Positions 1-64,000 of a DNA stretch of 64,000 nucleotides are shown here, piece after piece. The stretch lies in the IMG/VR virus record IMGVR_UViG_3300025818_000017; one strand, given 5' to 3'. The notes beneath the pieces were generated by a model. The model saw nothing but the letters and a program-made list of their open reading frames with translations, was not told the DNA's origin and made no database searches. This stretch comes from a virus. Numbering within the stretch: the first letter of the stretch is position 1; each line of letters starts with the position of its first letter. Both the position numbers and the translations under genes were made by a program.

Positions 1-48
1 GTAAAAGCCGCACTTACTGGTGCCGCCCCCGCCGCATTCGCTGGTGCT

Positions 49-1545
49 ATGACTAATCCAAGTGATATGCTTTCTTCTCTCGCAAGCCACGCAACAACAT
101 ACTTACCCGGTGATATGAGTTCTGCTATCCAGATTGCTCAACAAGCATTGTCGTTTAGTGAAGCAAGTATTGATATGATGCCTAATCTTACACGAGCATT
201 AAATACAGGCTTTGGGGAGATTGCTGGAACACTTACTGACTTTACGGACGGTGGGTTTCTTGGAGAAGCATTTAATAACTTTAACGATGTGATTTCTAAC
301 GGTCTGGGTAGTCTTACTGATGGTATAGGTGGTTCTCTAACTGAACTTGGTTCATCTTTCGCTAGTTTGGGTAAGTTTGGTGATATGGCTGATATTGGTA
401 ATCTAATGAAACCTGGTCAAATAGCTTCGCAACTATTATCAAATGATTTAGGTGATATTGGTGGCTTTGCTAATAAGTTACTTGAGAACGGCATTCCTTT
501 AGATGATTTAACCAACGGTATATATCAAGATAAAATCCAAGGCATTATGAACGGTATGACTAATGTACAGGACTTGATTGATATCAAACAGGTTATGGGG
601 TCAAGCATCAATCTAAACTCATTAGGTGATGTAACAAACTTCCAAAATGTTCTTGGTTCTGCGGTTGGTAAATCCTTTAGTGACTTTGGTGAAATGGCTG
701 AAAAGTTCACTTCCATAGAAGTAGGAAAGTTGGCTAATGTGGGCGAGCTTGGTGAAATGATGAGCGAAATGGTTGATTCGACTGACCTGAACTATGTTAT
801 GGCTGAAACAGGTTTCTTATCACAAGCTAACTTTGATGTTCTTTCTGGTATCTACGGTAATGGTTCTGGTCCAGATGGTTCTGTTCTTATGCGTGATATG
901 TTGGGAACAAGTGCTGGTTACGGACACGAAGTTTTCCTTGATAGTTATAAGCAAGGAATGGATATACTGGACAGTGATGGTACAACAGGCACACTTGCTA
1001 CAATGTATGATGAACTAACCGCTGGTCTAAATGGTGATTACTTGGATGTTCCTGGAGATTTTGGTGGTAGTGTTGATATTACAGACCCACGTTCAGGTAG
1101 TGTATTCACAGAAATGGAAGCATTTGTTACAGCAAAAACAGCACAAATCAGTAGCGAACTAAATGGTATTGTCAATAGTGTATCTACGAATACACAAGAA
1201 CTACTAACAGTTGTTGGTAATAACTGGAATACAAGCGCGGCACAGTTGGATAAAGAAGTATCAAACTTGAGTTTGTCTGATGTTGATGTAAGTCTTGTTA
1301 CTGCTGGGCACAAAGGAAGCATTCTTTCATTTGCCCAGCAACTAAACCAATACGGAGCAGATGTTAAAAATAAAGGTGAGTTTTTTGCGAAGACAGCACA
1401 AAATAACCTTACTGGTGATTTCCTAAAACTAGCATTGCGCGAAGGACAAAATAGAGCATTACTAAACGCTAATGATGTGAAATATACTGCCGCCTTGGTA
1501 GACGAAGAAGAAGATATTGAGCCATTTGACACTAGTGTTGGATAA
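49..1545 (+). CDS. hypothetical, probably virion structural protein (5' end probably outside window)
   Basis: 498-aa G/S/D-rich ORF; the frame is open back to base 1. Confidence 0.5.
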   Translation: MTNPSDMLSSLASHATTYLPGDMSSAIQIAQQALSFSEASIDMMPNLTRALNTGFGEIAGTLTDFTDGGFLGEAFNNFNDVISNGLGSLTDGIGGSLTELGSSFASLGKFGDMADIGNLMKPGQIASQLLSNDLGDIGGFANKLLENGIPLDDLTNGIYQDKIQGIMNGMTNVQDLIDIKQVMGSSINLNSLGDVTNFQNVLGSAVGKSFSDFGEMAEKFTSIEVGKLANVGELGEMMSEMVDSTDLNYVMAETGFLSQANFDVLSGIYGNGSGPDGSVLMRDMLGTSAGYGHEVFLDSYKQGMDILDSDGTTGTLATMYDELTAGLNGDYLDVPGDFGGSVDITDPRSGSVFTEMEAFVTAKTAQISSELNGIVNSVSTNTQELLTVVGNNWNTSAAQLDKEVSNLSLSDVDVSLVTAGHKGSILSFAQQLNQYGADVKNKGEFFAKTAQNNLTGDFLKLALREGQNRALLNANDVKYTAALVDEEEDIEPFDTSVG

Positions 1546-1632
1546 TATATAGACATATTCTTTTTCATGAACCAATAAATAATAGTAGATATTATTCAAT
1601 AATATCACTAACAAATAAGCGCAGAGGCGATA

Positions 1633-1890
1633 GTGATGAGTGAAAGAAGAGGCCACAGTAGAAGGCAACCCGATAGTTCACAAGAGAACCATACGGATTT
1701 GTATTCACTGCTTGCAAGGATTGATGAGAGAACTCTAGACCTTGGCAAGAGGCTTGACCATTTAGATAAAAGATTAGAAGAATACATTACAAGGCACGAG
1801 TTTACGCCTGTAAAACTCATAGCATATGGGTTTTCGGGTATCGTGTTCACATCCGTTGTCGCTGCCCTAGTAGCAACGGTGTTGACATAA
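1633..1890 (+). CDS. small coiled-coil protein with C-terminal TM helix (holin/XhlA-like)
   Basis: LARIDERTLDLGKRLDHLDKRL coiled coil followed by hydrophobic LIAYGFSGIVFTSVVAALVATVL. Confidence 0.4.
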   Translation: MMSERRGHSRRQPDSSQENHTDLYSLLARIDERTLDLGKRLDHLDKRLEEYITRHEFTPVKLIAYGFSGIVFTSVVAALVATVLT

Positions 1891-2096
1891 TGTGTAGAAA
1901 AGTATCAGACGTAAATCTAAAATCCCCATCCCATATGTATGCTATAACATTAGTAGTCGGAACGTGGCTTGCCTGTTCTAGTATTGCTGGCGCATTTGCG
2001 GTAGATTATAATGGTATGCGAACATCTGTGACGCATATGATTTCCGAAAAAATATCAAAAAAACCTATTGACATGGACTACCACGACGATATATAA
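1890..2096 (+). CDS. small membrane protein
   Basis: ATG overlaps the upstream stop; one hydrophobic segment. Confidence 0.4.
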   Translation: MCRKVSDVNLKSPSHMYAITLVVGTWLACSSIAGAFAVDYNGMRTSVTHMISEKISKKPIDMDYHDDI

Positions 2097-2102
2097 TAAA
2101 TA

Positions 2103-2372
2103 CATTAGAACGTTGAAGCAAACTCAACGCTATACTGGACGGGGATGCAATTTCCCCCCGGTCCACAAAGCACATTTTGCGGAGTGTTCTTTGTGGGCCG
2201 GATATTTAGGATCGACAGGTAGTTAATAGGTAAGTGGAGTTCTCGGTAGGCGATGACCGTAAATCAAGCAAACACAATAAACGCAGCATCTAACGATAAT
2301 GCTATTGAGGATATCCGCCTAGCGGCATAATCTTCTTGGGTTCGGTGGGTTCCTAGAAACAGAATACCCACC
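2103..2372 (+). ncRNA. ssrA: circularly permuted (two-piece) tmRNA
   Basis: T-arm GGGGA-TGCAATT-TCCCC (2141-2157) and acceptor 3' strand CCGGTCC-A (2158-2165) lie upstream of acceptor 5' strand GGGCCGG (2195-2201); 7-bp stem with G3:U70 pair (G2197:T2162); GGATCGAC D-loop region; tag ORF; late promoter TAAATA at 2097-2102. Confidence 0.93.
2283..2330 (+). other. tmRNA tag reading frame AASNDNAIEDIRLAA*
   Basis: ATAAAC-GCA resume context, NDN motif, LAA-stop ending. Confidence 0.9.
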
Positions 2373-2381
2373 ATTTTATTA

Positions 2382-2410
2382 TTGACAAACTAAAGTAACT
2401 ATAGTATAAT
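2382..2410 (+). promoter_or_regulatory. sigma70-type early promoter (representative; similar sites near 2955, 6889, 7451, 13672, 18512, 19358, 54014, 54107 and others)
   Basis: TTGACA-17 nt-TATAAT. Confidence 0.8.
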
Positions 2411-2628
2411 GGTCTATGAAATACAGTAAAAACTCAAGTATAAAGGGAGTTGATACTATGTCGTAGATAAATACTTACAAGTCGTAAGACGGAATATATG
2501 ATATATTATGGGGCTGATCCCTACAGTCTATAGTTTAGGCAAAGTGTCCTAATCAAAGAGGTGTTTATTATAGTATATATGAAAGAATACATATACTAAA
2601 AATGTAGAGTTTCTAGTATATTTTAGTC

Positions 2629-2659
2629 AAAAGGGAGACTAAAAATAGTCTCCCTTTTT
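2629..2659 (+). terminator. intrinsic terminator
   Basis: AAAAGGGAGACTA-AAAA-TAGTCTCCCTTTTT. Confidence 0.85.
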
Positions 2660-2723
2660 ACTTGACTGATACCATATTATATGGTATAATCATCCATCAA
2701 CATTTATTACAGAGGAGTCCAAA

Positions 2724-2945
2724 ATGGCTAAAGGAAAAAAACCATCAGGTAAGACTTACGTATCAAAGGGTGAACGCCGCAATGTAGCAAAGTCAATTAC
2801 GAAGGCGATGAAGCGTGAGCGTACTGGTGGTGAAAAGATGATGTATGCTTTGGAAGCATATAAGAAGGGTTTCAAGGTCAAAAAGTTTGGTTTTGATAGC
2901 CTTCCAGAATATCGTTTCAACCGCTATGGCGGAACAAAAAAGTAA
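2724..2945 (+). CDS. small basic hypothetical protein
   Basis: GAGGAG RBS; K/R-rich, 73 aa. Confidence 0.7.
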   Translation: MAKGKKPSGKTYVSKGERRNVAKSITKAMKRERTGGEKMMYALEAYKKGFKVKKFGFDSLPEYRFNRYGGTKK

Positions 2946-2988
2946 AATAATATATTGACATATCACAGGAATGTGGTATAGTAAATAT

Positions 2989-3696
2989 ATGATGTACTCA
3001 CCAAAGAAAATAGTCTTGCTTCTTACAGCAAGCTTTGTAGTTGGAGCAGTATCCGCCAAAATGTTTTCGGAAAAGGCTACTGCTTCTATTCCCGATGACG
3101 CTCCTGTTATTGAAGCAGTTCCTATTGAGCGTGTATTGGAAGTAGGACCGTTAAAGGCTACTGCTTCTATTCCAGATAACGCTCCTGTTATTGAAGCAGT
3201 TCCCGTTCAACGTGTGTTTGAAATAGGACCGTTACCAGAACCGTTTCCTTGGGAAGAAACAAAGGGAACAATCCTTGATTGCGAACAGGAACGCCAGAGT
3301 GAGCGTATTGCTTTGGCTTGTAATATCTATCACGAAGCCCGTGGTGAAACTCTTAAAGGTCAAGTTGCCGTTGCTTTGGTGACTCGTAATCGTGTGAAAT
3401 CTGAAAAATACCCCGATAGCTATAGTGAAGTGGTTTGGGAAATCCGCCGTTCAGCCAAAACCAAACGCCGTGTAGCACAGTTCTCTTGGGCGTTGGATGG
3501 TAAGCATGATAGGATTTACGATATTCAATCATGGAGAACTGCTTGGGAAATCGCGGGTGATGTTATTGCTGGTAAGTATAAAGACTTTACCAATGGTTCT
3601 TTATGGTATCACGCCAAGAAGGTGAAACCAGTATGGCGTAAAAAGTTTGAGGTTGCTGCGGTTATTGGAGAACATATCTTTTATCGCAAAAAGTAA
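2989..3696 (+). CDS. sleB: cell wall hydrolase, SleB/CwlJ family
   Basis: NIYHEARGE, VAVALVTRNRV, QFSW, WYHA, IGEHIFY motifs; N-terminal TM. Confidence 0.9.
   Translation: MMYSPKKIVLLLTASFVVGAVSAKMFSEKATASIPDDAPVIEAVPIERVLEVGPLKATASIPDNAPVIEAVPVQRVFEIGPLPEPFPWEETKGTILDCEQERQSERIALACNIYHEARGETLKGQVAVALVTRNRVKSEKYPDSYSEVVWEIRRSAKTKRRVAQFSWALDGKHDRIYDIQSWRTAWEIAGDVIAGKYKDFTNGSLWYHAKKVKPVWRKKFEVAAVIGEHIFYRKK
3073..3234 (+). repeat. 81-bp (27-aa) tandem duplication in the SleB linker
   Basis: KATASIPDDAPVIEAVPIERVLEVGPL / KATASIPDNAPVIEAVPVQRVFEIGPL. Confidence 0.95.
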
Positions 3697-3702
3697 TAAA
3701 TA
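3697..3702 (+). promoter_or_regulatory. late promoter TAAATA (representative; also 2097, 7478, 10183, 13704, 28956, 58331, 59561, 62025 and minus-strand copies)
   Basis: recurrent ATAAATA just upstream of structural/late genes, resembling the T4 late promoter TATAAATA. Confidence 0.75.
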
Positions 3703-3707
3703 ACTTT

Positions 3708-4415
3708 ATGTTATTGAATGAACTTTTTAATAAAACGCAGACTTTCGTAGTTGAAGGCGGGAAAGTGTTCAAGGATGCAGATAAAAATCCGCTGACACAA
3801 CGTATTAATCGTGATGACGTAGAACCAACTGTTCGCTGGTTAGAAGATTTAACTGGTCTAAGTTTAGTTGACAATATGCTAGGCACCACTGGCAAAAAAG
3901 ACACAAGTGGCGATTTAGATTTAGCAGTTGATGAAAATGAAATAGATAAAGATACACTAGTAAAAATTCTTTTACAAAAAGGTGTTGATAAAACAGACAT
4001 CAAGAAGAGTGGCGACAATGTGCATTATAAGACGCCAATAAATGGTGAACCAGTCAATGGATATGTACAAACCGATTTTATGTTTGGTAATCCACAGTGG
4101 CAAAAGTTTAGTATGCAAGGCAGTGGTGAAGAAAGTAAGTTCAAAGGTGTTCATAGACACATTCTTCTATCAAGCATTGCGAAAACTATGGGATATAAGT
4201 GGAGTTACAAGAACGGTCTTGTTGACAGAGAAACCAATGCTGTTCTTGATGGCGGCAAAAACCCCGTAATAATTAGCAAGACTTTAGGTATTCCTATTCA
4301 GAATCTAAATGATGTTGATGGTATTATCACGGCTATAAAAGACCGACCAAATTATCAAGAGTTAGTAGCAGACGCCAGAGAAACTTTTGCAAGAGACAAT
4401 CTGGAACTGCCATGA
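3708..4415 (+). CDS. Pol-beta-superfamily nucleotidyltransferase-like protein
   Basis: LGTTGKKDTSGDLDLAVD (G[ST]...DxD) and later QTDF. Confidence 0.7.
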   Translation: MLLNELFNKTQTFVVEGGKVFKDADKNPLTQRINRDDVEPTVRWLEDLTGLSLVDNMLGTTGKKDTSGDLDLAVDENEIDKDTLVKILLQKGVDKTDIKKSGDNVHYKTPINGEPVNGYVQTDFMFGNPQWQKFSMQGSGEESKFKGVHRHILLSSIAKTMGYKWSYKNGLVDRETNAVLDGGKNPVIISKTLGIPIQNLNDVDGIITAIKDRPNYQELVADARETFARDNLELP

Positions 4416-5557
4416 GATTTTTTGAATTCGCCAATCCACTCGTAGAGGATGAACTACTTATGGAAGCTGCCCGTATCCAACACGCAGAAGATGTTGTTTT
4501 TTGGGAAGGAAGTAAGGGTGCAATAAGAGCATTGCATAGTTTGAGAAATATGGACAAAGGCTCCCATAAAGATACTACTATAAAGTGGGATGGTAGTCCT
4601 GCTGTTATTTTCGGGCGTGATGAAGAAGGTAACTTTATCTTCACTGATAAATCAGGTTTTACCGCAAAAGGTTATGATGGTAAGGCAAAGAGTGCAGAAC
4701 ATCTAGAAAAAATGCTAACGAGCCGCCCCGGTTTCGCCAAAAATCCAAAAGGGTATGGTCCATTTATTGCTGCAATGAAATCTGCCTACAATAGTTTTGA
4801 AAGAGCAGTTCCGTTGGATTACCGTGGATTCTTCAAAGGAGACATGCTTTATTTCACTACACCGAAAGTAAAGAATGGCGAATACGTTTTCACTCCAAAC
4901 ATCGTAACGTATAGCGTTGACGTAGACAGTGAGCTAGGAAACAAAATAGGTAAAAGTGTAGCTGGTGTAGTTATTCATAGACAAGTTGGGCCAGATGGAA
5001 CAGAAAGTCCATTGGATGGATATGACATATTCCAAGGCGAAGAAGTTTTGGTTGTCCCACCGGTTACCGTTGAAAAGGAACCATTTGTTCCACATGATAG
5101 CTTGAATATATTAGAGAAGATTATTAAGAAAGATGCGGCGGCGATTGATACAATGCTTGACACTGATACGTTACGTGCTTTGAAGATAACTGATTTCCCC
5201 CAAGTCTTGTATGCCTATACCAATAGTAAAGTCGATACAGGTCTTACCGAAATGGGCAAGGATTTTGGTGCGTGGCTAAAGAACTCGAAACTAAGTGAAC
5301 GAAAGAAACAAAATATCGCCCAATACATTTCCGAAAATAGTGCTGGATGGAAAGCATTATGGGAAGTTGTCGGTGGCATTATGAAAGCAAAAGACGAAAT
5401 AATCTATGATATCGATTCACAAGGTAGTACTGTCAAACAAAGCATTGCTGGACAAGGCGGCGGCGAAGGTTATGTCTTAGCCCATCCAGAAGGCGATATA
5501 AAACTAGTCCCGCGAGAATACTTCTCAAAAGCAAACCGTGCAGCAAGGATGACATAA
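4412..5557 (+). CDS. ligase-fold protein with KxDG motif (DUF6267-like)
   Basis: TTIKWDGSPAVIFG, FKGDMLY, GGEGYV, IKLVPR resemble ligase motifs I, III, IV and V. Confidence 0.65.
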   Translation: MRFFEFANPLVEDELLMEAARIQHAEDVVFWEGSKGAIRALHSLRNMDKGSHKDTTIKWDGSPAVIFGRDEEGNFIFTDKSGFTAKGYDGKAKSAEHLEKMLTSRPGFAKNPKGYGPFIAAMKSAYNSFERAVPLDYRGFFKGDMLYFTTPKVKNGEYVFTPNIVTYSVDVDSELGNKIGKSVAGVVIHRQVGPDGTESPLDGYDIFQGEEVLVVPPVTVEKEPFVPHDSLNILEKIIKKDAAAIDTMLDTDTLRALKITDFPQVLYAYTNSKVDTGLTEMGKDFGAWLKNSKLSERKKQNIAQYISENSAGWKALWEVVGGIMKAKDEIIYDIDSQGSTVKQSIAGQGGGEGYVLAHPEGDIKLVPREYFSKANRAARMT

Positions 5558-5558
5558 A

Positions 5559-6197
5559 ATGAGCGACATTTCATACTTACGCAAACTAATGGATGCGGTT
5601 GAAAACCCGTCAAAGATTATTGCTATCTATCCTGGTCGCTTTCATCCTTTCCACAAGGGACACGCAAGCGTATATGATTTCCTCGTTCAAAACTATGGCG
5701 ATGCTTATATCGCAACATCAGCAAAGGTAGACCCACCAAAATCCCCATTCACATTTGACGAAAAGAAAATGATGATGGAGTTTTCTGGTGTCCCAGCCGA
5801 TAAAATCGTTCAGTGCCGCCAACCATATGTTCCAGTAGAAATCTTACAAAACTTTGATGAAACTGTTGATAAGGTTGTATTTGCTGTATCACAGAAGGAT
5901 ATGGACGAAGACCCACGTTTCCAGTTCAAGCCAAAGCGTGATGGTTCAGCACCATATTTCCAGCCTTGGACTGACGATGAAAGTATGCAACCGTTCAGTA
6001 AGCACGGTTATATTCGTGTAGCACCTACACTGGACTTTGATGTATTGGGTGAGCCAATGCGTTCCGCTACACAGTTGAGGGCACAGTTCGCCCAAGCAGA
6101 TGGCGACACACAAAAAGCAATCATTGAAGACCTTTATGGTTCTTATGACGAAACCATCCATAAGATTATGTATATCAAACTAAAAGGAATGAGATAA
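5559..6197 (+). CDS. HIGH-motif cytidylyl/adenylyltransferase-like protein
   Basis: IAIYPGRFHPFHKGH; RSATQLR. Confidence 0.8.
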   Translation: MSDISYLRKLMDAVENPSKIIAIYPGRFHPFHKGHASVYDFLVQNYGDAYIATSAKVDPPKSPFTFDEKKMMMEFSGVPADKIVQCRQPYVPVEILQNFDETVDKVVFAVSQKDMDEDPRFQFKPKRDGSAPYFQPWTDDESMQPFSKHGYIRVAPTLDFDVLGEPMRSATQLRAQFAQADGDTQKAIIEDLYGSYDETIHKIMYIKLKGMR

Positions 6198-6892
6198 TGA
6201 GACTTCACGAAATCACCGAAGGCATCCTTGATCCAGATCAAGAGTTTATGCAGCGTTTCACATACGCTGTTGAGGACGCCGCACGTGAATACGCAGAGTT
6301 TCTAAAAGACAATAACGACCAAGACGATCCAGAAGAACTTGCTTCTATCCTTGAAACATTCTTTGAGGAAGAAGACCTACCCATTACCGTTCATGTTGGT
6401 GAGTCTGGACGAAATGCTGTTGATTGGTATATCCAAGCCGCACAAGTCACAGGTAGTGGCGAAATGGACCTGATACTTGACCCTGATAGTATTGATGGGC
6501 ATTGGGGTCCAGAAACATTCATTGATGTGATGACGAAAACATTTGAGCATGAAACAATCCATCTACAACAGCGTGATCGTATGGGTGCAGACAAATATAA
6601 CAAACTACCATCTGGCTATATGAAAGGTCTAAAGAAGGCAGAAAAAACAGGTAAAGAGCGTGACCTTATGAGAACCTATTTCCGTGACCCACAAGAGTTG
6701 ATGGCACACGGACACGACATTTACCGTGAAGTTATCAAACTTTCTGATCCAGAAGCGGTATTACGAAACCCCGAAAAACACCGTGAAGACCTACCAACAT
6801 ACGACAAACACCGCCAAATCTTCCCACCAAACGCCAAACCTTTACAGCGTATGATGAAATACGCCTATCAATATTTCCAAAAAAACGCTTGA
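6197..6892 (+). CDS. hypothetical protein with HExxH (zincin-like) motif
   Basis: FEHETIHLQQ. Confidence 0.5.
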   Translation: MRLHEITEGILDPDQEFMQRFTYAVEDAAREYAEFLKDNNDQDDPEELASILETFFEEEDLPITVHVGESGRNAVDWYIQAAQVTGSGEMDLILDPDSIDGHWGPETFIDVMTKTFEHETIHLQQRDRMGADKYNKLPSGYMKGLKKAEKTGKERDLMRTYFRDPQELMAHGHDIYREVIKLSDPEAVLRNPEKHREDLPTYDKHRQIFPPNAKPLQRMMKYAYQYFQKNA

Positions 6893-6925
6893 CATAATCA
6901 TAATCTGTGCTATACTGTATACAGA

Positions 6926-7225
6926 TTGATGGAGATATCTATGTGGAATGAACCCCCCAACAGCTTTACTTTCTGTGACGAGAATGCTTCCCCCGAAGAT
7001 GTGGAACTGTTTCTTGGTCCTGATCCCGAAGAAAAAACCACCTTCATTCGTTTTGGTGAAGACTTCACGATGGCTGATGTAGCCGTCGCCACGGGCAAGT
7101 TCCCGTCCAAATCACAGGCTCGTAAGAATGGTTGGGATGGTGATATCCCCACTGGTTTCACTGAAAAAACTCTTGGTAAGAACGCCAAGAAGGTTCACAT
7201 CTGGATTTTCAAGAAGTTCGACTAA
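6926..7225 (+). CDS. small protein with S4-like RNA-binding motif (TyrRS C-terminal-like)
   Basis: MADVAVATGKFPSKSQARK. Confidence 0.5.
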   Translation: MMEISMWNEPPNSFTFCDENASPEDVELFLGPDPEEKTTFIRFGEDFTMADVAVATGKFPSKSQARKNGWDGDIPTGFTEKTLGKNAKKVHIWIFKKFD

Positions 7226-7464
7226 TGCCACTTGACCTTCACGGATATCACACCCACGATGGCTGGAAACGCTTTATGGATGAAGTGGATGATGCCTATG
7301 ATCGTGGTGTAAAATCATTCAAAGTGATCACTGGCAAAGGTCAGATGCGTGTAGAGTTTCGCATTTGGGCAGAGAACCATTCTAAAGTGCGTAAAGTTGA
7401 ACTGAACAAAGATGGCGGAAGTTTCAAAGTAACATTACGCAAAAAACCACTTGACAAATCCTAA
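7225..7464 (+). CDS. stand-alone Smr domain endonuclease
   Basis: LDLHG and VITGKG motifs. Confidence 0.9.
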   Translation: MPLDLHGYHTHDGWKRFMDEVDDAYDRGVKSFKVITGKGQMRVEFRIWAENHSKVRKVELNKDGGSFKVTLRKKPLDKS

Positions 7465-7501
7465 ATCTGTGCTATGATAAATACATAGTCAGGAGAAAAC
7501 A

Positions 7502-7702
7502 ATGATTGAAGTCAAAGTAAAGAATGTTGTCAACGAAGCCACTGGTGAAGTGGAAGAAGTTATCGTCAATGAAGAAGAAGTTGCCGCTTACCTTGCTGAA
7601 TCCGAAAAGGGCATTGAGGAAGCGGAAGTTATTGCTCCTGAGAACTTCTTAGAACATACCCGTAGCCGCATCGCAGAGCGCCGTAAGCAACTTGGAAAAT
7701 AA
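7502..7702 (+). CDS. small acidic hypothetical protein
   Basis: AGGAG RBS, early and late promoters upstream. Confidence 0.65.
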   Translation: MIEVKVKNVVNEATGEVEEVIVNEEEVAAYLAESEKGIEEAEVIAPENFLEHTRSRIAERRKQLGK

Positions 7703-8239
7703 ATGCGTTTATGGGAGTTCATAACAGAAACGAGCAGAGGCATTACTGGCATCAAAGAGACTGATGGTTACATCGATTCTTTGATTGATATCATAGACAA
7801 ACATCCCGCCGCTGAAAAAATCATTGAAGATGCAATGAAGAAGTTCATTGCGGTAAAGACTCGTGATTCACAGGAACCTTACAACAATAAGGATTACGGT
7901 CACCAAGGCGTACTGAAAGGTTATAAACACGTTCATCTTCTAAAAAGTAATAAAATAAGCAATGGTACGAACCCTGTGGTTTTGTATTATCGCATTGAGG
8001 CTGGTATTCTTATTTTGGTTCATATACAGTTTCATATCAACGCCGCCAATAGAAGTAGTGAAGATAAGCGTTTAGTCAAAAAACTACGCAGAGCAGAACA
8101 GAACGATACATCTATGGTAATGCCAGTAGATGACCCAACTGAAAAGAAGAAAACACAAGGCGACTATAATCAACAAAAGAAAGACGATTATAAAGACCAG
8201 CAATGGTACAAAGATCAACAAGAGTTCTATAACCACTAA
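7703..8239 (+). CDS. RelE/YafQ-like mRNA interferase domain protein
   Basis: DYGHQGVLKGYKHVHL...VLYYRI...LILVHI..H pattern. Confidence 0.55.
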   Translation: MRLWEFITETSRGITGIKETDGYIDSLIDIIDKHPAAEKIIEDAMKKFIAVKTRDSQEPYNNKDYGHQGVLKGYKHVHLLKSNKISNGTNPVVLYYRIEAGILILVHIQFHINAANRSSEDKRLVKKLRRAEQNDTSMVMPVDDPTEKKKTQGDYNQQKKDDYKDQQWYKDQQEFYNH

Positions 8240-8253
8240 CAAAAGAGGGGCAT

Positions 8254-8535
8254 ATGCCCGATCAACTTACTAAAGAACAGTTCTGGCATATCCTGTCTTC
8301 GCCGATTATTGCTCGTCAATGCGGCACTTGCAAATACGAAGATAGAGAAGGGGATGAATGTTTTCATCCTACTGCTGCACGGAAGCCATTTGAGTTTATA
8401 TCGGGGCAGATGGTTGACGATATCAAATGCTCTGGTTATTACCATGATGGACTCAGTTTTGACCGTGAAGTGTACGAAGCGGATTGGGGTAACCATATCG
8501 TAGACCTTTGGGAGTGGAACGGTGAAACTTACTAA
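8254..8535 (+). CDS. small Cys-containing hypothetical protein
   Basis: CxxC motif; paralog at 33442. Confidence 0.6.
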   Translation: MPDQLTKEQFWHILSSPIIARQCGTCKYEDREGDECFHPTAARKPFEFISGQMVDDIKCSGYYHDGLSFDREVYEADWGNHIVDLWEWNGETY

Positions 8536-8941
8536 TAAAGAGAAGCGTTTATTTGACTTTCTCAAACGACAGGCTATTGATGTTGAGCCTGTGAGGTCTT
8601 CCCGTATCGTTGCTGCTGTTGTACTCAATGGGCAGATTATTAGCGTTGGGAATAACTCAATGAAGTCCCATCCGTTTGCCGCCAAGTATGGTAAGAATGA
8701 ACACGCCGTGTTTCTTCATGCTGAAACGGACGCTATCAAAAAAGCGTTGAACCATCTTGGTCCCAAAGATTTTAGTAAAGCAACGCTATATGTCCAGCGA
8801 GTAAAGCGACCAGACCCATCTAGGAAGAGAGGTTGGGTGAATGGTTTGTCCAAGCCGTGCCGTGGATGTATGAAAGCGGTTGTTGAGTTTGATTTTAAAA
8901 AGGTTGTTTATTCAACCGACGAAGGATATGAAGTCTTATAG
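8522..8941 (+). CDS. cytidine/dCMP deaminase family protein
   Basis: HAE and PCxxC zinc motifs. Confidence 0.9.
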   Translation: MKLTNKEKRLFDFLKRQAIDVEPVRSSRIVAAVVLNGQIISVGNNSMKSHPFAAKYGKNEHAVFLHAETDAIKKALNHLGPKDFSKATLYVQRVKRPDPSRKRGWVNGLSKPCRGCMKAVVEFDFKKVVYSTDEGYEVL

Positions 8942-10135
8942 ACCCAATGCCCACTTGTTGTTTAGGTAGTTCTCAACGTTTCCAATCTCAACAGAGTTTA
9001 GTGTTCGGTCAAAGATAACGATTTCAGCAACATATCCTGTGTAGTTATTGGCATTTGCGCTATCCGCGCCGATAACCATTACGTTATTCAAGCTATTCGT
9101 TGTGGTTGTTCTTGTTCCAGCAAACCCTAGTGTATCTGTTGTTAAATCGTAACGGAATACTAGGTTTGCGGCATCTGTTCCCGCAGTACCGTCATATACT
9201 AAAGCAAAAATATGGAAGTCTGTGGTATCGCCAGCATTTGTTCCTGTTCCGGTGAGTGTATTTGTTCCATCGTCCATACGAACATTCCATGTGCCGCCAC
9301 TGTGGTAGATTTGTAGATCGTCTTGACGGGTAGTAGTCAAGTATGATGTGCCAGCGAGACTCAATGCTCTTGCTACCACGAAGATACTGAATCCAGCAGC
9401 ACTTGCCATATTAGTGAATGGATTGATATCCATGTAATCGTTAATACCATCAAACTCAACATAGCCGTAACCGTTTTGTGGCGTGGTGTTTTCGTATGTT
9501 GGTTTGCTGCTGCCTGTACTGTTTGCGTTGTGTGCATAATCTGATTTATCGGCCCATTGTGTAATCTGACCTTCATCTGTAGCACTTGGGATATATGTAG
9601 CGGTATCAGCACCATCATACCAAATTTGTAGAGCAGTGTCGGCGTCAGTAACTGCATCATTTGGGTCTTCAACAACAGCCCCTGCACCAGATACCCAGGG
9701 TCTATGTGGGACCAACGGGTTTATAGTTGTGCTATCGTCCACTAGGCTATTTCCTGTGTATGGACGAGCGAGAGCTAAAACATCATAAGTATTCCATTCT
9801 CTAAAGAAGGTTGCGGTATCGTCACCGTCTGCTTGTCTTTTTTCTTGTGCAATCTCTAATCTCATAAGTTGGTTGTTTTCTTTATCTGCTTGATTTTTAG
9901 CACAGCAGTCAATGTAATCACCTGTAGTAAGACCTAATGATGCGAGGGTATCTCCGCTATTATTGATGTCGTTTATTACTCTCGTGTTTCTCTCGCAGAT
10001 TGTGTAGTAAGCGGAACTCAACCCTTCATCTGCTGCGATAGCAGTAAGAAGCTGAGACATAGTTTGTCCATCATCAATGACAAGAGTATAACCTTGTCCA
10101 GTAAGTCCTTTGTAGTTTAGAGTAATGTTAGCCAT
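8936..10135 (-). CDS. ubiquitin-like N-terminal domain plus LamG/concanavalin-like domain protein (probably virion)
   Basis: KGLTG..TL...T...I..EG N-terminus; LQIWYDG, WADKS, EFDG, YTGYVAEIVIFDRTL; TATAAATA late promoter upstream on minus strand. Confidence 0.7.
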   Translation of the reverse strand: MANITLNYKGLTGQGYTLVIDDGQTMSQLLTAIAADEGLSSAYYTICERNTRVINDINNSGDTLASLGLTTGDYIDCCAKNQADKENNQLMRLEIAQEKRQADGDDTATFFREWNTYDVLALARPYTGNSLVDDSTTINPLVPHRPWVSGAGAVVEDPNDAVTDADTALQIWYDGADTATYIPSATDEGQITQWADKSDYAHNANSTGSSKPTYENTTPQNGYGYVEFDGINDYMDINPFTNMASAAGFSIFVVARALSLAGTSYLTTTRQDDLQIYHSGGTWNVRMDDGTNTLTGTGTNAGDTTDFHIFALVYDGTAGTDAANLVFRYDLTTDTLGFAGTRTTTTNSLNNVMVIGADSANANNYTGYVAEIVIFDRTLNSVEIGNVENYLNNKWALGL

Positions 10136-10192
10136 ATCTATATTTATAATATATTGCAAGTTATCGTCTGTATATGTTAGAATAAATACTGT

Positions 10193-11827
10193 ATGAAAAG
10201 TACTGCTGTAATGGGCTGGCTTGCCCTCTTTATGTCTTTAGCTATCGCCGCTTGTGCGGCGTATTTTAGTATTGCTGGTTTGGCGGTATTGTTTGCCGCC
10301 GCTCTCATTCCTGTTATCATTATGGCTACCACGCTGGAGATTGGGAAGCTCGTAGCAACTTTCTTCCTGCATAGATTTTGGGAAGAATTGCCGGGGCAAA
10401 TAAAATATCCAATGACAATGATGGTCGTTATTCTTATGCTTATTACGAGTATGGGTATCTTTGGTTTCTTATCTAAGGGACACATTGAACAAGAAGCACC
10501 AGAAATCTCAATGCAAACTGAGATAGATAACGTTGATAATCAGATCGGTTTCCACAAGGGTGCTATCAAGGACATTGAGAAAGACCTTGCACAAATTCGT
10601 GAAAGTCTAGACAGATACACTGAATTAGGTGCTGTTACAAAAGGTCTAGCAGCACGAGAAAAACTACAAAAAGATATTGACGGTCTACGAGAAAAGATTG
10701 CTAAAGAGCGTAAAGAAATCCGTACCCTTGAAGAAGAGAAGTTAAATATTAGACAACGAATAAATGAGATTGAAGCCAAGCTTGGTCCTGTAAAGTACGT
10801 TGCAGAATTATTTGGCTTTGACCTCAAGGAAGACCCGCAAGGTAAGGGTAAAGCAGTCCGTATTGTTATTGTGCTATTCATGCTTGCTTTTGACCCGTTG
10901 GCTATTTGGCTGGTCATGGCTAGTGATTGGGCTTTCCTAAAGTATCGCAGAGAAAGAGAAGAACTAGGCTTAGACGAAAAAGAGGAAGAAGAGCGTCAGC
11001 GTAAACTAGAAGAAGAAGAGCAAAGAAGACTACAAAAGATAGCTGAAAAAGAAAAAGAACTAGAAGAAAAACTATCTAAAAAAAACCTGACCAAAGAGGA
11101 AGAAATGACCGAGCTTGAGGAAGCATTGGTCCAAGTGTATCATCAACTAGAGGAAAAAGAAATGGAACTAAAAGAGTATACCGCAATCCTAGAAGAGCTA
11201 GGTCGCACGTTGGATGAAAAGCCAACGGAAATTGAGAAAATCGTTGAGATTGAGAATACTGAAAAACTAGAAGAAATGGTTGCCGAAATTAACCAACTTG
11301 AAAGTCAGAAGATAAACCTAGAGCAAGAAATGGAAAGTATTCGTGCTAGTTTGATGACAAAGGAACAAGTTGCAGACGAGCTAAAACAAGCTTTGGTAGA
11401 AGTTAGAAACGAACTAGAAAGTATTCGCCAAGAGAATAACGCTCTCAGAAGTGACATTGAAGCACGTGATAATGCAGTTGCTTCGTTGAATAAGAAATAT
11501 AATCTTGTTGAGAAAATCCCAGGTATGGTTCTTCGTCCCGACACAGGTACGCCAAAAGACGCTACCTTTGGTACAGATTTCCCATCTAACCCAGTAAACG
11601 GTCAGCAGTTTCTTCGTGTTGATGAACTACCAAGTAAACTATACAAGTACGATGGTTCCCGTTGGGTAGAAGTTGTAAAAGACGTTGATGTTGAGTACGA
11701 TGAACAATATCTACAGCATCTTATTAACGAGTTGGGAGAAGGCAACGTTGAACTTGACGACTTGAGCCAAAAAGAACAAGAGGAAATCCAAGCCTTATTA
11801 AGCAAAGACGATGTACTCGGACAATAA
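10193..11827 (+). CDS. membrane-anchored coiled-coil protein conserved in T4-like phages
   Basis: N-terminal TM helices (AAYFSIAGL, LEIGKLV), long coiled coils, FDPLA motif. Confidence 0.7.
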   Translation: MKSTAVMGWLALFMSLAIAACAAYFSIAGLAVLFAAALIPVIIMATTLEIGKLVATFFLHRFWEELPGQIKYPMTMMVVILMLITSMGIFGFLSKGHIEQEAPEISMQTEIDNVDNQIGFHKGAIKDIEKDLAQIRESLDRYTELGAVTKGLAAREKLQKDIDGLREKIAKERKEIRTLEEEKLNIRQRINEIEAKLGPVKYVAELFGFDLKEDPQGKGKAVRIVIVLFMLAFDPLAIWLVMASDWAFLKYRREREELGLDEKEEEERQRKLEEEEQRRLQKIAEKEKELEEKLSKKNLTKEEEMTELEEALVQVYHQLEEKEMELKEYTAILEELGRTLDEKPTEIEKIVEIENTEKLEEMVAEINQLESQKINLEQEMESIRASLMTKEQVADELKQALVEVRNELESIRQENNALRSDIEARDNAVASLNKKYNLVEKIPGMVLRPDTGTPKDATFGTDFPSNPVNGQQFLRVDELPSKLYKYDGSRWVEVVKDVDVEYDEQYLQHLINELGEGNVELDDLSQKEQEEIQALLSKDDVLGQ

Positions 11828-12191
11828 ACTTATCATAGTTTCTTCTCCTACGTACTATCACGGCAATGTACCAAGTCTTATGCTTTATGATATAGAACCC
11901 GATGATATGAAGATCATTATGGAGATTCTACTTGATTCGGATATCGTTATGAGTGTTCATTTGGGGTATTCCGATAAATCAGAGCGCGAATGGTTGTTAA
12001 ATACTAGTAGACAGGTTGACAGAACGATTGTTAATCTTCAAAAACATGATTTGATTAAAGGATTTATATTGAATTACCCCACTGTTTCGTATTATAATAA
12101 TACACACGATATAGAGTCGTTGAATATGAACCAACTAACTGATCCCATCGATTACATACTGAGGTTTGTGCATGAGCAAAGAGACGAATGA
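11811..12191 (+). CDS. hypothetical protein
   Basis: coupled ORF in operon. Confidence 0.55.
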   Translation: MYSDNKLIIVSSPTYYHGNVPSLMLYDIEPDDMKIIMEILLDSDIVMSVHLGYSDKSEREWLLNTSRQVDRTIVNLQKHDLIKGFILNYPTVSYYNNTHDIESLNMNQLTDPIDYILRFVHEQRDE

Positions 12192-13431
12192 AAAGAACTT
12201 AAACTGCGACTTTTGTGGAAAGAACCGCAACGAGGTCGATAAGCTTATTGTGGGCAACGATACAAGCATTTGTAATGAGTGTGTTGATCTATGTCATGAC
12301 ATTCTTGAGAACGATAGGTTTACCAAACTAAAGAAAAACCTAATCAACAAAGACTATCTAAATCCCATCAAAATCAAAGAACACCTAGACAAATATGTTA
12401 TTTCACAAGATAAAGCAAAGATTGCTTTATCCGTTGCCGTAGCAAATCATTTCAAGCGTATTAATCATCCCCCCAAAGACCTAAAGATTGAGAAGTCAAA
12501 TATCATGATTGCTGGTCCTACTGGTAACGGTAAGACTATGCTTGCCCGTGCAATCGCGGAATATCTAGAGGTTCCATTTGTTATCGCTGACGCCACTACT
12601 CTTACAGAGGCTGGTTATGTAGGCGATGATGTAGAAAGCATTATTTCCCGTTTGCTACACGTTGCTGATTACGATGTGGAGAAAGCACAGAACGGTATTA
12701 TCTTCATTGACGAGATTGATAAGATTGCCCGTAAAAGTGAGAATGTATCTATTACCCGTGATGTATCTGGTGAAGGCGTACAGCAAGCCCTATTAAAACT
12801 AGTAGAAGGCACGGATTGTCGTGTAGCACCACAAGGTGGGCGTAAGCACCCATCACAAGAGTTGATCAATGTCAACACAGAAAACATCCTATTCATTGCG
12901 TCTGGCGCATTCGTGGGACTTGATAAGATTATTGAGAAACGCAAAACACCAGGTAGTATCGGCTTCGGTGCAACTATTTCTGAAAAAGAAAAAGACACAC
13001 TAGAAATGTTGAATGATATTGAACCTCACGATTTCGTGAGTTTCGGTCTTATCCCTGAGTTCACTGGTCGTTTCCCTGTATTCACTCATGTTGAGAAACT
13101 TGATGCGGCTGATTTGGTTCATATTATGACTGATACTAAGAACTGTATTATTGACCAGTATAAGTATTATTTCACCTTACAGGACATTGAGTTGGAGTTC
13201 AGCAAGGAAGCGTTAGTGGCTATTGCTGATAAAGCGGTTACATTAGAAACTGGTGCCCGTGGTCTAAAGAGCATCATTGAGGATGTATTATTGCCACATC
13301 AGTTTCATATGTATGATTACGCCAAGGATGGTGTAAAAAAACTTATTGTAGATGAGGCTACAATCGAGTATAATGATAAGATAAAGTTTGTTTATGAAGA
13401 GGTATCAAATGGCAAAACAGAAAGAGTTTAA
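12172..13431 (+). CDS. clpX: ATP-dependent Clp protease ATP-binding subunit ClpX
   Basis: C4 zinc domain, [23 protein letters not shown] loop, GARGL. Confidence 0.98.
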
Positions 13432-13675
13432 CGGCTCAACTATTACAATCAAGTATCCCCCGAATCCTACTGACGAACAGAAGGCAAGGGCGTTCAACAA
13501 CGGTTTGCGTAAGTTCAAGAAGATGGTTCAGACTGAGGGTATCATCCAGGAATATCGTGAACGTGAGTTTTATGAGAAACCAACTACTCGTCGCCGAAGA
13601 GAAAAGTCGATGGCTCGTAAGCGTTGGCTAAAGCGCCAGCGTGAACTAGAGAACGAGCGTTGGGGTAATACTTGA
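13409..13675 (+). CDS. rpsU: ribosomal protein bS21 with N-terminal extension
   Basis: LRKFKKMVQTEGIIQEYREREFYEKPTTRRRREK. Confidence 0.92.
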   Translation: MAKQKEFNGSTITIKYPPNPTDEQKARAFNNGLRKFKKMVQTEGIIQEYREREFYEKPTTRRRREKSMARKRWLKRQRELENERWGNT

Positions 13676-13712
13676 CAAATCCCATTATATTGTGATATAA
13701 TGATAAATAAGA

Positions 13713-13806
13713 GTGAGGATATGCCATAAGGGTGTCCTCACCTTACTACCCGCAGATGCCGAATGGTTCGGGTCTGCATTACATAACTTGCTTAGATATA
13801 AGGAGT
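13713..13806 (+). promoter_or_regulatory. structured hsp20 leader with ROSE-like RNA thermometer
   Basis: two upstream hairpins, then ACTTGCTT pairing with AAGGAGT (SD) with a bulged G. Confidence 0.65.
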
Positions 13807-13812
13807 AAAGCA

Positions 13813-14241
13813 ATGAAAACATTAACACATCGTGATTTTCCACAACTCGTCGGCTTTGACCGTCTATTCAATGAACTAGATCGTTTGACTACAGCATCTT
13901 CTGGTTCATCCGCAGGGTATCCCCCATACAACGTAATCAGTGAGAGTGACAACGATTATATCGTAGAGATTGCTGTTGCTGGTTTCAGCGAGGATGCTTT
14001 GAGCATTGAAGAGCATGACGGAACATTGACTATTCGTGGTATTCCAGCAGAAGGTGAAGAAGATCGTAAGTACGTTCATAAAGGTATTTCTAACCGTAAG
14101 TTTGAGCGTTCATTTACATTGGCTGACCACGTTCATGTCGAAGGTGCATCTGTTGAGAACGGACTTCTGACCATTAAGTTGATTCGTGAAGTCCCAGAGG
14201 AACTACAACCTCGTAAGATTGCTATTGAATATAAGAAGTAA
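13813..14241 (+). CDS. ibpA: small heat shock protein Hsp20 (IbpA-like)
   Basis: GFDRLF, YPPYN, EIAVAGF, F.RSFTLA, NGLL.I.L, PRKIAI. Confidence 0.97.
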   Translation: MKTLTHRDFPQLVGFDRLFNELDRLTTASSGSSAGYPPYNVISESDNDYIVEIAVAGFSEDALSIEEHDGTLTIRGIPAEGEEDRKYVHKGISNRKFERSFTLADHVHVEGASVENGLLTIKLIREVPEELQPRKIAIEYKK

Positions 14242-14263
14242 TCTTCAAAAAGAGTTCCCTTAC

Positions 14264-14298
14264 AAGAGCGGTAGAGAAGTCTGCCGCTCTTTCTTTTT
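14264..14298 (+). terminator. intrinsic terminator
   Basis: AAGAGCGGTAG / CTGCCGCTCTT stem plus T-run. Confidence 0.85.
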
Positions 14299-14340
14299 GT
14301 ATAAATAACTTAGTATATTATTCAAAGAAGGGTGCTATCA

Positions 14341-14823
14341 ATGAAACAGAATCCGATACTATTCAAATGGTGGATACAAACAGTTGTTATTATATTTGCG
14401 TCTGTTATCGCTGGTCATCTTGGTTGGTGGGAAGCACTATGGGATGCTGACCAAACAAAGATTTCTATTCTTATTCTATTTCTATTCGTTCTTTCAACTT
14501 TGGGCGCTGGATATATCAGTAAGGAAAATACCCAAGAAGTTTTAGAAAAATATCAGAACTATGTTTGGTTCGCCAGTGAAGCAATGATTACCCTTGGGAT
14601 GATTGGAACGGTTGCCGGCTTCCTTATTCTTCTTGGAAATGGGTTTGAAAGTATTGATGTTACCGATACAAAAAGTCTGCAAAATATTATTGCTGGCATG
14701 GCGGTTGGTATGAGTACAGCCCTTACAACTACTTTGGTTGGTCTGATTGGTTCAGTATTGACTAAACTGCAAATGGTTATTATTGAGAACAGTTGGGAAG
14801 ACGATGAGGAAGTACAGAAGTAA
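14341..14823 (+). CDS. MotA/TolQ/ExbB proton-channel family protein
   Basis: LGMIGTVAGF and GMSTALTTTLVGL TM motifs. Confidence 0.85.
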   Translation: MKQNPILFKWWIQTVVIIFASVIAGHLGWWEALWDADQTKISILILFLFVLSTLGAGYISKENTQEVLEKYQNYVWFASEAMITLGMIGTVAGFLILLGNGFESIDVTDTKSLQNIIAGMAVGMSTALTTTLVGLIGSVLTKLQMVIIENSWEDDEEVQK

Positions 14824-15472
14824 TCAGCGTTTTAAAGCAAGTTTTGGAATGATTGACTTATTATTCAATCTATTGATTGGATTCGTCTTTCTTTTCATTA
14901 TTGCTTTCATTATGATTAGACCTATTACCAAGACAAAAACCATTGATCCAAAAGCGGAATACTTGATTATTATGAGTTGGCCGGAGGGTGATGAAAACGA
15001 CATTGATTTATGGGTAAAAGCAGAGAAATCAAAGATTGTAAGTTTTCGTTCCAAGGATAGTGGATTGATGCACCTTGACCGCGACGATCTTGGTGGAACA
15101 AACGATACTATCATTGTTGATGGAAAACCTACTAAAAGCAAAATCAACCGTGAAGTTGTTTCCATCCGTCAAAAAATACAAGACAAATATTATGTAAATG
15201 TTCATTGGTATTCACAAAAGGGTGAGAATAGTGCGATTGCTGATATCAAAGTAGAAGTAATATTGCTTCGTGTGAATCCTTATAAAGAAGTTGCTAAATC
15301 AACAGTTGTTCTTCCTACGAAGGGAGCAGAGGGCGCAGCATTTCAGTTCTACATTGGGGAAGATGGTGATATTGAGCAAGTTACAAAAGATGAAGAACGA
15401 TGGGTAATGGGTGAAGTACAAGCATATATTGATAATGCCGGTGGCGCTATGGATAGAGTGAACGGACCATAA
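14804..15472 (+). CDS. ExbD/TolR-like partner with single TM and periplasmic domain
   Basis: MIDLLFNLLIGF (conserved TM Asp); DIDLWV; DRDDLG. Confidence 0.65.
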   Translation: MRKYRSNQRFKASFGMIDLLFNLLIGFVFLFIIAFIMIRPITKTKTIDPKAEYLIIMSWPEGDENDIDLWVKAEKSKIVSFRSKDSGLMHLDRDDLGGTNDTIIVDGKPTKSKINREVVSIRQKIQDKYYVNVHWYSQKGENSAIADIKVEVILLRVNPYKEVAKSTVVLPTKGAEGAAFQFYIGEDGDIEQVTKDEERWVMGEVQAYIDNAGGAMDRVNGP

Positions 15473-15975
15473 TGGAACTATTTTTTACAACAACCGAACT
15501 TCTAGTAGTCTTTTGGGTAGGGTTTTCTATTGTCGCACTTGGTCTTGTATTTCGTTCATCATTATCTTTTTCACGAAAAATGTTGATTGTTCCCTTGACT
15601 TTCCTTGCACTATATGTTACAATAACACAATCAATAGAACTATTAGGAAAACCATACGAAGGGGTGCCATCAGACGAGTTTGTTTTTGTTTCATATAGAA
15701 TATCCGTTGACCCTACTACCAAGAAAAAGTCTATCTTGCTTTGGACTAATAACAAGGAAGAGGGTGATAGACTGTATATTCTTCCATATAATGAACAGGC
15801 AAAGAATAAACTACAGCAAGCCGCCCAGCGTCAGAAGCAAGGTGTTATGCAGATGGGTAAGTTTAAGAAAACAAAACAAACAGGCAAGCGACTAGAAAGC
15901 ACACTATGGGCAGATATACAACTTTATGATTTTCCTATGCAGACATTGATACCGAAAGACAACCCTAACAAATAG
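15472..15975 (+). CDS. membrane protein, third gene of MotA-like operon
   Basis: two TM helices, translational coupling. Confidence 0.6.
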   Translation: MELFFTTTELLVVFWVGFSIVALGLVFRSSLSFSRKMLIVPLTFLALYVTITQSIELLGKPYEGVPSDEFVFVSYRISVDPTTKKKSILLWTNNKEEGDRLYILPYNEQAKNKLQQAAQRQKQGVMQMGKFKKTKQTGKRLESTLWADIQLYDFPMQTLIPKDNPNK

Positions 15976-15983
15976 AGGACCGT

Positions 15984-16286
15984 ATGACTGATACTGATAT
16001 TGCTGAAAAAGTAAAGACTAATACCCGACTAAAAGAACCATCAATGTTCAATGTTATCTATCTAAACGACGAACAGACAACGATGCAGTTTGTCGTTGAT
16101 ACACTTATTCGTCATTTTGATTATGATGATTCAAGTGCTATGGAAAAGATGGCTGAAATCCATGATGAAGGTGCTGGTGTTGTTGCTACACTACCATATG
16201 AAATGGCTGAACAGAAAGGTGTAGAAGTAACGATTGAAGCACGAAATCTTGGTTTCCCGTTACAGGTAAAGGTGGAACCAGCGTAA
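15984..16286 (+). CDS. clpS: Clp protease adaptor ClpS
   Basis: LKEPSMFNVIYLNDEQTTMQFV...IHDEG...EMAEQK...GFPL. Confidence 0.97.
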   Translation: MTDTDIAEKVKTNTRLKEPSMFNVIYLNDEQTTMQFVVDTLIRHFDYDDSSAMEKMAEIHDEGAGVVATLPYEMAEQKGVEVTIEARNLGFPLQVKVEPA

Positions 16287-16810
16287 TGCGTGTGGTGAAT
16301 CTATTTTCGGGTCCAGGTGCTGGTAAATCAACTACCGCATCTGGACTTTTTTTTGAAATGAAAACCCGTGATATGGAAGTAGAACTGGTTACAGAATATG
16401 CTAAAAAGTTGGTATGGCAGAAACGTCATAACACTTTACAGGACCAGTTATATGTAACGGCAAAACAGAACCATCGCATGCAAATCCTACGGGAACAAGT
16501 GAACTGGTGTATCACAGATAGTCCTATTCTACTTGGTCTACATTATTCACCGCACTTTTACCCACGGACATATCCATCCTTTATTCTGGATGTTTTCAAC
16601 TCATACGACAATATGAACTTTTGGATTGAGAGAACAAAGAAATATAATCCAAATGGAAGGAATCAGACAGAAGACGAAGCAAGAGAAGCAGACGCAAATA
16701 TTCGTGCTATCCTTGATGATAACAAGATTGACTATACAGTTATTAAAGGAAATCCAGATGCCCCGAAGCGTATTATGGAAACTATTTTGGCAACAGGAGA
16801 TTACGTGTGA
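16286..16810 (+). CDS. P-loop nucleotide kinase (AAA_28/NadR-like)
   Basis: GPGAGKST, EYAK, ITDSP. Confidence 0.8.
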   Translation: MRVVNLFSGPGAGKSTTASGLFFEMKTRDMEVELVTEYAKKLVWQKRHNTLQDQLYVTAKQNHRMQILREQVNWCITDSPILLGLHYSPHFYPRTYPSFILDVFNSYDNMNFWIERTKKYNPNGRNQTEDEAREADANIRAILDDNKIDYTVIKGNPDAPKRIMETILATGDYV

Positions 16811-17299
16811 GGAAAATGTGGCCCAAGACGCACATACTGAACGGACTTGGCGAACAGCAAGTCAATCATGCACAGTATTATGCTTTGCGAATGGCAGAAG
16901 AAATGGATAAAGCTGAAAGAAAACTACGCGAAACAAACGATAGACTAAATGATGATGAACGTCTGGCGGATGATATTATCAAAGAGCAGATAATAAAGAA
17001 AAAGCTAGAGGTAGCAGAACATTGGTTAGTTCCATTGACAACCTATGTAGAACAAGCACGAGAAAACTTGGATTATATTGAGCCAGAAGATAACCCGATT
17101 ATGAAGGAACGTGGAGAATGAGAAATACAGTCTTTGATCTATTTTTATATCTCTATGTAGTATTCGCTTCAATTACTATGGCGGGTTTGATCGGTGCTTG
17201 GGCAACAGTAGGTATACAGGATACTAAACTATGGTTTGTGATCCCATTACTGGTTAGTGCAGCCTTTGCTGCTAAAATGATGACACAGCGAGAACAGAA

Positions 17300-17656
17300 A
17301 TGAAAATTATTTTTGGAAGAGAAAACGCAGAAAAGTTCAAAGACAACTATATCGTTCTTGAACTGGACACATTCAATGTGACCAATGTTGGTGAGGTAGT
17401 AACCTTTTGTGTATTATCCGCAGAAGAAATCCCGCTTGGTATGTTACCAGAACTACCACACTGGACAGAGTTTCATAATAAACTATTGAATGGTTATAGA
17501 ACCAAGCAATGGAACTTTTGCCTTGACTGTATCTCAAACCTAAAGGGAAAACTTGGTGGCGAGATTGATACATTCTATGATAATCTAAAACAGCGTATTG
17601 AAGTATATAGGGACACTGGCGTTCCCGACGATTGGACACATATACTCCAACGATAA
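17300..17656 (+). CDS. hypothetical protein
   Basis: coupled ORF with phage-like codon use. Confidence 0.55.
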   Translation: MKIIFGRENAEKFKDNYIVLELDTFNVTNVGEVVTFCVLSAEEIPLGMLPELPHWTEFHNKLLNGYRTKQWNFCLDCISNLKGKLGGEIDTFYDNLKQRIEVYRDTGVPDDWTHILQR

Positions 17657-17941
17657 ATATTGTATGAAGTTATTCATAGTAGCCTTTATCTATATATGTA
17701 CAAATGGTGGGTTCGTATGTAATGAAGAACCTATCACTAAAACGTGGCGATACGAAGATGGGAAAGACCCATCCATCATTAAAGAAAAGTGTGAGAAATG
17801 GATTCATGAAAAGATATGGGAAATGCCTTTGAAGCCTGGTGAAATAGCACAAGCAAGATGCCAGTTACAGCTAATAAAAGAATAAAAAATATGCTGAAAA
17901 AATAGTGGAGAAAAAAGTAGACGATATTATCTAAATACTGT

Positions 17942-18505
17942 ATGTATGAACAGTTATTTATATGGACCGTCCTAACTTTAGTTCCTCTTATTCCAACTTA
18001 TGTAACACATAGGTTTTTAGAGAGTTCTGCTACATATAAAGCCGCACACCAGGGTATCAAACTTGGTGGTGCTATTGCTGCTTATTTCATTCTATTGGGC
18101 ACAGCGTTTTACACATATAATAATATGTTCAATGACCCGCTTTCAGATATTCGCCAAGCATTATCTGGTGAATGGTCTTGTACGGGTTCCATCACTGAAT
18201 CTGATAAAGAGTTTGACCCAACAAAGTCTATTTCATCGTCAATGAATATTCATGTAAATGGCGGTAATCGTATTTCACTAACTGGTCATATTCCTTCTAT
18301 TTTTCTACACTGGCAAGCAGAAGAAGTTATCGTGACTGAAAAAGAGTTGATTTACATCTTCAATATTCCAATCAAAAACTCAACAGGCATTACTTGGTTA
18401 TCGTTCAACCGCACAGATGGTGAGATTCTTGGTCTTTTCGGTCATTGGGTTATCTCAGGCGAAAAAGGCAAAGGTTCGCTAACCTGTTTCAGAAATAATC
18501 AATAA
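17942..18505 (+). CDS. 2-TM plus beta-rich domain protein (Cap15/S-2TMbeta-like)
   Basis: two TM helices, then LSGEW, LIYIFNIP, LFGHW, KGSLTCFR. Confidence 0.4.
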   Translation: MYEQLFIWTVLTLVPLIPTYVTHRFLESSATYKAAHQGIKLGGAIAAYFILLGTAFYTYNNMFNDPLSDIRQALSGEWSCTGSITESDKEFDPTKSISSSMNIHVNGGNRISLTGHIPSIFLHWQAEEVIVTEKELIYIFNIPIKNSTGITWLSFNRTDGEILGLFGHWVISGEKGKGSLTCFRNNQ

Positions 18506-18570
18506 AAACACTTGACAATATCATAATTTATGCTATACTGTATATAGAAATTGAGATTGGAGAGATACAA

Positions 18571-18822
18571 ATGATCAACTATATTTCTGCTAACGACGGT
18601 GGTCTTGAGTTTCACACTGGGAATGGTGGGGCTTTCTTGGTTTCACGCGACATCAATGAGTTGGTTGGTTTTGCGCTGGATCATGGTTTCGCTGAAACTG
18701 TGATGGGTTCGTCCACGATGGACTTTGCCAGTGAGTATGGCTTTGAGACTAACGAAGGTGCCGATGAACTCTTGGAGAAAGTGTTTCGGCGGGTTGCTTT
18801 TGTAACGGAAGGTGTTGTCTAA
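18571..18822 (+). CDS. small early hypothetical protein
   Basis: GGAG RBS, early promoter at 18512. Confidence 0.65.
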   Translation: MINYISANDGGLEFHTGNGGAFLVSRDINELVGFALDHGFAETVMGSSTMDFASEYGFETNEGADELLEKVFRRVAFVTEGVV

Positions 18823-18995
18823 TGGATCAATATACCGCAGTTGGCCTTGCTGAAGGTTTCATTGAAGCTGAAAGCGAAGAACAAGTGATTGAAGCGTGGC
18901 AGTATCTGATCGATACAGGGCTGGCCTATCGTCTACAAGGATGGTTTGGCCGCACCGCAACCGACCTGATTGAACAGGGGATTTGTGATGGATAA
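18822..18995 (+). CDS. 57-aa hypothetical protein (not in ORF track)
   Basis: MDQYTAVGLAEGFIEAESEEQVIEAWQYLIDTGLAYRLQGWFGRTA...; start overlaps upstream stop. Confidence 0.7.
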   Translation: MDQYTAVGLAEGFIEAESEEQVIEAWQYLIDTGLAYRLQGWFGRTATDLIEQGICDG

Positions 18996-19408
18996 AGTGT
19001 TTATTGTTGAAGTAATGCGTGATGGTGTCGTTTCACGCGAAGGTGTGTATGCTTCGGTTGAAAAAGCCAACGCGGTACAGAAACGGCTTGAAGAATGCCG
19101 TGATGCATCTGGCGAACCGTTTTACGATTTCGTCTTCAACCAAGAGGCGATTGTAAACTGATGACTGATAAGCCAGAAATCTACCCGTATATTACGATTG
19201 AGCGGTCTTCTGTTGATCCCGAAGGATGGGGTGGCGATGTTCGTTATTACAAAACGATTGGCCACGCTCGTTCTGTAAAGGAAACGATTGAAGAAGCTTA
19301 CCGTGATTCGGATGGCGAAACCGTGGATATTCGTATCTACAAACTTGAAGAAATCACTTGACAATCCACCAAAATATGTTATACTGTATATAACAGTTGG
19401 AGAGATTT

Positions 19409-19852
19409 ATGACCGATACATTCCCCGTTCTTTACATCCTGATGCGTAATGACCTTGCCAGCATGAACGCTGGTAAGGCGATGGCACAGGCTTCCCACGC
19501 TTCTAACGCTTTTGTTGATCAAATGTCACAAGAAGAAGATAAGTTTGAAGGATATTCTACCAACCCTGACGACGATGCCGACTTGAAGCTGTTTTGGAAA
19601 TGGCGTACAGAGACTGAACAGGGTTTCGGCACTGTTTTGGTTCTGGCTGTGAACGAAGCACAGATGCGTACCGCAGTTGAAGTTGCTGGTGCGATGGGGT
19701 TTGTTTCTGGCGTTGTTCACGATCCAACCTACCCGTTGCGTGATGGCGACACGACACACTTCTTGCCGGTTGACACCTGTTCGTTCATCTTTGGCGACAA
19801 AAACGATCCAATGCTTGGCGCTGTTGTTGGCAACTTCCCACTGCATCCATAA
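19409..19852 (+). CDS. peptidyl-tRNA hydrolase type 2 (Pth2)
   Basis: YILMRNDL.MNAGKAMAQASHA, W...Q....VL, VHD, T. Confidence 0.85.
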   Translation: MTDTFPVLYILMRNDLASMNAGKAMAQASHASNAFVDQMSQEEDKFEGYSTNPDDDADLKLFWKWRTETEQGFGTVLVLAVNEAQMRTAVEVAGAMGFVSGVVHDPTYPLRDGDTTHFLPVDTCSFIFGDKNDPMLGAVVGNFPLHP

Positions 19853-19862
19853 GGATAGTATA

Positions 19863-20153
19863 ATGAAAAAGGCTGAACGATTAGCGCAAGCCAAGCGTGA
19901 GTTAGAAAAAACTCTCAAACGTGTTGGCTATACTGGTAAGGGCAAGACCTATCGTTCCCCTATCCCTTCGTACAAGGTTGAGGATAGAGGGTTGCCGCCT
20001 ACCAGTGATGTTATTTGTGCTATCAAATCAAGCACACAGTTAGCCAAAGAAGAACGCATTGAGCGTAGTAAGAAGTATACCGTAGCCCCCGCCTACAATA
20101 AGGGTGCTTACCAACTTCGTAGTAAATCTGATATAAAGGATATTGGACGATGA
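19863..20153 (+). CDS. T4-like conserved hypothetical protein
   Basis: APAYNKGAYQ motif. Confidence 0.6.
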   Translation: MKKAERLAQAKRELEKTLKRVGYTGKGKTYRSPIPSYKVEDRGLPPTSDVICAIKSSTQLAKEERIERSKKYTVAPAYNKGAYQLRSKSDIKDIGR

Positions 20154-20909
20154 AACGGTTTGATTGGTTTGATTTTGTTCTGTATTCTGTTGGGTTGATA
20201 GTAGTGCTGTTGGTTGGTGTTAACCCTGTCTTTAGGAAGGAAAGAAAGTGAATAACTGGACTCTTCATTATAAGCCAGGACCGTTCTCTGGTTCTTGGAC
20301 ATTGGCGGAACTACAACGATTTCCAGCAACAATGTCTTTACGTCATGCAATCGTTTATATGGACATTTATAGCAACTATCCAACTGATACGGTTATCTAT
20401 GCTGAAAATAAAAATGGTAAGCGTATCTATCCAAATAAGCTAACTAAAGCCCTATCAACCATTATCACAACTTTCGGAGGATAAAATGTTTAAGTTTCTA
20501 TTGGGTGTTATCGTGGGCGGTTTGTTCGTCTATAATGTAGATGTTGACCGTCTTATTCAGAACGTTGAGTTTGAGAAAAAGCAAGTAGAAATTTCTGTGC
20601 CCACTCTAAAATAACTAAATAAAGTTGCAGAGCAATCTGCTTCTTTATAAAGGAGAAACAAAATGGGAGTATTCCTAGTACTATCAATGCTGCTACTTGG
20701 TGGCGCTTCCTACGATCAGTGTGCAACAGACGAAATGTTCGCTGGTGATTGGGACGGCTACAAAGTAGCAATGGAAGACGGCAAGAGCCGTTGGAATCCA
20801 GACGAAGCCAAGCGTTGTAAGTAAGGCTTTATCGACATTCGATATAAGAAGAGGGGTGTTTTTATCCCCTCTTTTTTTATGCCTATAAATATCTTTTTGG
20901 AGTATCAAA

Positions 20910-21902
20910 ATGAAGATAGCAATCGTTGGATTCGGACGAATAGGCAAAGCAATAAAAAAGCGTTTAAATGAACACTATATTGAGGCTGACGCATATGATG
21001 TAGTGGAACAGCAATATAGCACTATTTTAAGCGATTTTTCGCAACTTGACGGATATGATACCATATGCTGTGCTACACCGCCGAAAACTAACCGTGAAAT
21101 TGCAACATATTGTGCCAAAAATAATAAGCATTATTTGGACTTATCGGAAGATGTTGAAACAACAGAATATCTAAAAACTTTACAAACATCCGCAAGTATT
21201 ATTCCGCAATGTGGTCTTGCTCCTGGTGCTGTGAATATCATTGCTCACAATCTTGCTTTACAGTTTGATACTGTTGATACAATCCAAATGCGTGTAGGTG
21301 CATTACCAAGATACCCAAACAACAATATGAAATATTATTTCAGTTGGAGTCCCGAAGGTGTTATCAATGAATATTGTAACTGGTGTGATGCCGTAGAGGG
21401 CGGTGAAGTATGTAAGATTCCACCATTGGCTGGATATGAAACACTTATCATTGATGGAACAGAATACGAAGCATTCAATACCAGCGGCGGATTAGGAACG
21501 CTACACGAAACGTGGGATGGTAAAGTTTATGATATGAACTACCGAACCATTCGTTATCCTGGTCATAGGCAACACATGAAGTTTCTTTTTGAAGATTTGA
21601 ATATGAGCAAATATCGTGAAGACTTTGTAAAGATATTCAAGCAAAGCGTCCCTACGACAAAAGATGACCAAGTTATCCTATATGTAAAGGTGATCGGTGA
21701 AAAGAAAGGTGTATTAGAAGAAAGCACATTTCAACGAACTTTCATAAGTAATCATCAAATGACTGCTATTGAATATACAACGGCATCTGGTATTTGTGCT
21801 TGGCTATGGGAACTAAAAAATAGAAAAGTAAAAACTGGATTTATTCGTCAGGAAGATTACCCATTTGCGACAGAACATAACCCATATTGGATATGGTCGT
21901 AA
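20910..21902 (+). CDS. saccharopine dehydrogenase family oxidoreductase
   Basis: GFGRIG Rossmann motif, CGLAPG, WSPEG..NEY, EAFNTSGG, YRTIRYPGH. Confidence 0.9.
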   Translation: MKIAIVGFGRIGKAIKKRLNEHYIEADAYDVVEQQYSTILSDFSQLDGYDTICCATPPKTNREIATYCAKNNKHYLDLSEDVETTEYLKTLQTSASIIPQCGLAPGAVNIIAHNLALQFDTVDTIQMRVGALPRYPNNNMKYYFSWSPEGVINEYCNWCDAVEGGEVCKIPPLAGYETLIIDGTEYEAFNTSGGLGTLHETWDGKVYDMNYRTIRYPGHRQHMKFLFEDLNMSKYREDFVKIFKQSVPTTKDDQVILYVKVIGEKKGVLEESTFQRTFISNHQMTAIEYTTASGICAWLWELKNRKVKTGFIRQEDYPFATEHNPYWIWS

Positions 21903-22685
21903 TAAACACCATAGAAGACCTATGCTGAAATCCTATTGGGGTTAGTATTGGAAGGTGAAGTATCTATTGAAGAAGCCAGAGAAATCCTATCAAAAATCGA
22001 GCGTGGTGAAACATCAGCACTTGACTCCATAGACGATCTTGTGGTAGAATATAGAGAAGAAGGAGGTACAGATGAAACAGACGCGAACCTTGGTAACGAA
22101 CCTTATGTGGGTAATGGCGACAATATTCGCAGTGTTGATGGTAACAGCGTTGATGACTTACAAACCAGCGGTGAAACCGAACAGCCAGTTCAGTCTGCCG
22201 CTGTGCAAGAAGATATTGGAACGCCAGAACAGTCCCAAGCGGATAGTCCAACGGTGCAAGGAACTACACAGGGAGTTATAGATGCTACAGCGAATATCAT
22301 ATCAACTACCACTACGGAACTTGATAATGAACAAACGCAAGTCGTTGAAGAGCTTTCGGACAATGGAACGGATGAAGGAAATACAACAGTTCGTCAAGAG
22401 TCTGGACAAGAAAATGACCAAACCGTACAAGACAACAACCAAACAACGCAGAATGAGGATGATGTAAATGAGCGTACTTCTACTAACACCAGTAATGACG
22501 CCGGCGATGCTAACGGACCAACTAATGAAACCAGCGACACATCTACAGGCATTACGCCAGAAGACACAGGCGATGATGGAAACACTGATGGTGGGGGCGA
22601 TGATGGAACTGACCCTAATAATGGCGATGATACTACCGACGATGATGTAGGCTCCATAGCGGATTTGTTCGTCAAGACGAGATAA
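21893..22685 (+). CDS. acidic low-complexity protein, apparently interrupted by a +1 frameshift near 21920
   Basis: long D/E/T/G-rich frame lacks a good start; skipping C21920 joins MVVINTIED to YAEILLGL... Confidence 0.45.
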
Positions 22686-22707
22686 ATATCTCAAAGGACA
22701 ACGCATT

Positions 22708-23133
22708 ATGGGTATATTCGGACGAGTAAAATCTTGGTTCAAAAAAGAAGAACCAAAAAACGCACAGGAATACTACGACAAGCATATTACTAAACCAGTA
22801 GATAATGATGCTATTGTACAACATATGCGTGAGCAACAAGCGGCGGCAGATGAATCCGCAGCAAGAGTATTTGATGCTATTCTAAACGAGCAGCAGACAT
22901 TTGAGTATCAGGCTAGGCATCGCACAGCAGAAGAAACAGAAGAAATCAAAGCACAGATACAAGAACGTCCACCACAAGAACCCCTACCCCAATCAAAACC
23001 AGTTGCTGAACCACGTATTCCGTTAAACCGTCAAACAAACATTCGTGCAAGAAAACTATTAGAACGAAGAAAAAATCTACGTGAGTTATCCAAAATCAGA
23101 CCAAACGGCACAGAAGTTGTACCAGACGCTTAA
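22708..23133 (+). CDS. hypothetical protein
   Basis: late promoter and AAGGA RBS. Confidence 0.65.
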   Translation: MGIFGRVKSWFKKEEPKNAQEYYDKHITKPVDNDAIVQHMREQQAAADESAARVFDAILNEQQTFEYQARHRTAEETEEIKAQIQERPPQEPLPQSKPVAEPRIPLNRQTNIRARKLLERRKNLRELSKIRPNGTEVVPDA

Positions 23134-23416
23134 TACTCAAAAGTTATTTTACCATCAACTACACATATAGAAGCCGGTTGTGGTACAAGTATGAAATCGT
23201 TTGGGTTTTTCTTTACTTGTTCTTTATATCTTTTCCAGTTATTTTCTGGGGAGAAATATTCTAACTTGTGTGATAGTTCGATGTCTTCCAGTGCGATCAC
23301 ATACACTTGTAACCACATTCAAAAACTTATCTACTACGGACATATTGCCCTCCTGGTATACATTGTGCTATAATAACACATAAATACTATAGGAGTTTAT
23401 AGGAGTCAATAACAAA

Positions 23417-26233
23417 ATGGAACCAATCGGAAAAGTAGATATTGCAGAAGGATCGGTAAAAGTCATTAGAACTGATGGCTCAACTGTGTCTTTAAACGAA
23501 GGTGACACAGTTGATTCGAATGATACAATCATTACAGATGAAAATTCCGGAACAACAATCGAGTTTGTAGATAAATCTACTCTTGTTGTAACTGAAAGTG
23601 GTAAAATCACATTAGACGAAATGGTATATGATCCTTCTACTCAAGAAGGAAATTTTGCCATTGATTTAGTGTCTGGTATTTTTGTATACGTCAGTGGCGA
23701 TATTGCTAAGACTGACCCTAACGCAATGACGCTGAATACACCTGTTGGGACGATTGGTATTCGTGGAACACAAGTTGGTGTAAAAATCTTCGAAGGCGAA
23801 ACAACATTTACACTAATGGCAGAAGCAGATGGAACAGTTGGTGAACTTGTCATTACAGATTTGTTTGGTAATGTGGTTGTATTGAATCAAGAAGGTCAAA
23901 CGGTAGAAGCAACTGCTGCGAACGGTCTTGGAGAAATTACAACATTATCTTTTGAAGAGATTGGTGAAATTTTTGATTTACCGTTAGAATATCTTTCAAG
24001 ATCAGGTTCTTATAATGGTAATCCGTATGACAATTTACCAGAAAGTAACCAAGATAATGGTAGCGACTTATCAGATTTTGGCACTGAAGCTGGTGGCGAA
24101 CAAGTTGGGTTTGAAGAAAGCGTAGGAAGACTTGCAGAGCCTTCGCTTGATGCTTCGCCGTTAGTTGGTGGTTCTACTTTAGTACAAACTGATCTTCCAA
24201 TTCCAACTTTTCCAACCCCATCAACACAAATTAATCAACCTATTCGTTCTCCACGTTCGGCGGCATTGCGAGATAATTTTGTCGAACCAGTCAATGAAGT
24301 TTCTAGGACAGTTGAAAATACAGTTGCGGTTTCTTCGCAAGAAATTTCAAAGACTGTTGCTACAAGTTTTGTAGATGACACCACAAAAACGAACAATTTA
24401 GAAAACAATATTACCAATGTTATAGTGACAAGAAACTATACAGACACGACTACTACTGAAACATTAGAGACTACCACAACAACTCCAGTTTATACCATCA
24501 CCTATTCGGATGGGTCTGTTGAAATTTTGCAAGGTGATCCGGTTATCACAACCGAAACGTTGAGTGACACTACTACACAAACACGTGAAGAAACTATTTT
24601 CACTGGAACAGAAGAACCCGTAATTGAAACAGCATACGACACACAGACAGAGACAGTAGTGGGTGACGAGGTGCTTGCGGCTTCTAATGATGTAGTGTCA
24701 ACAGAAACAACTGCTGATACCGAGAATAACCGAGACCGGATTGACACTACTACAACCACTACCAATGTTTATGAAACAACAACCACCGTAACTACTACAA
24801 CCACACCAGTTTACACAATCAAGTATTCTGATGGTACTGTTGAGATGGAATATGGTACACCAACTGAGACCTTTGAGACATCTATTGATCCCAGGGAAGA
24901 AGTTTTGGTGAATACCGAGACTACTTATGAAGAACCAGAAATTACGGTTGAGTATCAGACTGAAGTAACGGAAACCCGTGGTGAAGAAACTCTGTTATCA
25001 ACAATTTATGAAGATGATGTATCAAGAGAAAATGATTTAGAGAACAATCGTGAAGTAATTACCACTGACCGTCAATACACAGATACGTATAGCACATTAG
25101 TAACTACAACGACATCAATCACACCTGTTTATCTGATTACATACTTAGATGGCACAACTGAAATCGAGTATGGTGAAACCAAAATCAACGAACAAGAAAC
25201 AACTGAAACAAGAACTGATACAAGAACCGAGCAGACAGTACAATACGAATCGGCTCAAGTTACAACTAACTATGAAACACAGATAACAACCAGTATCATT
25301 TCAACAAATACAAACACGAGTTATATCGACGATACAAAAAAAGAAAATGATTTAGAGAATAACATTACGAACGTAGAGGTTACTCGAAACTACACAGATA
25401 CGATGATAGAAACCGTTTCTGAAAAAACTATCACAACACCAGTTTACACCATTTCATATTCAGATGGTACAACTGAAATCGAGTATGGCGAATCTACGAT
25501 TGAAGAAAATATCTACGATAAAGAGCCAGAAGAAACCACACGTTCAGAGATTATCTATACAGGGACAGAAGAGCCTATCATCATTACCACATACAATACA
25601 GTCACGGAAACAAATACCCTAGACCCCGTGCTTGTTGATAGCGAAGTTAGTTCAGAATTTGATACGGAAAAAGATGGTAGGAATAAACAAGATATAACAA
25701 CAGAAACAATTACGACAGTAGAAACATATAATACAGAAACAGTAACAACCACTACAGAAACACCAGTCTATACGATTGTATATTTCGATGGTACCACAGA
25801 AACAGAATTCGGTGAATCAAATAGTACATCTTCATCGGAGTTTGAAACGACTACTGAAACAACATATTCTACTGGCAGTGTTACATACGAAGATTGGACC
25901 GTTGGTACTGGCGCTAATAACGGTTTTGGTAATGGTGACCAAGATGCTCCTGGAAACAGTGAAGACAATAACAATGCAGAGAACAGTACAACGAGTGTAT
26001 CTGATTTTGTGATAGTGGAAGAAGATGAAAGTATCGATTTTTCAAATATCTTAGGTCCAGAACCAGATCCTGCAATCGAAGAGACAAAATCGAATAAAGG
26101 TAATGGTAAAGGTAAAGTAGAAGAAAATGTAGGAGAAAATGTAGGAGAAAATGTAGGAGAAATTTTAATTTTTTCCGGAGAAAATTATACCCCAACTGTA
26201 TCTGATGATGCAACATCATTAATGTTTTTATAA
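23417..26233 (+). CDS. FecR-domain protein with long Thr/Glu-rich repeats
   Basis: G.V.VIR.DG, F.D.STL, G.F..VSG.IAK, TP.GTIGIRGT; C-terminal NNGFGNGDQDAPGNS. Confidence 0.8.
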   Translation: MEPIGKVDIAEGSVKVIRTDGSTVSLNEGDTVDSNDTIITDENSGTTIEFVDKSTLVVTESGKITLDEMVYDPSTQEGNFAIDLVSGIFVYVSGDIAKTDPNAMTLNTPVGTIGIRGTQVGVKIFEGETTFTLMAEADGTVGELVITDLFGNVVVLNQEGQTVEATAANGLGEITTLSFEEIGEIFDLPLEYLSRSGSYNGNPYDNLPESNQDNGSDLSDFGTEAGGEQVGFEESVGRLAEPSLDASPLVGGSTLVQTDLPIPTFPTPSTQINQPIRSPRSAALRDNFVEPVNEVSRTVENTVAVSSQEISKTVATSFVDDTTKTNNLENNITNVIVTRNYTDTTTTETLETTTTTPVYTITYSDGSVEILQGDPVITTETLSDTTTQTREETIFTGTEEPVIETAYDTQTETVVGDEVLAASNDVVSTETTADTENNRDRIDTTTTTTNVYETTTTVTTTTTPVYTIKYSDGTVEMEYGTPTETFETSIDPREEVLVNTETTYEEPEITVEYQTEVTETRGEETLLSTIYEDDVSRENDLENNREVITTDRQYTDTYSTLVTTTTSITPVYLITYLDGTTEIEYGETKINEQETTETRTDTRTEQTVQYESAQVTTNYETQITTSIISTNTNTSYIDDTKKENDLENNITNVEVTRNYTDTMIETVSEKTITTPVYTISYSDGTTEIEYGESTIEENIYDKEPEETTRSEIIYTGTEEPIIITTYNTVTETNTLDPVLVDSEVSSEFDTEKDGRNKQDITTETITTVETYNTETVTTTTETPVYTIVYFDGTTETEFGESNSTSSSEFETTTETTYSTGSVTYEDWTVGTGANNGFGNGDQDAPGNSEDNNNAENSTTSVSDFVIVEEDESIDFSNILGPEPDPAIEETKSNKGNGKGKVEENVGENVGENVGEILIFSGENYTPTVSDDATSLMFL
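24482..25813 (+). repeat. five ~106-aa degenerate repeats (TPVYxIxYxDGxxExxxG)
   Basis: copies start at 24482, 24803, 25121, 25436, 25760. Confidence 0.9.
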
Positions 26234-26568
26234 CATCATTAGAATACACATAAAAAATGAGGGGCTAACCATGACCCCTCGCGCACTTATTAAGTAGTGA
26301 CCCTCAGTATTTATTAGTCTTTCTTGTTAACAAATTCTTGAAGGCGTTCAGCCTGTTCAACAATTTCTTCATGTGTGAACATTGTTCGTCTTTGGATTAG
26401 AACAAGGTGGAGACATTGTTGATACTTGGCTGGAGTCCGAAGGTTTCTCGGAAGATGCCCCAACGAATAACCAAGGACAGGGTTGGGTTATGGGAGAAGG
26501 CAAAGAGCCTGAAGAAAAACCTGAAGAAGTTCTAAGGTGGGATGACGGTGGTCAAGGATACCAACAGA

Positions 26569-27825
26569 CTAATCCTGATGATCTGGATAATAATCAGAAC
26601 TATGATTGGTAGGGCCGAAGATTTTTTCTGACTTCTCGTAAACGTCTCTACAGTTTTCCACTAATTCTTCCAGAACAATATCTTCTAACTTTTCAAAGAA
26701 TATCTTGCGATTATGCTCAAGTACAGGTTTCATGTCTTCGTAGATTCCGTGAAGTTGAGATATAGAATATGAACACAATGTTCGTATTTCTTTCGCAATC
26801 ATATCAAGACGCACATTATGATCAGGTTCTTCATCGTAGCTTTCATCGATCCATTGATCGAAGGTTCTGAACCCGTATCTCTTTAAGAATGCCAATGACC
26901 CCGGCGCCGAAGCAAGAATAAATGGGCGCTGGCATACGATAGGTTTGAATATTTTTTCGGTAAGATGTACGAAATTTTCATAGTAAACTGTTTCGTTAAC
27001 TACGTGAAGGAAAGATTGGCCCATTGTGTGCCAGTCGATTTCGTAGCTAGTGTTTGGTATAACATCAAACTCATTCTTATCAAATCGAAGAGGTAACACA
27101 TCTAGTATATTCTCTTTAATATGAACGCGCTGCGGATAGGTAAGAAAACAGTATCTTTCTGATAGTATTTCGTGAATAGTGTTTTCGCTGTCGGGGCATT
27201 TAAATGAACAGGACACTTGTCCTTGGTCTAATAAATCGTACTCTGCCAACTTGCTAGTGATATACAGTCTGTAGGATCGTTTTTTATCTATGATGCGAGA
27301 CATTGAGTTGAACTTATAAGAAAAGGTATCGAATGGTTCGTAATGCATATACTGCCTATACCATTGGTATGCCAAATATCCTTGGAAGAAAAAGAAGACG
27401 ATATTAAAGTTATCATATTCTTTCGCTACTGCGGCTATCAAGTCTTTATTTTCAAAATCAGACACGAGTGCATTCAAGGATACTTTGTACGCGATTGTGT
27501 CCATTGGTTTTTTGTGAATAGCATACAAGTCTGGATGAATGGCGTTTAATACAGCGTAGGTGTCATTATACAGGCAGTTAGGCTCATTCGCCGCGAATAT
27601 AAATCTTTCACGATGAGTGTGATTTTCTAATATTTTATTTTTTTTACTAGCGGGGCTTAACTCCGATAAGTACGATAAATGCGACGGGTAACTTTTCATC
27701 TTTGTGTCGTTATACGGTATACCTGGGTCTGGATAATGATACATACCATCTTGGTTAGTGAACCCATTTTTATATAGATATTCCATAACGCCTATGGTAT
27801 AATTGGTTACGTCATTGTAAGACAT
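26569..27825 (-). CDS. glycosyltransferase-like protein (start may be downstream of 27825)
   Basis: VVNET, LTEKIFKP, PFI, GSL..L..YGFRTF...IDESYD motif. Confidence 0.55.
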   Translation of the reverse strand: MSYNDVTNYTIGVMEYLYKNGFTNQDGMYHYPDPGIPYNDTKMKSYPSHLSYLSELSPASKKNKILENHTHRERFIFAANEPNCLYNDTYAVLNAIHPDLYAIHKKPMDTIAYKVSLNALVSDFENKDLIAAVAKEYDNFNIVFFFFQGYLAYQWYRQYMHYEPFDTFSYKFNSMSRIIDKKRSYRLYITSKLAEYDLLDQGQVSCSFKCPDSENTIHEILSERYCFLTYPQRVHIKENILDVLPLRFDKNEFDVIPNTSYEIDWHTMGQSFLHVVNETVYYENFVHLTEKIFKPIVCQRPFILASAPGSLAFLKRYGFRTFDQWIDESYDEEPDHNVRLDMIAKEIRTLCSYSISQLHGIYEDMKPVLEHNRKIFFEKLEDIVLEELVENCRDVYEKSEKIFGPTNHSSDYYPDHQD

Positions 27826-27838
27826 AAAGGAGACTCCA

Positions 27839-28927
27839 TTGAGAATTGCGTTTATCGGTGTTGGGAAACTTGGACTTCCCTGTGCGGAAGAGATTGCTAA
27901 AAAAGGTCATACTGTTACTGGTTATGATATTTCTGGTTTTGAATCAGGACTTGTAGAAAAGAAAGATTCTATCAAAGACCTCATTCATTATGGTTATCAA
28001 GATGATAACTGCCCAGACATTGTATTTATTGCTGTTCCAACACCGCACGAAAAAGAATATGACGGACGTTACCCGACGGCGCATTTAGAACCAAAAGACT
28101 TTGACTATTCTATCGTAAAAGAAGTTCTAACCGAAGTAGAAAGATATGCCAACAATACGACACTGGTTGTATTGATTTCAACCGTTCTGCCCGGCACAGT
28201 TCGTAGAGAGTTTATTGATCTGATGCCACGAATGAAACATCGTTTCGTCTATAATCCATATCTTATTGCTATGGGTACTGTGGGTTGGGATATGATCAAT
28301 CCAGAAATGGTAATGATTGGTACAAAGGACGGTGATGAAACCACTGACGCAAAAGAACTGATCGACTTCTATAAGACGATTATGGAAAATGATCCACGCT
28401 ATATCGTTGGTACTTGGGACGAATGTGAATGTATCAAAATCTTCTATAATACATTCATTTCAACGAAAGTGTCGCTGGTGAACATGATTCAAGATGTTGC
28501 TGAACGACAAGGTAATATTGACGTTGATGTGGTTACAAAAGCCTTGGCGGATTCGACGCATCGCATTATGTCTCCTATGTATATGAAGGCTGGTATGGGC
28601 GATGGTGGAGCTTGTGTAAAACCTGATTTCAAAGTCACTGTAAATGATGAAGTAGTATCAATAAGCGATCTTTATGAAAAGTTTGATGAAAACGAATACT
28701 ATATTGTTGATTCTATGAACTGGTCAGGAACCAATACGGACCAAAAGAAAATAGCAGAAGTAACTAAACGAGAATATACGGGAAAACTATACACATTTAC
28801 TACAAGTAGCGGAAAGAGTATATCCGTAACAGAAGATCATCTTATCCCCATTGAGCGAGACAGAAAACGAATCATTATACCAGCAAAAGAAGTAAAAAAC
28901 ACAGATAAAATGTTTGTTTTTGGGTGA
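27839..28927 (+). CDS. ugd: UDP-glucose/GDP-mannose dehydrogenase N-terminal fragment fused to N-intein
   Basis: GVGKLG, IAVPTP, STV.PG, E.IK.F.N; ends GMGDGGA|CVKPD...TEDH...FG*. Confidence 0.95.
   Translation: MRIAFIGVGKLGLPCAEEIAKKGHTVTGYDISGFESGLVEKKDSIKDLIHYGYQDDNCPDIVFIAVPTPHEKEYDGRYPTAHLEPKDFDYSIVKEVLTEVERYANNTTLVVLISTVLPGTVRREFIDLMPRMKHRFVYNPYLIAMGTVGWDMINPEMVMIGTKDGDETTDAKELIDFYKTIMENDPRYIVGTWDECECIKIFYNTFISTKVSLVNMIQDVAERQGNIDVDVVTKALADSTHRIMSPMYMKAGMGDGGACVKPDFKVTVNDEVVSISDLYEKFDENEYYIVDSMNWSGTNTDQKKIAEVTKREYTGKLYTFTTSSGKSISVTEDHLIPIERDRKRIIIPAKEVKNTDKMFVFG
28613..28924 (+). mobile_element. split intein N-half (104 aa)
   Basis: block A Cys1 (CVKPDF), block B SVTEDH, then tandem stops TGA TAG. 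Confidence 0.92.
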
Positions 28928-28942
28928 TAGCGGGGCTTGTTA

Positions 28943-28979
28943 TGTATTTTTTGTATAAATACTTTATACAGGAGATACA
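28943..28979 (+). promoter_or_regulatory. 17-bp hairpin containing late promoter TATAAATA and sequestering the GGAG RBS
   Basis: 28943-28959 pairs with 28963-28979 (3 G:U pairs). Confidence 0.85.
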
Positions 28980-28981
28980 AA

Positions 28982-29827
28982 ATGGTTATAGAAGAATACA
29001 GGAGAGATAAAACTGAAAAGTGTAAAAAGTCATTATCTGGTAAACGAACAATAAAGGAGAAGATGGTTCTTATTGAGTGTGACGAATGTGGTGAAAAACA
29101 TAACAGAACACTTGGTCATTATAATAAGATGAAAAAACAGGAACTATTTGATAAAGATTATTGTAATGTTTGCTGGCGTCCCATACTCAATAGTAGACCA
29201 GAAAAGATTGAAAAAATGAGAGAAGGTCTTAAAAAAGTATGGAGTGATCCTAAAAAACGCCAAGAAATGTCTGTGACTATGAAACAACATTGTGAAGAAA
29301 CTGGAAGAATGATAGGAGATAATAATCCTATGAAAAATCCAGATACGCAAAAGAGAGTCAGTGAAACACGGTCAGCAAATATGACTCCCGAAGAACGACA
29401 AAAGTATTCAAACGCAACGAAGAAAGCGTGGGAAGAAGGCAAGTATATAGATAAAAAAACAACACAGTGTAAATGGTATGATTATGTTGATAAAAATGGC
29501 AGAATACATAAATGTCAAGGAACTTGGGAGTTGGCATATGCTGAATATCTTGATAACAATGGCATTAGGTTCAAATCGCATTTTGGAAAAATCCCTTATG
29601 TTGATGACGAGGGTGTAAGTCATAACTATTATCCAGATTTTTATCTAATAGATACAAATGAATATGTTGATGTTAAGGCAACATATTGGTTAGCAAGGCA
29701 AAAACGAAAGTTTGAGTTACTTAAAGAACAATCAACAGAAAAGATACTCATTTTAACAGAAAACGAGTTAACAAAGAAAGGTGTAATGATTTATGGCAAC
29801 GGAAAAGATAGTAGATATTCAAGTTGA
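28982..29827 (+). CDS. free-standing homing endonuclease (Zn-ribbon/NUMOD3-like N-part plus PD-(D/E)XK domain)
   Basis: CDEC..CNVC, GDNNPMKNP, GTWE, YYPDF...VDVK; sits between the intein halves. Confidence 0.75.
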   Translation: MVIEEYRRDKTEKCKKSLSGKRTIKEKMVLIECDECGEKHNRTLGHYNKMKKQELFDKDYCNVCWRPILNSRPEKIEKMREGLKKVWSDPKKRQEMSVTMKQHCEETGRMIGDNNPMKNPDTQKRVSETRSANMTPEERQKYSNATKKAWEEGKYIDKKTTQCKWYDYVDKNGRIHKCQGTWELAYAEYLDNNGIRFKSHFGKIPYVDDEGVSHNYYPDFYLIDTNEYVDVKATYWLARQKRKFELLKEQSTEKILILTENELTKKGVMIYGNGKDSRYSS

Positions 29828-30326
29828 AGAATATACAGGCGATGTGTATAATCTTGAAGTAGAACCTAACCACGAAGAAAAAGACGATCAGTTTTATCTG
29901 TGTGCTGATACAGGTATTGTAATCCATAACTGCCATCCAAGAGACAACATTGCCCTACGATGGATGGCAGATAACCTTGATCTTGGCTATGACCTATTTG
30001 ATGCCATTATGAATGCCAGAGAGAAACAAGCAAAAAATATGGCAGAAGCATTAATGAAATATAAACTTCCTGTTGTTATACTTGGTAAATCGTACAAACC
30101 AGGTGTGGAATATGAAGATGGAAGTTCAAGCATTCTTGTGGGTTCTTATGTTGAGCATCTTGGCGGCGAGCTACATTACGATAAAATACTTGATGCACCT
30201 GCGGTGTATCTACTTGCTCACCCGCTCGACAGATTTGACCAAGGAGCAGAAGACTCAGTCGTTGTTGATCCTTGGAGACAAGTCTGGACTCAACACAAGG
30301 TAAAATATTACGGAAAGACCCGATGA
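29793..30326 (+). CDS. ugd: C-intein (46 aa) fused to UDP-glucose dehydrogenase C-terminal fragment
   Basis: VYNLEV...GIVIHN|CHPRDNIAL, LGKSYKP. Confidence 0.95.
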   Translation: MATEKIVDIQVEEYTGDVYNLEVEPNHEEKDDQFYLCADTGIVIHNCHPRDNIALRWMADNLDLGYDLFDAIMNAREKQAKNMAEALMKYKLPVVILGKSYKPGVEYEDGSSSILVGSYVEHLGGELHYDKILDAPAVYLLAHPLDRFDQGAEDSVVVDPWRQVWTQHKVKYYGKTR

Positions 30327-31054
30327 TTGTAATCGGTGCTGGTTGTAGTCTTATTGAAGGCGCGGAACTGGAAAGCCAAGAACAAACTTGGCCTTGTAAA
30401 CTTGCTCGTCGGCACAATATGTCTTATGTAAACGCTGGGCATACTGGTGTCGGTAATAGGTACATTGCTCATAAGGTTATCAATGAAGTTTCTGCCCTTG
30501 CCGAAGAAGACTTATTTGTAATCGTTCAATGGTCTTATCTTTCCCGTTACGACTATCTGTTATCGTTTGATACACAAGAGCGCAACAGTCCTTGGTACAC
30601 AATAACACCCGCTCATCTAAATCTGGGCGACGAAACTGTTGCTAAATGTTTCGGTAAAGACTATATTGAGCGTATTCATGAGTTTGGTGTTACTGATTGG
30701 GTAGAAGCACACTATAAGTTAGTTGGTGATGCTAATGAAACTGATAGTAGCCTTGCGGAAATACTGATGGTCCAAGAGTTTCTAAATAATAGAAACATTC
30801 CGTATATCTTTACTACGGCTGAAAACTGGAATGAATATCGTGCATTCCAAAACCCAACACACTCTAAGGCATATTACGATGCTATTGATTGGTATAAGTT
30901 TAGATGGTTTCCACACGACCTTGGGCCAACTGGATTTGTGTATTGGGCAAATGCTAATGATTTTCCGAAGGCACCTATGGGTCATCCATTGGAACCAGCA
31001 CACGAAGCAGCAGCAGATATTATGGAGAAGTATTTTGTCCAAGAAATTAACTGA
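30323..31054 (+). CDS. SGNH-hydrolase-like protein
   Basis: GCS, GVGN, QWS, HP...H. Confidence 0.6.
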   Translation: MIVIGAGCSLIEGAELESQEQTWPCKLARRHNMSYVNAGHTGVGNRYIAHKVINEVSALAEEDLFVIVQWSYLSRYDYLLSFDTQERNSPWYTITPAHLNLGDETVAKCFGKDYIERIHEFGVTDWVEAHYKLVGDANETDSSLAEILMVQEFLNNRNIPYIFTTAENWNEYRAFQNPTHSKAYYDAIDWYKFRWFPHDLGPTGFVYWANANDFPKAPMGHPLEPAHEAAADIMEKYFVQEIN

Positions 31055-31333
31055 GGAACAGAAAGAGTTTTGGGATCAACTTACAACAGAACATCCAGAC
31101 AATATAGATACAGAGATAAGTATATACATAAGCGGTATTCAACAGCGTGAAAGTATTGACTATGTACTAAGTGGTCAAGATATCGTGTTTAGTAATCCAC
31201 CCGCACGTGGAGAAGTTGTTCGACTGTTTATGAAGAATGATAGAGTATCTAAGTATTGTGCTGCTGATATTTTAGTTCGACAATTTTACGGTGATGGTCA
31301 ATTTTCCGTTATTAGAATACCAGGAGTTTTAGC

Positions 31334-31990
31334 ATGGTAAAGATATTAGAAGATTACGAACAACCTTTTGACGCATACTTAGATTTTGAGAAAATGATAA
31401 GTGAGTATACGGGCGCACCTTATGTTGTGCTAACCGATTGCTGTACGCATGCTATGGAACTGTGTATTAGATACTGGGCAAGAGAAAACCAGATTGATCT
31501 TACCCAGCGAAGCGTGGTCTTGCCCCATCGTACATACCTCAGTGTCCCAATGATGATTCATAAGTTAGGTATTACATTAGAAGATTACGAATTGCTGAAC
31601 TGGGATAGCGATGATATGTATCCTATCCGTGGCGTAGTAAACGATAAAGTGTACGATTGCGCTAGGTTATTCAAAGAAGATATGTACATAAAAGGCACAT
31701 ATATGTGTTTGAGCTTTGGTCATCGTAAACCATTACAAATCGGTAACGGTGGAGCTATCTTACTTGATGATGTTGAAGAGTACAATGACTTGAAGCAAAT
31801 GACATATGATGGAAGAGCTATTCATGATTTTGATCCGTGGGTAGATCAAGCCGTATTCAAGGTTGGGTATCACTATAATATGCGTGTTGAGACAACTATT
31901 AGAGGAATGCGTTTATTGCATGATGGTGAGATTGGAAAAGCATTACCATTCTACTATCCAGATTTGAGGGAGATTACTATTGTATTCTAA
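31334..31990 (+). CDS. DegT/DnrJ/EryC1/StrS aminotransferase
   Basis: TDCCTHAMEL, TYLSVP, CLSFG..KPLQIG.GGAIL. Confidence 0.88.
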   Translation: MVKILEDYEQPFDAYLDFEKMISEYTGAPYVVLTDCCTHAMELCIRYWARENQIDLTQRSVVLPHRTYLSVPMMIHKLGITLEDYELLNWDSDDMYPIRGVVNDKVYDCARLFKEDMYIKGTYMCLSFGHRKPLQIGNGGAILLDDVEEYNDLKQMTYDGRAIHDFDPWVDQAVFKVGYHYNMRVETTIRGMRLLHDGEIGKALPFYYPDLREITIVF

Positions 31991-32504
31991 AGGAAACCTA
32001 CCAGTTATTTGGAACGATGAATACAAACACTTGGACTATACAAGAGAATCGTTCAATGACCCAGAATCCATTACCAAATGGAAAAAGCAACATTATATGG
32101 TTGCTAACTTTGTTGGAAAGATGGCAGACTTTCGCAAGAAGCAACCAGATTTCACAAAAGAGATTACCAAATACTTTTCCAATAAATACCAATGGAAAGA
32201 TGTTGGCGCAAGTTATTATGTTATGGGAACTTGCGATATCCTACCAAACCATAGAGATTTATATGCCCGTTATAAACAGGTTTATGAGTTATGGCATGGT
32301 GAAGATATTTGGCGAGCAATCGTATTCCTTGAAGACAGAAAGCAAGGTCACATCTTAGAGATTGAAGGCGAAGTATTGAACTGGAAAGCTGGCGATTATG
32401 TGATGTGGAAAAATGACGCAGAACACGCTGCGGCAAATATTGGTATTGACCCACGGTACACCCTTCAAATAACAGGGTGGACTGATGCTGGGGTGGATAG
32501 GTAG
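31980..32504 (+). CDS. 2OG-Fe(II) oxygenase/cupin-like protein
   Basis: HRD...H facial triad, RYTLQITG. Confidence 0.65.
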   Translation: MYSKGNLPVIWNDEYKHLDYTRESFNDPESITKWKKQHYMVANFVGKMADFRKKQPDFTKEITKYFSNKYQWKDVGASYYVMGTCDILPNHRDLYARYKQVYELWHGEDIWRAIVFLEDRKQGHILEIEGEVLNWKAGDYVMWKNDAEHAAANIGIDPRYTLQITGWTDAGVDR

Positions 32505-32795
32505 ATTATTAGAAATTCTATTATGCTTGATACTACTCCCTATCGCTCTAGGGGTTATATTGTTATGGCTTTCGGCTGAATGGGGAACCAAACTTTATAA
32601 CCATATTATGTGTAAAATCTATAAGCATAAGGTATATGTTTCAGCGTGGGAATATAGCAAATACAAAGCCATCTTTGATAATAGACTAAAAAGAAGATAT
32701 TACTATATTGAACCTTTACACGAATACTGCTATCATTATGATACATATCACGTTATTGGATACAACTTTAGGATGATGCGTGGTAAAGATTACAC

Positions 32796-33452
32796 TTGGA
32801 TGAGTTTGATTTTATAATGGTTATAAACGACGAGAGAGATTGGTGTTTCTACCATATTATGAAATGCGGTGGAACCAGTATTCGTTCATTATTGAATGAT
32901 GTATCTGGTAGCGTAGATTCCAGACATATGCGTATTTACAAGCACATAGAGGTAAGATACTGGCCCAAGCCAATCACACAGAAGCGTGTCTTTACGGTTG
33001 TTAGAAACCCTTGGGAACGCTTTCATTCATTGTATTGGGATATCAAATCCCGCTTCCGCAAAATGCATAAGACGGAAAATAAAAACCCACAACTAAAAGC
33101 TTGGTATTTGGAAACAGCGGAATACACTGAGAAGTTTAGTTTCCCTGATTGGATATTACACGGCAAATACATTCATCCAGCAGAATACAAATACACGGAC
33201 AACCCACTCAATACCCTTGAGAAGAGTATGAGTTATTGTATTGACGGGCACGATATGGATGTGATAAGATTAGAGGATGGACAACTATTAGACGAATATC
33301 TTTCTGATTTACTTGGATATAAGGTAGAACGAGATACACTGAATAAATCCAAGCGACCAAATGATTATCATAAAGAGTATAATCGTAGTGCCCGTGATAG
33401 AGTAGCGGAAGTATGTGATGAAGACATTAGACGATGGGAATATGATTTCTAA
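32796..33452 (+). CDS. sulfotransferase family 2
   Basis: HIMKCGGTS and VRNPWERFHS. Confidence 0.85.
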   Translation: MDEFDFIMVINDERDWCFYHIMKCGGTSIRSLLNDVSGSVDSRHMRIYKHIEVRYWPKPITQKRVFTVVRNPWERFHSLYWDIKSRFRKMHKTENKNPQLKAWYLETAEYTEKFSFPDWILHGKYIHPAEYKYTDNPLNTLEKSMSYCIDGHDMDVIRLEDGQLLDEYLSDLLGYKVERDTLNKSKRPNDYHKEYNRSARDRVAEVCDEDIRRWEYDF

Positions 33453-33651
33453 AGAAGAGTTCTGGGATGCTCTTACACAGCCCACAGATAGAGGATGTTT
33501 CAACTGTGCCCACGATAGATGTTATGGTAGAATGGCGTTAGAGATTATTATAACCACGGAACATTATCATCCTACTGAACCTATATGTGAAAACAATATG
33601 GAAGCGGTAAAGTCTCTAAACGGCAACCTATGGAAATGGAATGGTGAATGA
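33442..33651 (+). CDS. small Cys-containing protein, paralog of 8254
   Basis: KEEFWDAL..P...CxxC...LWKWNGE. Confidence 0.6.
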   Translation: MISKEEFWDALTQPTDRGCFNCAHDRCYGRMALEIIITTEHYHPTEPICENNMEAVKSLNGNLWKWNGE

Positions 33652-34661
33652 TTATCAACAGCAACAATGAATGGGATAAACTAAAGTCAATCGTGGTTGG
33701 TTCAGCGAGAGGGGCACGATTCCCCATCCTTGACCATGTTTTTTCTTTACAAGCGATAACAACCACCTGGGAATATTCCCCATTACCGCAAGGAAAACTA
33801 CCAGAGAAGGTTATTAGGCAAGCCACACAAGACTTACGCCAACTTATTATGCTACTGGGTAAGTATGATGTGGAAGTTCATAGACCACAGCGATTAGATT
33901 TTGATATGGAATGTATCAACTACGATTGGGAAACCGATGGTATGTATAACTATTGCCCTAGAGACTTACTATTAGTCGTTGGAGATACTGTTATTGAAAC
34001 CCCGATGGTTTATCGTTCACGACAGAATGAAGTAAGGGCATATGAAGATATCAAACGAAAAGCGATGATGGACGGTGCGGTATGGATTGCTGCCCCAAGA
34101 CCCACCTTATTAGAAGATGAAGTATTTGTAGAAGATGGGCATACTGTTCTTACAGAAGAATACCCTATATTTGATGCTGCTAATGTTTGCCGATTAGGGA
34201 AAGATTTATTGTATCTTGTTAGTTCAACTGGGAACTATCGTGGTGCGGAATGGCTACAGCAAGTTTTGCCGAACCATAAAGTTCATATTGTAGATGATTT
34301 ATATAGTTACGCTCATATTGATTCGACTATTGTTCCACTTGAAGAAGGTGTTGTTCTACTAAATGGTTCAAGGGTTGATGAAAGTAACTATCCAAAAGTT
34401 TTCAAAGATTGGAAGCGTATCTACGTTGAAGATGGAGAAATGATAAAACAGTATTATGATTCTTACCCTTATGCGAGTAAATGGATTGGTATGAACTTAT
34501 TGGTCATTGAACCTGGGTTATTACTGATGGAACAGGGACAACCATTTCTACGACAGAAACTAGAAAAAGAAGGTTATGAATGCTTGACCACACCCATGAG
34601 AATGGCGAGAACATTAGGGGGAGGACTACACTGCGTCACGTTAGATTTATGCCGTGAATAA
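33648..34661 (+). CDS. amidinotransferase (glycine/inosamine-phosphate type)
   Basis: NEWDKL, YCPRD, FDAAN, HIDST, GGGLHC. Confidence 0.92.
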   Translation: MIINSNNEWDKLKSIVVGSARGARFPILDHVFSLQAITTTWEYSPLPQGKLPEKVIRQATQDLRQLIMLLGKYDVEVHRPQRLDFDMECINYDWETDGMYNYCPRDLLLVVGDTVIETPMVYRSRQNEVRAYEDIKRKAMMDGAVWIAAPRPTLLEDEVFVEDGHTVLTEEYPIFDAANVCRLGKDLLYLVSSTGNYRGAEWLQQVLPNHKVHIVDDLYSYAHIDSTIVPLEEGVVLLNGSRVDESNYPKVFKDWKRIYVEDGEMIKQYYDSYPYASKWIGMNLLVIEPGLLLMEQGQPFLRQKLEKEGYECLTTPMRMARTLGGGLHCVTLDLCRE

Positions 34662-34701
34662 TAAATATATACAACATATTGCATAAGGAAAAACAAAAAT
34701 A

Positions 34702-35445
34702 ATGAATTGCGATAAAGACGATGGTGCTAAACACCACGATAAATTGACGCAGCACTTAGCGAAAGACCCAGAATCTTTCAAGCGTTTAGCTCAGAAAAAA
34801 TACGAAACAATAGTCCAAACTTTACCGGACAAACAATACGAAACTATCTTGAGTTATGGGTTCAATCTCGTAGCCTGTGGTTTTGCGTTGAACGGACACG
34901 ATGTACATATTACGAACTGTTGTATGGATTGCGGTTCTTGTATTGGTCTTAGTAACCTGATCTATGAAGATGATCTCGCCGATCTTGTATCCCAAGGTAA
35001 AAAGTTTGATCTTGTTCTGGCAGTAGACCAAGCCCTAACATACGCAGACACTAATGAAGATCAACGAGAACTCATTGCCACGTTTGCAAGCATAACTGAA
35101 AAGACCCTCGTAACGACAGTGAGAGATTACCGTAACCAAAACCATAATGATAAGTTCTTTGATGAGCCTTTCTACATCAAACAAGGCGACAACGAGAGAA
35201 TAGTTATCAACCACCGTAAATGGAATCGTGGAGACAGACAGGCTTGGAACAACTATACCTACATCATTGACGAGAACCATAATCTTGATGTCGTCGGTCC
35301 AAAGAAACGCAGAACATTATATTTCAAGCAGCTTGCTAAGTTCTTATACGACAACGGGGCAAAAGATTACACAGTCCACAAAGAACCCCTATATAAGAGT
35401 GGGTTTAGTAAAGCCTTTCAGTATATTATCACAGCGGAGTTCTAA
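34702..35445 (+). CDS. SAM-dependent methyltransferase-like protein
   Basis: KKFDLVLA and LTY motifs; degenerate motif I. Confidence 0.5.
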   Translation: MNCDKDDGAKHHDKLTQHLAKDPESFKRLAQKKYETIVQTLPDKQYETILSYGFNLVACGFALNGHDVHITNCCMDCGSCIGLSNLIYEDDLADLVSQGKKFDLVLAVDQALTYADTNEDQRELIATFASITEKTLVTTVRDYRNQNHNDKFFDEPFYIKQGDNERIVINHRKWNRGDRQAWNNYTYIIDENHNLDVVGPKKRRTLYFKQLAKFLYDNGAKDYTVHKEPLYKSGFSKAFQYIITAEF

Positions 35446-35957
35446 TGAAAGATAGTGAAAAACGGGCAATAATCGAAGACGAGATTAGAAATACTGTCCG
35501 TGCGGAAATGAAAAGAGTTGATATTCGTAGACTAGTCGATGAGATTATGGGTCAAATCGTAGAACAGCATATGCGAGACTATACATTCCCAGAAAAGAGT
35601 ATTCCCTCGTCATCTATTGATTTTAGTGATTTCAGTTTGGACCAAGATAGATGTAATATTACACATATTGATAACTTTAGCAGTGGTGGCATTACAGATA
35701 CATCTACAACTGACCAGATCACAGTAACCGATGACGGCGTAAGAATAAAAAGTCTGACGGTAGACAACCTAAATATTATACAGAAGATAAACGTAAAGGG
35801 TAAGGTTCGTATTGGCGATCCTACCTACGTTAAGATTGTTGAGAGTGTCAATAATCAAGCAATGTCCAAGTTCGCAGATAAGATCGAAAAGATTGATTGG
35901 GCAGTCGAAAATATTGTGAAGCTACAGAATGATCAAGGTAAGATTAAAGCAAAGTGA
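35445..35957 (+). CDS. hypothetical protein
   Basis: coupled ORF. Confidence 0.55.
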   Translation: MKDSEKRAIIEDEIRNTVRAEMKRVDIRRLVDEIMGQIVEQHMRDYTFPEKSIPSSSIDFSDFSLDQDRCNITHIDNFSSGGITDTSTTDQITVTDDGVRIKSLTVDNLNIIQKINVKGKVRIGDPTYVKIVESVNNQAMSKFADKIEKIDWAVENIVKLQNDQGKIKAK

Positions 35958-36386
35958 AAAGAGCGATAAAAAATACAGAGCGTGGATAGACGCTGGGACA
36001 AACTATTATTATGGTCGATCTTGGGTAGACGCAGAAAACGTCACACCCGAAATGATTAAAACCGAAAGTGATATAGAAATATTTCTAAAGCTACAGGAAG
36101 CAGACTATACAAAGCACCATGTAGTTGGATGCTTACCGGAATGGTTCATAGATTTCAAGAATCAAAGAGACGCAACAGCTTTTATGCTGAAATGGGTTGA
36201 CAATTTCTAACAGTGTGGTATAATAGACGTATGATTGAAACAAAATACATATTAGGAATTTTACTTATGCTTTCAACCATTGGGTTGTTTAGTGACCGAA
36301 GCGATGACAAGGAGAAAGTACTCACTTGGTTATCCACTAACGCAACATTGTCAATTGTCATTCCAGTTCTTCTTATCGGAATGTTC

Positions 36387-37358
36387 TTATTTGACCTGTT
36401 CTTCTAAGTTACGCTCAAACTCTCGCAAACGTTTCCAAATAGATCGTAGTTCCGTAAGCACCGTCCAGTTTTCCATAATCACATTGAACGATTGATAAAC
36501 TTTTTGGAATGCGTTACTGACCTGTACCATAACGCCCAACATAATAGCACCCGTAAACAAACTTGGACCCATCACCAGATATGGGGCAACTACCATAAAC
36601 TGTCCTAAACTATTAGACCATAAATCAAAATAACCGTAATGATTGAATAAACGCTGATAGTTGAATCGTAATCCTGTAAATAACTCTACAACTGTTTCTG
36701 TTTTACCGTAGTTATTTTTATCATCTTCCGCATACACTAACTCTTTACGGAATGCTGCTTCTACCTTCTGGTTATTATATTCCAATCCTGGCAAGAACCA
36801 TCCCACGAACCAACTAATAATAATCCCGCCGATGCTAACTGCAATCGCTAACCATACCAGTGACCCATCAATGCTGGCGAATGGTTCAATGCTGACGTCG
36901 TTGGATAATTCCCAAAGGATTGGAATAAAAGCAATAACAAGCATAACTGCTTTTACAACTTGCATACCCAAACTTTCTAAAATCTTTGCTAAACGGTGTG
37001 TGTCTTCCTGTATACGCTGGCTGGCACCCTCAATCTCATGTTCAACCTTCTGCCATCGTGGTAGATAGTTGAACGTGATTGCTTCACGCCAACGAAATAT
37101 CCATACTCTGCCGAACCAGTTTGTAGCAGAAACGATTGCAACATATGGCATAGCCAAATATAGGAATGTTTCTATGCCATCCCAAAACTTGGATACAGGA
37201 TGCTTGGTTGCTTCTTGTAGGATATTGTAGAAATCTCTATACCAACTGTTTATCATAACAGTGATTTCTACTTGTGAATAGATTGAAGCGAGAAGTAATA
37301 AGGCACCACCCCAAGCCCATAACACCCATTCACGGCTGGTAAAAAATGCTTTGAACAT
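36387..37358 (-). CDS. sbmA: SbmA/BacA peptide transporter
   Basis: WAWGG, INSWY..FY, WREA, EGASQRIQEDT, NQKVEAAFRKELVYAED. Confidence 0.92.
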   Translation of the reverse strand: MFKAFFTSREWVLWAWGGALLLLASIYSQVEITVMINSWYRDFYNILQEATKHPVSKFWDGIETFLYLAMPYVAIVSATNWFGRVWIFRWREAITFNYLPRWQKVEHEIEGASQRIQEDTHRLAKILESLGMQVVKAVMLVIAFIPILWELSNDVSIEPFASIDGSLVWLAIAVSIGGIIISWFVGWFLPGLEYNNQKVEAAFRKELVYAEDDKNNYGKTETVVELFTGLRFNYQRLFNHYGYFDLWSNSLGQFMVVAPYLVMGPSLFTGAIMLGVMVQVSNAFQKVYQSFNVIMENWTVLTELRSIWKRLREFERNLEEQVK

Positions 37359-37516
37359 AAGGTATTTACATAAATAAAAGTGTGCAGGGGCTTTTCTTGC
37401 CCCCGATATTGACCGTGACGCTTGTGTACAATACACTTTACCATACGGAACGCCACATCGTATAGATTGATCTTCTTAGCACATTCATGATATAATGTAT
37501 AAAATAAGGAGATTAA

Positions 37517-38446
37517 ATGAAAAAGTTCCCAATACGTCCAACTGGCATTATGATTGCGTCAAGCTGTAATTTGGCTTGTTATGGTTGTGATAGATACATT
37601 GAACACGATCATCCTGGTTTTACCAGATGGAAAGATGCAGAGCAATGGATGGATATTTGGAGTAAACGAGTATATTTTCCAGATATGATTGATGAACAGG
37701 GTACGAATAGAACTGGCAATATTAGTCTAATTGGTGGTGAACCAACTATGCATCCCGATTTAAAAGAATGGATTTATGGTATCGCCCAATATTTTCCTGA
37801 ACCCGAAAAATCACTATCAACGAATGGTCTTAAAATTCCCCATCTACCCGATCTATATAAATGGTTACAGGATACAAATATAAAGCTTTATGTTAGCGAG
37901 CATTCTAAAGACCCTGCGTATCAGCGTATGTGGAAGAATACACTAAAAACTATTTTCGCTTGGGATAAATGGGAAAAAATTAGTGAAGCCAGAACAAATT
38001 TAGGATTATCCCACGAAAGATTTAAAAGTGCTGCTGGTGTAACACTGCGAATAAAATATTGCGATCATATCAATTGGGTAAAATCTTATCAAGGTTACGG
38101 TCCCACAATGATGCCATACGAAGATAATGATCCAGAAAAAAGTTTTAAAGCACATAAATCAATGACTTGTGCTTCCCTATACGAAGGAAAGTTTTATAAA
38201 TGTGCTACTATCGCTATGTTACGACCACAGTTAGAAAAATATAATTTACAAGACCATCCAAAATGGCAACGGTATTATAATTTCCAAGGATTAGATTACG
38301 ATTGTTCCGATGAAGAACTACAAGAATTTTCTGAAAATTCAGATAAAGCTCATTGGATGTGCGGTAAATGTCCTGCTAATCCCGTGGAAATCGGTCAACC
38401 ATACGCCGATATATTAAAGAAACCATCATATTATAAAGGTCTTTGA
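37517..38446 (+). CDS. radical SAM protein
   Basis: CNLACYGC, GGEPTMHP, STNG. Confidence 0.92.
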   Translation: MKKFPIRPTGIMIASSCNLACYGCDRYIEHDHPGFTRWKDAEQWMDIWSKRVYFPDMIDEQGTNRTGNISLIGGEPTMHPDLKEWIYGIAQYFPEPEKSLSTNGLKIPHLPDLYKWLQDTNIKLYVSEHSKDPAYQRMWKNTLKTIFAWDKWEKISEARTNLGLSHERFKSAAGVTLRIKYCDHINWVKSYQGYGPTMMPYEDNDPEKSFKAHKSMTCASLYEGKFYKCATIAMLRPQLEKYNLQDHPKWQRYYNFQGLDYDCSDEELQEFSENSDKAHWMCGKCPANPVEIGQPYADILKKPSYYKGL

Positions 38447-38476
38447 ATAACTACTCAAAAGGTTACGAAGAAATCG

Positions 38477-38938
38477 TTATTGACTGAACCATTCAATCTT
38501 ACCAGATTGAACATCCTTGACGATACGATCCCATATCATCTTGCCAAACTGTTCTTGTAAGTCTTGGTATTGTTCTTTAAGTAGTACTTCTTTTGATTTT
38601 ACTACTTGTGTATCTTTTGGATTTTTTAGGATGCGTTGCTTGCCTCGTATTTTGTAACCACCCTTAGATGTATTATAGCCGTTTTCAATGCAGTTATGCT
38701 CTTCAATGAGAATAGCCTCTTTCGCAAGAGCATCGTTGGGGCAACTGCTTTGGTAGATTTCTTCAATATGAAAGTTTTCAAATCCTATATCTCTCATGGC
38801 ACTTGCTAACTTGTTGCTGCTACGTTTCATAGATTGTTTGTGACCACGCATACGATGCTTGATCCCATTTTTGGTAAACCCAATATAGATTTTGTCGTTG
38901 ATATTATTTGTTATTTTATAAACTGTGTAAATATGCAT
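38477..38938 (-). CDS. free-standing GIY-YIG endonuclease
   Basis: VYKITN....YIG.T....R...H, E.I, GYN. Confidence 0.9.
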   Translation of the reverse strand: MHIYTVYKITNNINDKIYIGFTKNGIKHRMRGHKQSMKRSSNKLASAMRDIGFENFHIEEIYQSSCPNDALAKEAILIEEHNCIENGYNTSKGGYKIRGKQRILKNPKDTQVVKSKEVLLKEQYQDLQEQFGKMIWDRIVKDVQSGKIEWFSQ

Positions 38939-39289
38939 GTGCTGTAACTCCTTATCAGTTATAGAGTAGTCGGGGATTGCCCTCCCGTGGACTACACTTT
39001 TATTTATGCATAAACTGCAATACAGATATGTAATAATACCCTAAAGATTTCCTATGCTGCACTTGCACACTGTGCCTAAATACAGTGTATAATACAATAC
39101 AACATTTACACAAACAAGGAGAAACACGATGTTCACACGAATGAAGAACTTTTTCGTTGACGGTAAGAAGATGCGTATGGCAGAAGCGGACTTCCGCAGA
39201 TATCTACGTGCAGAATACCCACACGAATACAACGCACGTTATGGTGCATACAGCAGCACATCATTATTTTCGGTTAAAGGAATGAGATA

Positions 39290-39421
39290 GTGTTGGGGTT
39301 TTTTTCAAGCTTGTTCCGCAGAAACAAGATGACCGACTACGAGCGTTATTTGTCAAAGGCAAAAGATGTTTATGATTTGGAACGCCGTGAGAAGGCTTGG
39401 TCAAGAGGTCACAGAGTATGA
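39290..39421 (+). CDS. small DUF3563-like protein (not in ORF track)
   Basis: YERYLSKAKDVYDLERRE. Confidence 0.6.
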   Translation: MLGFFSSLFRRNKMTDYERYLSKAKDVYDLERREKAWSRGHRV

Positions 39422-39636
39422 TTAGAAAGATTTTTAATTATTTCACCAGTGAAGAGTTTGTAAATGCCCAAACAGAAGCAGCAATGCGCCGTGTAAGATA
39501 TTACTACAAACCAGTGGAGAAAAAGGGTGACAAGAGAAGAAAGTAAAGAACTAGTTGCGGCATACCATAGAATTATGTCTGCATATTGGAAAGCATATAA
39601 AACTATTTGTAATGAATGCAATGAAAGGAAAGTAAA

Positions 39637-39825
39637 ATGATGAAATTTGACGATATGATGAAAGCATGGGATGTAACACAGGTTACCGCTAATGTAGAAA
39701 CTGCACAGAAGAGTTTCTTTGACAATGCTGAAACAGTTGTGAAGACATTTTATGGCATTTCAGAAGGCAATCTAAAGATGGCTCGTGAAATGACTGAAAA
39801 ATTTACTAAATCAGTAAACAAGTAA
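39637..39825 (+). CDS. phasin-like small helical protein
   Basis: 62-aa amphipathic helix; AQKSFFDNAETVVK...AREMTEKF. Confidence 0.4.
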   Translation: MMKFDDMMKAWDVTQVTANVETAQKSFFDNAETVVKTFYGISEGNLKMAREMTEKFTKSVNK

Positions 39826-39834
39826 GGAGAGAAC

Positions 39835-40362
39835 ATGATTAATCGAAAAGTACCAAGCGTAACATTCAAGACACGAGTTCGTGATGAATCTATTGGTGGC
39901 GACAATCCATTCCGCTGGCAAGATGTAACAACTGATGATATCTTTGCTGGTAAGAAAGTGGTTGTATTCAGCCTACCGGGAGCGTTCACACCAACTTGTT
40001 CAACTTATCAACTACCAGACTTTGAGAAACTATATGGTGATTTTAAAGCGAAGGGTGTTGATGAAATCTATTGTCTATCTGTAAATGATTCATTTGTTAT
40101 GAATAAATGGGCACAGCAGGTAGTTGATGGTGGATTACAAAATGTAAAGGTTATTCCAGATGGTTCTGGTGAGTTTACTCGTAAGATGGGTATGCTTGTA
40201 GAAAAGTGTAATCTTGGCTTTGGTAATCGTTCATGGCGTTATGCTATGGTTGTAGAAGACGGTGTTATTATGCACTGGTTTGAAGAACCTGGCTTTGAAG
40301 ATAACTGCGAGACTGACCCATATGGAGAAAGTTCACCGCAGAATGTTCTAGAAAACATTTAA
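39835..40362 (+). CDS. peroxiredoxin (Prx5/PGdx type)
   Basis: FSLPGAFTPTCS, VNDSFVM, RSWRYA. Confidence 0.96.
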   Translation: MINRKVPSVTFKTRVRDESIGGDNPFRWQDVTTDDIFAGKKVVVFSLPGAFTPTCSTYQLPDFEKLYGDFKAKGVDEIYCLSVNDSFVMNKWAQQVVDGGLQNVKVIPDGSGEFTRKMGMLVEKCNLGFGNRSWRYAMVVEDGVIMHWFEEPGFEDNCETDPYGESSPQNVLENI

Positions 40363-40367
40363 AGAAA

Positions 40368-40398
40368 AAAGGCTCCTTCGGGGGTCTTTTTTTTATTG
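40368..40398 (+). terminator. intrinsic terminator, near-identical to 41570-41598
   Basis: AAAGGCTCC-TTCG-GGGGTCTTTTTTTT. Confidence 0.85.
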
Positions 40399-40483
40399 AC
40401 ATTACTTATTATCTCTTGATATAATAATATCACGATCAGCGATAGTTGGTCTATTGACCATAATAGATACATGGAGGTATGCA

Positions 40484-41563
40484 ATGAGTCAAAAAACAAA
40501 AGAGTCTCCCGCAGAGAGCAATGTAGCTGAAACGGGAAAAAAGAAGCCAACAGTAAAGAAAGTTTTAGTTGGCGATCAAGCACCAAAGGTTGAAAACCCT
40601 TATGAGTTAATGGTGGGTAGTCTAGATAAACACCGTAAGGAACTTAAAGCCGATGGATACGGTGTGATCAACGCCGATGCGAAAATCACACATATGATGA
40701 TTCCATTGAAGGATATTGAACCGTTGGAAACTCAGCGAGAGGTTAAACTTTCGTGGGCTAGGAAGCGCATCGAAGAGGAAGGTGGGCTTGATAAGGTTGC
40801 ATTTGGCACACCTAAGATTGCTCGTTTTGAAAACGACGAGTGGAAAGCTAATCTATGCTGGGATGGTCTAGGCCGTCTAGCAATGGCGTGGCTTATCCAC
40901 GATCCAGACACACTTATCCAGTGTGAGGTTTTTCATGATATGACGGTTGAAGATGCCGCCAGAATGTTCCATCTAACACAGGCTACAGGTGCGCGAAAAC
41001 TAAGTAAAGAAACTATCTTTGTCAATGCTTTCCGCGCCGGTGAAAAAGAAGCACTACGTCTTGCCAGCCTTCTAGATTTTCTAGATATGTATATCCAGGG
41101 TGAAACCCATCACCCTGTTCCGCACAAGAAAGTCGGTAATCCTGAGATTAGTCGGGCAGCACTTGAAGGCGGTGAGAAAATCACTGACCATTCTATGGGA
41201 ATCCAGCGTTTAGCTCGTGATATGATTTGCGAAGCATTCAAGTCACATATGCAGCCAAATGGTAAAATCACACAAGATTTATACTATGCTATTTGTAAGC
41301 TACTAGTAACGTATCCAGCCTTGCGTAAGGGTGCCCCCTATAAATCATTCATGGCTTGGCTCACTAGGATGGGTGCTGATGGTATGTATACACAGGAAAA
41401 CTTTAACAAGTTGTGGAAGGTTAATATCAAAGGTGCTTCTGGGAGTAGCGATAACGATTATGTTGCTCCACGTGCCCTTGAGCTTCTAAAACTATTTTAC
41501 ACTACTGGCGCTGAAAAGCACATCAAAGATAAGCTTCCATTGAAACATCTAGATGTTAGCTAA
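40484..41563 (+). CDS. ParB/Srx-like N-terminal domain protein
   Basis: LCWDGLGRL (DGxxR) motif, EDAARMF. Confidence 0.5.
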   Translation: MSQKTKESPAESNVAETGKKKPTVKKVLVGDQAPKVENPYELMVGSLDKHRKELKADGYGVINADAKITHMMIPLKDIEPLETQREVKLSWARKRIEEEGGLDKVAFGTPKIARFENDEWKANLCWDGLGRLAMAWLIHDPDTLIQCEVFHDMTVEDAARMFHLTQATGARKLSKETIFVNAFRAGEKEALRLASLLDFLDMYIQGETHHPVPHKKVGNPEISRAALEGGEKITDHSMGIQRLARDMICEAFKSHMQPNGKITQDLYYAICKLLVTYPALRKGAPYKSFMAWLTRMGADGMYTQENFNKLWKVNIKGASGSSDNDYVAPRALELLKLFYTTGAEKHIKDKLPLKHLDVS

Positions 41564-41569
41564 ACATAG

Positions 41570-41598
41570 AAAGGCTCCTTCGGGAGCCTTTTTTATTG
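41570..41598 (+). terminator. intrinsic terminator
   Basis: AAAGGCTCC-TTCG-GGAGCCTTTTTT. Confidence 0.9.
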
Positions 41599-41846
41599 TA
41601 ATAAAAAATTCACACGAATCATAGTGAAATTCCAGAAATCTTCGTGTTATAATATGTAAATAACCGTGCGAGGACGAGGGACAGTATGCACCGTCTACTA
41701 TTCGGGCTGTATATAATGACATTGCAAACTGGCACGGAAATGTAAATACAATTGAAGTTATATTCATGAATACTAAGTGACAACAAAGGGGCTTCGGCCC
41801 CTTTTTTCTTGTTGACATTCTTTGTCAATATGCTATAATAACAACC

Positions 41847-42899
41847 ATGACATATTTTGACCAAACCATACATCGTGTCGGCTTTGCGTGTAAGTATATG
41901 CACCCTGACCGCACACTATCCAAAAAGCTACTTGAAGATATCGAGCGTCCTATCAACGGGCGCACAACCACCGTCAAGTGGCTTAGTTCGCAACCCAAGC
42001 GACGAGCAGAAGAACGACTCTGGGAACTAACCAAGTCCAACATCAACTCTGTTCGCCTACTAATCAAGTATGTTGCGACACTCCCCCCAAACCAACGTAT
42101 GGTGCGTATCGGCAGCGAAGTGATGCCTGTGTACACACACCCCGATTGGTCATACTTCTATCAACAACCTGACGTAAAAACATACTGTGAACGCACACTC
42201 GCCGCTATCGGTGACCTTGCGCGTGAACACGATGTGCGTGTATCCATGCACCCCGGTCAGTTTTGTGTGCTTGCGTCAGACAATCCAGACACCGTGAATA
42301 ACTCTATTGACGAGTTTGAGTATCATATTGATATTGCTCGTATGATGGGTTACGGTCAAAAGTTTATGGATATGAAAGTAAATGTCCATATCGGTGGTCG
42401 CGGTGGTCCTGACGGTATTCGTGCTGTCCTACCGCGTTTGTCTACCGAAGCCCGTAACTGTCTAACGATTGAGAACGATGAAATGTCGTGGGGTCTTGAC
42501 GCATCGCTTGAACTTGCTAATGATGTTGCGCTTGTCCTTGACATTCACCATCACCTAATCCGTGACGAAGAATATATCCAAGCCAACGATGACCGCTTCA
42601 AGCGTGTGATTGATAGTTGGCGTGGTGTTCGTCCTACCATTCACTATTCTGTATCGCGTGAAGATTTGCTTGTCGGTCACGATCCAAATGTCCTACCTGA
42701 CATGAAACAGTTACTGGAAAGTGGCTACAAGAAAGCTAAACTTCGCGCACATAGTGATATGATGTGGAATCACGCATCAAACGATTGGGCCTTGACATTC
42801 CTTCCATATTCTGACATAATGGTGGAGTCAAAGTTCAAGAACCTTGCGTCAACTAAACTGGTGGAACATTATGAACGACAAATCAAAGCCGCAGTCTGA
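41847..42899 (+). CDS. uvsE: UV damage endonuclease UvsE
   Basis: GFACK, SMHPGQF, HIGG, IENDE, LDIHHH. Confidence 0.95.
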   Translation: MTYFDQTIHRVGFACKYMHPDRTLSKKLLEDIERPINGRTTTVKWLSSQPKRRAEERLWELTKSNINSVRLLIKYVATLPPNQRMVRIGSEVMPVYTHPDWSYFYQQPDVKTYCERTLAAIGDLAREHDVRVSMHPGQFCVLASDNPDTVNNSIDEFEYHIDIARMMGYGQKFMDMKVNVHIGGRGGPDGIRAVLPRLSTEARNCLTIENDEMSWGLDASLELANDVALVLDIHHHLIRDEEYIQANDDRFKRVIDSWRGVRPTIHYSVSREDLLVGHDPNVLPDMKQLLESGYKKAKLRAHSDMMWNHASNDWALTFLPYSDIMVESKFKNLASTKLVEHYERQIKAAV

Positions 42900-42919
42900 T
42901 AATCCCTTAGAAGGTTAAA

Positions 42920-43132
42920 ATGAGATATAGAATAACAACAACATTACGCCAAGGCATCAGAGATAACGCTGGTGTGTCGGTTACAGACTCATTACAGCGG
43001 CTTGGTTTCCCGATGGTAAAAGATGTTCGTATCGGTAAAACCTTTTACATTGAAACTGATGATGATATCAATGAGATTGCCAAAAAGATTGTCAATCCTG
43101 TGATGGAAGATTTCACCATTGAAGAAGTGTGA
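42920..43132 (+). CDS. purS: phosphoribosylformylglycinamidine synthase subunit PurS
   Basis: LRQGIRD..G..V..SL..LGF..V.DVRIGK...NPVMEDF. Confidence 0.9.
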   Translation: MRYRITTTLRQGIRDNAGVSVTDSLQRLGFPMVKDVRIGKTFYIETDDDINEIAKKIVNPVMEDFTIEEV

Positions 43133-43274
43133 TAGATGTGGTCGCGAAGTAGTCAAAGAAGTGCCAGAACGGGCTGGAACTGGACAATGCGGTGGTTGCC
43201 ACAAGACCATTTATGGACTGTGGGACGAAGATTGCCGCCAAGTTATTTTGGAAAAAGATTTCAAAAACACTTGA
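43119..43274 (+). CDS. 51-aa zinc-ribbon protein (a different frame from the ORF-track call at 43136)
   Basis: KKCDRCG...QCGGCHK. Confidence 0.5.
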   Translation: MKKCDRCGREVVKEVPERAGTGQCGGCHKTIYGLWDEDCRQVILEKDFKNT

Positions 43275-43319
43275 CAATCTCTGAGGTCGTGGTATACTAT
43301 ATAAAGAATGGAGAATATA

Positions 43320-44072
43320 ATGCGTATTCGTTACTGCTCAGATTTACATTTAGAGTTTTCAGGTTTGACTATGGATTTCCCATATAATGGGGAAGATGTG
43401 CTTGTTCTGCCTGGCGATGTTACCGTCCGAAACTATGATGATTGGATCAAAGAACAGGCTGATGTTTTTCCTAATGTTGTAGTTATTCACGGCAATCACG
43501 AATACTATGGACGGCGCATTGATAAGGTTGATCGCATTGCTCGTGAGAACTATTCGAAATACCAAAACCTTCATTTTCTGCAAAACGAGAGTGTTACGCT
43601 GGATGGTGTTACTTTCCACGGCACTACACTCTGGACAGATATGAACAAAGGTTGTCCAATGACGGTCAGTGTGGTTGGTTCCATTATGAAAGATTATCGC
43701 CAGATCAGTTATCATAATCCAAATGGTTCGTATCATAAGTTTGGTCCCAAAGATGCAATGCGTGAGCATATGGTTGCCAAGCAATATTTGTTGGATAATG
43801 TGAAAGAAGGCGATGTTGTCGTTACTCATATGGCACCGACATTCCTTTCCATCCACGAAATGTATAAGCATGACCCTTATATGAATGGTGGTTATGCGAG
43901 TGACTTGTCTGAGTTAATACTGGATACCAAGCCATCACTATTTTTTCATGGGCATGTTCATAATACCTTTGACTATATGGTTGGTGACACCCGTGTTCTT
44001 TGTAATCCGAGAGGATATAGTGGCGTTGAGGAAAATCCAGATTTTGACCTTTACGCAACAGTGGAGATTTAG
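43320..44072 (+). CDS. calcineurin-like metallophosphoesterase
   Basis: SDLHLE, GD, GNHEY, VTH, HGHVH. Confidence 0.93.
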   Translation: MRIRYCSDLHLEFSGLTMDFPYNGEDVLVLPGDVTVRNYDDWIKEQADVFPNVVVIHGNHEYYGRRIDKVDRIARENYSKYQNLHFLQNESVTLDGVTFHGTTLWTDMNKGCPMTVSVVGSIMKDYRQISYHNPNGSYHKFGPKDAMREHMVAKQYLLDNVKEGDVVVTHMAPTFLSIHEMYKHDPYMNGGYASDLSELILDTKPSLFFHGHVHNTFDYMVGDTRVLCNPRGYSGVEENPDFDLYATVEI

Positions 44073-45662
44073 AAATGCTTAAAATAGCTTGCGTAGCTGG
44101 ACTGTTGATCTTCAATACGACAGCGTTCAATCCAGATAACATCAATTCAATCAACGCTAAAAGTGATAATGTTATTGTACGAACATCACAGAAACACTCT
44201 TATTTTTTCGATGCGGATAGCAAAAAAGAAGCCAAAGAAGCCTGGGAATATTCCTTGGAAGCGTGGCGTGAATGCAAAAAGGAATGGAACAAATGATCAA
44301 GGATGATTGGCGCACTGTTCCAGAAGCCTTGGAACTACTTGGCGAAGGATGGTATCATTCAGATGAAGGCCCATCCAAGGCAGGGCACATCTACAGTAAA
44401 GATGGTTGTTCCCGCATTCGTGTTTATGATGGAACCGAACATCCATTAGCACAAAAGAATATGGTAATCGTCAATACCAAGCCTTTTCAGGATAGAGTGA
44501 AATGAACGGTGAACTTACCAAGCATCTAACCAAGAAACCTTTCTATTCCGTAGATTACTTCTTTATGGATGATGTTTATATTGATGCTCCTATTATAGAA
44601 GAAGATGTAAAAGAAATCTTCAAATACACGGATTCTATGATGATTGAAACCTATCAAGAAGAACGCAATATTGAAACGATGGAAGATTTCAATAGGTTTG
44701 TATCGGTGTTGAAGTATGATTGTCCATCAAGTAGTATGGTTGTGGATACCATTCGTTTCTGTTTGGATGAAACAAAACAGACTTGGTTTGATCTTTCTAA
44801 TAAATGTCGTGTAACCAAACAGGAGTTAGTATCGTGAAAAAATTAATGTTGGTCTTAGTAGCTGGTATTGCATTGTCTGGATGCAGTAAAGAGTTCGTTG
44901 AGAACTACCGCTATATCAAAGAAATGGAAAACCGCCCACGTTCTTGGTCTGCTATTGGTCAATCACCAGAACGGGCACAGGATTTCCATATGTGGAAACT
45001 TCGTCAGCGGTGTAAAATCAACTATTCCTTTGAGTGCTTGGAAATGGACATTCACGGTGACCGTAGGAACCGTTATAAATGAAGAAAAACCATTACGCTT
45101 CTGGCTATGACCCGAAGAAAACTTCGGCTAAACACGAATATCCATCATCAAGGTATTCAGTGCCACAGCCATATGTCCCAAGCCGAAACTACGACTTGAT
45201 AGTAGATGATTACTATGAATCTCAGGATATCTTGAAGTTTTGCAAAGAAAACAAAATGAAGGTAATCAACTGGGAAGCATGCACATTTATTGAAGATCGG
45301 GGCGGCGATGGGGATTATGGCAGTTTATACCATTTGAAACCCAAGATGGTCATTCAGTTGGCGAGGGGTAAAGATTATACCTTTCTTGCCCTAAAATATG
45401 GCTTGACAGACTAACCTAAAATACTGTATAATAATCGTATCAACCACTCTAACATATGGAGAAATAAAATGAGTGAAGTGACTTTTGAACAAGAACTAGA
45501 TTTTGCTGCTGGTGAAGCTGTTTTCGGCATGCAGTTGAATCGCAAGGATGCTGTAAAGTTTGTTCTCAACAATGTGAGCAAACGATATGTTATTAGTCGT
45601 GAGCAAGCCGAGAAGGCGGTTGAGGAAGTAATGACGGAATATAAGATTTCATTGGGGCAATA

Positions 45663-46229
45663 ATGGATTTCCAAAAGATTGAGGATATTGTAGTCCCTAC
45701 GGAACAGGCATATGCGCCTTACGTTATCCGTCCAAATATGAGAAACGGACCTTGGATTGCTGGTGGTGCTGTGCGCCACTGGCTACAAGGCGAGTTAGTG
45801 AATAGTGATGTTGATGTGTATGTTAGGTCCGAGGAACAACAGCGTGACCTAAATGCCCGTCTACATAATGCGGGATATGTGCAGCACTATGCCACAAAGA
45901 ACGCCATTACATATAAGGGCAACTTCAATATTGAAACTGTGGTGGATATCCAAGTCATCATCAAAGACTTTCATAAGTCTGCCGAAGATGTGCTGAATAC
46001 ATTTGACTTTGCTCAATCACAGTTGATTACTGATGGCTATGAAGTTCACGGTAATCCACTTTGGAATAATGATGAACTTATTGTTGATGGCTATAAATCG
46101 GAAAGTGTTCTAAAACGTTTCGTCAAGTATTATGTGTACGGTTACAAGGTAAAGCCAGGAACACTAACGGAATGGTCCAAAGACAAGAAGTTGAACTATA
46201 ACTTTATGAATGATGGTAGTGGATACTAA
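45663..46229 (+). CDS. short class II nucleotidyltransferase (catalytic head only)
   Basis: IAGGAVR...DVDVY...FDF. Confidence 0.75.
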   Translation: MDFQKIEDIVVPTEQAYAPYVIRPNMRNGPWIAGGAVRHWLQGELVNSDVDVYVRSEEQQRDLNARLHNAGYVQHYATKNAITYKGNFNIETVVDIQVIIKDFHKSAEDVLNTFDFAQSQLITDGYEVHGNPLWNNDELIVDGYKSESVLKRFVKYYVYGYKVKPGTLTEWSKDKKLNYNFMNDGSGY

Positions 46230-46834
46230 TGACGCATACAATATTTGATGAACGTGTTCGGCGAATGGTTGAAATGACCGATAAAGAATACGGTGACTAT
46301 AAACGCTCAAAGTTTGTCCCTATTGACCCCATCTGGACCAAGACCATGACTTGGGTTGGCTTGACCAGTGAACCCGTGATTACCAAGTTGAATGTACAGG
46401 GTAATGAACATTACTATGTGATTACAAAAACACGAGCATTTACCCATAGGTTATTCACGGCGTTGGTTGCTGACTATTGTTGGTATGTTCGTCCTACGCC
46501 GACGATGAAGGAAGAACTTTATCAAGATGCTCTAAACCATCATTTGGTTGCCAAGATTGACGAACCAATGGAAGGAAATGTTACTGCTGATTATACGGCA
46601 GATCGTTGGTTCAATCGTTGTAAGAAAGAGTTTATCTATAACTGTAAAGAATGGATTGATGGATATAACTTTGATACAGAGAACGATAAGATTTTGATGT
46701 TCTTGGATATTTCCAATGTGAAGTTTACAGAGACATCAAAGTTTGTTCGTACTGACGATTACAGGAATAGAGGCTCTAAGATTTTCTATTCTAAACTACT
46801 GGAAGCGGCAAAGGTAGAGGAAATCCCATTCTAA
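46229..46834 (+). CDS. hypothetical protein
   Basis: coupled ORF. Confidence 0.55.
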   Translation: MTHTIFDERVRRMVEMTDKEYGDYKRSKFVPIDPIWTKTMTWVGLTSEPVITKLNVQGNEHYYVITKTRAFTHRLFTALVADYCWYVRPTPTMKEELYQDALNHHLVAKIDEPMEGNVTADYTADRWFNRCKKEFIYNCKEWIDGYNFDTENDKILMFLDISNVKFTETSKFVRTDDYRNRGSKIFYSKLLEAAKVEEIPF

Positions 46835-47116
46835 TGACCCAAGTTTCACTGCCTGATAATATAAAGCAGTTTCAGTGGTGTAAGAAACGATTAGTTGGAA
46901 CTATAAGATTTGGTGAAGAGGGAATGAGTTTGGAAGACTATTATGAAAAGAAAACCTCTGAGTTTTCCGCATTACACAGTATTTGCCCTTACGGTATAGA
47001 GATTGGTAGAGACTGGAAAATGCCTAATGAAAAGGATACCAAAGGGTTCTGGTTTATCAGAGATAATTATCTTGGATTTCAACTGGAAGCCGACAGAACT
47101 TGGTATATGATGAAAA

Positions 47117-47980
47117 ATGGAAAAGCATAGACTTCAATATCTGGATTTGGTAATTCAGTATTCTTGCAATTTATCTTGCAGCGGCTGTATATCTCTATCT
47201 AACTATAACCGAAAAGGAACAGTGTCATACAATGATGGTGAGCAGTGGCTTAAAGAATGGTCCAAGCTTATAGACTGTGACATTATTTGTTTGTTCGGCG
47301 GTGAACCCCTTCTGAATAAAGACTTTGGGAAATGGGTGCGTGGTGTAAGAGAGTATTTTCCATCTTCGCGTATAAAAATTATTACTAACATATTCTATCT
47401 GCGCGAGGACCATGTTGATTTGTTGGTCGAGGTTGGAAACTCAACACTTCAATGTTCATATCATTATCGTGGGAACGACACATATGATATGTTAAAGGGT
47501 ATCGTAACAAAATGCATATCTAAGTACAAGTGGAAACCAATACCCAATGATGAAATTAGTTTACTTACTTTACAACATAAAGATGTGGTTGTGAAAAACA
47601 CGGTGTTTGGTGAATTTAAAACACCAATGAAGGCGGTGGATGGGAAGATTTATCCTTGGGATAGCAAGGATTTGCAGAAGAGCATCAGTATATGCGGTAA
47701 CCCACGCAACCCCGTTCTTTTCAAGAATAGGTTGTTCAAATGTAGTCCGATAGCAAACTTAGAAGATACACTAAGTGCATTAGGTCAATCCGAAGAAGAT
47801 GATTGGCAACCTTTCTTAGATTATAAGGGGTATGGTTTGAATGATGATATCGCGGAGTTTGCCGATGATGTAGGTAATCCTAATAAAATATGTAGTATGT
47901 GCAGCGATGACCCAAATAAAATACAGAACGTCGATCATTATGCTGACGGTCAGGTAAGGAGCAGAAAGAAATGCTTGTAA
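47117..47980 (+). CDS. radical SAM protein (paralog of 37517)
   Basis: CNLSCSGC, FGGEPLL. Confidence 0.9.
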   Translation: MEKHRLQYLDLVIQYSCNLSCSGCISLSNYNRKGTVSYNDGEQWLKEWSKLIDCDIICLFGGEPLLNKDFGKWVRGVREYFPSSRIKIITNIFYLREDHVDLLVEVGNSTLQCSYHYRGNDTYDMLKGIVTKCISKYKWKPIPNDEISLLTLQHKDVVVKNTVFGEFKTPMKAVDGKIYPWDSKDLQKSISICGNPRNPVLFKNRLFKCSPIANLEDTLSALGQSEEDDWQPFLDYKGYGLNDDIAEFADDVGNPNKICSMCSDDPNKIQNVDHYADGQVRSRKKCL

Positions 47981-48753
47981 CTGGTGGGTGCGGTATGTCT
48001 CAAGAGAGTTTTGAACTATGGAGAACTTGGCCTTCATTCTGCAATATGACACACCATTGTGATCACAGTAACGTTGGTGTCCCTGCTGGCGGCAACAAAC
48101 TAATAGGAAGAACATTACTGCATAAAATATATAGCGAAGATGTAGATGTATGTATCGTAACATGGACTTCAATAGGTAAGGAAGACTTCTATATTGAGAA
48201 GGCAGATATTGCCGATGAAATAAGAACATATAACCTACGCAATTTCTTAGTTGATATCCGAGGTAACGTTGTATCCGGTGAAGGGTTTTGGCCTAGTTCT
48301 GTATCAGACGACAACCGTATCAAAGAATGGTATACTAGAAATCTAGCGTCCAAGTTCAATAGTTATTATGAGCTTCTTGAGAGTATATTGTTCGTTCAAT
48401 CTGTAGTAAAGGAAAAAGGCATATCGTTATATATGTTCTTTAGTTATGTCATAGATTTCGAGTACATCATTGCGACGAAAGAGTTGTCTACGTTATGGGA
48501 ACAAGTTGATAAAAAGAGTTTTGTCACTGACCAGTTTCTTGCTAACCAGTACCAAGATTCTAAATGGAAACATTTTCAGAAAGCAAACGACTATGGGCTT
48601 GTCCCTGTCATTGGATGGCAATGGGATTTTTACGAGCAGTATATTATTCCTATACTAGATAATCACTACGATAGAAAAAATGTGAATTTGGATAAGTTAC
48701 GCGATGGTTGCTATGCATTATGCGAGAAGAACTATACGGAAGGTATATCGTGA
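47971..48753 (+). CDS. SGNH-like protein
   Basis: GGCG.S, GGN, VTWT. Confidence 0.5.
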   Translation: MLVTGGCGMSQESFELWRTWPSFCNMTHHCDHSNVGVPAGGNKLIGRTLLHKIYSEDVDVCIVTWTSIGKEDFYIEKADIADEIRTYNLRNFLVDIRGNVVSGEGFWPSSVSDDNRIKEWYTRNLASKFNSYYELLESILFVQSVVKEKGISLYMFFSYVIDFEYIIATKELSTLWEQVDKKSFVTDQFLANQYQDSKWKHFQKANDYGLVPVIGWQWDFYEQYIIPILDNHYDRKNVNLDKLRDGCYALCEKNYTEGIS

Positions 48754-49165
48754 ACTTCGAAGTACATATATCAAAGTTGAAGAGTACTTCCGATCCGTCC
48801 ATATCTATTCATATGGGGGAGTTCGATGAAGAGTATGTAATAATGGATACTGAGCAAGTGATAAGATTTAATAGTGAGCCGGCTACAATGTATATCACAC
48901 GCAGAGACACTAAGTTGTACCAATCAAGATGGAATTATTTGGAAAATAAGATCACGGTGGAGCGTTTGGTAATAGATGATTTCTGGTGCTTCGATAAAGA
49001 CTATTATCTTCCGCAAGCTATTCCTGATCAGGAATACCTGGATCACATAAAGCACATCGAAGGTAGTGAATGGATAGACGCCGCACTAAAGAGTACCACG
49101 GACTTATTTTTTAATGGGAGTCTGATGTACAATATAAAACGGCCTATTAGGAGCATGTTTTACTA

Positions 49166-49759
49166 ATGATCATATACTTAGGAATGCCTCGTTGCGCGAG
49201 TAGCTGGTTGTTTAATACCGTGTCGCAAAGGGTAGGATATGAAGGAGAGAAGGAGCCGCACTCTCTATATACTTCTGGTACTCTCACAAACACAGTGCTA
49301 GACTTCTCAACGAATAATTGGAGTATGGATAGCGATGTTGCTAGAAGTATCGATTCGCTAGTCTCGCACTATATCTTCATATTCCGCGATCCATTAGAGT
49401 TAGCCAGAAGTTATTATACGTTACTGGAATCAGAGCAAGACTTTTCGGAGTTTTATGAAACACTGATTATCCAAAAGTTACTCTGTTATGGCGATATACT
49501 GGAGCGATGGTGTAAAATTATTGATATTTCTAAACTTTTAGTGTATGATTATAATAATCATATATCTGGAAGACAGAGAGAATTTATGGAGAATATTTGT
49601 GGTGAATTGGGAATTGAGCCATCGTATACAGATGAAGTTCTTAATGCATCGAAAAGTAAAATCTGTCATGTACCAAGTAGAAAACTGTTAGATGTTACGG
49701 ATGGACAAATGAGGAAATATAATGACATTGCAGAAAAAAAGAACTTGTGGAAAGTGTAA
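49166..49759 (+). CDS. sulfotransferase-like protein
   Basis: GMPRCASSWL, KEPH, RDP. Confidence 0.8.
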   Translation: MIIYLGMPRCASSWLFNTVSQRVGYEGEKEPHSLYTSGTLTNTVLDFSTNNWSMDSDVARSIDSLVSHYIFIFRDPLELARSYYTLLESEQDFSEFYETLIIQKLLCYGDILERWCKIIDISKLLVYDYNNHISGRQREFMENICGELGIEPSYTDEVLNASKSKICHVPSRKLLDVTDGQMRKYNDIAEKKNLWKV

Positions 49760-49995
49760 GGAAGAAAAAGATATTGACCAGTTTCGTTTCATTAAAGCCA
49801 CTGGTTATTATCAATCGTATTGTAAAGAATGTATGAATGAGTATAATAAGCTAAACGCAAAAGAAAGACGCCAGAAACAGAAAGCGGAAGAAAAATCACC
49901 AGAAAGAGTTTTTGCTAACATTTTGGCAAGAAAACGCTTGACAGAAGATGATAATAGTGTATAATGGTTGTATTAAGTAATAACGGAGAATACCG

Positions 49996-50313
49996 ATGAA
50001 AAAGATTGTTTTAGTATCCGTTCTTGCCCTGACGCTATCAGGGTGTCTAACGACAACGCATCGTATGGATATCTATGACCTACGATATATGCAAGCAGAT
50101 TGTGCGAATAAAGAGGCACAAATCCGTTTTCTCAAAACACAAATGTCTACGCCTGGTGACCGACTCAAAGCGGCGATGAATACTCGTGGGTTGTTTAGTG
50201 GATTGATGGGTGCGTTGAATGGTACATACACACAACAACGAGCGATTGAACAGCGTGAATATGACGCTATTGCTAAACGATTGATTTGGGAACTTAGGAC
50301 AACTTGCCCATGA
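49996..50313 (+). CDS. lipoprotein
   Basis: LSGC lipobox. Confidence 0.75.
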   Translation: MKKIVLVSVLALTLSGCLTTTHRMDIYDLRYMQADCANKEAQIRFLKTQMSTPGDRLKAAMNTRGLFSGLMGALNGTYTQQRAIEQREYDAIAKRLIWELRTTCP

Positions 50314-50540
50314 CCGTTTATAAAGACATTGAGCAAACGGCAAATGGTCTAATCACTGGACCTACCGATGGCAAAGAACCTGGTGTGTATATCCAAGGTG
50401 ACCACGCCATTTACTATGCGGTTATGCTCATACAAGTGCTTGGTTCATACGGACGAGCAGAAAACGAGAAAGACATTATTGCCCTAAACGCTATGGGTGA
50501 TTTAGTTACACTACTACAGTCTATTGAAAAGGAATGAAAA

Positions 50541-51005
50541 ATGACAGTAAAAGTATATGAAGTTGGACCAAAGTATAAGAAAAGCCTAAACGAATACACC
50601 TTATTTACTAGTGAAAGTCTTGGTGTTACTGTTCGCACAGAAACCCTGTGGCGAGGCGGCACTTTCGTCGTTGCGATGAACGATGAAGAATACGAAGCCG
50701 CCAAGACCACAGATTATTTTGACCTTGAAGAATACCCACACGATCTGTTGGAAACTTGGGATAGTTGTTATGAAGGTTATGAAATCCTCACCGAAGTTGA
50801 TGAAGAACGTGAAGAAGAACTCAACGAAATGTTTGAGGAAGGCATGGAAGAAGACGGTCTTTTCTGGTTCGTTGATAACGAAGATTTCTTAGAAGGTGAT
50901 TGTTTATGGACGATTGAGTGCGAACTTGATATCAAAGAAGCAGATTCAGAAGAATATGGTTACTTGATTGAGGATCATAATGAAACACGGGAAAATGAAG
51001 ACTAG
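50541..51005 (+). CDS. acidic hypothetical protein
   Basis: AAGGA RBS, intact ORF. Confidence 0.6.
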   Translation: MTVKVYEVGPKYKKSLNEYTLFTSESLGVTVRTETLWRGGTFVVAMNDEEYEAAKTTDYFDLEEYPHDLLETWDSCYEGYEILTEVDEEREEELNEMFEEGMEEDGLFWFVDNEDFLEGDCLWTIECELDIKEADSEEYGYLIEDHNETRENED

Positions 51006-51534
51006 TATTGCGGCATTCACCGTTGCGGCACTTATGTCCTCTGTTGCGTCAGCAGAGTGTGTATTGAAACAATATACCACTACTGACCAGCAAGGTAAGA
51101 TTGAAAGTGTTCAAAATGTCCGAAAAGATTCTGTTCCGTGGAACGATAATAAACGGAAATGTATCGTCACATTTGAAGCAAAAGTGAATGGTAACTGGCA
51201 TAGTGGCGTTGGTTCTTATGTATTCTCTAATAACGAGAGTGAAGGAAAGTCTTGTGCTATTGCGTTCAATACTGGTAAGAAAATCTTGCTTGAAGAACTG
51301 TATCCACAGAAACTAGAAAGCAATGATGTATTGGTTTGTACCGATGGGGAAGACGCCAAGCCTAAAACTGGTTTGGAAGGATTGACTCCTATCAACCGTC
51401 CAGAGTTTGCTTATGAGGGCAAGCGTTGTGGTTGGTTCTATGAGACTGTCCAAGAAGGTGATAGTCTTTATCAATATACGGTTATTGCGTGTGAAATGCG
51501 TCCTGACCGCTGGAACATTATGGATAGGTTCTGA
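50980..51534 (+). CDS. secreted hypothetical protein
   Basis: signal peptide, paired cysteines. Confidence 0.6.
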   Translation: MKHGKMKTSIAAFTVAALMSSVASAECVLKQYTTTDQQGKIESVQNVRKDSVPWNDNKRKCIVTFEAKVNGNWHSGVGSYVFSNNESEGKSCAIAFNTGKKILLEELYPQKLESNDVLVCTDGEDAKPKTGLEGLTPINRPEFAYEGKRCGWFYETVQEGDSLYQYTVIACEMRPDRWNIMDRF

Positions 51535-51934
51535 TGACCGAAGATCAAATCAAACGACTAAAATCTATTGATATGGCATTGGACCGTTTGGCTTATCATT
51601 TAGAAGGCATCCAGCCATACCATCCTTGTATTGATAGAACGATGAATTGGTGGTGTGCGGCATCAACCGAAGTCCAATCCTTACTGGAAGAAGTGGAGAA
51701 AGAAAAATGAACAAAGAAGAGATTAAAGTTATTAGTTTTGTTGAAAACGAAGATGGTTCAGCGAATATTGAACTTGATGTATCGGACGATGTTAAACAAA
51801 TGATTTTGAACGAAGGGTTCAAAAGTATTTTGCAAAAATATATTGACGAACACGAAAAAAACACTTGACAAATATTAAATGTATAGTATAATAGATGTAT
51901 GAGTTTTGTAAAACCTAAAATGGAAGGTACTAAA

Positions 51935-52591
51935 ATGAAGACTAGACTACTTGCATCAGTTGCCCTTGTTGGCTTGCTTGCCGCTTGTGCTGCTGACCCC
52001 GGTTCACCCGAATCTCGGTATGAACTGTATCAAAAGCAACAAGAGGCTAAACAAGAGGCTCTTGAAGACCGTGTAGCCGATATCCCTGATTGGTTTATCG
52101 ATGTTCCGCAGAGTGACCACGCTGTATTCTCTGTCGGTTCTGGTCGTTCACCGTCATTGGATATGGCGTTGACGAAAGCTACTCTCTCTGCCAAGCGCCA
52201 GCTTGCAGACCGTATTGCGGGTGAACTTTCTGAAATCATCCGTGAGTTCGCAACGGAAATGGGTTCAGTTGATAATCCAGTTGTGATGGAAGAACTGGAA
52301 CGTGCCACGCAGAACTTCGTGAAGCGTGTTCCTGTTCATGGTTACCGTGTCTCTAATAAGAGCATCCAGGTTGACCGTGGTTCGTATGTTGCGTACATTC
52401 TTCTTGAGTATGGTGACGAGGAAATCAACAAGGTTCTTCGGCGTCAGTTGGAGCGTGAGCGTAACGCTACCAAAAACGAGAACAAGAAGAAACTATACGA
52501 CAAGCTTGACGAACAGCTTGATAAGCGTGTAGATTCTGGTAACAACGGTAACGACAAGCATGTTGGTAAAGGTAAACATAAGTCAGCGTAA
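51935..52591 (+). CDS. LPP20-like lipoprotein
   Basis: LAAC lipobox, IPDWF, AKRQLA. Confidence 0.75.
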   Translation: MKTRLLASVALVGLLAACAADPGSPESRYELYQKQQEAKQEALEDRVADIPDWFIDVPQSDHAVFSVGSGRSPSLDMALTKATLSAKRQLADRIAGELSEIIREFATEMGSVDNPVVMEELERATQNFVKRVPVHGYRVSNKSIQVDRGSYVAYILLEYGDEEINKVLRRQLERERNATKNENKKKLYDKLDEQLDKRVDSGNNGNDKHVGKGKHKSA

Positions 52592-52860
52592 GATAGACAA
52601 TCGTTTCTACAAAGTGTGGGGGTAGAGGATGCTAACTCTACCCCCTTTTTATTAACCTTTTGTAAACCACCCTTTTTCTAAATAACGATATGGTACAGGA
52701 ACAAGAAAAACTATTAGACGAATTCCACGCTATATACAGGGAGAAAGAACGCCTCAAAGAACTTGAGGAACAGGTTATTCGTCTTATTTCCGAAGCAACA
52801 CAACCTAAAAAACATTCATAAATACCTTGACATATTCTAAAAATATGTTAGGATAGTATT

Positions 52861-54021
52861 ATGAAAATAAACGAAGTCACAGAACCCCGCAAAGTAGATA
52901 CTTCTTCAATCGTCACACCGGACTTGAAGGAAATCTTTCGTGCGTTTGAAGCGGCTGGCAAGAACATCAAGATTGCTGGTGGTGCTGTTCGTGACCTTCT
53001 GCTTGGCAAAGAACCAAAAGATATTGATCTTGCCACAGACGCAACCCCCGACGAAATGAAAGAAATCCTTGCTGGTTTCAGAACCATTGACACTGGCTTG
53101 GAACACGGTACAATCACTGTGCTTGGTCGTAACGAAGGGGAAGAGTTTGAAATCACTACATTGCGTATTGATGTCGCCACGGATGGCAGACACGCCGATG
53201 TAGAATGGACAACTGATTTCCGCCAAGATGCTGATCGCCGTGACCTGACATTCAACGCTATGTTCATGGACTTGGATGGAACACTACACGATTTCCACGG
53301 TGGAGAAAAAGACCTCTACAGTGGAACAGCCCGTTTCGTTGGTAATGCTCAAAATCGTATTGAAGAAGATTTCTTGCGTATTCTGCGTTTCTTCCGTTTC
53401 CAAGGGCGTATGAAGTTTCCTAAATGGGACCAAGAAACGCTACACACAATCAAGCGCACTGCTGATGGTCTAAAACAGATTAGCGGTGAACGTGTTGCTA
53501 TGGAAATGGAAAAGATTCTAAAAGGCAAGCACACCATTGACCTGTTGGAAAAGATGGATGAAACTGGTATCTTGGATATCATTGGTTTCAAGCCTAACTT
53601 GAAAAAGTTAGAACAAGTTAAGAAAGTTACGGATGATTTCGCAACTTTGCTTGCTGCTTCTGTTGGTTCAACCAAGAAGATTGAAGATATCAAAGCCCGT
53701 TGGAAACTGTCTAACACTATTACTGATAGTGCTACCTTTGTGCTGGATAATGCTGATGTTGGTAAAGATGAAACGACATTGAAAGTATTGGCAGCAAAAC
53801 CAAAGACAAAGATCAACGATGCTGCCCGTATCGCTTTGTTCAACGAAGACAAACCGTTGGCTAAAATGATTGTGAAATGGGAGCCACCCGTGTTTCCTAT
53901 CACGGGTAAAGACCTGATTGCCCGTGGTGTAAAGCCTGGGAAAGAAATGGGTATGATGCTTGCTGACTTGCGAAAAAAATGGGAAGATTCTGGTTTCCCT
54001 AATGATTTTTCTATTGACTAA
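52861..54021 (+). CDS. cca: CCA-adding tRNA nucleotidyltransferase
   Basis: GGAVRD, DIDLAT, EITTLR, RRDLTFNA, EDFLRILRFFRF, ERV. Confidence 0.95.
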   Translation: MKINEVTEPRKVDTSSIVTPDLKEIFRAFEAAGKNIKIAGGAVRDLLLGKEPKDIDLATDATPDEMKEILAGFRTIDTGLEHGTITVLGRNEGEEFEITTLRIDVATDGRHADVEWTTDFRQDADRRDLTFNAMFMDLDGTLHDFHGGEKDLYSGTARFVGNAQNRIEEDFLRILRFFRFQGRMKFPKWDQETLHTIKRTADGLKQISGERVAMEMEKILKGKHTIDLLEKMDETGILDIIGFKPNLKKLEQVKKVTDDFATLLAASVGSTKKIEDIKARWKLSNTITDSATFVLDNADVGKDETTLKVLAAKPKTKINDAARIALFNEDKPLAKMIVKWEPPVFPITGKDLIARGVKPGKEMGMMLADLRKKWEDSGFPNDFSID

Positions 54022-54168
54022 CTCACATAATAGGTGATATAATACATCTATACTCGAACAGCACGGAAAACATCTAAAAAAACTTTAAAAAAGACGCATT
54101 TAAGTGTTGACAATCAAGTAAAAGATAAGTATAATATACATACATAATGAATGAACACAACGAGTTTT

Positions 54169-54349
54169 AGGATACTCACAGCAACTATTATGAATCTTTT
54201 ATTGGAAAAAGCAGAATAGTATCCTGTCTTATTGGGGAAGCATGCAGCAAATAACTTTACATCCGTAGAAAGGGCCACAAGCCCGCCATTATACTCCTTC
54301 AAGGGAAACCGCTTCCCGCACTAATGGGGAACCTTGAAGGGAGTATTTT
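54169..54349 (+). ncRNA. two tandem stem-NNN-CAGCAA-stem RNA elements plus overlapping terminator-like hairpin in the TROVE leader
   Basis: AGGATAC-TCA-CAGCAA...GTATCCT-G and GGGAAGC-ATG-CAGCAA...GCTTCCC-G. Confidence 0.7.
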
Positions 54350-54372
54350 GGTTTTAACAAGAGGGAAGAGAT

Positions 54373-55818
54373 ATGAGTAACACATTCGCAGAAGCAGTTG
54401 AAACAACAGAACAAGTAGTTCTTGGTGAGAACGGTATGCCTACGCTTTCCAGTTCTTTGAATAAGAACGTCGATCTGTTTTTCGCTATTGGTGCTTCTCG
54501 TGGTAAAGATATCACCGACCTCTATGAAGGTGCTTATCAGGAAAACCGTGAAACCGCTGTCCGTTGCCTTATGTGGGCACGAGACATTCGTGGTGGTGCC
54601 GGTGAGCGTCAGACCTTCCGTAATCTATTGAAGTACTTGGAGAAGGTTCATCCAAACACTTTGCTACAGGTTCTACCAAAGATTCCAGAATATGGTCGTT
54701 GGGATGACTTGCTAGTGTTTGAACGTGACTTCATCCGTGAACAAGCATTTGACCTAATCAAGAACGCTCTTGATGATGGTAACGGGCTTGCTGCAAAGTG
54801 GATGCCTCGTAAGGGCAAACTCGCTCACGCTATGCGTAACCATTTTGGTATGACACCAAAGCAGTATCGTAAGACTTTGGTAAATCTATCAAAGACTGTG
54901 GAACAACAGATGTGTGCCAAGGATTGGGAAAACATCAACTACAGTCATGTTCCAAGCGTGGCAGCATCCCGTTACCAGAATGCGTTCAATCGTCACGATC
55001 CAGATGGCTATAGTGCCTATCGTGAAGGTCTAATCCGCAACGATGGTTCTGTGAAAATCAATGCGTCTGCCATCTACCCATATGATGTAATCAAGGGTAT
55101 GAACAAGGGTGACTTGGATGTGTCTATCGCACAGTGGGATGCATTGCCAGACTATCTTGGTGACAATGCTATTCTGCCAATGGTAGATGTTAGTAGTTCA
55201 ATGACTTGTTCTGCTGGTGGTTCATCCACAACTTGTATGGATGTTGCTATTTCACTTGGTCTGTATATCGCAGATAAGCAGAAGGGTCCATTCCGCAACC
55301 AGATTATGACTTTCAGTGCCAATCCAGTATTACAGTCACTAACTGGTACAATCTACGAGAAGTACACACAGCTTCGTCGTGCCGATTGGGGAATGAATAC
55401 TAACCTATTGGCGGCATTTGACCGTATCCTTGAGGTTGCTACTAGCAACAACATTGACCAAAGTCAGATGCCAAAGTATCTGCTAATCCTAAGTGATATG
55501 CAGTTTGATGAAGCAACTGGTAGTTCTTACAGTTGGGGTGCCCGTGGTGGCTCTGTTCCAACTATGGATGCCGGTGCATTTGCACAGGCTCGTAGCAAGT
55601 TTGAGAAGGCTGGCTACGAACTACCAACTATTGTCTTCTGGAATCTGAATGCCCGTGGCAATCAGGCACCAGTAAGTTACAATGAGAATGGGGTGTGTCT
55701 GGTAAGTGGTTTCTCACCTTCAATCGTTGAAAGCGTATTGAAGGCGCAGAAGATCACACCAGAGGGTATCATGATTGATGCCTTGTACGGTCCAAGATAT
55801 GATGGGATCGTATACTAA
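54373..55818 (+). CDS. TROVE/Ro60-like protein with vWA domain (DUF2828-type)
   Basis: RDIRGGAGER, YGRWDDL, AKWMPR, VDVSSSM (MIDAS), SDMQFD, FWNL, VSGFS. Confidence 0.88.
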   Translation: MSNTFAEAVETTEQVVLGENGMPTLSSSLNKNVDLFFAIGASRGKDITDLYEGAYQENRETAVRCLMWARDIRGGAGERQTFRNLLKYLEKVHPNTLLQVLPKIPEYGRWDDLLVFERDFIREQAFDLIKNALDDGNGLAAKWMPRKGKLAHAMRNHFGMTPKQYRKTLVNLSKTVEQQMCAKDWENINYSHVPSVAASRYQNAFNRHDPDGYSAYREGLIRNDGSVKINASAIYPYDVIKGMNKGDLDVSIAQWDALPDYLGDNAILPMVDVSSSMTCSAGGSSTTCMDVAISLGLYIADKQKGPFRNQIMTFSANPVLQSLTGTIYEKYTQLRRADWGMNTNLLAAFDRILEVATSNNIDQSQMPKYLLILSDMQFDEATGSSYSWGARGGSVPTMDAGAFAQARSKFEKAGYELPTIVFWNLNARGNQAPVSYNENGVCLVSGFSPSIVESVLKAQKITPEGIMIDALYGPRYDGIVY

Positions 55819-56167
55819 CTCCACCCACGGGAAAGGCAGTCTAACGATTGTCGAGATACGAGCGATGGCGGGGGCTACGTAATCTAACTATGCTAAATAA
55901 AGTCGTGATGAACAAAAGTATCAATACACAAAAGTTTGACTGAGGAATGTCGGTGAAGTACTGGCATTCCTTTTCTTTTAACCAGCAGGAGAAACTAAAA
56001 TGGACAGTATCGAATACATTGAAATGACGGGTTGCGAGAGGTTGTTGGAGAGAGTGAATACAAAAAGTGCAAATACACCTTGGGGTGATAACATTGAAAG
56101 TCAAAACTTAGAGATTGTAAAAGAGTTTCTAACACATAGATATCAGGAATTGAAAGGGAAACAGTAA

Positions 56168-56386
56168 GTGGCTAAAGAAGGTTTGCTAGAATTTGATGGT
56201 GACGTTATCGATGTTCTACCACAAAGTATGTTTCAAGTTCGTCTTGATAACGACCACGAAGTTCTAGCTTACCTTAGTGGTAAGATACGAACCAACAAAA
56301 TTAAGATTGTTGAAGGTGATCGTGTCAAGCTCGAAATGAGTACATATGACCTTGGAAAAGGCAGAATAACGTACAGGTACAAGTAA
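56168..56386 (+). CDS. infA: translation initiation factor IF-1
   Basis: LPQSMFQVRLDNDHEVLAYLSGKIR...GDRV..EMSTYDL.KGRITYR. Confidence 0.97.
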   Translation: MAKEGLLEFDGDVIDVLPQSMFQVRLDNDHEVLAYLSGKIRTNKIKIVEGDRVKLEMSTYDLGKGRITYRYK

Positions 56387-56907
56387 TGGGTAAGAGAAGC
56401 GATTTCGTTAGAATCGCCAGGGACTATTATCCGACGCCAGTAAATGCAGTTTTGCCTTTGCTACCTCACCTTACGGAAGGTACTAAGTTTGCTGAACCTT
56501 GTGCTGGTGACAGTCGCTTGGTGAAACACTTAGAAAGTTTCGGTCATAAATGTGTGATGGCGATAGACATAGAACCACAGGACGAAAGTGTTGACCAGTT
56601 AGACATTTTCGATTTACAGTGGACTAGTGGTGCCGATATGTTTATCACTAATCCCCCTTGGGACAGAAAAATCTTACATCCTCTTATTATACATTTGAGT
56701 GATATTGCCCCAACATGGTTGTTATTTGATGCTGATTGGGTTCATACCAAACAGAGCGCAGAATATATGCCGAGGTTGAAAAAGATTGTGAGTATTGGTA
56801 GGGTCAAGTGGATCGAAGATTCTAAAATGACCGGAAAAGACAACTGTGCTTGGCATCTGTTTGATGTAAATAATAAAGAAGAAACAAAGTTTTACGGGAG
56901 AGTATAA
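56386..56907 (+). CDS. orphan amino-DNA methyltransferase
   Basis: DYYPTP, EPCAG, ITNPPW. Confidence 0.85.
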   Translation: MGKRSDFVRIARDYYPTPVNAVLPLLPHLTEGTKFAEPCAGDSRLVKHLESFGHKCVMAIDIEPQDESVDQLDIFDLQWTSGADMFITNPPWDRKILHPLIIHLSDIAPTWLLFDADWVHTKQSAEYMPRLKKIVSIGRVKWIEDSKMTGKDNCAWHLFDVNNKEETKFYGRV

Positions 56908-57230
56908 TGATAACATTGACTGAATCTGCGACGAAGCATTTTTCCCAACTAATGGAAGATTATGGGCACGAAGCATTTGTATTCGGAGTATCTGGTGGCG
57001 GGTGTGCTGGTTTCAACTATCTTCTAAAAGAAATATCTTTGGATGAAGTCCAAGAAGATGATGAAGTATTGGACTTTGACGGTGTAAAAATCGTGGTTGA
57101 TGGTGCCAGTATGTTTGCTATTGCTGGCACTCAAATCGATTGGAAAACTGACCTAATGGGTTCACGTTTTGACTTTTCTAATCCTTTGGCGCAATCTGGT
57201 TGTGGTTGCGGTACAAGTTTCTCAATCTGA
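56907..57230 (+). CDS. iscA: Fe-S cluster assembly protein, IscA/SufA/HesB family
   Basis: GGCAG, F.NP, CGCG.SF. Confidence 0.95.
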   Translation: MITLTESATKHFSQLMEDYGHEAFVFGVSGGGCAGFNYLLKEISLDEVQEDDEVLDFDGVKIVVDGASMFAIAGTQIDWKTDLMGSRFDFSNPLAQSGCGCGTSFSI

Positions 57231-58295
57231 CTTAGGTTCAGTTTTCGGATTTGAGAGTTCGTCTGCCTGCTCTTTAGCTTCTTCCTTCCCTAATAAACCA
57301 AGTGTAATGGTCAACTCAATAGTTGTCCCTTCTCTTAACAGAGTAATATCCATATCTTCGTATGGTGATTTATATTGAAGGATATCGAAGAGATCATTTA
57401 CGTGATGGATTTCTTTACCGTCTGCTGCTAGGATTACGTCTTTTGGCTCTATCCCAGCTTCTTCCGCTGCACTACCTTCTTCAACTTTCTCAATGGACAC
57501 CTGTTGTGTTTCGGGATCATAGTGAAGATGGGTTCCCATTCTAGGGCGATCAATTCTGCCATTCTCAATAAGCTTGGCTACGACATACTGAGCATTTTCA
57601 CTATCAACACTCATGCTCAATCCGATACTTCCGCCAGACTTGGATAGAATAAATGTATTGATAGCGACAATCTTACCATCCATTGTCATCAAGGGACCAC
57701 CGCTGTTCCCTTGGTTGATAGATACATCGCTTTGTACCACTGTCTGCCAACCATTGGAAATGCGTCTTTTCTTGTGACTTACAACACCCTTACTGACTGT
57801 CCAAGCTAATCCTTGCGGATGCCCGATAGCCCAAACTTCTTGTCCGGGGCGTAACTTATTACTATCTCCCCACGACATTGGTTCTACGCTCTCCAATACC
57901 TTCTCATCGATTTTTAGAACAGCAATATCACTGAGTGGGTCAGTACCTACTAAAGTAGCAATGTGAGGGGTTGAATCTTCTTCGAAGTAAATCTTTATTT
58001 TCTTTGCTCCGTCGATTACGTGGTTATTCGTTATGATATACTTGTGTTTTGAGGGAACTTTACCGTTTATAATAAACCCAGTACCTAAACCTGTCTTCTC
58101 AGGCTTGTTTTTCTTTAGGTAGTTATCAAGTAGCGATCCTGGTGTCATTCCAGACAATGTAGGTTGTTCTTGACTAACCTCGACAACAACAATCGATTTT
58201 CTTACAACATCAACTGTGTCTAGAAACTCTTCATTCGAATGAGCGAATGATGCGATGGGAATAAGCAGAAGTGCCAGTACAATAAATATACGCAT
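57222..58295 (-). CDS. degP: HtrA/DegP serine protease with PDZ domain
   Basis: GTGF, TNNHV, SDIAVL, INQGNSGGPL. Confidence 0.96.
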   Translation of the reverse strand: MRIFIVLALLLIPIASFAHSNEEFLDTVDVVRKSIVVVEVSQEQPTLSGMTPGSLLDNYLKKNKPEKTGLGTGFIINGKVPSKHKYIITNNHVIDGAKKIKIYFEEDSTPHIATLVGTDPLSDIAVLKIDEKVLESVEPMSWGDSNKLRPGQEVWAIGHPQGLAWTVSKGVVSHKKRRISNGWQTVVQSDVSINQGNSGGPLMTMDGKIVAINTFILSKSGGSIGLSMSVDSENAQYVVAKLIENGRIDRPRMGTHLHYDPETQQVSIEKVEEGSAAEEAGIEPKDVILAADGKEIHHVNDLFDILQYKSPYEDMDITLLREGTTIELTITLGLLGKEEAKEQADELSNPKTEPKSD

Positions 58296-58357
58296 ATAAT
58301 ATTTAGCAATAAAAAATATTTCCACGAAGATAAATACATAAAACAGGAGTTGCTTGA

Positions 58358-59560
58358 ATGGCTAAACAAACGATCAATATCGGGGCAAGTGCAAACGATG
58401 GTACTGGGGATAATCTCAGGGACGCATTTGACAAAATTAATGATAATTTCACGGAAGTTTACACGGAACTTGGCGGAACAAGTCTCAGCAACCTATCTTT
58501 CTCCGGTAATACCATTTCATCTGACAACTCCAACGGCGACATTAACTTTGATCCAAATGGTACAGGAAACACGGTTATTTCAAGCGGTAACTTCTTACCA
58601 GCAAGCGATTCAGCCATTCAGAATCTAGGTAGCCCAACTGATAAATGGACTAACATCTATGCCGCACAGATGCACGTAGATTCTATGGTGCTAACTGCTA
58701 TCAATAATACCACCATTGGTGCCACTACTCCATCAACAGGTGCGTTCACCTCAGTAACTGTTGACAACATCACTATCGACGGTGACGATATTTCGTCATC
58801 TGGTACTCTTACATTAGAAGGTACAATCAATGTTGCCGCTGGCGTTGTTACAGGTGCCACATCAATCACATCAACAGCATTTGTCGGTAACCTAACAGGT
58901 AATGTAACTGGAAATGCGGATACAGCAACTACCGCTGGAACTGTAACTACAGCCGCACAACCAACTATTACGTCAGTTGGCACATTGACAAGCCTAGCAG
59001 TATCTGGTGCCGTTACATCTGGCGCTATCACTGCATCATCTGATATCAACGGTACAGAATTAGGTCTAAACGGTAACAAGCTTGTTTCACTAAACACCAA
59101 CTCAGATGTTGAGATTGATCCATCAGGAACGGGTGTTGTGCGTACACTGGCAAACCTTGACCTAAACTCAAATGATATCACAAACGGCGGAACGATCACC
59201 GCAACTACCTTTATTGGTGCCTTAACAGGTAATGCATCTACTGCTACTACTGCCGGAACAGTAACCACTGCTGCACAGCCAACGATTACATCTGTCGGTA
59301 CTCTAACATCACTTACAGTAGCGGGTAACATTCTCCCATTAGCAGACTCTGCTGTACAGAGCATTGGTGCTGCTGCTGACCAATGGACAAACATCTACGC
59401 TTTCCAAGGTCACTTTGAGCGTGTAAATATTACAGGTGGTTCGCAATCGACAGTTGGTTCAGCGGGTGGAGCATCAGCATTACCAGCAAACCCTTCTGGG
59501 TATGTAAAAATAGAGGTTTCTGGTACAGAATACGTCATTCCTTACTACGCCGTATCTTGA
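58358..59560 (+). CDS. tail fibre/baseplate-associated structural protein
   Basis: INIGASANDGTGDNLRDAFDKINDNF; internal TATTAGTVTTAAQPTITSVGTLTSL repeat x2. Confidence 0.85.
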   Translation: MAKQTINIGASANDGTGDNLRDAFDKINDNFTEVYTELGGTSLSNLSFSGNTISSDNSNGDINFDPNGTGNTVISSGNFLPASDSAIQNLGSPTDKWTNIYAAQMHVDSMVLTAINNTTIGATTPSTGAFTSVTVDNITIDGDDISSSGTLTLEGTINVAAGVVTGATSITSTAFVGNLTGNVTGNADTATTAGTVTTAAQPTITSVGTLTSLAVSGAVTSGAITASSDINGTELGLNGNKLVSLNTNSDVEIDPSGTGVVRTLANLDLNSNDITNGGTITATTFIGALTGNASTATTAGTVTTAAQPTITSVGTLTSLTVAGNILPLADSAVQSIGAAADQWTNIYAFQGHFERVNITGGSQSTVGSAGGASALPANPSGYVKIEVSGTEYVIPYYAVS

Positions 59561-59584
59561 TAAATACCATAAAGAGGTATTATT

Positions 59585-62017
59585 ATGGCAGCACCAGTAT
59601 GGTTAACCCCAGCAGGAGACTTGGGTAAAATCCAAGAAGCGGAGTTTTATGACTTCCAACTTGCTTGCCGTGACCCCGATGTGGATGTTCCCGGTTCTGT
59701 AAACCCTGGTATCACATTTTATTTACAATCAGGCACCCTTCCATCAGGTCTTCGTCTTACCAGAGATGGGAGATGCGAAGGTTTTCCAAGTTGCGAAACA
59801 TTCGTTGCTGGTGTTCCAACTAATGTTGGGAAAGATGTGACTTCACGATTTGTTGTTCGTGCCGTATCAAGTGATAATATTGTTGATGACCGAACATTTG
59901 AACTAACGGTTGTTGGTCAGGACGATCCTATTATTCTTACAGATGGCGGTTTGTTAGGGACATACCGTGATGGCGATTATGTTAGCCACCAAATATCTGC
60001 CATCGATTATGATCCAGATGATGAACTAACATTTAGTATTCTAAGCGGCGATGTTCCAGACGGTGTATCTATAAGTTCCGATGGGTTACTATCTGGTTAT
60101 ATTGAGCCTGTTCCAGTTATCGGCGGGACACCTGGTTTTGATAACGACGATAATGGATTTGATATGTTTGGATTTGATTTCAGAACACGATCAGTAAATA
60201 AAAACTATGAATTTACAGTAGTTGTAACCGATGGCAAATCAACTGTCGCAGAAACATATTCACTATTCGTATATGCGGGTGATACATTTACTGCTGATAC
60301 AGATATTCTAACTGCTGATATGTCTGGATATCCATTGACTGCGGATATGACAGCATTGCGTATTCCTGTTCTTCTAACTCAACCGAGTGATATCGGTATT
60401 GTTACACATGATAACTACTTTGCATTCCAGTTTGAAGGCAAAGATTTTGACGGTGATCCGATTGAGTACAGTTTCGGCGTTGGTGATAGCGAAGGCTTTG
60501 ATAATGATAGTGGGTTTGATAGTGAGATAAATGGATTTGACCAAGGTGACCTAGAGTTGCCGCCTGGTTTGACTATTGACCCCGATACAGGATGGCTATA
60601 TGGTTATATTCCAAACCAAGCAGCAACACAAACTGATTATACATTTGCCGTCCGTGTACTGAAAAAGAACAACAACGATTATAAGAGTGATTGGGTATTC
60701 TTCACCATGACTATCGTTGGTGATATACGAAAGATTATCAGTTGGGTTACTGATGCAGATATGGGAAGTATTCGTGTAGGTGAAATCAGCACACTATCGG
60801 TCAAGGCTAATAACACATTAGGTAAAAACCTTTCCTATCGTTTTAAACCTGGTTCAGCAAGTAGAATACCGCAAGGTTTGCGTCTAAGTGCTGATGGTCT
60901 TATTGTTGGAAGACCATCATTCAAAACCTTTATGTTTGATGGTGGAACAACAACATTTGATGGTAATAGCCTGATCATCAATGAAACAACTTTTGAGAGA
61001 ATATTCACATTTACAGTTGAGGCTTACGATGCTGATGGTGATATCAGTGCATTTAGAACGTTCACTATAACTATTGATCCTGGTAAGTTCGTTCCTCATG
61101 AAAATCTATGGTTCAAAGCATATCCAAAAGTTTCACAGCGTGAAATCTGGGAAAGCCTCATTCAATCACCTGATGATTTTCCAAATGAAGCGATCTACCG
61201 CAAAACAGATTATTGGTATGGTATCCAATCAGATATCAGGTTTATTGCTACTACTGGTCTAAACCCAAGTACTGCGACTGAGATGATTGCGACAATGGCT
61301 AAGAACCACTATAACAAGCGCGTTGCTCTTGGTCCACTCAAAAAAGCTCGTGCTGTTCGTAATGGTGTAGTTCAATATGAAGTGGTTTACGCTGAAATTA
61401 TTGATCGTGAAGAAAATACACAAAGGAAGTCCACCTCAATAAGTATTGACTTTTACAATAATCATAACAATCAATGGGCAAATCCAGTTCTTGTAAATGA
61501 TACAAATGGGTTCACGGGGGATAGTGATGCTATAAGTGCCGGCGATACAGATCAACACGTATTTTATCCAAACTCATTCAAAAACATGAATCAACGCTTC
61601 CTAAATGAAATTGGGCAACTTGAACTTGAAAGTCTCCCATTATGGATGCGTAGCAAACAAGATGACGGAACTATTTTAGGATTTACCCCAGCCGTTGTTG
61701 TCGCTTATGTAAATCCTGGTTATGCCGATAGAATCATTTTCAATATCAACCGTAGAACAGATATTGATTTGAAGAAAATCGAGTTTATCGTTGACCGATA
61801 TATCTGGGATTATGATATGAGTGTAAACTACGATAAAGATAACGACGAATGGAACGAAACATCTGAAACAACATTTGATTTGGATGACGGCATTGATGAA
61901 CAAACGCTATTTGACGGCGATGGAACACGATTCTTGGCCAACTCATTCCTATATAAAGACGAGAAAGATGATGGAGACACATTCCTAAAGTTTCCACAAG
62001 AAACAATAGAACGATAA
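59585..62017 (+). CDS. baseplate wedge protein with Ig-like repeats
   Basis: PVWLTPAG, LPSGL, LPPGL.IDP.TGWLYG. Confidence 0.75.
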   Translation: MAAPVWLTPAGDLGKIQEAEFYDFQLACRDPDVDVPGSVNPGITFYLQSGTLPSGLRLTRDGRCEGFPSCETFVAGVPTNVGKDVTSRFVVRAVSSDNIVDDRTFELTVVGQDDPIILTDGGLLGTYRDGDYVSHQISAIDYDPDDELTFSILSGDVPDGVSISSDGLLSGYIEPVPVIGGTPGFDNDDNGFDMFGFDFRTRSVNKNYEFTVVVTDGKSTVAETYSLFVYAGDTFTADTDILTADMSGYPLTADMTALRIPVLLTQPSDIGIVTHDNYFAFQFEGKDFDGDPIEYSFGVGDSEGFDNDSGFDSEINGFDQGDLELPPGLTIDPDTGWLYGYIPNQAATQTDYTFAVRVLKKNNNDYKSDWVFFTMTIVGDIRKIISWVTDADMGSIRVGEISTLSVKANNTLGKNLSYRFKPGSASRIPQGLRLSADGLIVGRPSFKTFMFDGGTTTFDGNSLIINETTFERIFTFTVEAYDADGDISAFRTFTITIDPGKFVPHENLWFKAYPKVSQREIWESLIQSPDDFPNEAIYRKTDYWYGIQSDIRFIATTGLNPSTATEMIATMAKNHYNKRVALGPLKKARAVRNGVVQYEVVYAEIIDREENTQRKSTSISIDFYNNHNNQWANPVLVNDTNGFTGDSDAISAGDTDQHVFYPNSFKNMNQRFLNEIGQLELESLPLWMRSKQDDGTILGFTPAVVVAYVNPGYADRIIFNINRRTDIDLKKIEFIVDRYIWDYDMSVNYDKDNDEWNETSETTFDLDDGIDEQTLFDGDGTRFLANSFLYKDEKDDGDTFLKFPQETIER

Positions 62018-62055
62018 ATATGTATAAATACATTATACAAATGGAGATATTATAA

Positions 62056-62787
62056 ATGACCTCAAATGTGAATCCAAACAATATTGACGGCACATATCCA
62101 GTGGCTGGACAAGACAATGATAGCCAGGGTTTTAGAGACAACTTCACCAACATCAAGACAAACTTCACGGAAGCGAAGACCGAGATTGAAGACTTACAGA
62201 GTAAAGTTATCCTAAAATCCGCACTAACTGGAACAACACTTGATAACAGCGGTGGTGGTGCCCTACTAAAAGACTTTGAAACTCGTGACTTTGCGGAAAC
62301 CCGTGTAGCAAAAGGTTCTACATCTGGTACAGTTACTTGCAGTTACAGCGAAGGTTCATACCAAACTGTTTCAACAAGCGGTTCTATCACTCTTGCTTTC
62401 ACCAACTTCCCAGCATCTGGTAAGTTAGGTCGTATTAGAGTTGAGGTAGATATCACTAATACAGCCCATACCGTTACCCTACCAGCGGCAGTAACTGTTG
62501 GTACGGGAAGCATTCAGGGTTACGCAAGTAACATCATCACTTTTGATACTACAGGTACATATATCTTTGAGTTCACAACACACGATGCTGGTTCAGTTAT
62601 CTCCATTCAAGACCTAACTCGTGGTGGTGGGCTTTCATTAGATCAACGTACACCAGCGACAAGTGCTGGACAATCTGGCGATGTTGCTGGAATGATTGTG
62701 GTAGATGCCTCATACATCTACATCTGCACAGGGACTTATGACGGAAGTACCGCAGTATGGAAACGTGTTGCTATTAGCACATTCTAA
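62056..62787 (+). CDS. virion structural protein
   Basis: YPVAGQDNDSQGFRDNF; late promoter. Confidence 0.7.
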   Translation: MTSNVNPNNIDGTYPVAGQDNDSQGFRDNFTNIKTNFTEAKTEIEDLQSKVILKSALTGTTLDNSGGGALLKDFETRDFAETRVAKGSTSGTVTCSYSEGSYQTVSTSGSITLAFTNFPASGKLGRIRVEVDITNTAHTVTLPAAVTVGTGSIQGYASNIITFDTTGTYIFEFTTHDAGSVISIQDLTRGGGLSLDQRTPATSAGQSGDVAGMIVVDASYIYICTGTYDGSTAVWKRVAISTF

Positions 62788-62797
62788 GGAATGAATA

Positions 62798-63091
62798 ATG
62801 CGTTTATCTCAACTATACGAAGGAATGATTGACTTCCAAACTCTCGCCAATCGTGTATGGGATTTCGCACATAAACCATATGAGGAAAGAGGTTTCGTGA
62901 GCGAGCTTGCCCGTAAAGACCCTAACTCATATTGGAAGTTTTTAGCAAATATGGTAAACGGTATCAATCCACCAGCGAAGTGGAATAGAGAACCGGATTG
63001 GGATAGCGTAGAAGAACTTGCCCAGCGTATGCAAGCAAATACATATGACCATACAATGTATGCAAAGTTAGCAGCAAGCAAGGAGTGGTAG
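62798..63091 (+). CDS. putative internal head protein
   Basis: MRLSQLYE N-terminus. Confidence 0.5.
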   Translation: MRLSQLYEGMIDFQTLANRVWDFAHKPYEERGFVSELARKDPNSYWKFLANMVNGINPPAKWNREPDWDSVEELAQRMQANTYDHTMYAKLAASKEW

Positions 63092-64000
63092 ATGCGTGAC
63101 CTATTGAATAAACTGGACATGCTACAAGAAAGCCCAAAATCTGATTTCAAGCAGATGTTTCAGTTTCTGGACCCAAAGGAAAATGTAGAGACACTTGGTA
63201 TCGCCAAAGAAAACTTTGATTGGGCATACAAAACATTCCAAACAAACGGCAAACCAAATAGCGCACAAATCCTATGGTATATGCGCTACGTCCGTCTGTT
63301 CATTCTAAGTCATTTGGCTGGCGCTGTTCCAGAATATCAATCGGTATTTGATAAAGAAAAAACAAAAATGTCCAATAAGATGGGCGAAGACGGCGGCGAG
63401 CTTGTCTCTGTAGCGAAGCAGATGGTATTGTCCAACTGGTTCAAGAATAAGATTGAACACTTCAAGTCACTTGAACTTGAAAACATTGATACCTTAGAGT
63501 TTGGATGGAACCCATCACAAAAGATTTTAGATGCTATGGAAACCATTGAGGAACGCTGGAAAGAAAACGCCAGGTTCAATATCTCATTGGACCAATACGA
63601 TAGAAGCGATGATCATCATATGGGCAAGCCAGAAAAACTCATTGACTTTGGTGATGGCTTTGCGTGGTGGGATTTAGCCAGACCTTCTTGCTCCATTGAA
63701 GGTAATGCTATGGGGCATTGTGGTAACTCCCCTCGCTCATATAGTGATGATACAGTTCTTTCACTTCGTAAAGAAGTTCAGCAGAAGGGCAAAACATATT
63801 ACCAACCATACCTAACATTCATTCTGCAAAGTGATGGAACACTTGGAGAAATGAAAGGTCGTTTCAACGAGAAACCACAGTCAGAGTTTCATCCATATAT
63901 TGTAGCTCTACTCAAACACGATGCTATCAAAGGTATTGAGGGCGGTGGTTATCTCGCACAAAACAACTTCTCTATGAATGACTTGGACGATGACGAGAGA
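63092..64000 (+). CDS. PcfJ-like domain protein, truncated by window end (not in ORF track)
   Basis: open frame to the end; EGNAMGHCG...LSLR...PYLT..E.KGR.N..P. Confidence 0.65.
   Translation, partial: MRDLLNKLDMLQESPKSDFKQMFQFLDPKENVETLGIAKENFDWAYKTFQTNGKPNSAQILWYMRYVRLFILSHLAGAVPEYQSVFDKEKTKMSNKMGEDGGELVSVAKQMVLSNWFKNKIEHFKSLELENIDTLEFGWNPSQKILDAMETIEERWKENARFNISLDQYDRSDDHHMGKPEKLIDFGDGFAWWDLARPSCSIEGNAMGHCGNSPRSYSDDTVLSLRKEVQQKGKTYYQPYLTFILQSDGTLGEMKGRFNEKPQSEFHPYIVALLKHDAIKGIEGGGYLAQNNFSMNDLDDDER

Follow-up and report, generated by a model that had tools for sequence, protein, structure and literature searches.

A circularly permuted, probably functional two-piece tmRNA gene in an uncultured large phage

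Results

Identification and anatomy of the gene

The DNA analyzed here (64 kb; hereinafter the window, meaning the entire stretch) is of phage origin: its genes lie nearly all on one strand and, by PHROGs matches, include those for an endolysin, tail and baseplate proteins, a nucleotidyltransferase and a DUF2828 protein, and one neighboring protein has distant homologs in T4-like cyanophages and in the Methylophilales phage Melnitz. At 2104-2378 on the plus strand, Rfam searches together with direct reading of the sequence identify a permuted (two-piece) tmRNA gene. The tmRNA_permuted family (RF04321) matches 2107-2330 over its full model (positions 1-213) with 93.4 bits against a cut-off of 47 (E 9e-17), and the beta_tmRNA family (RF01850), the top-ranked clan member for the window, matches 2054-2378 with 86.5 bits against a cut-off of 84 (E 1e-24). 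An earlier interpretation made from the letters alone (hereinafter the sequence-only reading) had proposed a phage-encoded, permuted two-piece tmRNA with a tag frame and had suggested Rfam or ARAGORN as checks. The RF04321 score, well above threshold, and the anatomy of the gene bear out the proposal; ARAGORN, however, called no tRNA or tmRNA anywhere in the 64-kb window, which counts against a functional tmRNA.

The permuted order is evident from the coordinates, the T arm and the acceptor 3′ strand (2141-2164) lying upstream of the acceptor 5′ strand (2195-2201), as had been claimed. The 5′ strand GGGCCGG (2195-2201, +) and the 3′ strand CCGGUCC (2158-2164, +) form the 7-bp acceptor stem of the sequence-only reading, from G2195:C2164 to G2201:C2158, in which G2197:U2162 corresponds to G3:U70; with A2165 as the discriminator A73, the determinants of alanine identity are present. 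The T arm (GGGGA / UGCAAUU / UCCCC, 2141-2157, +) contains the T-loop that had been read there. This loop departs from the tRNA consensus by a G at position 55 and an A:U closing pair, another point against a functional reading; the same UGCAAUU loop is found in five other viral sequences and in many Caulobacterales genomes.

The predicted acceptor piece (2104-2165, +), delineated from the Rfam alignment, direct reading and covariation, with inferred ends, carries the 5′ strands of helix P2 (2107-2111, 2120-2123, 2131-2133 and 2135-2137, +). The predicted coding piece (2195-2378, +), delineated from Rfam coverage and stem covariation, contains the D-loop-like GGAUCGAC, the P2 3′ strands (2216-2243, +), a hairpin (2244-2259, +) and, at its end, a terminator-like 3′ hairpin (2344-2372, +) followed by a U-rich tail. 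In the Rfam alignment, 2107-2111 pairs with 2239-2243 and 2131-2137 with 2216-2221, with compensatory changes in both helices; the sub-helix formed by 2120-2123 and 2230-2233 is weak, with pairs in 58% of cells, and helix P2b of the window copy contains two non-standard pairs, which also count against function. The P2 pairing, as modeled, would keep both mature RNAs together. A local hairpin at 2110-2129 that appears in the single-sequence fold is not conserved in relatives, and the Rfam P2 pairing was preferred to it.

The two pieces are separated by an intervening segment of 29 nt without an ORF (2166-2194, +). The sequence-only reading had this segment form a closing hairpin, and the minimum free energy fold agrees: the segment extends the acceptor helix, giving 13 continuous pairs (acceptor stem plus spacer base) and an inner stem, such that the acceptor stem is closed as a precursor hairpin. 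The T arm also appears in this fold, whose z-score for the whole RNA is -3.1.

Promoters and the adjacent transcription unit

A perfect sigma-70-type promoter (TTGACA-N18-TATAAT, 12/12 matches) is located at 2068-2097 (+), with a predicted start at about 2104. Its -10 hexamer is overlapped by a late-type motif, ATAAATA, of the T4-like TATAAATA class (2096-2102, +), with a predicted start at about 2108. Perfect TTGACA-N16-18-TATAAT sites number 10 in the window, against 0.12 expected by chance, and the family alignment shows conservation of the -35 element of the tmRNA promoter. For ATAAATA, 22 copies were counted on the plus strand and 5 on the minus strand. Intergenic DNA makes up only about 20% of the window but contains 19 of the 22 plus-strand copies; many are placed 5-40 nt ahead of a start codon, and several are followed by genes with PHROGs matches to tail or baseplate proteins. 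Moreover, none of the six family members departs from TAAATA, not even L007, whose sigma-70 promoter lies about 27 nt further upstream. Thus, the earlier claim of a late promoter directly upstream of the gene holds insofar as the ATAAATA element is real, but the upstream region is not exclusively late, the perfect sigma-70 promoter being the strongest signal. Judging from these motifs, the simplest reading is that the tmRNA would be expressed both early and late. Both predicted starts fall where the pairing of P2 begins, so that the 5′ end of the acceptor piece would require no trimming.

Directly after the tmRNA lies a candidate phage sRNA unit (2382-2662, +), which comprises a perfect sigma-70 promoter (2382-2410, +), an ATAAATA motif (2467-2473, +) and about 190 nt without a credible ORF, closed by a strong terminator (2632-2660, +) with compensatory changes in its stem. 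This stretch is about 95% identical to that of the closest relative (L001), with diverged flanks, and its fold has a z-score of -3.5; it matched no Rfam family. It is followed by a very basic 73-codon ORF (2724-2945, +) with a near-perfect promoter of its own (2662-2690), which is well conserved in the same relative.

The 3′ end of the acceptor piece and a CCA-type enzyme

Direct reading shows that discriminator A2165 is followed by CAA, that is, ACAA stands in place of ACCA, and the statement of the sequence-only reading that CCA is not encoded is correct; ACAA also occurs at this position in three further assemblies (L013-L015). Among the matches listed, ACCA is encoded in 56 of 61 unique viral homologs, and its lack in the window was counted against a functional reading. 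The exceptions, hence 3-5 of 61 among these matches, comprise ACAA in the window phage and in L011, ACAT in L035 and two partial matches of doubtful status, and the closest relative, L001, still encodes CCA. Nevertheless, tmRNA genes that do not encode CCA at this position have been reported (PMC11915505), and an encoded CCA is therefore not a strict requirement of the family. In both CCA-less lineages, that of the window and that of L011, both strands of the spacer base are remodeled such that they prolong the acceptor helix with perfect pairing, ACAAAG facing CUUUGU; from its sequence, this arrangement looks like an alternative processing design rather than damage.

A class II tRNA nucleotidyltransferase of the CCA-adding type is encoded at 52861-54021 (+), where the sequence-only reading had placed a CCA enzyme. 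The assignment draws on PHROGs, Pfam and NCBIfam: the best PHROGs match is phrog_2244, a CCA tRNA nucleotidyltransferase family (1.6e-57), the protein contains PF01743 (PolyA_pol) and the RNA-binding domain PF12627, and the best NCBIfam match, NF009814, scores 200 bits, below its cut-off of 290. This enzyme is a candidate that could add the missing CCA to the tmRNA. The implied connection between the missing CCA and the phage enzyme is nonetheless unsupported, and the enzyme is not tied to the CCA-less trait, because a related 155-kb record (L069) combines a permuted tmRNA with an encoded CCA, two CCA-type nucleotidyltransferases and a full ClpX (the ClpX and CCA-type genes of this record, G003, lie at 17246-17611, 119319-120527 and 127567-127935). 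Its combination of permuted tmRNA, ClpX and CCA-type enzymes equals the set in the window. Of five large viral records whose permuted tmRNAs encode CCA, it is the one with CCA-type enzymes; the remaining CCA-less contigs are fragmentary (1-15% complete).

The tag reading frame

The tag frame (GCA...GCA TAA, 2283-2330, +) starts at the resume codon GCA at 2283 and encodes AASNDNAIEDIRLAA followed by a stop; translation of this interval yields the frame that had been read earlier. In relatives, the peptide pattern is kept through synonymous and conservative changes, as in AANDNVAIEEYALAA of L001 and ASNDNFVPMAVAA of L007, which argues for a translated frame. Among the matches listed, the pattern is retained across about 53 viral homologs, with the consensus ANDNFAxEDYALAA; 45 of the 53 parsed viral tags end in LAA, as does the window tag, and three other viral tags end in RLAA. 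The window tag contains NDN and has an unusual AAS start and IR before LAA. By its sequence, it is an ordinary, mild variant of the viral consensus that keeps the predicted LAA degron for ClpX.

Relatives, synteny and covariation

The 598-aa protein encoded upstream has five sets of homologs in metagenome assemblies, with 45-78% identity, the closest relative, L001, showing 78% identity in this neighboring protein. Every related contig examined displays the same gene order, namely a PAAR gene, a gene of about 600 codons, two or three small ORFs and a gene-free gap, and in all five distinct related phage contigs this gap contains an Rfam match to the permuted tmRNA, syntenic with that of the window. 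The three further assemblies L013-L015 hold the same phage, with an identical tRNA-like domain.

Neither megablast with positions 1-8000 of the window nor blastn with the tmRNA found a match among 50,697 phage records, and tblastn with the upstream protein was likewise negative; in IMG/VR, an exact 32-nt string from the tRNA-like domain had 0 matches, and the upstream protein as query yielded no confirmed relative locus. On these searches, the window phage appears to be without a close DNA relative among sequenced phages.

Covariation was assessed in an alignment of six distinct sequences (the window and its relatives), with pairs counted on the Rfam-derived structure. In this alignment, 82.5% of cells are paired, compared with 40-49% when the partners are slid, double-sided changes are present in 24 of the 44 pairs, and none of 500 shuffles reached the observed values. 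The G3:U70 pair and the first two G:C pairs are invariant across the six sequences, whereas acceptor pairs 4-6 are compensated in every comparison, and covariation extends to P2, the T stem and the acceptor stem. ARAGORN calls a tmRNA in one of the six family members, L005; surveys based on ARAGORN thus undercount phage tmRNAs.

Two other features were observed in the related contigs. Three of these contain, a few kb downstream of the tmRNA, a GOLLD RNA (RF02032, 178-202 bits) with an embedded tRNA (Rfam; L005 16205-16666, L007 11784-12245, L008 11875-12336), and no GOLLD RNA was detected by Rfam in the 64-kb window. About 0.5 kb downstream of the tmRNA, a related phage contig encodes an 804-residue protein with NorB_cytochrome_c-like and COX1 (heme-copper oxidase) domains (L011 13983-16397; L012 4430-6844).

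Subtype and a phage-borne lineage

For all five relatives, Rfam ranks alpha_tmRNA first, with 50-141 bits, and beta_tmRNA matches none of them. In the Rfam alpha consensus, the T-loop reads GGCgGUA and the loop of the 3′ hairpin ACCuGGCAACAGAA; L002, L005 and L007 possess the T-loop GGCAGUA and score 80-141 bits on RF01849. The window copy deviates from the T-loop GGCRGUA that, with a best clan score, defines the RF01849 subtype, since its loop is UGCAAUU and beta outranks alpha, but its 3′ hairpin loop CCUAGAAACAGAA (2352-2364) matches the alpha consensus and its tag is of the ANDN type, as expected of alpha_tmRNA. The loop CYURGMAACAGAA of this hairpin is common to all six family sequences. 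In the beta_tmRNA alignment of the window, the terminal hairpin (20 model positions) is deleted and the margin over the cut-off is only 2.5 bits. Given the GGCAGUA T-loops of L002, L005 and L007 and the shared 3′ hairpin loop, the family is, on sequence features, of the alphaproteobacterial type; the beta ranking of the window copy probably stems from its diverged T-loop.

The pattern of the conserved 3′ hairpin occurs in at least 120 IMG/VR contigs, and nearly all of these align to a family HMM over the greater part of its length; 61 unique viral tRNA-like domains were parsed from the matches listed. Among these, the T-loop is GGCAGUA in 18, GGCGGUA in eight, UGCAAUU in six (including the window), UGCGAUU in five and 6-nt in several, and the spacer varies from 11 to 307 nt. 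The 6-nt T-loops (UUCGAU, UUCAAU and CUCAUU), in place of the usual 7 nt, occur in L001, L011, L022, L047, L060, L072 and L097.

On the family HMM, most viral copies score 80-157 bits against 17-78 bits for the sampled bacterial copies, and a FastTree tree, judged by topology alone, separates the bacterial copies from a single group that comprises the viral sequences, Melnitz and the window; the bacterial sample in both comparisons was selected by the UGCRAUU T-loop, consists mostly of Caulobacterales and is hence biased. When 185,579 species genomes were scanned for tmRNA contexts containing the UGCRAUU T-loop, about 44 of the 80 matches listed came from Caulobacterales, and BLAST of the window tmRNA against five bacterial genomes with this T-loop gave no match, the sequences being too divergent. 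A Caulobacterales host suggested by the T-loop was considered and rejected, given that the bacterial tmRNAs score far below the viral ones on the family HMM. The SsrA of phage Melnitz (MZ577097), by comparison, scores 133 bits (E 5e-42) on the HMM built from the window phage family. The host of Melnitz is a Methylophilales strain placed in the Gammaproteobacteria, not an alphaproteobacterium, and the phage nevertheless carries an alpha-type ssrA (PMC9004378).

The sequence-only reading had taken the permutation to point to the host class. This does not hold, because Melnitz, a member of the same lineage, has a non-alphaproteobacterial host, and beta_tmRNA is the top match for the window itself. 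Rather, the gene type appears, on the sequence comparisons, to reflect a phage-borne lineage and not the present host; an alphaproteobacterial host for the window phage is possible.

Proteostasis genes in the window

A full-length ClpX is encoded at 12166-13431 (+); it matches NF003745 with 550.6 bits against a cut-off of 359 and retains the zinc finger (two CxxC pairs) and the GYVG, RKH and IGF motifs. By its sequence, this phage ClpX could recognize the LAA-ended tag. Pfam and NCBIfam further identify an Smr domain (7225-7464), ribosomal protein bS21 (13388-13675), Hsp20 (13732-14241), ClpS (15984-16286) and Pth2 (19397-19852); all six of these genes, including clpX, are situated within 18 kb of the tmRNA. 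Neither SmpB nor ClpP was found among the approximately 60 window ORFs scanned. SmpB was likewise not found in five large viral records with permuted tmRNAs, one of them rated complete, and ClpP is present in one of the five; function of the tmRNA would thus depend on compatibility with the host SmpB.

Elsewhere in the window, a UDP-glucose dehydrogenase ORF (27839-28927, +) ends in an intein-splicing-like segment (PF14890, 31 bits, below the cut-off), and the ribonucleotide reductase genes of relatives are intein-split.

Discussion

Multiple lines of evidence, from family scores and covariation to synteny and the retained tag frame, suggest, with a probability of roughly 0.85, that 2104-2378 (+) is a functional circularly permuted ssrA gene of an uncultured large T4-like aquatic phage, belonging to a phage-borne lineage of alphaproteobacterial-type two-piece tmRNAs. 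Under this reading, a single precursor would be transcribed early from the sigma-70 promoter and probably late from the ATAAATA element. Host RNase P would cut 5′ of G2195, and the 3′ end would be cut or trimmed back to A2165, likely by an RNase Z/BN-type route as for the CCA-less tRNAs of phage T4, which are matured by host RNase BN/Z and a CCA-adding enzyme. CCA would then be added by the host or the phage nucleotidyltransferase, and alanyl-tRNA synthetase would charge the RNA by virtue of G3:U70 and A73. Host SmpB and EF-Tu would bring the charged RNA to ribosomes stalled on broken mRNAs, where translation would resume at the GCA at 2283, appending (A)AASNDNAIEDIRLAA, and the LAA end would direct the product to ClpXP, made up of host ClpP with either host or phage ClpX. 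The likely benefit to the phage would be that ribosome rescue is kept running after the shut-off of host transcription, amid mRNA cleavage.

An extension of this scheme would make the lack of CCA, together with a spacer that perfectly prolongs the acceptor helix, a deliberate design, arrived at independently by the window phage and L011, in which maturation through an RNase Z-type cut and the phage's own nucleotidyltransferase would render the tmRNA active only under phage control; together with ClpX, ClpS, Smr, Pth2 and bS21, it would constitute a largely self-sufficient module for rescue and degradation after host shut-off. We regard this extension as unlikely.

The sequence-only reading had gone further in another direction, with a tag of the phage's own that might alter which protease clears the rescued products. 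In its full form, this alternative holds that a specialized tag redirects the products to a different protease, for example exclusively to the phage ClpX, and that the permutation reveals an alphaproteobacterial host. The presence of both ClpX and ClpS in the phage and the AAS start and IR of the tag are compatible with the former part, and the alpha-like character of the gene (the alpha T-loop of its relatives, the 3′ hairpin loop and the NDN tag), along with the frequency of the UGCRAUU T-loop in Caulobacterales, with the latter. However, a mild variant of the consensus with the canonical LAA end, seen in 45 of the 53 parsed viral tags among the matches listed, with RLAA in three others, offers little ground for a change of protease. 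As for the host, the G+C content of the window phage is 38-43%, whereas that of Caulobacterales genomes is far higher. Furthermore, the nearest tmRNAs are viral and not bacterial, beta_tmRNA is ranked first by Rfam for the window copy, and the homologous Melnitz gene belongs to a phage of a non-alphaproteobacterial host (PMC9004378). We therefore consider the combined alternative rather improbable.

A different role is suggested by the tRNA-like-domain-only RNA of mycobacteriophage DS6A (PMC4131195, PMC11915505), a precedent for a decoy or inhibitor RNA whose tRNA-like domain would titrate the SmpB of the host or block its trans-translation. The missing CCA, the non-canonical T-loop, the silence of ARAGORN and the lack of a phage SmpB in the scanned window ORFs and the five large viral records would all fit such a role. 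A decoy, however, has no need of a tag frame, a resume context, an LAA end and a stop, all of which are kept across the family and about 53 viral homologs, and the invariance of G3:U70 and A73 speaks against it as well; we deem it very unlikely. That the gene is a decaying or neutral passenger acquired from the host or another phage, non-functional here and with the loss of CCA as its first lesion, is hardly probable: the rarity of the CCA-less state, the two P2b mismatches and the CCA still encoded in L001 would be in keeping with decay, but the sequence is identical in three further independent assemblies with all other elements intact, the spacer helix is remodeled on both strands (ACAAAG with CUUUGU) with the same arrangement in L011, and tmRNA genes do not always encode CCA (PMC11915505).

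With a functional tmRNA as the preferred reading, the contribution of the present analysis is a well-supported member, with its syntenic phage family, added to the known phage two-piece tmRNAs. Lists of phage tmRNAs date back to at least 2014 (PMC4131195), work on huge phages mentions them (PMC7162821), two-piece forms are known and common in aquatic T4-like phages, pelagimyophages included (Buchholz et al., 2022, PMC9004378), and 53 unique two-piece tmRNAs, mostly marine or aquatic, have been counted in sequenced phages (PMC9004378). The novelty of a two-piece tmRNA in a phage had thus been overrated, and the finding itself opens no new question. The loss of CCA with matching remodeling of the spacer in a few viral copies does, however, provide a tractable case for the processing of permuted tmRNA precursors. 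Moreover, the Rfam alpha and beta subtype labels prove unstable for viral copies and are unfit for host prediction.

Among known systems, the SsrA of Melnitz resembles the window gene in its permuted order, its TTGACA -35 element and the TATAAATA-type element directly upstream, as well as in the alpha-type tRNA-like domain, the conserved 3′ hairpin loop and a tag of the ANDN...ALAA type (ANDNYVPVDYALAA in Melnitz). The two differ in the T-loop (UGCAAUU in the window, GGCAGUA in Melnitz), in the spacer (29 nt against 145 nt), in the CCA, which is not encoded in the window, unlike in Melnitz, and in the genomic neighborhood; a further difference from tmRNAs of the Melnitz and pelagimyophage type is that Rfam detected no glutamine riboswitch in the window.

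The Caulobacter-type two-piece tmRNA of alphaproteobacteria (Keiler, Shapiro and Williams, 2000, as cited in PMC9004378), represented by RF01849, shares with the window gene its architecture, G3:U70, the loop consensus of the 3′ hairpin and a tag with NDN and a terminal AA, but the window gene is phage-encoded, and the sampled bacterial copies, at 17-78 bits, form a separate group in the tree. To the betaproteobacterial form (Sharkady and Williams, 2004, as cited in PMC9004378), represented by RF01850, the base of the spacer and the penultimate hairpin of the window align well. The last hairpin of that model, in contrast, is absent from the window, whose tag is of the alpha or viral ANDN type. 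The CCA-less tRNA genes of T4 provide a parallel of another kind, in that these, like the window gene, are tRNA-like genes of a T4-like phage that need endo- or exonucleolytic 3′ processing and CCA addition; here, however, the substrate would be the acceptor piece of a tmRNA, and the phage has a CCA-type enzyme of its own. Set beside these systems, the window locus has a short, empty spacer and an ordinary tag, and its CCA-less state and accompanying proteostasis genes are modest points of interest.

What the first reader, a model, noticed from the sequence alone, without database searches (positions are those of the whole stretch)
2103..56386. Near-complete ribosome-rescue and translation quality-control kit spread over the window
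Seen: tmRNA, Smr nuclease (7225), S4-like protein (6926), YafQ-like RNase (7703), ClpX (12172), bS21 (13409), ClpS (15984), Pth2 (19409), CCA enzyme (52861), IF1 (56168). Known: SmrB cuts mRNA at collided ribosomes to feed tmRNA, ClpXP degrades tagged products, and Pth recycles peptidyl-tRNA. Inference: the phage rebuilds this pathway, possibly to counter RNase or anticodon-nuclease defences, or to free ribosomes from host mRNA. SmpB and ClpP are absent from this window.
Basis: partly seen in the sequence, partly recalled or inferred. Interest (0 to 1): 0.75.

Follow-up and report, generated by a model that had tools for sequence, protein, structure and literature searches.

The report
Phage translation-rescue and proteolysis gene modules
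A large freshwater phage really does carry its own two-piece tmRNA, ClpX, ClpS, Smr and RelE/YafQ-like nucleases, Pth2, CCA enzyme, bS21 and IF1, but they form several separately inherited modules of a kind already described in jumbo phages, not one purpose-built kit.

Summary
OBSERVATION: mostly confirmed. Rfam or Pfam confirm eight of the ten parts:
- a permuted two-piece tmRNA (2107-2330)
- Smr, ClpX, bS21, ClpS, PTH2, a CCA-adding enzyme and IF1.

The "YafQ-like RNase" has no Pfam hit. Its AlphaFold model nevertheless matches only RelE/YafQ/YoeB/ParE toxins (Z up to 10.3). The "S4-like" protein stays unproven, with three weak leads to the TyrRS C-terminal S4 motif. SmpB and ClpP are absent from the window. 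ClpA and ClpP lie about 18-22 kb downstream in contigs of the same phage.

INTERPRETATION: partly supported. The trans-translation arm is coherent. The tag ends in LAA, ClpX has its full motif set, the phage has its own ClpP, and host SmpB is needed. But the parts sit in at least five transcription units and two clusters (2-20 kb and 52.8-56.4 kb), split by 33 kb of unrelated genes, and their phyletic patterns differ:
- ClpX-bS21-sHSP-ClpS is a conserved block also present in Pseudomonas phage PA5oct, which has no tmRNA, Smr or PTH2.
- tmRNA plus PTH2 recur in alphaproteobacterial siphoviruses that lack ClpX and Smr.
- Sinorhizobium phage Phosso has nearly all parts.

Jumbo-phage "ribosome rescue / RNA repair" sets are already published. 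The new elements are the conserved block [S4-like?]-Smr-orf66-RelE/YafQ-like and a tmRNA without an encoded CCA. The scan had noted this stretch before (e1-5830773).

The parts
2068..2097 (+). Consensus sigma70-type promoter (TTGACA, 18-nt spacer, TATAAT) directly upstream of the tmRNA
   Evidence: 12 of 12 hexamer matches; sequence read
2107..2383 (+). Permuted two-piece tmRNA gene. T-arm 2141-2157; acceptor 3' strand 2158-2164; discriminator A2165 followed by CAA, not CCA; intervening segment 2166-2194; acceptor 5' strand 2195-2201 with G3(2197):U70(2162). Tag frame 2283-2327 (AASNDNAIEDIRLAA), stop 2328-2330. Closing hairpin 2344-2372 with a U-rich tail.
   Evidence: Rfam RF04321 93.4 bits and RF01850 86.5 bits with alignments. 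Sequence. Relatives L070 and L071 keep it, with compensatory changes in the acceptor stem.
6941..7225 (+). 94-aa protein, first gene of the Smr unit (promoter 6889-6916). Possible TyrRS-C-terminal/S4-type RNA-binding motif; unproven.
   Evidence: No Pfam. AF2 pLDDT 87.7. VIA Z 3.2 with 25% identity to the E. coli TyrRS C-terminal domain. ESM Atlas score 0.90 to a viral S4/SYY_C cluster. hhalign P 3.4e-4 over 25 columns. Stop overlaps the Smr start.
7225..7464 (+). Stand-alone 79-aa Smr-domain nuclease. DxH motif at D4-L5-H6, GxG at G37-K38-G39, no N-terminal extension.
   Evidence: Pfam Smr E 4.1e-9; sequence; motif definitions from 10.1101/2021.08.16.456513. Homologues in Atu_ph07, Phosso and IMG/VR contigs.
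7502..7702 (+). orf66: acidic 66-aa protein that abuts the RelE/YafQ-like gene and has its own promoter at 7451-7478. Candidate antitoxin or inhibitor.
   Evidence: Directly upstream of the RelE/YafQ-like gene in four lineages; alignment; promoter.
7703..8239 (+). 178-aa protein with a RelE/YafQ/YoeB-fold core (about residues 12-125) and a C-terminal helical, charged extension. Candidate ribosome-dependent mRNA endonuclease.
   Evidence: AF2 model; Foldseek; VIA Z 10.3 with all 50 rows in the RelE/ParE superfamily; homologue P0020 hits Pfam YafQ_toxin; family-invariant H76, H78, Y95, Y96 and H111.
12172..13431 (+). ClpX unfoldase with a complete motif set
   Evidence: Pfam zf-C4_ClpX, AAA_2 and ClpB_D2-small. 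53% identical to solved bacterial ClpX. Zn-finger cysteines, Walker A and B, GYVG, RKH, IGF and GARGL are visible in the alignment.
13409..13675 (+). Ribosomal protein bS21 with an N-terminal extension; overlaps the end of clpX
   Evidence: Pfam Ribosomal_S21 E 1.1e-13, match from residue 36 of the long form; sequence
13732..14241 (+). Small heat-shock protein (HSP20), own consensus promoter at 13672-13701
   Evidence: Pfam HSP20 E 2.4e-19; promoter
15984..16286 (+). ClpS, N-degron adaptor of ClpA
   Evidence: Pfam ClpS E 3.5e-22. PDB ClpS E 4e-13, with the N, D, M and H pocket residues aligned.
19409..19852 (+). Pth2-type peptidyl-tRNA hydrolase, promoter at 19358-19385
   Evidence: Pfam PTH2 E 1.6e-8. 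A profile of phage homologues hits all solved Pth2 proteins at about 3e-4, with K23 and D105 conserved.
52861..54021 (+). Class II CCA-adding enzyme
   Evidence: Pfam PolyA_pol plus PolyA_pol_RNAbd. Best solved relatives are CCA enzymes (human TRNT1 3e-77), well ahead of poly(A) polymerases at 1e-23.
54373..55818 (+). DUF2828/DUF7788 (TROVE/Ro60-like) protein between the CCA enzyme and IF1
   Evidence: Pfam DUF7788 E 7e-50 and DUF2828 E 9e-29
56168..56386 (+). Translation initiation factor IF1
   Evidence: Pfam eIF-1a E 1.3e-23
57222..58325 (-).
   Evidence: PHROG protease; Trypsin plus PDZ Pfam families on the identical product in L172

Best explanation
WHAT IT IS. The window belongs to a large (about 181 kb) freshwater myovirus with a T4-type baseplate. 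Its host is probably an alphaproteobacterium. The phage carries several separately inherited accessory modules that act on the host translation and proteolysis machinery. Several have near-consensus sigma70-type promoters, which suggests early expression.

MODULES
(a) Trans-translation arm. This is a two-piece tmRNA whose tag ends in LAA. It would be charged by host AlaRS and delivered by host SmpB. Tagged products would go to phage ClpX plus phage ClpP. Because this tmRNA does not encode its 3' CCA, its acceptor piece must be completed by a CCA-adding enzyme, phage or host.
(b) Nuclease block [S4-like?]-Smr-orf66-RelE/YafQ-like. It encodes two candidate ribosome-associated mRNA endonucleases, the second probably held in check by orf66. 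Their cuts would create the non-stop complexes that tmRNA resolves.
(c) Conserved block ClpX-bS21-sHSP-ClpS. Here ClpS serves the phage ClpA-ClpP N-degron route and bS21 serves initiation.
(d) Pth2, which recycles dropped-off peptidyl-tRNA.
(e) CCA enzyme, Ro60-like protein and IF1.

OVERALL EFFECT. Together the modules would raise the infected cell's capacity to free stalled ribosomes, recycle tRNA and destroy incomplete or unwanted proteins. They are not one operon or one co-evolved kit.

SHOWN: gene identities, motifs, synteny and distribution.
INFERRED: expression timing, use of host SmpB, RNase activity of Smr and the RelE-like protein, and any hand-over between modules.
For: IDENTITIES AND MOTIFS.

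tmRNA
- Conserved in relatives, with compensatory acceptor-stem changes and alphaproteobacterial-type tags (ANDN...ALAA).
- The CCA is encoded in relatives and in Phosso but not here.

PROTEASE PARTNERS
- ClpA (767 aa) and ClpP (185 aa) were found downstream by walking contigs that share exact proteins with the window.
- Complete relatives Phosso and Atu_ph07 have ClpP but no SmpB.

RelE/YafQ FOLD.

CONSERVED GENE ORDER
- The four-gene block is conserved in the divergent relative L074, whose RelE-like protein is 33% identical.
- Smr-ClpX-S21-sHSP-ClpS stand in the same order in Phosso. ClpX-S21-x-x-sHSP-ClpS stand in the same order in PA5oct.

PROMOTERS: near-consensus sigma70 promoters (11-12 of 12) precede the tmRNA, the Smr unit, the orf66 unit, HSP20 and PTH2.

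LITERATURE
- The SMR domain of SmrB contacts S21, and S21-SMR operons exist in bacteria.
- Such gene sets are known in large phages.
Against: - No expression, processing or activity data exist. The one RNA run held only three short pieces and none on the tmRNA.
- SmpB could not be searched in the whole genome.
- The Smr lacks the uS2-binding hook that SmrB needs for ribosome binding.
- The RelE-like protein has no direct Pfam or PDB sequence hit. The fold alone cannot separate RNase types from ParE-type gyrase poisons.
- The modules occur independently of each other in other phages. Related IMG/VR fragments have S21-sHSP-ClpS without ClpX at that site. A functional hand-over between modules is therefore not required by the data.
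- ClpX in phages has also been linked to replication or virion assembly.
Confidence: 0.6

Rival explanations
1. Counter-defence kit. The set exists mainly to survive host immunity that attacks translation, such as anticodon nucleases, RelE-type abortive-infection toxins and Cas13-like RNases. The tmRNA frees ribosomes jammed on cut mRNA. Pth2 releases peptides from cloven or dropped tRNA. The CCA enzyme mends 3' ends. ClpXP removes the fragments.
For: Iyer et al. 2021 (PMC7824862) propose this for jumbo phages, covering tRNAs, the CCA enzyme, PTH2 and IF3. Phosso places a polynucleotide kinase and a nucleotidyltransferase beside Smr. A Ro60-like protein lies beside the CCA enzyme. tmRNA plus PTH2 recur in four lineages of alphaproteobacterial phages.
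Against: No RNA ligase, PNK or tRNA gene was found in this window. The phage encodes two candidate mRNA nucleases of its own, which fits attack as well as repair. ClpS, bS21, IF1 and sHSP have no role in such repair. No host defence is known for this uncultured phage.
Confidence: 0.2
2. Offensive 'cut and clear' shut-off. Early after infection, phage Smr and the RelE/YafQ-like nuclease (released from orf66) cleave host mRNAs on ribosomes. The phage tmRNA with ClpXP then strips the ribosomes and recycles the amino acids. bS21 and IF1 re-programme the freed ribosomes for phage messages.
For: Two ribosome-nuclease candidates lie 240 bp apart under strong sigma70-type promoters, 5 kb from the tmRNA. 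The block is conserved in a divergent relative. SMR contacts S21 on collided ribosomes, and the phage supplies its own bS21.
Against: No evidence shows that phage mRNAs would be spared. Smr lacks the ribosome hook. The RelE-like gene is confined to close relatives and is absent from Phosso, Atu_ph07 and IMG/VR relatives. All activities are unproven.
Confidence: 0.12
3. Unlinked accessory genes. Each gene acts alone: ClpX, ClpS and sHSP in virion assembly, replication or host-protein turnover; bS21 and IF1 in initiation; the tmRNA as a simple dosage supplement. The impression of a pathway comes from reading a gene-rich large-phage genome.
For: The modules occur apart in other phages. They lie in separate transcription units. 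33 kb of unrelated genes separate the two clusters. Published views see ClpX and ClpA as assembly chaperones.
Against: The LAA-ending tag, the complete ClpX recognition loops and the phage ClpP fit together specifically. Near-complete co-occurrence in Phosso, with conserved order, exceeds what rare genes would give by chance.
Confidence: 0.25

Closest known systems
[quoted passage not shown]
   Same: Phosso has a permuted tmRNA, Smr, ClpX, bS21, sHSP, ClpS, PTH2, a CCA-type nucleotidyltransferase and ClpP, and no SmpB. Smr-ClpX-S21-sHSP-ClpS stand in the same order as here. Atu_ph07 has ClpX, Smr, the CCA enzyme, PTH2 and ClpP. AP-J-162 is described in PMC11242549.
   Different: Those genomes are 470-490 kb with 33-66 tRNAs and IF3 instead of IF1. 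The window has no tRNA. Atu_ph07 has no tmRNA hit. They lack the RelE/YafQ-like gene. Their Smr proteins carry an N-terminal extension of 30-40 residues. Phosso's tmRNA encodes CCA.
ClpX-S21-sHSP-ClpS block of Pseudomonas phage PA5oct (Arenbergviridae)
   Same: Same gene order: ClpX, bS21, two small ORFs, heat-shock protein, ClpS. ClpS is 40% identical.
   Different: PA5oct has no tmRNA above cut-off, no Smr and no PTH2 homologue of this type. The block therefore does not depend on trans-translation.
Bacterial trans-translation (tmRNA-SmpB, ClpXP) with two-piece tmRNA as in Alpha- and Betaproteobacteria
   Same: Permuted gene order, G3:U70, T-arm, resume codon GCA, tag ending LAA and a closing hairpin. 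The tag core NDNA resembles alphaproteobacterial tags and those of related phages.
   Different: No SmpB gene lies nearby. The 3' CCA is not encoded. The tag sequence is unique (AASNDNAIEDIRLAA). The gene is carried by a virus under a consensus sigma70-type promoter.
E. coli SmrB (collision-sensing mRNA endonuclease)
   Same: SMR domain with a DLH catalytic motif and a GxG loop. Genomic association with an S21 gene, as noted for bacteria.
   Different: Only 79 aa, and it starts at the DxH motif. It lacks the N-terminal helix/hook that binds uS2, without which SmrB does not bind ribosomes. GxG is TGKG rather than HGxG-like. No solved structure matches by sequence.
RelE/YafQ/YoeB ribosome-dependent mRNA interferases of type II toxin-antitoxin systems (also Cami1)
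   Same: Fold match over nearly the whole toxin (Z 8.3-10.3, rmsd 2.0-3.1 A). Conserved histidines. A small acidic ORF abuts it upstream, like an antitoxin.
   Different: 178 aa, with a 60-residue charged helical C-terminal extension. No Pfam hit of its own. Encoded by a lytic-type large phage next to Smr. An orphan family with about nine detectable relatives among 1.8 billion representatives.

Membership tests
Two-piece (permuted) tmRNA | Covariance-model match above the curated threshold, with permuted order (acceptor 3' half before 5' half) | tested here: met
   RF04321 93.4 bits (cut-off 47), full length 1-213; RF01850 86.5 bits (cut-off 84)
Two-piece (permuted) tmRNA | tRNA-like domain with G3:U70 alanine identity pair and a T-arm | tested here: met
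   GGGCCGG (2195-2201) pairs with CCGGUCC (2158-2164), giving G2197:U2162. T-arm at 2141-2157. Stem pairs 4-6 covary in L070 and L071.
Two-piece (permuted) tmRNA | Tag reading frame with an Ala resume codon, a stop, and a C-terminal degron | tested here: met
   GCA at 2283, 15 codons, UAA at 2328; the tag ends LAA
Two-piece (permuted) tmRNA | Encoded 3' CCA after the discriminator | tested here: not met
   A2165 is followed by CAA. Relatives L070, L071 and Phosso read A-CCA. This is a variable feature, not disqualifying, but it makes CCA addition obligatory.
Two-piece (permuted) tmRNA | SmpB partner and processing into two RNA pieces | not testable with these tools
   No SmpB in the window. 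The whole genome is not held. No usable RNA reads.
SmrB-type collision nuclease | SMR domain with the DxH catalytic motif and GxG loop | tested here: met
   Pfam Smr E 4.1e-9; D4-L5-H6 and G37-K38-G39; motifs as defined
SmrB-type collision nuclease | N-terminal helix/hook (acidic-acidic-x-x-x-aromatic motif) that binds uS2 | tested here: not met
   The protein begins two residues before the DxH motif. SMR-only SmrB does not bind ribosomes. I therefore do not file it as SmrB, only as a stand-alone SMR nuclease.
RelE/YafQ/YoeB mRNA interferases | RelE/ParE-superfamily fold | tested here: met
   Foldseek top rows are all this superfamily (probability 1.0, TM 0.72 to YafQ). VIA Z 10.3, rmsd 2.0 A, 86 of 88 residues.
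RelE/YafQ/YoeB mRNA interferases | Sequence-profile membership (Pfam YafQ_toxin, ParE_toxin and the like) | tested here: inconclusive
   The window protein has no hit at E<=5. Its profile has no PDB hit. Homologue P0020 hits YafQ_toxin at E 5e-9, and P0016 hits ParE_toxin weakly at E 0.023. P0004 against P0020: BLASTP E 5e-13.
RelE/YafQ/YoeB mRNA interferases | Catalytic residues and ribosome-dependent RNase activity; neutralising antitoxin | not testable with these tools
   Invariant H76, H78 and H111 are suggestive. orf66 is conserved upstream.
ClpX | C4 zinc finger, Walker A and B, GYVG pore loop, RKH loop, IGF ClpP-docking loop, sensor-2 | tested here: met
   Pfam; all motifs are visible in the alignment to solved ClpX, E 2e-132
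ClpS | ClpS fold with N-degron pocket residues, and a ClpA partner | tested here: met
   Pfam E 3.5e-22. N, D, M and H align with the E. coli pocket residues. ClpA with a Clp_N domain is encoded about 18 kb past the window in contigs of the same phage.
Pth2 peptidyl-tRNA hydrolase | PTH2 profile match with conserved Lys and Asp | tested here: met
   Pfam E 1.6e-8 above cut-off. The family profile hits six solved Pth2/Bit1 entries (3e-4 to 0.07), with GK and hD aligned.
CCA-adding enzyme (class II nucleotidyltransferase) | Head domain plus RNA-binding body; closer to CCA enzymes than to poly(A) polymerases | tested here: met
   Pfam. Solved CCA enzymes at 3e-77 to 7e-34 against poly(A) polymerases at 1e-23. 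Activity not tested.
S4 / TyrRS C-terminal alpha-L RNA-binding domain | Profile or fold match to the S4 domain | tested here: inconclusive
   No Pfam, Foldseek or PDB-profile hit. Weak leads: VIA Z 3.2 with 25% identity to TyrRS residues 348-424; ESM Atlas score 0.90 to a viral S4/SYY_C cluster; hhalign probability 38%, P 3.4e-4 over 25 columns.
bS21 and IF1 | Pfam family match above cut-off | tested here: met
   Ribosomal_S21 51.1 bits (cut-off 27); eIF-1a 82.8 bits (cut-off 30.2)

The most novel reading that the evidence does not exclude
The conserved four-gene block [S4-like RNA binder]-Smr-orf66-RelE/YafQ-like is a phage weapon rather than a repair tool. In this reading two ribosome-guided mRNA endonucleases, one held by a cognate inhibitor, cut host messages on translating ribosomes early in infection. 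The phage's own tmRNA (completed by its CCA enzyme), ClpXP and Pth2 then clear the wreckage. Ribosomes carrying phage bS21 and IF1 are handed to phage mRNAs. This would be a virus-run 'cut, rescue and re-programme' cycle.
Probability: 0.12. Interest if true: 0.8.

Novelty: new member of a known kind. Interest (0 to 1): 0.45.

Why it matters
Large phages are known to carry pieces of the translation and proteolysis machinery, but how the pieces work together is untested.

This genome gives a compact, uncultured example at about 181 kb, below the usual jumbo size. It holds:
- a full ClpX/ClpP and ClpS/ClpA/ClpP set
- a two-piece tmRNA that must be CCA-completed
- two candidate ribosome-associated nucleases.

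Two results are useful beyond this window:
- ClpX-bS21-sHSP-ClpS is a conserved synteny block spanning phages of Alpha- and Gammaproteobacteria.
- Smr travels with bS21 in phages. This echoes the SMR-S21 contact seen on collided ribosomes.

If the nuclease block proves active, it would link phage host shut-off to ribosome rescue. If not, the finding is a further catalogue entry.

Tried and rejected
tmRNA DETECTION AND RELATIVES
- ARAGORN found no tmRNA or tRNA in the window. Rfam shows the tmRNA is real, so ARAGORN-based surveys may miss such genes.
- Megablast of 25 kb against 50,697 phage records gave no match.
- No whole genome is held, so smpB and tRNAs could not be sought genome-wide.
- An exact 48-mer of the tmRNA was absent from IMG/VR.
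- Loci found through the DUF6267 protein (L001-L051) carry no tmRNA nearby. That gene is a poor guide to relatives.

S4-LIKE AND OTHER PROTEIN CALLS
- For the S4-like protein, Pfam at E<=5, Foldseek and a PDB profile search gave nothing. More distant homologues are not next to an annotated Smr.
- Single-sequence PDB searches found nothing for Smr, PTH2 or DUF6267. PHROGs added nothing for the nuclease block.
- Complex prediction for orf66 with the RelE-like protein was not available. No statement on binding follows.

EXPRESSION AND HOST
- Only one RNA run held the stretch. It held three short perfect pieces and none over the tmRNA, and these are contigs only. This is no evidence for or against expression.
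- The nearest cellular ClpX homologues are about 50% identical across many phyla. This gives no host or donor signal.

FRAGMENTARY RELATIVES
- IMG/VR relatives are 10-15% fragments. The lack of ClpX and PTH2 in them is uninformative, except that ClpX is not between orf126 and S21 there.

READINGS REJECTED
- The tmRNA as a leftover attachment-site fragment: rejected, because the gene is full length with its own promoter, tag frame and closing hairpin.
- ClpS as part of trans-translation: rejected on established knowledge that ClpS is the ClpA N-degron adaptor.

Full report
1. WHAT THE WINDOW IS

Almost all genes are on the + strand, and GC is about 40%. A T4 gp9/10-type baseplate gene and other phage families mark it as a myovirus-type phage.
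- No close relative exists among 50,697 phage records at the DNA level, and no whole genome is held.
- Contigs encoding identical proteins occur in freshwater metagenomes of several studies. The longest contig carrying them is 181,136 bp.

2. CHECKING THE TEN LISTED PARTS

Eight are confirmed by curated profiles.

tmRNA
- Rfam finds a full-length permuted tmRNA at 2107-2330 (RF04321, 93.4 bits, cut-off 47). The betaproteobacterial two-piece model matches over 2054-2378 (86.5 bits, cut-off 84). ARAGORN misses it.
- Reading the sequence gives this layout:
  - a 12/12 sigma70-type promoter at 2068-2097
  - T-arm 2141-2157
  - acceptor 3' strand 2158-2164 and discriminator A2165
  - a 29-nt intervening segment
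  - acceptor 5' strand 2195-2201 with G3:U70
  - a tag frame from GCA at 2283 to UAA at 2328, encoding AASNDNAIEDIRLAA
  - a closing hairpin at 2344-2372 with a U-rich tail.
- After the discriminator the DNA reads CAA, not CCA.

Proteins confirmed by Pfam: Smr, ClpX, bS21, ClpS, PTH2, a PolyA_pol-type nucleotidyltransferase and IF1.
- ClpX is 53% identical to solved bacterial ClpX. It shows the four zinc-finger cysteines, Walker A and B, the GYVG pore loop, the RKH loop, the IGF ClpP-docking loop and sensor-2.
- The nucleotidyltransferase is far closer to solved CCA-adding enzymes (3e-77) than to poly(A) polymerases (1e-23).
- ClpS aligns with the E. coli N-degron pocket residues.
- A profile of the phage PTH2 family hits every solved Pth2, with the GK lysine and the aspartate conserved.
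- Smr carries D4-L5-H6 and G37-K38-G39. These are the DxH and GxG motifs defined for SmrB.

3. THE TWO DOUBTFUL PARTS

The "YafQ-like RNase" (7703-8239)
- It has no Pfam hit even at E<=5 and is nearly an orphan.
- An exhaustive HMMER search found nine relatives. One of them, P0020, is a Pfam YafQ_toxin member at E 5e-9. It aligns to the window protein at BLASTP E 5e-13.
- An AlphaFold model built on six sequences (pLDDT 72.5) matches only RelE/YafQ/YoeB/HigB/ParE toxins and the RelE-like domain of Cami1. Foldseek gives probability 1.0. VIA gives Z up to 10.3, rmsd 2.0 A, over 86 of 88 target residues.
- The family keeps H76, H78, Y95, Y96 and H111 invariant.
- I accept the fold and regard RNase activity as likely but unproven. 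The profile has no direct PDB sequence hit, and ParE-type toxins share the fold.

The "S4-like" protein (6941-7225)
- It is not established. There is no Pfam, Foldseek or PDB-profile hit.
- Three weak and partly independent leads point to the TyrRS C-terminal / S4 alpha-L motif:
  - VIA Z 3.2 with 25% identity
  - an ESM Atlas neighbour cluster of viral S4/SYY_C proteins at score 0.90
  - an hhalign local match, P 3.4e-4 over 25 columns.

4. ABSENCES, AND WHAT LIES OUTSIDE THE WINDOW

- An HMM built from five bacterial SmpB genes finds nothing in the window or in contigs of the same phage (best E 0.37).
- Phage ClpP queries find nothing in the window.
- I walked downstream through contigs that share exact proteins with the window. 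This reached GroES, then DnaJ at about +17.6 kb, a 767-aa ClpA with a Clp_N domain, two small ORFs and a 185-aa ClpP.
- The phage therefore has both ClpX/ClpP and ClpS/ClpA/ClpP. An HtrA-like protease lies in the window at 57222-58325.

5. LAYOUT

The parts form two clusters, 2.1-19.9 kb and 52.9-56.4 kb.
- The 33 kb between them hold a UDP-sugar dehydrogenase with an intein fragment, an aminotransferase, a hydroxylase, a sulfotransferase, two radical-SAM proteins, a redoxin, a phosphoesterase and an endonuclease.
- Near-consensus sigma70-type promoters (11-12 of 12) stand before the tmRNA, the 94-aa/Smr pair, the orf66/RelE-like pair, HSP20 and PTH2. These are separate units, plausibly read by host RNA polymerase early in infection. 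This is inference.

6. RELATIVES AND CO-OCCURRENCE

Homologues are rare among phage records: Smr in 3, ClpS in 16, this PTH2 type in 41, ClpX-like in 208.

- Sinorhizobium phage Phosso (469 kb) carries, within 30 kb and in the same order as here: nucleotidyltransferase, PNK, Smr, ClpX, IF3, bS21, sHSP and ClpS. It also has PTH2, ClpP and a permuted tmRNA at 113 bits, but no SmpB.
- Atu_ph07 has IF3, ClpX, Smr, the CCA enzyme, PTH2 and ClpP, but no tmRNA or SmpB.
- Pseudomonas phage PA5oct has ClpX-S21-x-x-sHSP-ClpS in the same order. It has no tmRNA, Smr or PTH2.
- Caulobacter phage CcrColossus, Brevundimonas phage Kikimora and Ruegeria phage RpAliso (Caulobacter and Brevundimonas phages of Dolichocephalovirinae, and a 149-kb Ruegeria phage) have PTH2 and a permuted tmRNA but no Smr or ClpX. 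They are also not among the ClpS hits. phiM12 has PTH2 only.
- IMG/VR fragments with a 62%-identical Smr carry a permuted tmRNA (119-134 bits), bS21-sHSP-ClpS and the same neighbours. Smr is inverted there, and ClpX is absent between orf126 and S21.
- A more distant relative, L074, keeps the whole order from DUF6267 to ClpS, including [94 aa]-Smr-[66 aa]-RelE-like. orf66 abuts the RelE-like gene in every lineage found.

Co-occurrence is therefore real and far above chance for such rare genes. It resolves into blocks with different histories, and most of it reflects common descent among large phages.

7. THE tmRNA IN RELATIVES

An alignment with L070 and L071 shows:
- G3:U70 kept while acceptor pairs 4-6 change on both sides
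- alphaproteobacterial-type tags (ANDNFAHEDFALAA and ANDNVAYEDYALAA)
- an encoded CCA.

The window's gene has a 2-nt gap that removes the CCA. Phosso also encodes CCA and the tag ANDNVSTKVALAA. The tag type, and the restriction of PTH2 and Smr homologues to phages of Alphaproteobacteria, suggest an alphaproteobacterial host even though the beta model scores best here. This is inference. ClpX gives no host signal.

8. HOW IT MOST LIKELY WORKS

The coherent core is trans-translation.
- The tmRNA would be alanine-charged (G3:U70) and delivered by host SmpB.
- It would add a tag whose LAA end is the ClpX degron. This rests on established knowledge of ssrA tags.
- Phage ClpX has the recognition loops and the IGF loop to dock on phage or host ClpP.
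- The missing CCA makes a CCA-adding enzyme necessary, which links the 52.9-kb gene to the tmRNA. The host enzyme could also serve.

Pth2 fits as the recycler of dropped peptidyl-tRNA.

Smr and the RelE-like protein are candidate ribosome-associated mRNA nucleases whose products are tmRNA substrates.
- Smr lacks the uS2 hook that SmrB needs.
- The SMR domain contacts S21, and S21-SMR operons exist in bacteria. The phage's own bS21 and the adjacent 94-aa putative RNA binder are therefore possible substitutes. This is speculative.

ClpS belongs to the ClpA N-degron route, and bS21 and IF1 to initiation. They are parallel modules, not parts of rescue.

9. COMPARISON WITH THE LITERATURE

- Al-Shayeb et al. 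2020 list tmRNA, SmpB, IF1, IF3, S21 and CCA-adding enzymes in huge phages.
- Iyer et al. 2021 describe ClpP, ClpS, ClpA and ClpX in jumbo phages. They propose an 'RNA repair / ribosome rescue' role for tRNAs, the CCA enzyme, PTH2 and IF3 against host RNases. Smr is not mentioned.
- The AP-J-162 paper notes tmRNA, six Clp genes, S21, Hsp20 and Pth.
- The general idea is thus known. I found no paper linking phage Smr or RelE-like nucleases to phage tmRNA.

10. VERDICT

The 'single rebuilt pathway' reading is only partly right.
- The finding is a new member of a known kind.
- Two sub-findings deserve follow-up: the conserved nuclease block, and the ClpX-bS21-sHSP-ClpS synteny block.

Noticed in passing
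window 2382-2662 (+): A second unit with a perfect sigma70-type promoter (TTGACA, 17-nt spacer, TATAAT at 2382-2410) and a strong terminator hairpin (about 2625-2660), with no ORF in between. It lies directly after the tmRNA. The 251-nt RNA folds well (z -4.3). No Rfam family matches. It is a candidate small RNA.
   Followed up: partly
PA5oct MK797984.1 169754-172904; Phosso L067 18984-36339; window 12172-16286: ClpX-bS21-(small ORFs)-sHSP-ClpS is a conserved gene order shared by phages of Gamma- and Alphaproteobacteria. It looks like an old synteny block of one clade of large myoviruses.
   Followed up: partly
window 2207-2285 (DNA runs X3, X6): Metagenome contigs break inside the tmRNA. Loose ends continue into other tmRNA-like sequences. 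One encodes a tag beginning ANDNNVAFALA. These could be other phages' or the host's tmRNA in the same waters.
   Followed up: no
window 27839-28927 and 29793-30326: A UDP-glucose/GDP-mannose dehydrogenase whose C-terminus matches Pfam Intein_splicing (residues 271-359). This is consistent with the split-intein note of the scan.
   Followed up: partly
window 54373-55818: A DUF2828/DUF7788 (TROVE/Ro60-like) protein lies between the CCA enzyme and IF1. The 350-nt leader noted by other readers was not examined here.
   Followed up: no
L068 (Phosso 349596-350198): The permuted tmRNA match in Phosso spans 603 nt against a 213-position model. Its intervening or internal segments are therefore much longer than in the window's gene.
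   Followed up: no
window 14332-14823: A MotA/TolQ/ExbB-like membrane protein (Pfam E 3.8e-7) lies between HSP20 and ClpS. It is conserved at that place in relatives (L052, L074).
   Followed up: no
window 3708-6892: A four-gene run upstream of the Smr unit includes DUF6267 (E 3.5e-32) and a cytidylyltransferase-like protein. Its order is kept in L074. No solved relative was found by sequence, and its function is open.
   Followed up: partly
L172, L175 and L176 (3-22 kb beyond the window end): Further proteostasis and nucleotide genes of the same phage: GroES, a clamp-loader-like AAA+ protein, PhoH, DnaJ, ClpA, ClpP, DHFR and thymidylate synthase.
   Followed up: partly

Follow-up and report, generated by a model that had tools for sequence, protein, structure and literature searches.

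The locus described here occupies positions 27839 to 30326 of the window, the whole 64,000-nt stretch of DNA analysed (IMG/VR record IMGVR_UViG_3300025818_000017). The source virus is an uncultured freshwater jumbo phage. Three open reading frames (ORFs) lie on one strand: a gene for the N-terminal part of a UDP-glucose dehydrogenase (UGD) joined to the N-terminal half of an intein (IntN), a free-standing endonuclease gene, and a gene for the C-terminal intein half (IntC) joined to the rest of the UGD. The features are as follows.

27839-28927, + strand: N gene, with a TTG start and GGAG 6 nt upstream, encoding a 258-aa N-extein and the 104-aa IntN
27839..28612, + strand: N-extein, UGD residues 1-258, comprising the NAD-binding domain and most of the central domain and ending in GMGDGGA
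28613..28924, + strand: IntN, 104 aa, with the block A Cys1 and the block B motif TEDH
28925..28930, + strand: tandem stops TGA TAG, end of the N gene
28943..28979, + strand: RNA hairpin of 17 bp inside the 51-nt spacer, with TATAAATA in its left arm and loop and its right arm over AGGAG
28954-28961, + strand: TATAAATA, in the left arm and loop of the hairpin
28970-28974, + strand: AGGAG, ribosome-binding site (RBS) of the endonuclease, covered by the right arm of the hairpin
28982..29827, + strand: free-standing endonuclease, 281 aa, with its ATG at 28982 behind AGGAG
29793-30326, + strand: C gene, encoding the 46-aa IntC and 131 aa of UGD
29793..29930, + strand: IntC, 46 aa, with block F VYNLE and a block G ending in HN; it overlaps the endonuclease ORF by 35 nt
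29931..30326, + strand: C-extein, 131 aa, starting with the Cys (TGC 29931-29933) of CHPRD; stop at 30324-30326

The endonuclease ORF is listed from 28937, and the ATG at 28982 is its likely start. An initial interpretation, hereafter the sequence-only reading, had placed IntN with its TEDH motif, the stops, the endonuclease, IntC and the HN-Cys junction at these positions, and each was confirmed to the base.

The N-extein matches the Pfam families PF03721 (E=3e-20) and PF00984 (E=1.2e-13), both over the cut-offs, and is 65 % identical to gp227 of Synechococcus phage Bellamy. The C-extein is 53 % identical to the C part of the Bellamy protein and matches PHROG 9148, UDP-glucose dehydrogenase (E=1.5e-20); a search of the C protein for the UDP-binding domain PF03720 gave no Pfam match, and the Bellamy protein aligns to solved UGDs until residues 338-362. 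Splicing in silico yields a product of 389 aa and about 43 kDa, 60 % identical to the intein-free gp227, with a gap-free stretch of 23 identical residues over the junction, and the GGA-CHPRD sequence is restored as had been predicted. The +1 Cys lies in the motif GGACHPRD, which is identical in Bellamy, and aligns with the Cys of GGSCFPKD in the solved UGDs 4a7p and 3vtf, which upholds the earlier assignment of this residue to the catalytic Cys position. In UGDs the Cys of this motif is the established catalytic nucleophile. The best 80 of more than 597 UGD relatives in IMG/VR were taken, and among the matches listed about 66 intein-free alleles are uninterrupted at the junction codon. Intein-free alleles also co-occur in the same samples as the split form, as seen from contig loose ends at 28615. 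The 30 nt centred on the junction have a conservation of 0.84, compared with a gene mean of 0.73, other stretches of the gene being more conserved still.

IntN matches the Pfam family Intein_splicing with E=2.4e-7 and 31.1 bits, below the gathering cut-off of 35.8 bits, as expected because IntN is half a domain. Against the solved intein 2jmz it scored E=1.9e-5 as a single sequence and 2.1e-11 with a profile of 22 alleles, and the profile ranked KlbA (2jmz, 2e-11), PI-PkoII (2cw7, 2.4e-8) and NrdJ-1 (8ubs, 4e-5) among solved inteins. IntC aligns to the C-terminal blocks of 2jmz and 2cw7, with weak matches (E=0.011-0.07), and has a net charge of -10. The IntN residues C1 and T73 are invariant and the block B residue H76 is present in 21 of the 22 alleles, the exception being the relative L086, in which Gln replaces this His. 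IntC residues N20, D32, H45 and N46 are invariant in 18/18 alleles, the last two forming the penultimate His and terminal Asn of HN, and the +1 residue is Cys in every extracted allele. The class 1 intein (Hint domain) features Cys1, TxxH, HN and +1 Cys are thus all present, and the block F position 4 Asp is missing; this position, which aligns with the Asp of VYDL in 2jmz and 2cw7, is Asn in 18/18 alleles. Asp is usual, although not universal, at this position in class 1 inteins, and with Asn in its place the splicing chemistry may be slower or differently tuned. A word-indexed search with IntN alone returned the query only.

Purifying selection acts on the two exteins as well as on the two intein halves. 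The dN/dS ratios in unsaturated pairs were 0.16-0.34 for IntN and 0.05-0.53 for IntC, dS being saturated in most comparisons of the window with its relatives. Between the window and the relative L002, pN/pS was 0.198/0.646 for IntN, 0.139/0.86 for IntC and 0.296/0.76 for the endonuclease, and the dN/dS of the N-extein was 0.076. These values bear on whether the locus could be a decaying relic, with an intein that has lost splicing and a dead, split UGD pseudogene that travels along with a nuclease gene, active or not. The block F Asn and the Gln of L086 would both fit decay, as would the finding that no RNA sequencing run was listed as containing the locus, but selection acts on exteins and intein halves alike, none of the splicing nucleophiles varies among 18-22 alleles drawn from two host types, and a block F Asn that is itself invariant points to a family trait and away from decay. 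A relic is considered very unlikely.

The intein halves could also act as association domains only, the enzyme being a two-chain complex formed without ligation. There is precedent in the fractured gene of Aeh1 NrdA, which works in this way with other interaction domains, and more generally in genes that are fractured yet functional without splicing (PMC3045599; an SbcD-like locus in PMC2677866). At the UGD locus, however, the break falls within the active-site motif and leaves 150 intein residues joined to the fragments directly at the catalytic Cys, and the conserved Cys1, TxxH, HN and Cys+1 would be unneeded for association alone, which makes unligated assembly very unlikely.

The endonuclease ORF of the window is in the frame of the N gene, and the sequence-only reading had taken this as a sign of a once-contiguous intein. 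The shared frame is real in the window; the deduction drawn from it is not supported, since in four related allele groups the endonuclease is in other frames relative to IntN, and the agreement in the window is therefore a 1-in-3 chance outcome. The same evidence already contradicts a present-day contiguous intein, in which read-through of TGA TAG or removal of an intron would give one bifunctional protein. IntC is moreover in a different frame, IntN and the endonuclease are separated by two stops and a structured spacer, the endonuclease has its own RBS, the non-coding DNA amounts to 51 nt only, and Rfam gave no family match in 28400-30100 at E<=1, group I and II introns included, so that this reading is extremely improbable. 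A profile search with IntN for longer proteins found 13 N-half proteins and 0 contiguous forms, which is weak evidence of absence. False stops through an assembly or sequencing artefact are next to impossible, given that Logan contigs from three further freshwater samples match with 0 differences over the stops at 28925-28930 (X3, X4) and the 29793 junction (X3, X5), that independently assembled relatives likewise have stops at the end of IntN, and that the architecture recurs in >20 independently assembled alleles.

The spacer hairpin has a minimum free energy of -16.9 kcal/mol (z=-4.19), equalled by 1/200 shuffled sequences, and it matches the hairpin described in PMC2677866. Among the spacers of relatives, that of L002 has a similar hairpin (z=-2.1), that of L004 has a 10-bp stem over AAGGAG, and those of L007 and L009 have weak stems. 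The element TATAAATA occurs 6 times in the window against 5.4 expected and is not enriched; it is promoter-like, and a promoter role in this phage is putative and unproven.

The layout of a gene fractured by a split intein, together with a homing endonuclease gene of its own, has been described at gp41-1, NrdJ-1, IMPDH-1, NrdA, DnaE, ligase and terminase loci, the hosts being DNA synthesis and repair enzymes (PMC2677866; Dassa, London, Stoddard, Schueler-Furman and Pietrokovski 2009). That the UGD locus is a fractured gene of this kind, as the sequence-only reading had proposed, is supported: the catalytic residues of the intein are intact and conserved, and every nucleotide feature checked (spacer, hairpin, overlap) agrees. 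As in the 2009 loci, the three ORFs share one strand, the N part reads in frame into IntN, which is followed by stops, a hairpin with TATAAATA lies over the endonuclease RBS, the split point is the canonical position of endonuclease insertion, and the context is phage or metagenome. The spacer is 51 nt, compared with 27-51 nt in the published loci, and the 3′ end of the endonuclease gene overlaps IntC by 35 bp, compared with 6-69 bp (PMC2677866). The UGD locus differs from them in its host, a nucleotide-sugar dehydrogenase, in an intein family with Asn at block F position 4, and in its nuclease, which is a T7-endonuclease-I-like PD-(D/E)XK enzyme with a four-Cys finger, whereas those of the 2009 loci are GIY-YIG or Vsr-like (the types reported, with no strict requirement).

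The host enzyme family is shared with archaeal inteins of UDP-glucose/GDP-mannose dehydrogenases (COG1004), of which 10 contiguous examples are listed in Euryarchaeota (PMC4760082); archaeal UGD inteins are also in InBase, as cited in PMC2874743. The archaeal inteins are contiguous, whereas that of the window is split, phage-borne and accompanied by a separate nuclease gene. The remark that a sugar dehydrogenase is an unusual intein host was thus overstated, given the contiguous archaeal examples (PMC4760082). No UGD with a split intein was found in the openly accessible literature, nor was a nucleotide-sugar dehydrogenase found among the searchable published hosts of fractured genes.

The endonuclease consists of a zinc finger (C33, C36, C61, C64), a helical region with an NPMK motif, and a C-terminal PD-(D/E)XK nuclease domain with the site residues E183, P218-D219 and D230-x-K232. 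In 18 family members E183, P218, D219, K232 and the four Cys are invariant, and the E...PD...DxK site is intact. The protein matches PHROG 22215 and PHROG endonuclease families, and its sole solved relative by sequence is T7 endonuclease I (gp3; 1m0d, 3cae, 2pfj), matched across the PD...ExK core with E=1e-4 as a single sequence and 8e-8 with a profile (3cae, 1m0d). With its 149 aa, T7 endonuclease I is a Holliday-junction resolvase that is domain-swapped and lacks DNA-binding extensions, whereas the nuclease of the UGD locus is longer by about 160 residues at its N-terminus and sits in a genomic context of the homing type. The predicted model (pLDDT 84.9) has a restriction-endonuclease-like fold, with structural matches to TnsA (Z=9.1), Bax1 (Z=7.3) and I-Bth0305I (Z=7.0 over 81 residues); the Z scores for the EDxHD (Vsr-like) class were 7.0 and 6.9. 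Foldseek of the model against the PDB gave no match at E<=0.001; T7 endonuclease I was not recovered because its domain swap spoils superposition. I-Bth0305I (PMC3239194; 3r3p), whose type also occurs in fractured genes (PMC3239194), is alike in its two-part design, in which a DNA-binding region at the N-terminus contains NUMOD-like helices and the nuclease at the C-terminus has a restriction-endonuclease fold; its site is EDxHD with His, whereas that of the present nuclease is a canonical E/PD/DxK with an invariant Lys. An EDxHD or Vsr-like identity was rejected: neither 3r3p nor Vsr was matched by sequence at E<=10, the site is of the Lys type, and the fold alone is in common.

About 31 distinct loci carry this nuclease subfamily, approximately 27 of them in or adjoining UGD-family genes, and members of the family also stand free just downstream of intact UGD-like genes; the surroundings of distant relatives were read from IMG/VR. 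Free-standing endonucleases are known that fracture genes and target the insertion sites of introns or inteins, that of Aeh1 nrdA being an example cited in PMC2677866; the present family is like them in occurring both free-standing, here beside intact UGD-like genes, and nested in an intein, and in sharing the logic of a hairpin and a late promoter, the interrupting element at the UGD locus being an intein and not an intron. A tblastn search with the nuclease and IntN against 50,697 phage records gave distant matches alone (27-41 % partial identity; a Lak phage intein at 35 %), so that none of these deposited phages carries the cassette, and 24 kb of the window gave no megablast match to the same records. 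A literature search for T7-endonuclease-I-like homing nucleases returned unrelated papers alone, one for DUF7487 (outside subscription journals) was empty, and a nuclease of this type, T7-endonuclease-I-like PD-(D/E)XK with a zinc finger, was not found described in the fractured-gene layout.

The fractured form occurs, among the matches listed, as >20 distinct, independently assembled alleles in IMG/VR with two UGD-type hosts, so that the related split pairs and the intein-free alleles that the sequence-only reading had recommended looking for were both found. In the extein tree the split alleles fall, among the matches listed, into three separate well-supported clades among intein-free ones, which needs at least three changes. 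Two of these alleles, L007 and L009, have identical IntN and IntC DNA, and their cassettes differ only at two bases in the endonuclease and, in the spacer, at one base and a 5-nt indel, whereas identity between the exteins is 57-88 %. Upstream, mismatches extend to 1 nt before the Cys1 codon, and downstream they resume 18 nt past the end of IntC. Near-identical cassette DNA in diverged UGD alleles, with similarity dropping at the intein edges, indicates a recent transfer of the whole cassette between the two. The near-identity of the cassettes and the patchy distribution on the extein tree would also fit, indirectly, a putative role of the nuclease as a homing endonuclease.

The best explanation as a whole, with a probability of about 85 %, is that a mobile cassette of IntN, homing endonuclease gene and IntC sits in a phage UGD gene just before the catalytic Cys codon, its halves splicing in trans to give UGD whose activity depends on splicing, its nuclease driving homing and its hairpin exerting control. 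Three proteins would be made from the locus, and the intein halves would bring the two UGD fragments together, form a single Hint domain and carry out trans-splicing by the class 1 route, in the order of acyl shift at Cys1, attack by the +1 Cys and Asn cyclisation. The expected outcome is a UGD of 389 aa whose active site has the native sequence GGA-CHPRD. UGD activity should need trans-splicing, because the +1 splicing nucleophile is the catalytic thiol of the enzyme. The target of the nuclease is most likely a site close to the conserved Cys motif in UGD alleles that lack the intein and belong to co-infecting phages, and repair of the cut would copy the whole cassette in. 'Collaborative homing' is an idea put forward for cyanophage psbA. 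The hairpin over the RBS probably keeps endonuclease translation low on read-through transcripts. As to origin, the favoured scenario is that a free-standing homing endonuclease gene invaded an intein, because the endonuclease has its own hairpin, promoter-like element and RBS and because its family is also found free-standing behind intact UGD-like genes.

There is a somewhat better than even chance that the middle gene represents an undescribed lineage of homing endonucleases (four-Cys finger, NUMOD-like helices and T7-endonuclease-I-like PD-(D/E)XK domain) that targets nucleotide-sugar dehydrogenase genes in particular and has been caught in several states: free-standing behind intact UGD-like genes, nested in the split intein of two UGD-type hosts, and in at least one very recent cassette transfer. 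If true, these states would provide a natural series for the model in which gene breakage follows the invasion of an intein by a free-standing nuclease. The nuclease is a candidate new scaffold for sequence-specific cutting. The >20 diverged natural IntN/IntC pairs, with Cys+1, the unusual and invariant block F Asn and a very acidic IntC, are candidate orthogonal split inteins, and the family may serve as an orthogonal trans-splicing tool. The loci are now annotated as 'UDP-glucose 6-dehydrogenase' or 'nucleotide sugar dehydrogenase', or are unnamed. The fractured layout itself has been known since 2009, but neither the host enzyme nor the nuclease type was found described in it. The host range of fractured genes is widened from enzymes of DNA metabolism to a sugar-nucleotide enzyme, and the arrangement is seen to accept a third nuclease family, which fits the idea that the layout has arisen repeatedly through nucleases invading inteins. 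That split intein and nuclease move as one unit in nature is indicated by the cassette that diverged alleles share almost unchanged.

The locus consists of three ORFs, all on the same strand (ORF listing and raw sequence), and the gene order called in the sequence-only reading is present, with GMGDGGA, TEDH, TGA TAG, HN and CHPRDNIAL:

27839-28927, plus strand: N gene, 258 aa of UDP-glucose dehydrogenase (UGD) ending GMGDGGA, then the 104-aa N-terminal intein half (IntN; Cys start, TEDH) and TGA TAG, by translation
28931-29827, plus strand: middle ORF (endonuclease), open from 28931, likely start ATG at 28982 with AGGAG 8 nt upstream, 281 aa
29793-30326, plus strand: C gene, the 46-aa C-terminal intein half (IntC) ending HN, then the C-extein, starting Cys-HPRDNIAL, 131 aa in all, by translation

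The N protein has the UGD NAD-binding and central domains and a sub-threshold Intein_splicing match (Pfam), and both outer proteins match PHROG 9148 (UDP-glucose dehydrogenase). Scripted joining of residues 1-258 to the C-extein gives a product of 389 aa, 60% identical to the intein-free UGD of Synechococcus phage Bellamy, with 23 residues around the junction identical and gap-free. The Cys of Bellamy's identical motif aligns with the Cys of GGSCFPKD in the solved UGDs 4a7p and 3vtf, which bears out the proposal that the +1 Cys of the intein is the UGD catalytic Cys; from established knowledge of the family we take it to be the catalytic nucleophile. A tightly packed plus-strand cluster of sugar-modification genes begins with the fractured UGD and includes an aminotransferase-like ORF at 31334-31990. 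The gene after UGD (30323-31054) has an ATGA overlap with the UGD stop and gave no Pfam or PHROG match.

In all, 17 runs contain the stretch; they come from 11 studies and are mostly freshwater metagenomes. Comparison of the stops with other sequence data, as suggested in the sequence-only reading, returned identical stops (0 differences) in contigs X3 record 9 and X4 record 17, and the endonuclease/IntC junction was covered with 0 differences by X3 record 14 and X5 record 29, all from freshwater samples other than the likely source. The fractured layout is real, and a sequencing or assembly artefact is excluded. Other contigs from the same samples match to the Cys codon (28613-28615) and then run straight into the HPRDNIAL codons; such loose ends, at 28580-28615, occur in runs X1, X3, X4 and X5, and are intein-free alleles of related phages co-occurring with the fractured allele in the same water.

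Six IntN positions, C1 and the block B Thr among them, do not vary across 22 alleles, and 21 of the 22 retain the block B His; the exception, relative locus L086 (30-341), has TSDQ in place of TxxH and may be a slower allele or one in decay. The block G His-Asn, an Asn at position 4 of block F (F:4) and the Asp of a DDQ/DDL loop are invariant in 18 IntC alleles. The F:4 Asn is IntC residue 20 (29850-29852), a position occupied by Asp in the solved inteins aligned; together with the invariant Asp of the loop that follows, it may represent a variant of the splicing active site particular to this family. The IntN profile matched the solved inteins KlbA (2e-11), PI-PkoII (2e-8) and Pab PolC (1e-6) and the fractured-gene intein NrdJ-1 (4e-5), and IntC aligns with the C-terminal blocks of KlbA and PI-PkoII, with VYNL here and VYDL there. 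Values of dN/dS (Nei-Gojobori, unsaturated pairs) are 0.16-0.34 for IntN and 0.05-0.53 for IntC, and between the window and relative L002 pN is far under pS for all five parts. Conservation and selection together have the look of an active intein, from which we infer splicing.

Queried with the N protein, IMG/VR yielded more than 597 relatives. The intein-free ugd alleles and related split pairs envisaged from sequence both occur among the best 80, inspected for layout: about 66 loci are continuous at exactly the junction codon, and 11 (L002-L012, three allele groups) show the same three-ORF layout. A second scan, with the nuclease profile, gave 69 loci in three groups. The first comprises further fractured long-type UGD alleles (L082-L092 and L111). 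The second (L097-L110, L112 and L126, e.g. L100:1869-4004) is a second UGD-family host type of roughly 300 aa, with the motif GFGG-x/C...HN/C-[FL]-PKD and N and central domains confirmed by Pfam, broken at the corresponding Cys by a homologous split intein plus a nuclease of the same family; it has the NAD-binding and central domains only, without the C-terminal UDP-binding domain. In the third, the nuclease is free-standing just downstream of intact short UGD-like genes (L096:1-1265, L121:1866-3477, L122:1835-3489 and L123:1-1477), which are intein-free and whose Cys codon lies only about 150 nt away; this arrangement may be a precursor of the fractured one. The two host types form two clades of the nuclease tree (99% SH-aLRT each), free-standing copies being interspersed with intein-nested ones in the second, and about 27 of about 31 distinct loci of the subfamily lie in or beside UGD-family genes.

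Two loci differ in architecture. Besides the split intein at the catalytic Cys, the N gene of L090 (779-2956; IMGVR_UViG_3300010316_000005, a 175.7-kb contig) carries a contiguous intein of about 353 aa in the conserved FYN/TFIS motif (Cys start, GN/T end, two LAGLIDADG-like motifs), which brings the intein insertion sites of phage UGD to at least two. At L116 (2713-3915) the ORF 3' of the nuclease ends DWE-x-MKGRAV, like the short-type UGD C terminus, and no IntC or HN/C motif was seen in it; L116 may be a UGD fractured by the nuclease without an intein, or a degraded one.

Fractured alleles L007 and L009, from different metagenomes, have exteins of 87% (N) and 78% (C) protein identity with pS of 0.65-0.87, and their IntN and IntC DNA is identical, the endonuclease differing by two bases and the spacer by one 5-nt indel and one substitution. 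By 60-nt sliding comparison and mismatch list, mismatches upstream end 1 nt ahead of the Cys1 codon, and those downstream begin 18 nt past the last IntC codon. In the extein tree, fractured alleles form three separately supported clades, with intein-free alleles adjoining each; well-supported branches force at least 3 changes, a result matched by 0 of 500 label shuffles. The near-identical cassette in diverged exteins and the patchy tree point to a cassette that moves as one unit into diverged alleles, as would be expected of a homing footprint. At and just 5' of the UGD start, 120 nt (L007:4891-5010) are 100% identical to L009 and the following extein only 63-88%, a second mosaic boundary adjoining the gene.

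T7 endonuclease I was the only PDB match to the single nuclease sequence (E=1e-4); an 18-member profile matched it at 8e-8, and in the PDB sequence search left Vsr and I-Bth0305I unmatched. Invariant residues are Cys 33, 36, 61 and 64, Asn115 (NPMK), E183 (QGTWEL), P218-D219, K232 and K243, with a canonical E/PD/DxK site among them. The AlphaFold model (pLDDT 84.9) combines a zinc-finger head rich in beta strands with long helices and a nuclease domain (163-270) resembling the restriction-endonuclease-fold proteins TnsA (Z=9.1), Bax1 (7.3), I-Bth0305I (7.0) and Vsr (6.9). Given the last two, fold alone cannot set the nuclease apart from the Vsr-like family; the distinction comes from sequence and the Lys-type site (compared with PMC3239194). 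The family has 1720 representatives at E<=1e-3 and matches Pfam weakly, as DUF7487.

The 51-nt spacer forms a 17-bp hairpin (z=-4.19) whose left arm and loop contain TATAAATA, with the RBS falling within the right arm. The design recurs in L002, a shorter stem covers the RBS of L004, and L007 and L009 form weak stems only. Hairpins of this design were reported in 15 of 16 endonuclease leaders, 10 with TATAAATA (Dassa et al., PMC2677866). A promoter role is treated as unproven because TATAAATA shows no enrichment in the window. The endonuclease overlaps the IntC gene by 35 nt in the window, by an ATGA-type overlap in relatives and by 6-69 bp in the fractured genes of Dassa et al. (PMC2677866). 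The 11-residue tail of the endonuclease in the window (29787-29827) resembles that of P0002, a 60%-identical relative, and is missing from most relatives' endonucleases, which stop at an ATGA shared with the start of the IntC gene.

That IntN and the endonuclease share a frame had been taken as a sign of a once-contiguous intein, a claim that is not supported, as relatives use other frames and IntC is in a third frame here. The nuclease's own expression signals and the free-standing relatives beside intact UGD genes make invasion of a mini-intein by a free-standing nuclease gene, the route of Dassa et al., the simpler history. No intron was found in the region by Rfam. The layout is that of published fractured genes, whose hosts are gp41, IMPDH, DnaE, NrdA, NrdJ, ligase and terminase, with GIY-YIG or Vsr-like nucleases (PMC2677866), whereas here the host is UGD and the nuclease T7-endonuclease-I-like. 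Contiguous archaeal inteins are already known in UGD (PMC4760082, PMC2874743); a literature search found no description of a split or fractured UGD or of a T7-endonuclease-I-like homing nuclease. None of 50,697 deposited phage records carries the cassette, and public annotation of N halves reads 'UDP-glucose 6-dehydrogenase', 'nucleotide sugar dehydrogenase' or none. The locus is a real, well-conserved fractured gene, apparently mobile, in which known roles are taken by a host enzyme and a nuclease family that are both new, under no new principle, and it is useful for intein tool-building and for the gene-breaking model.
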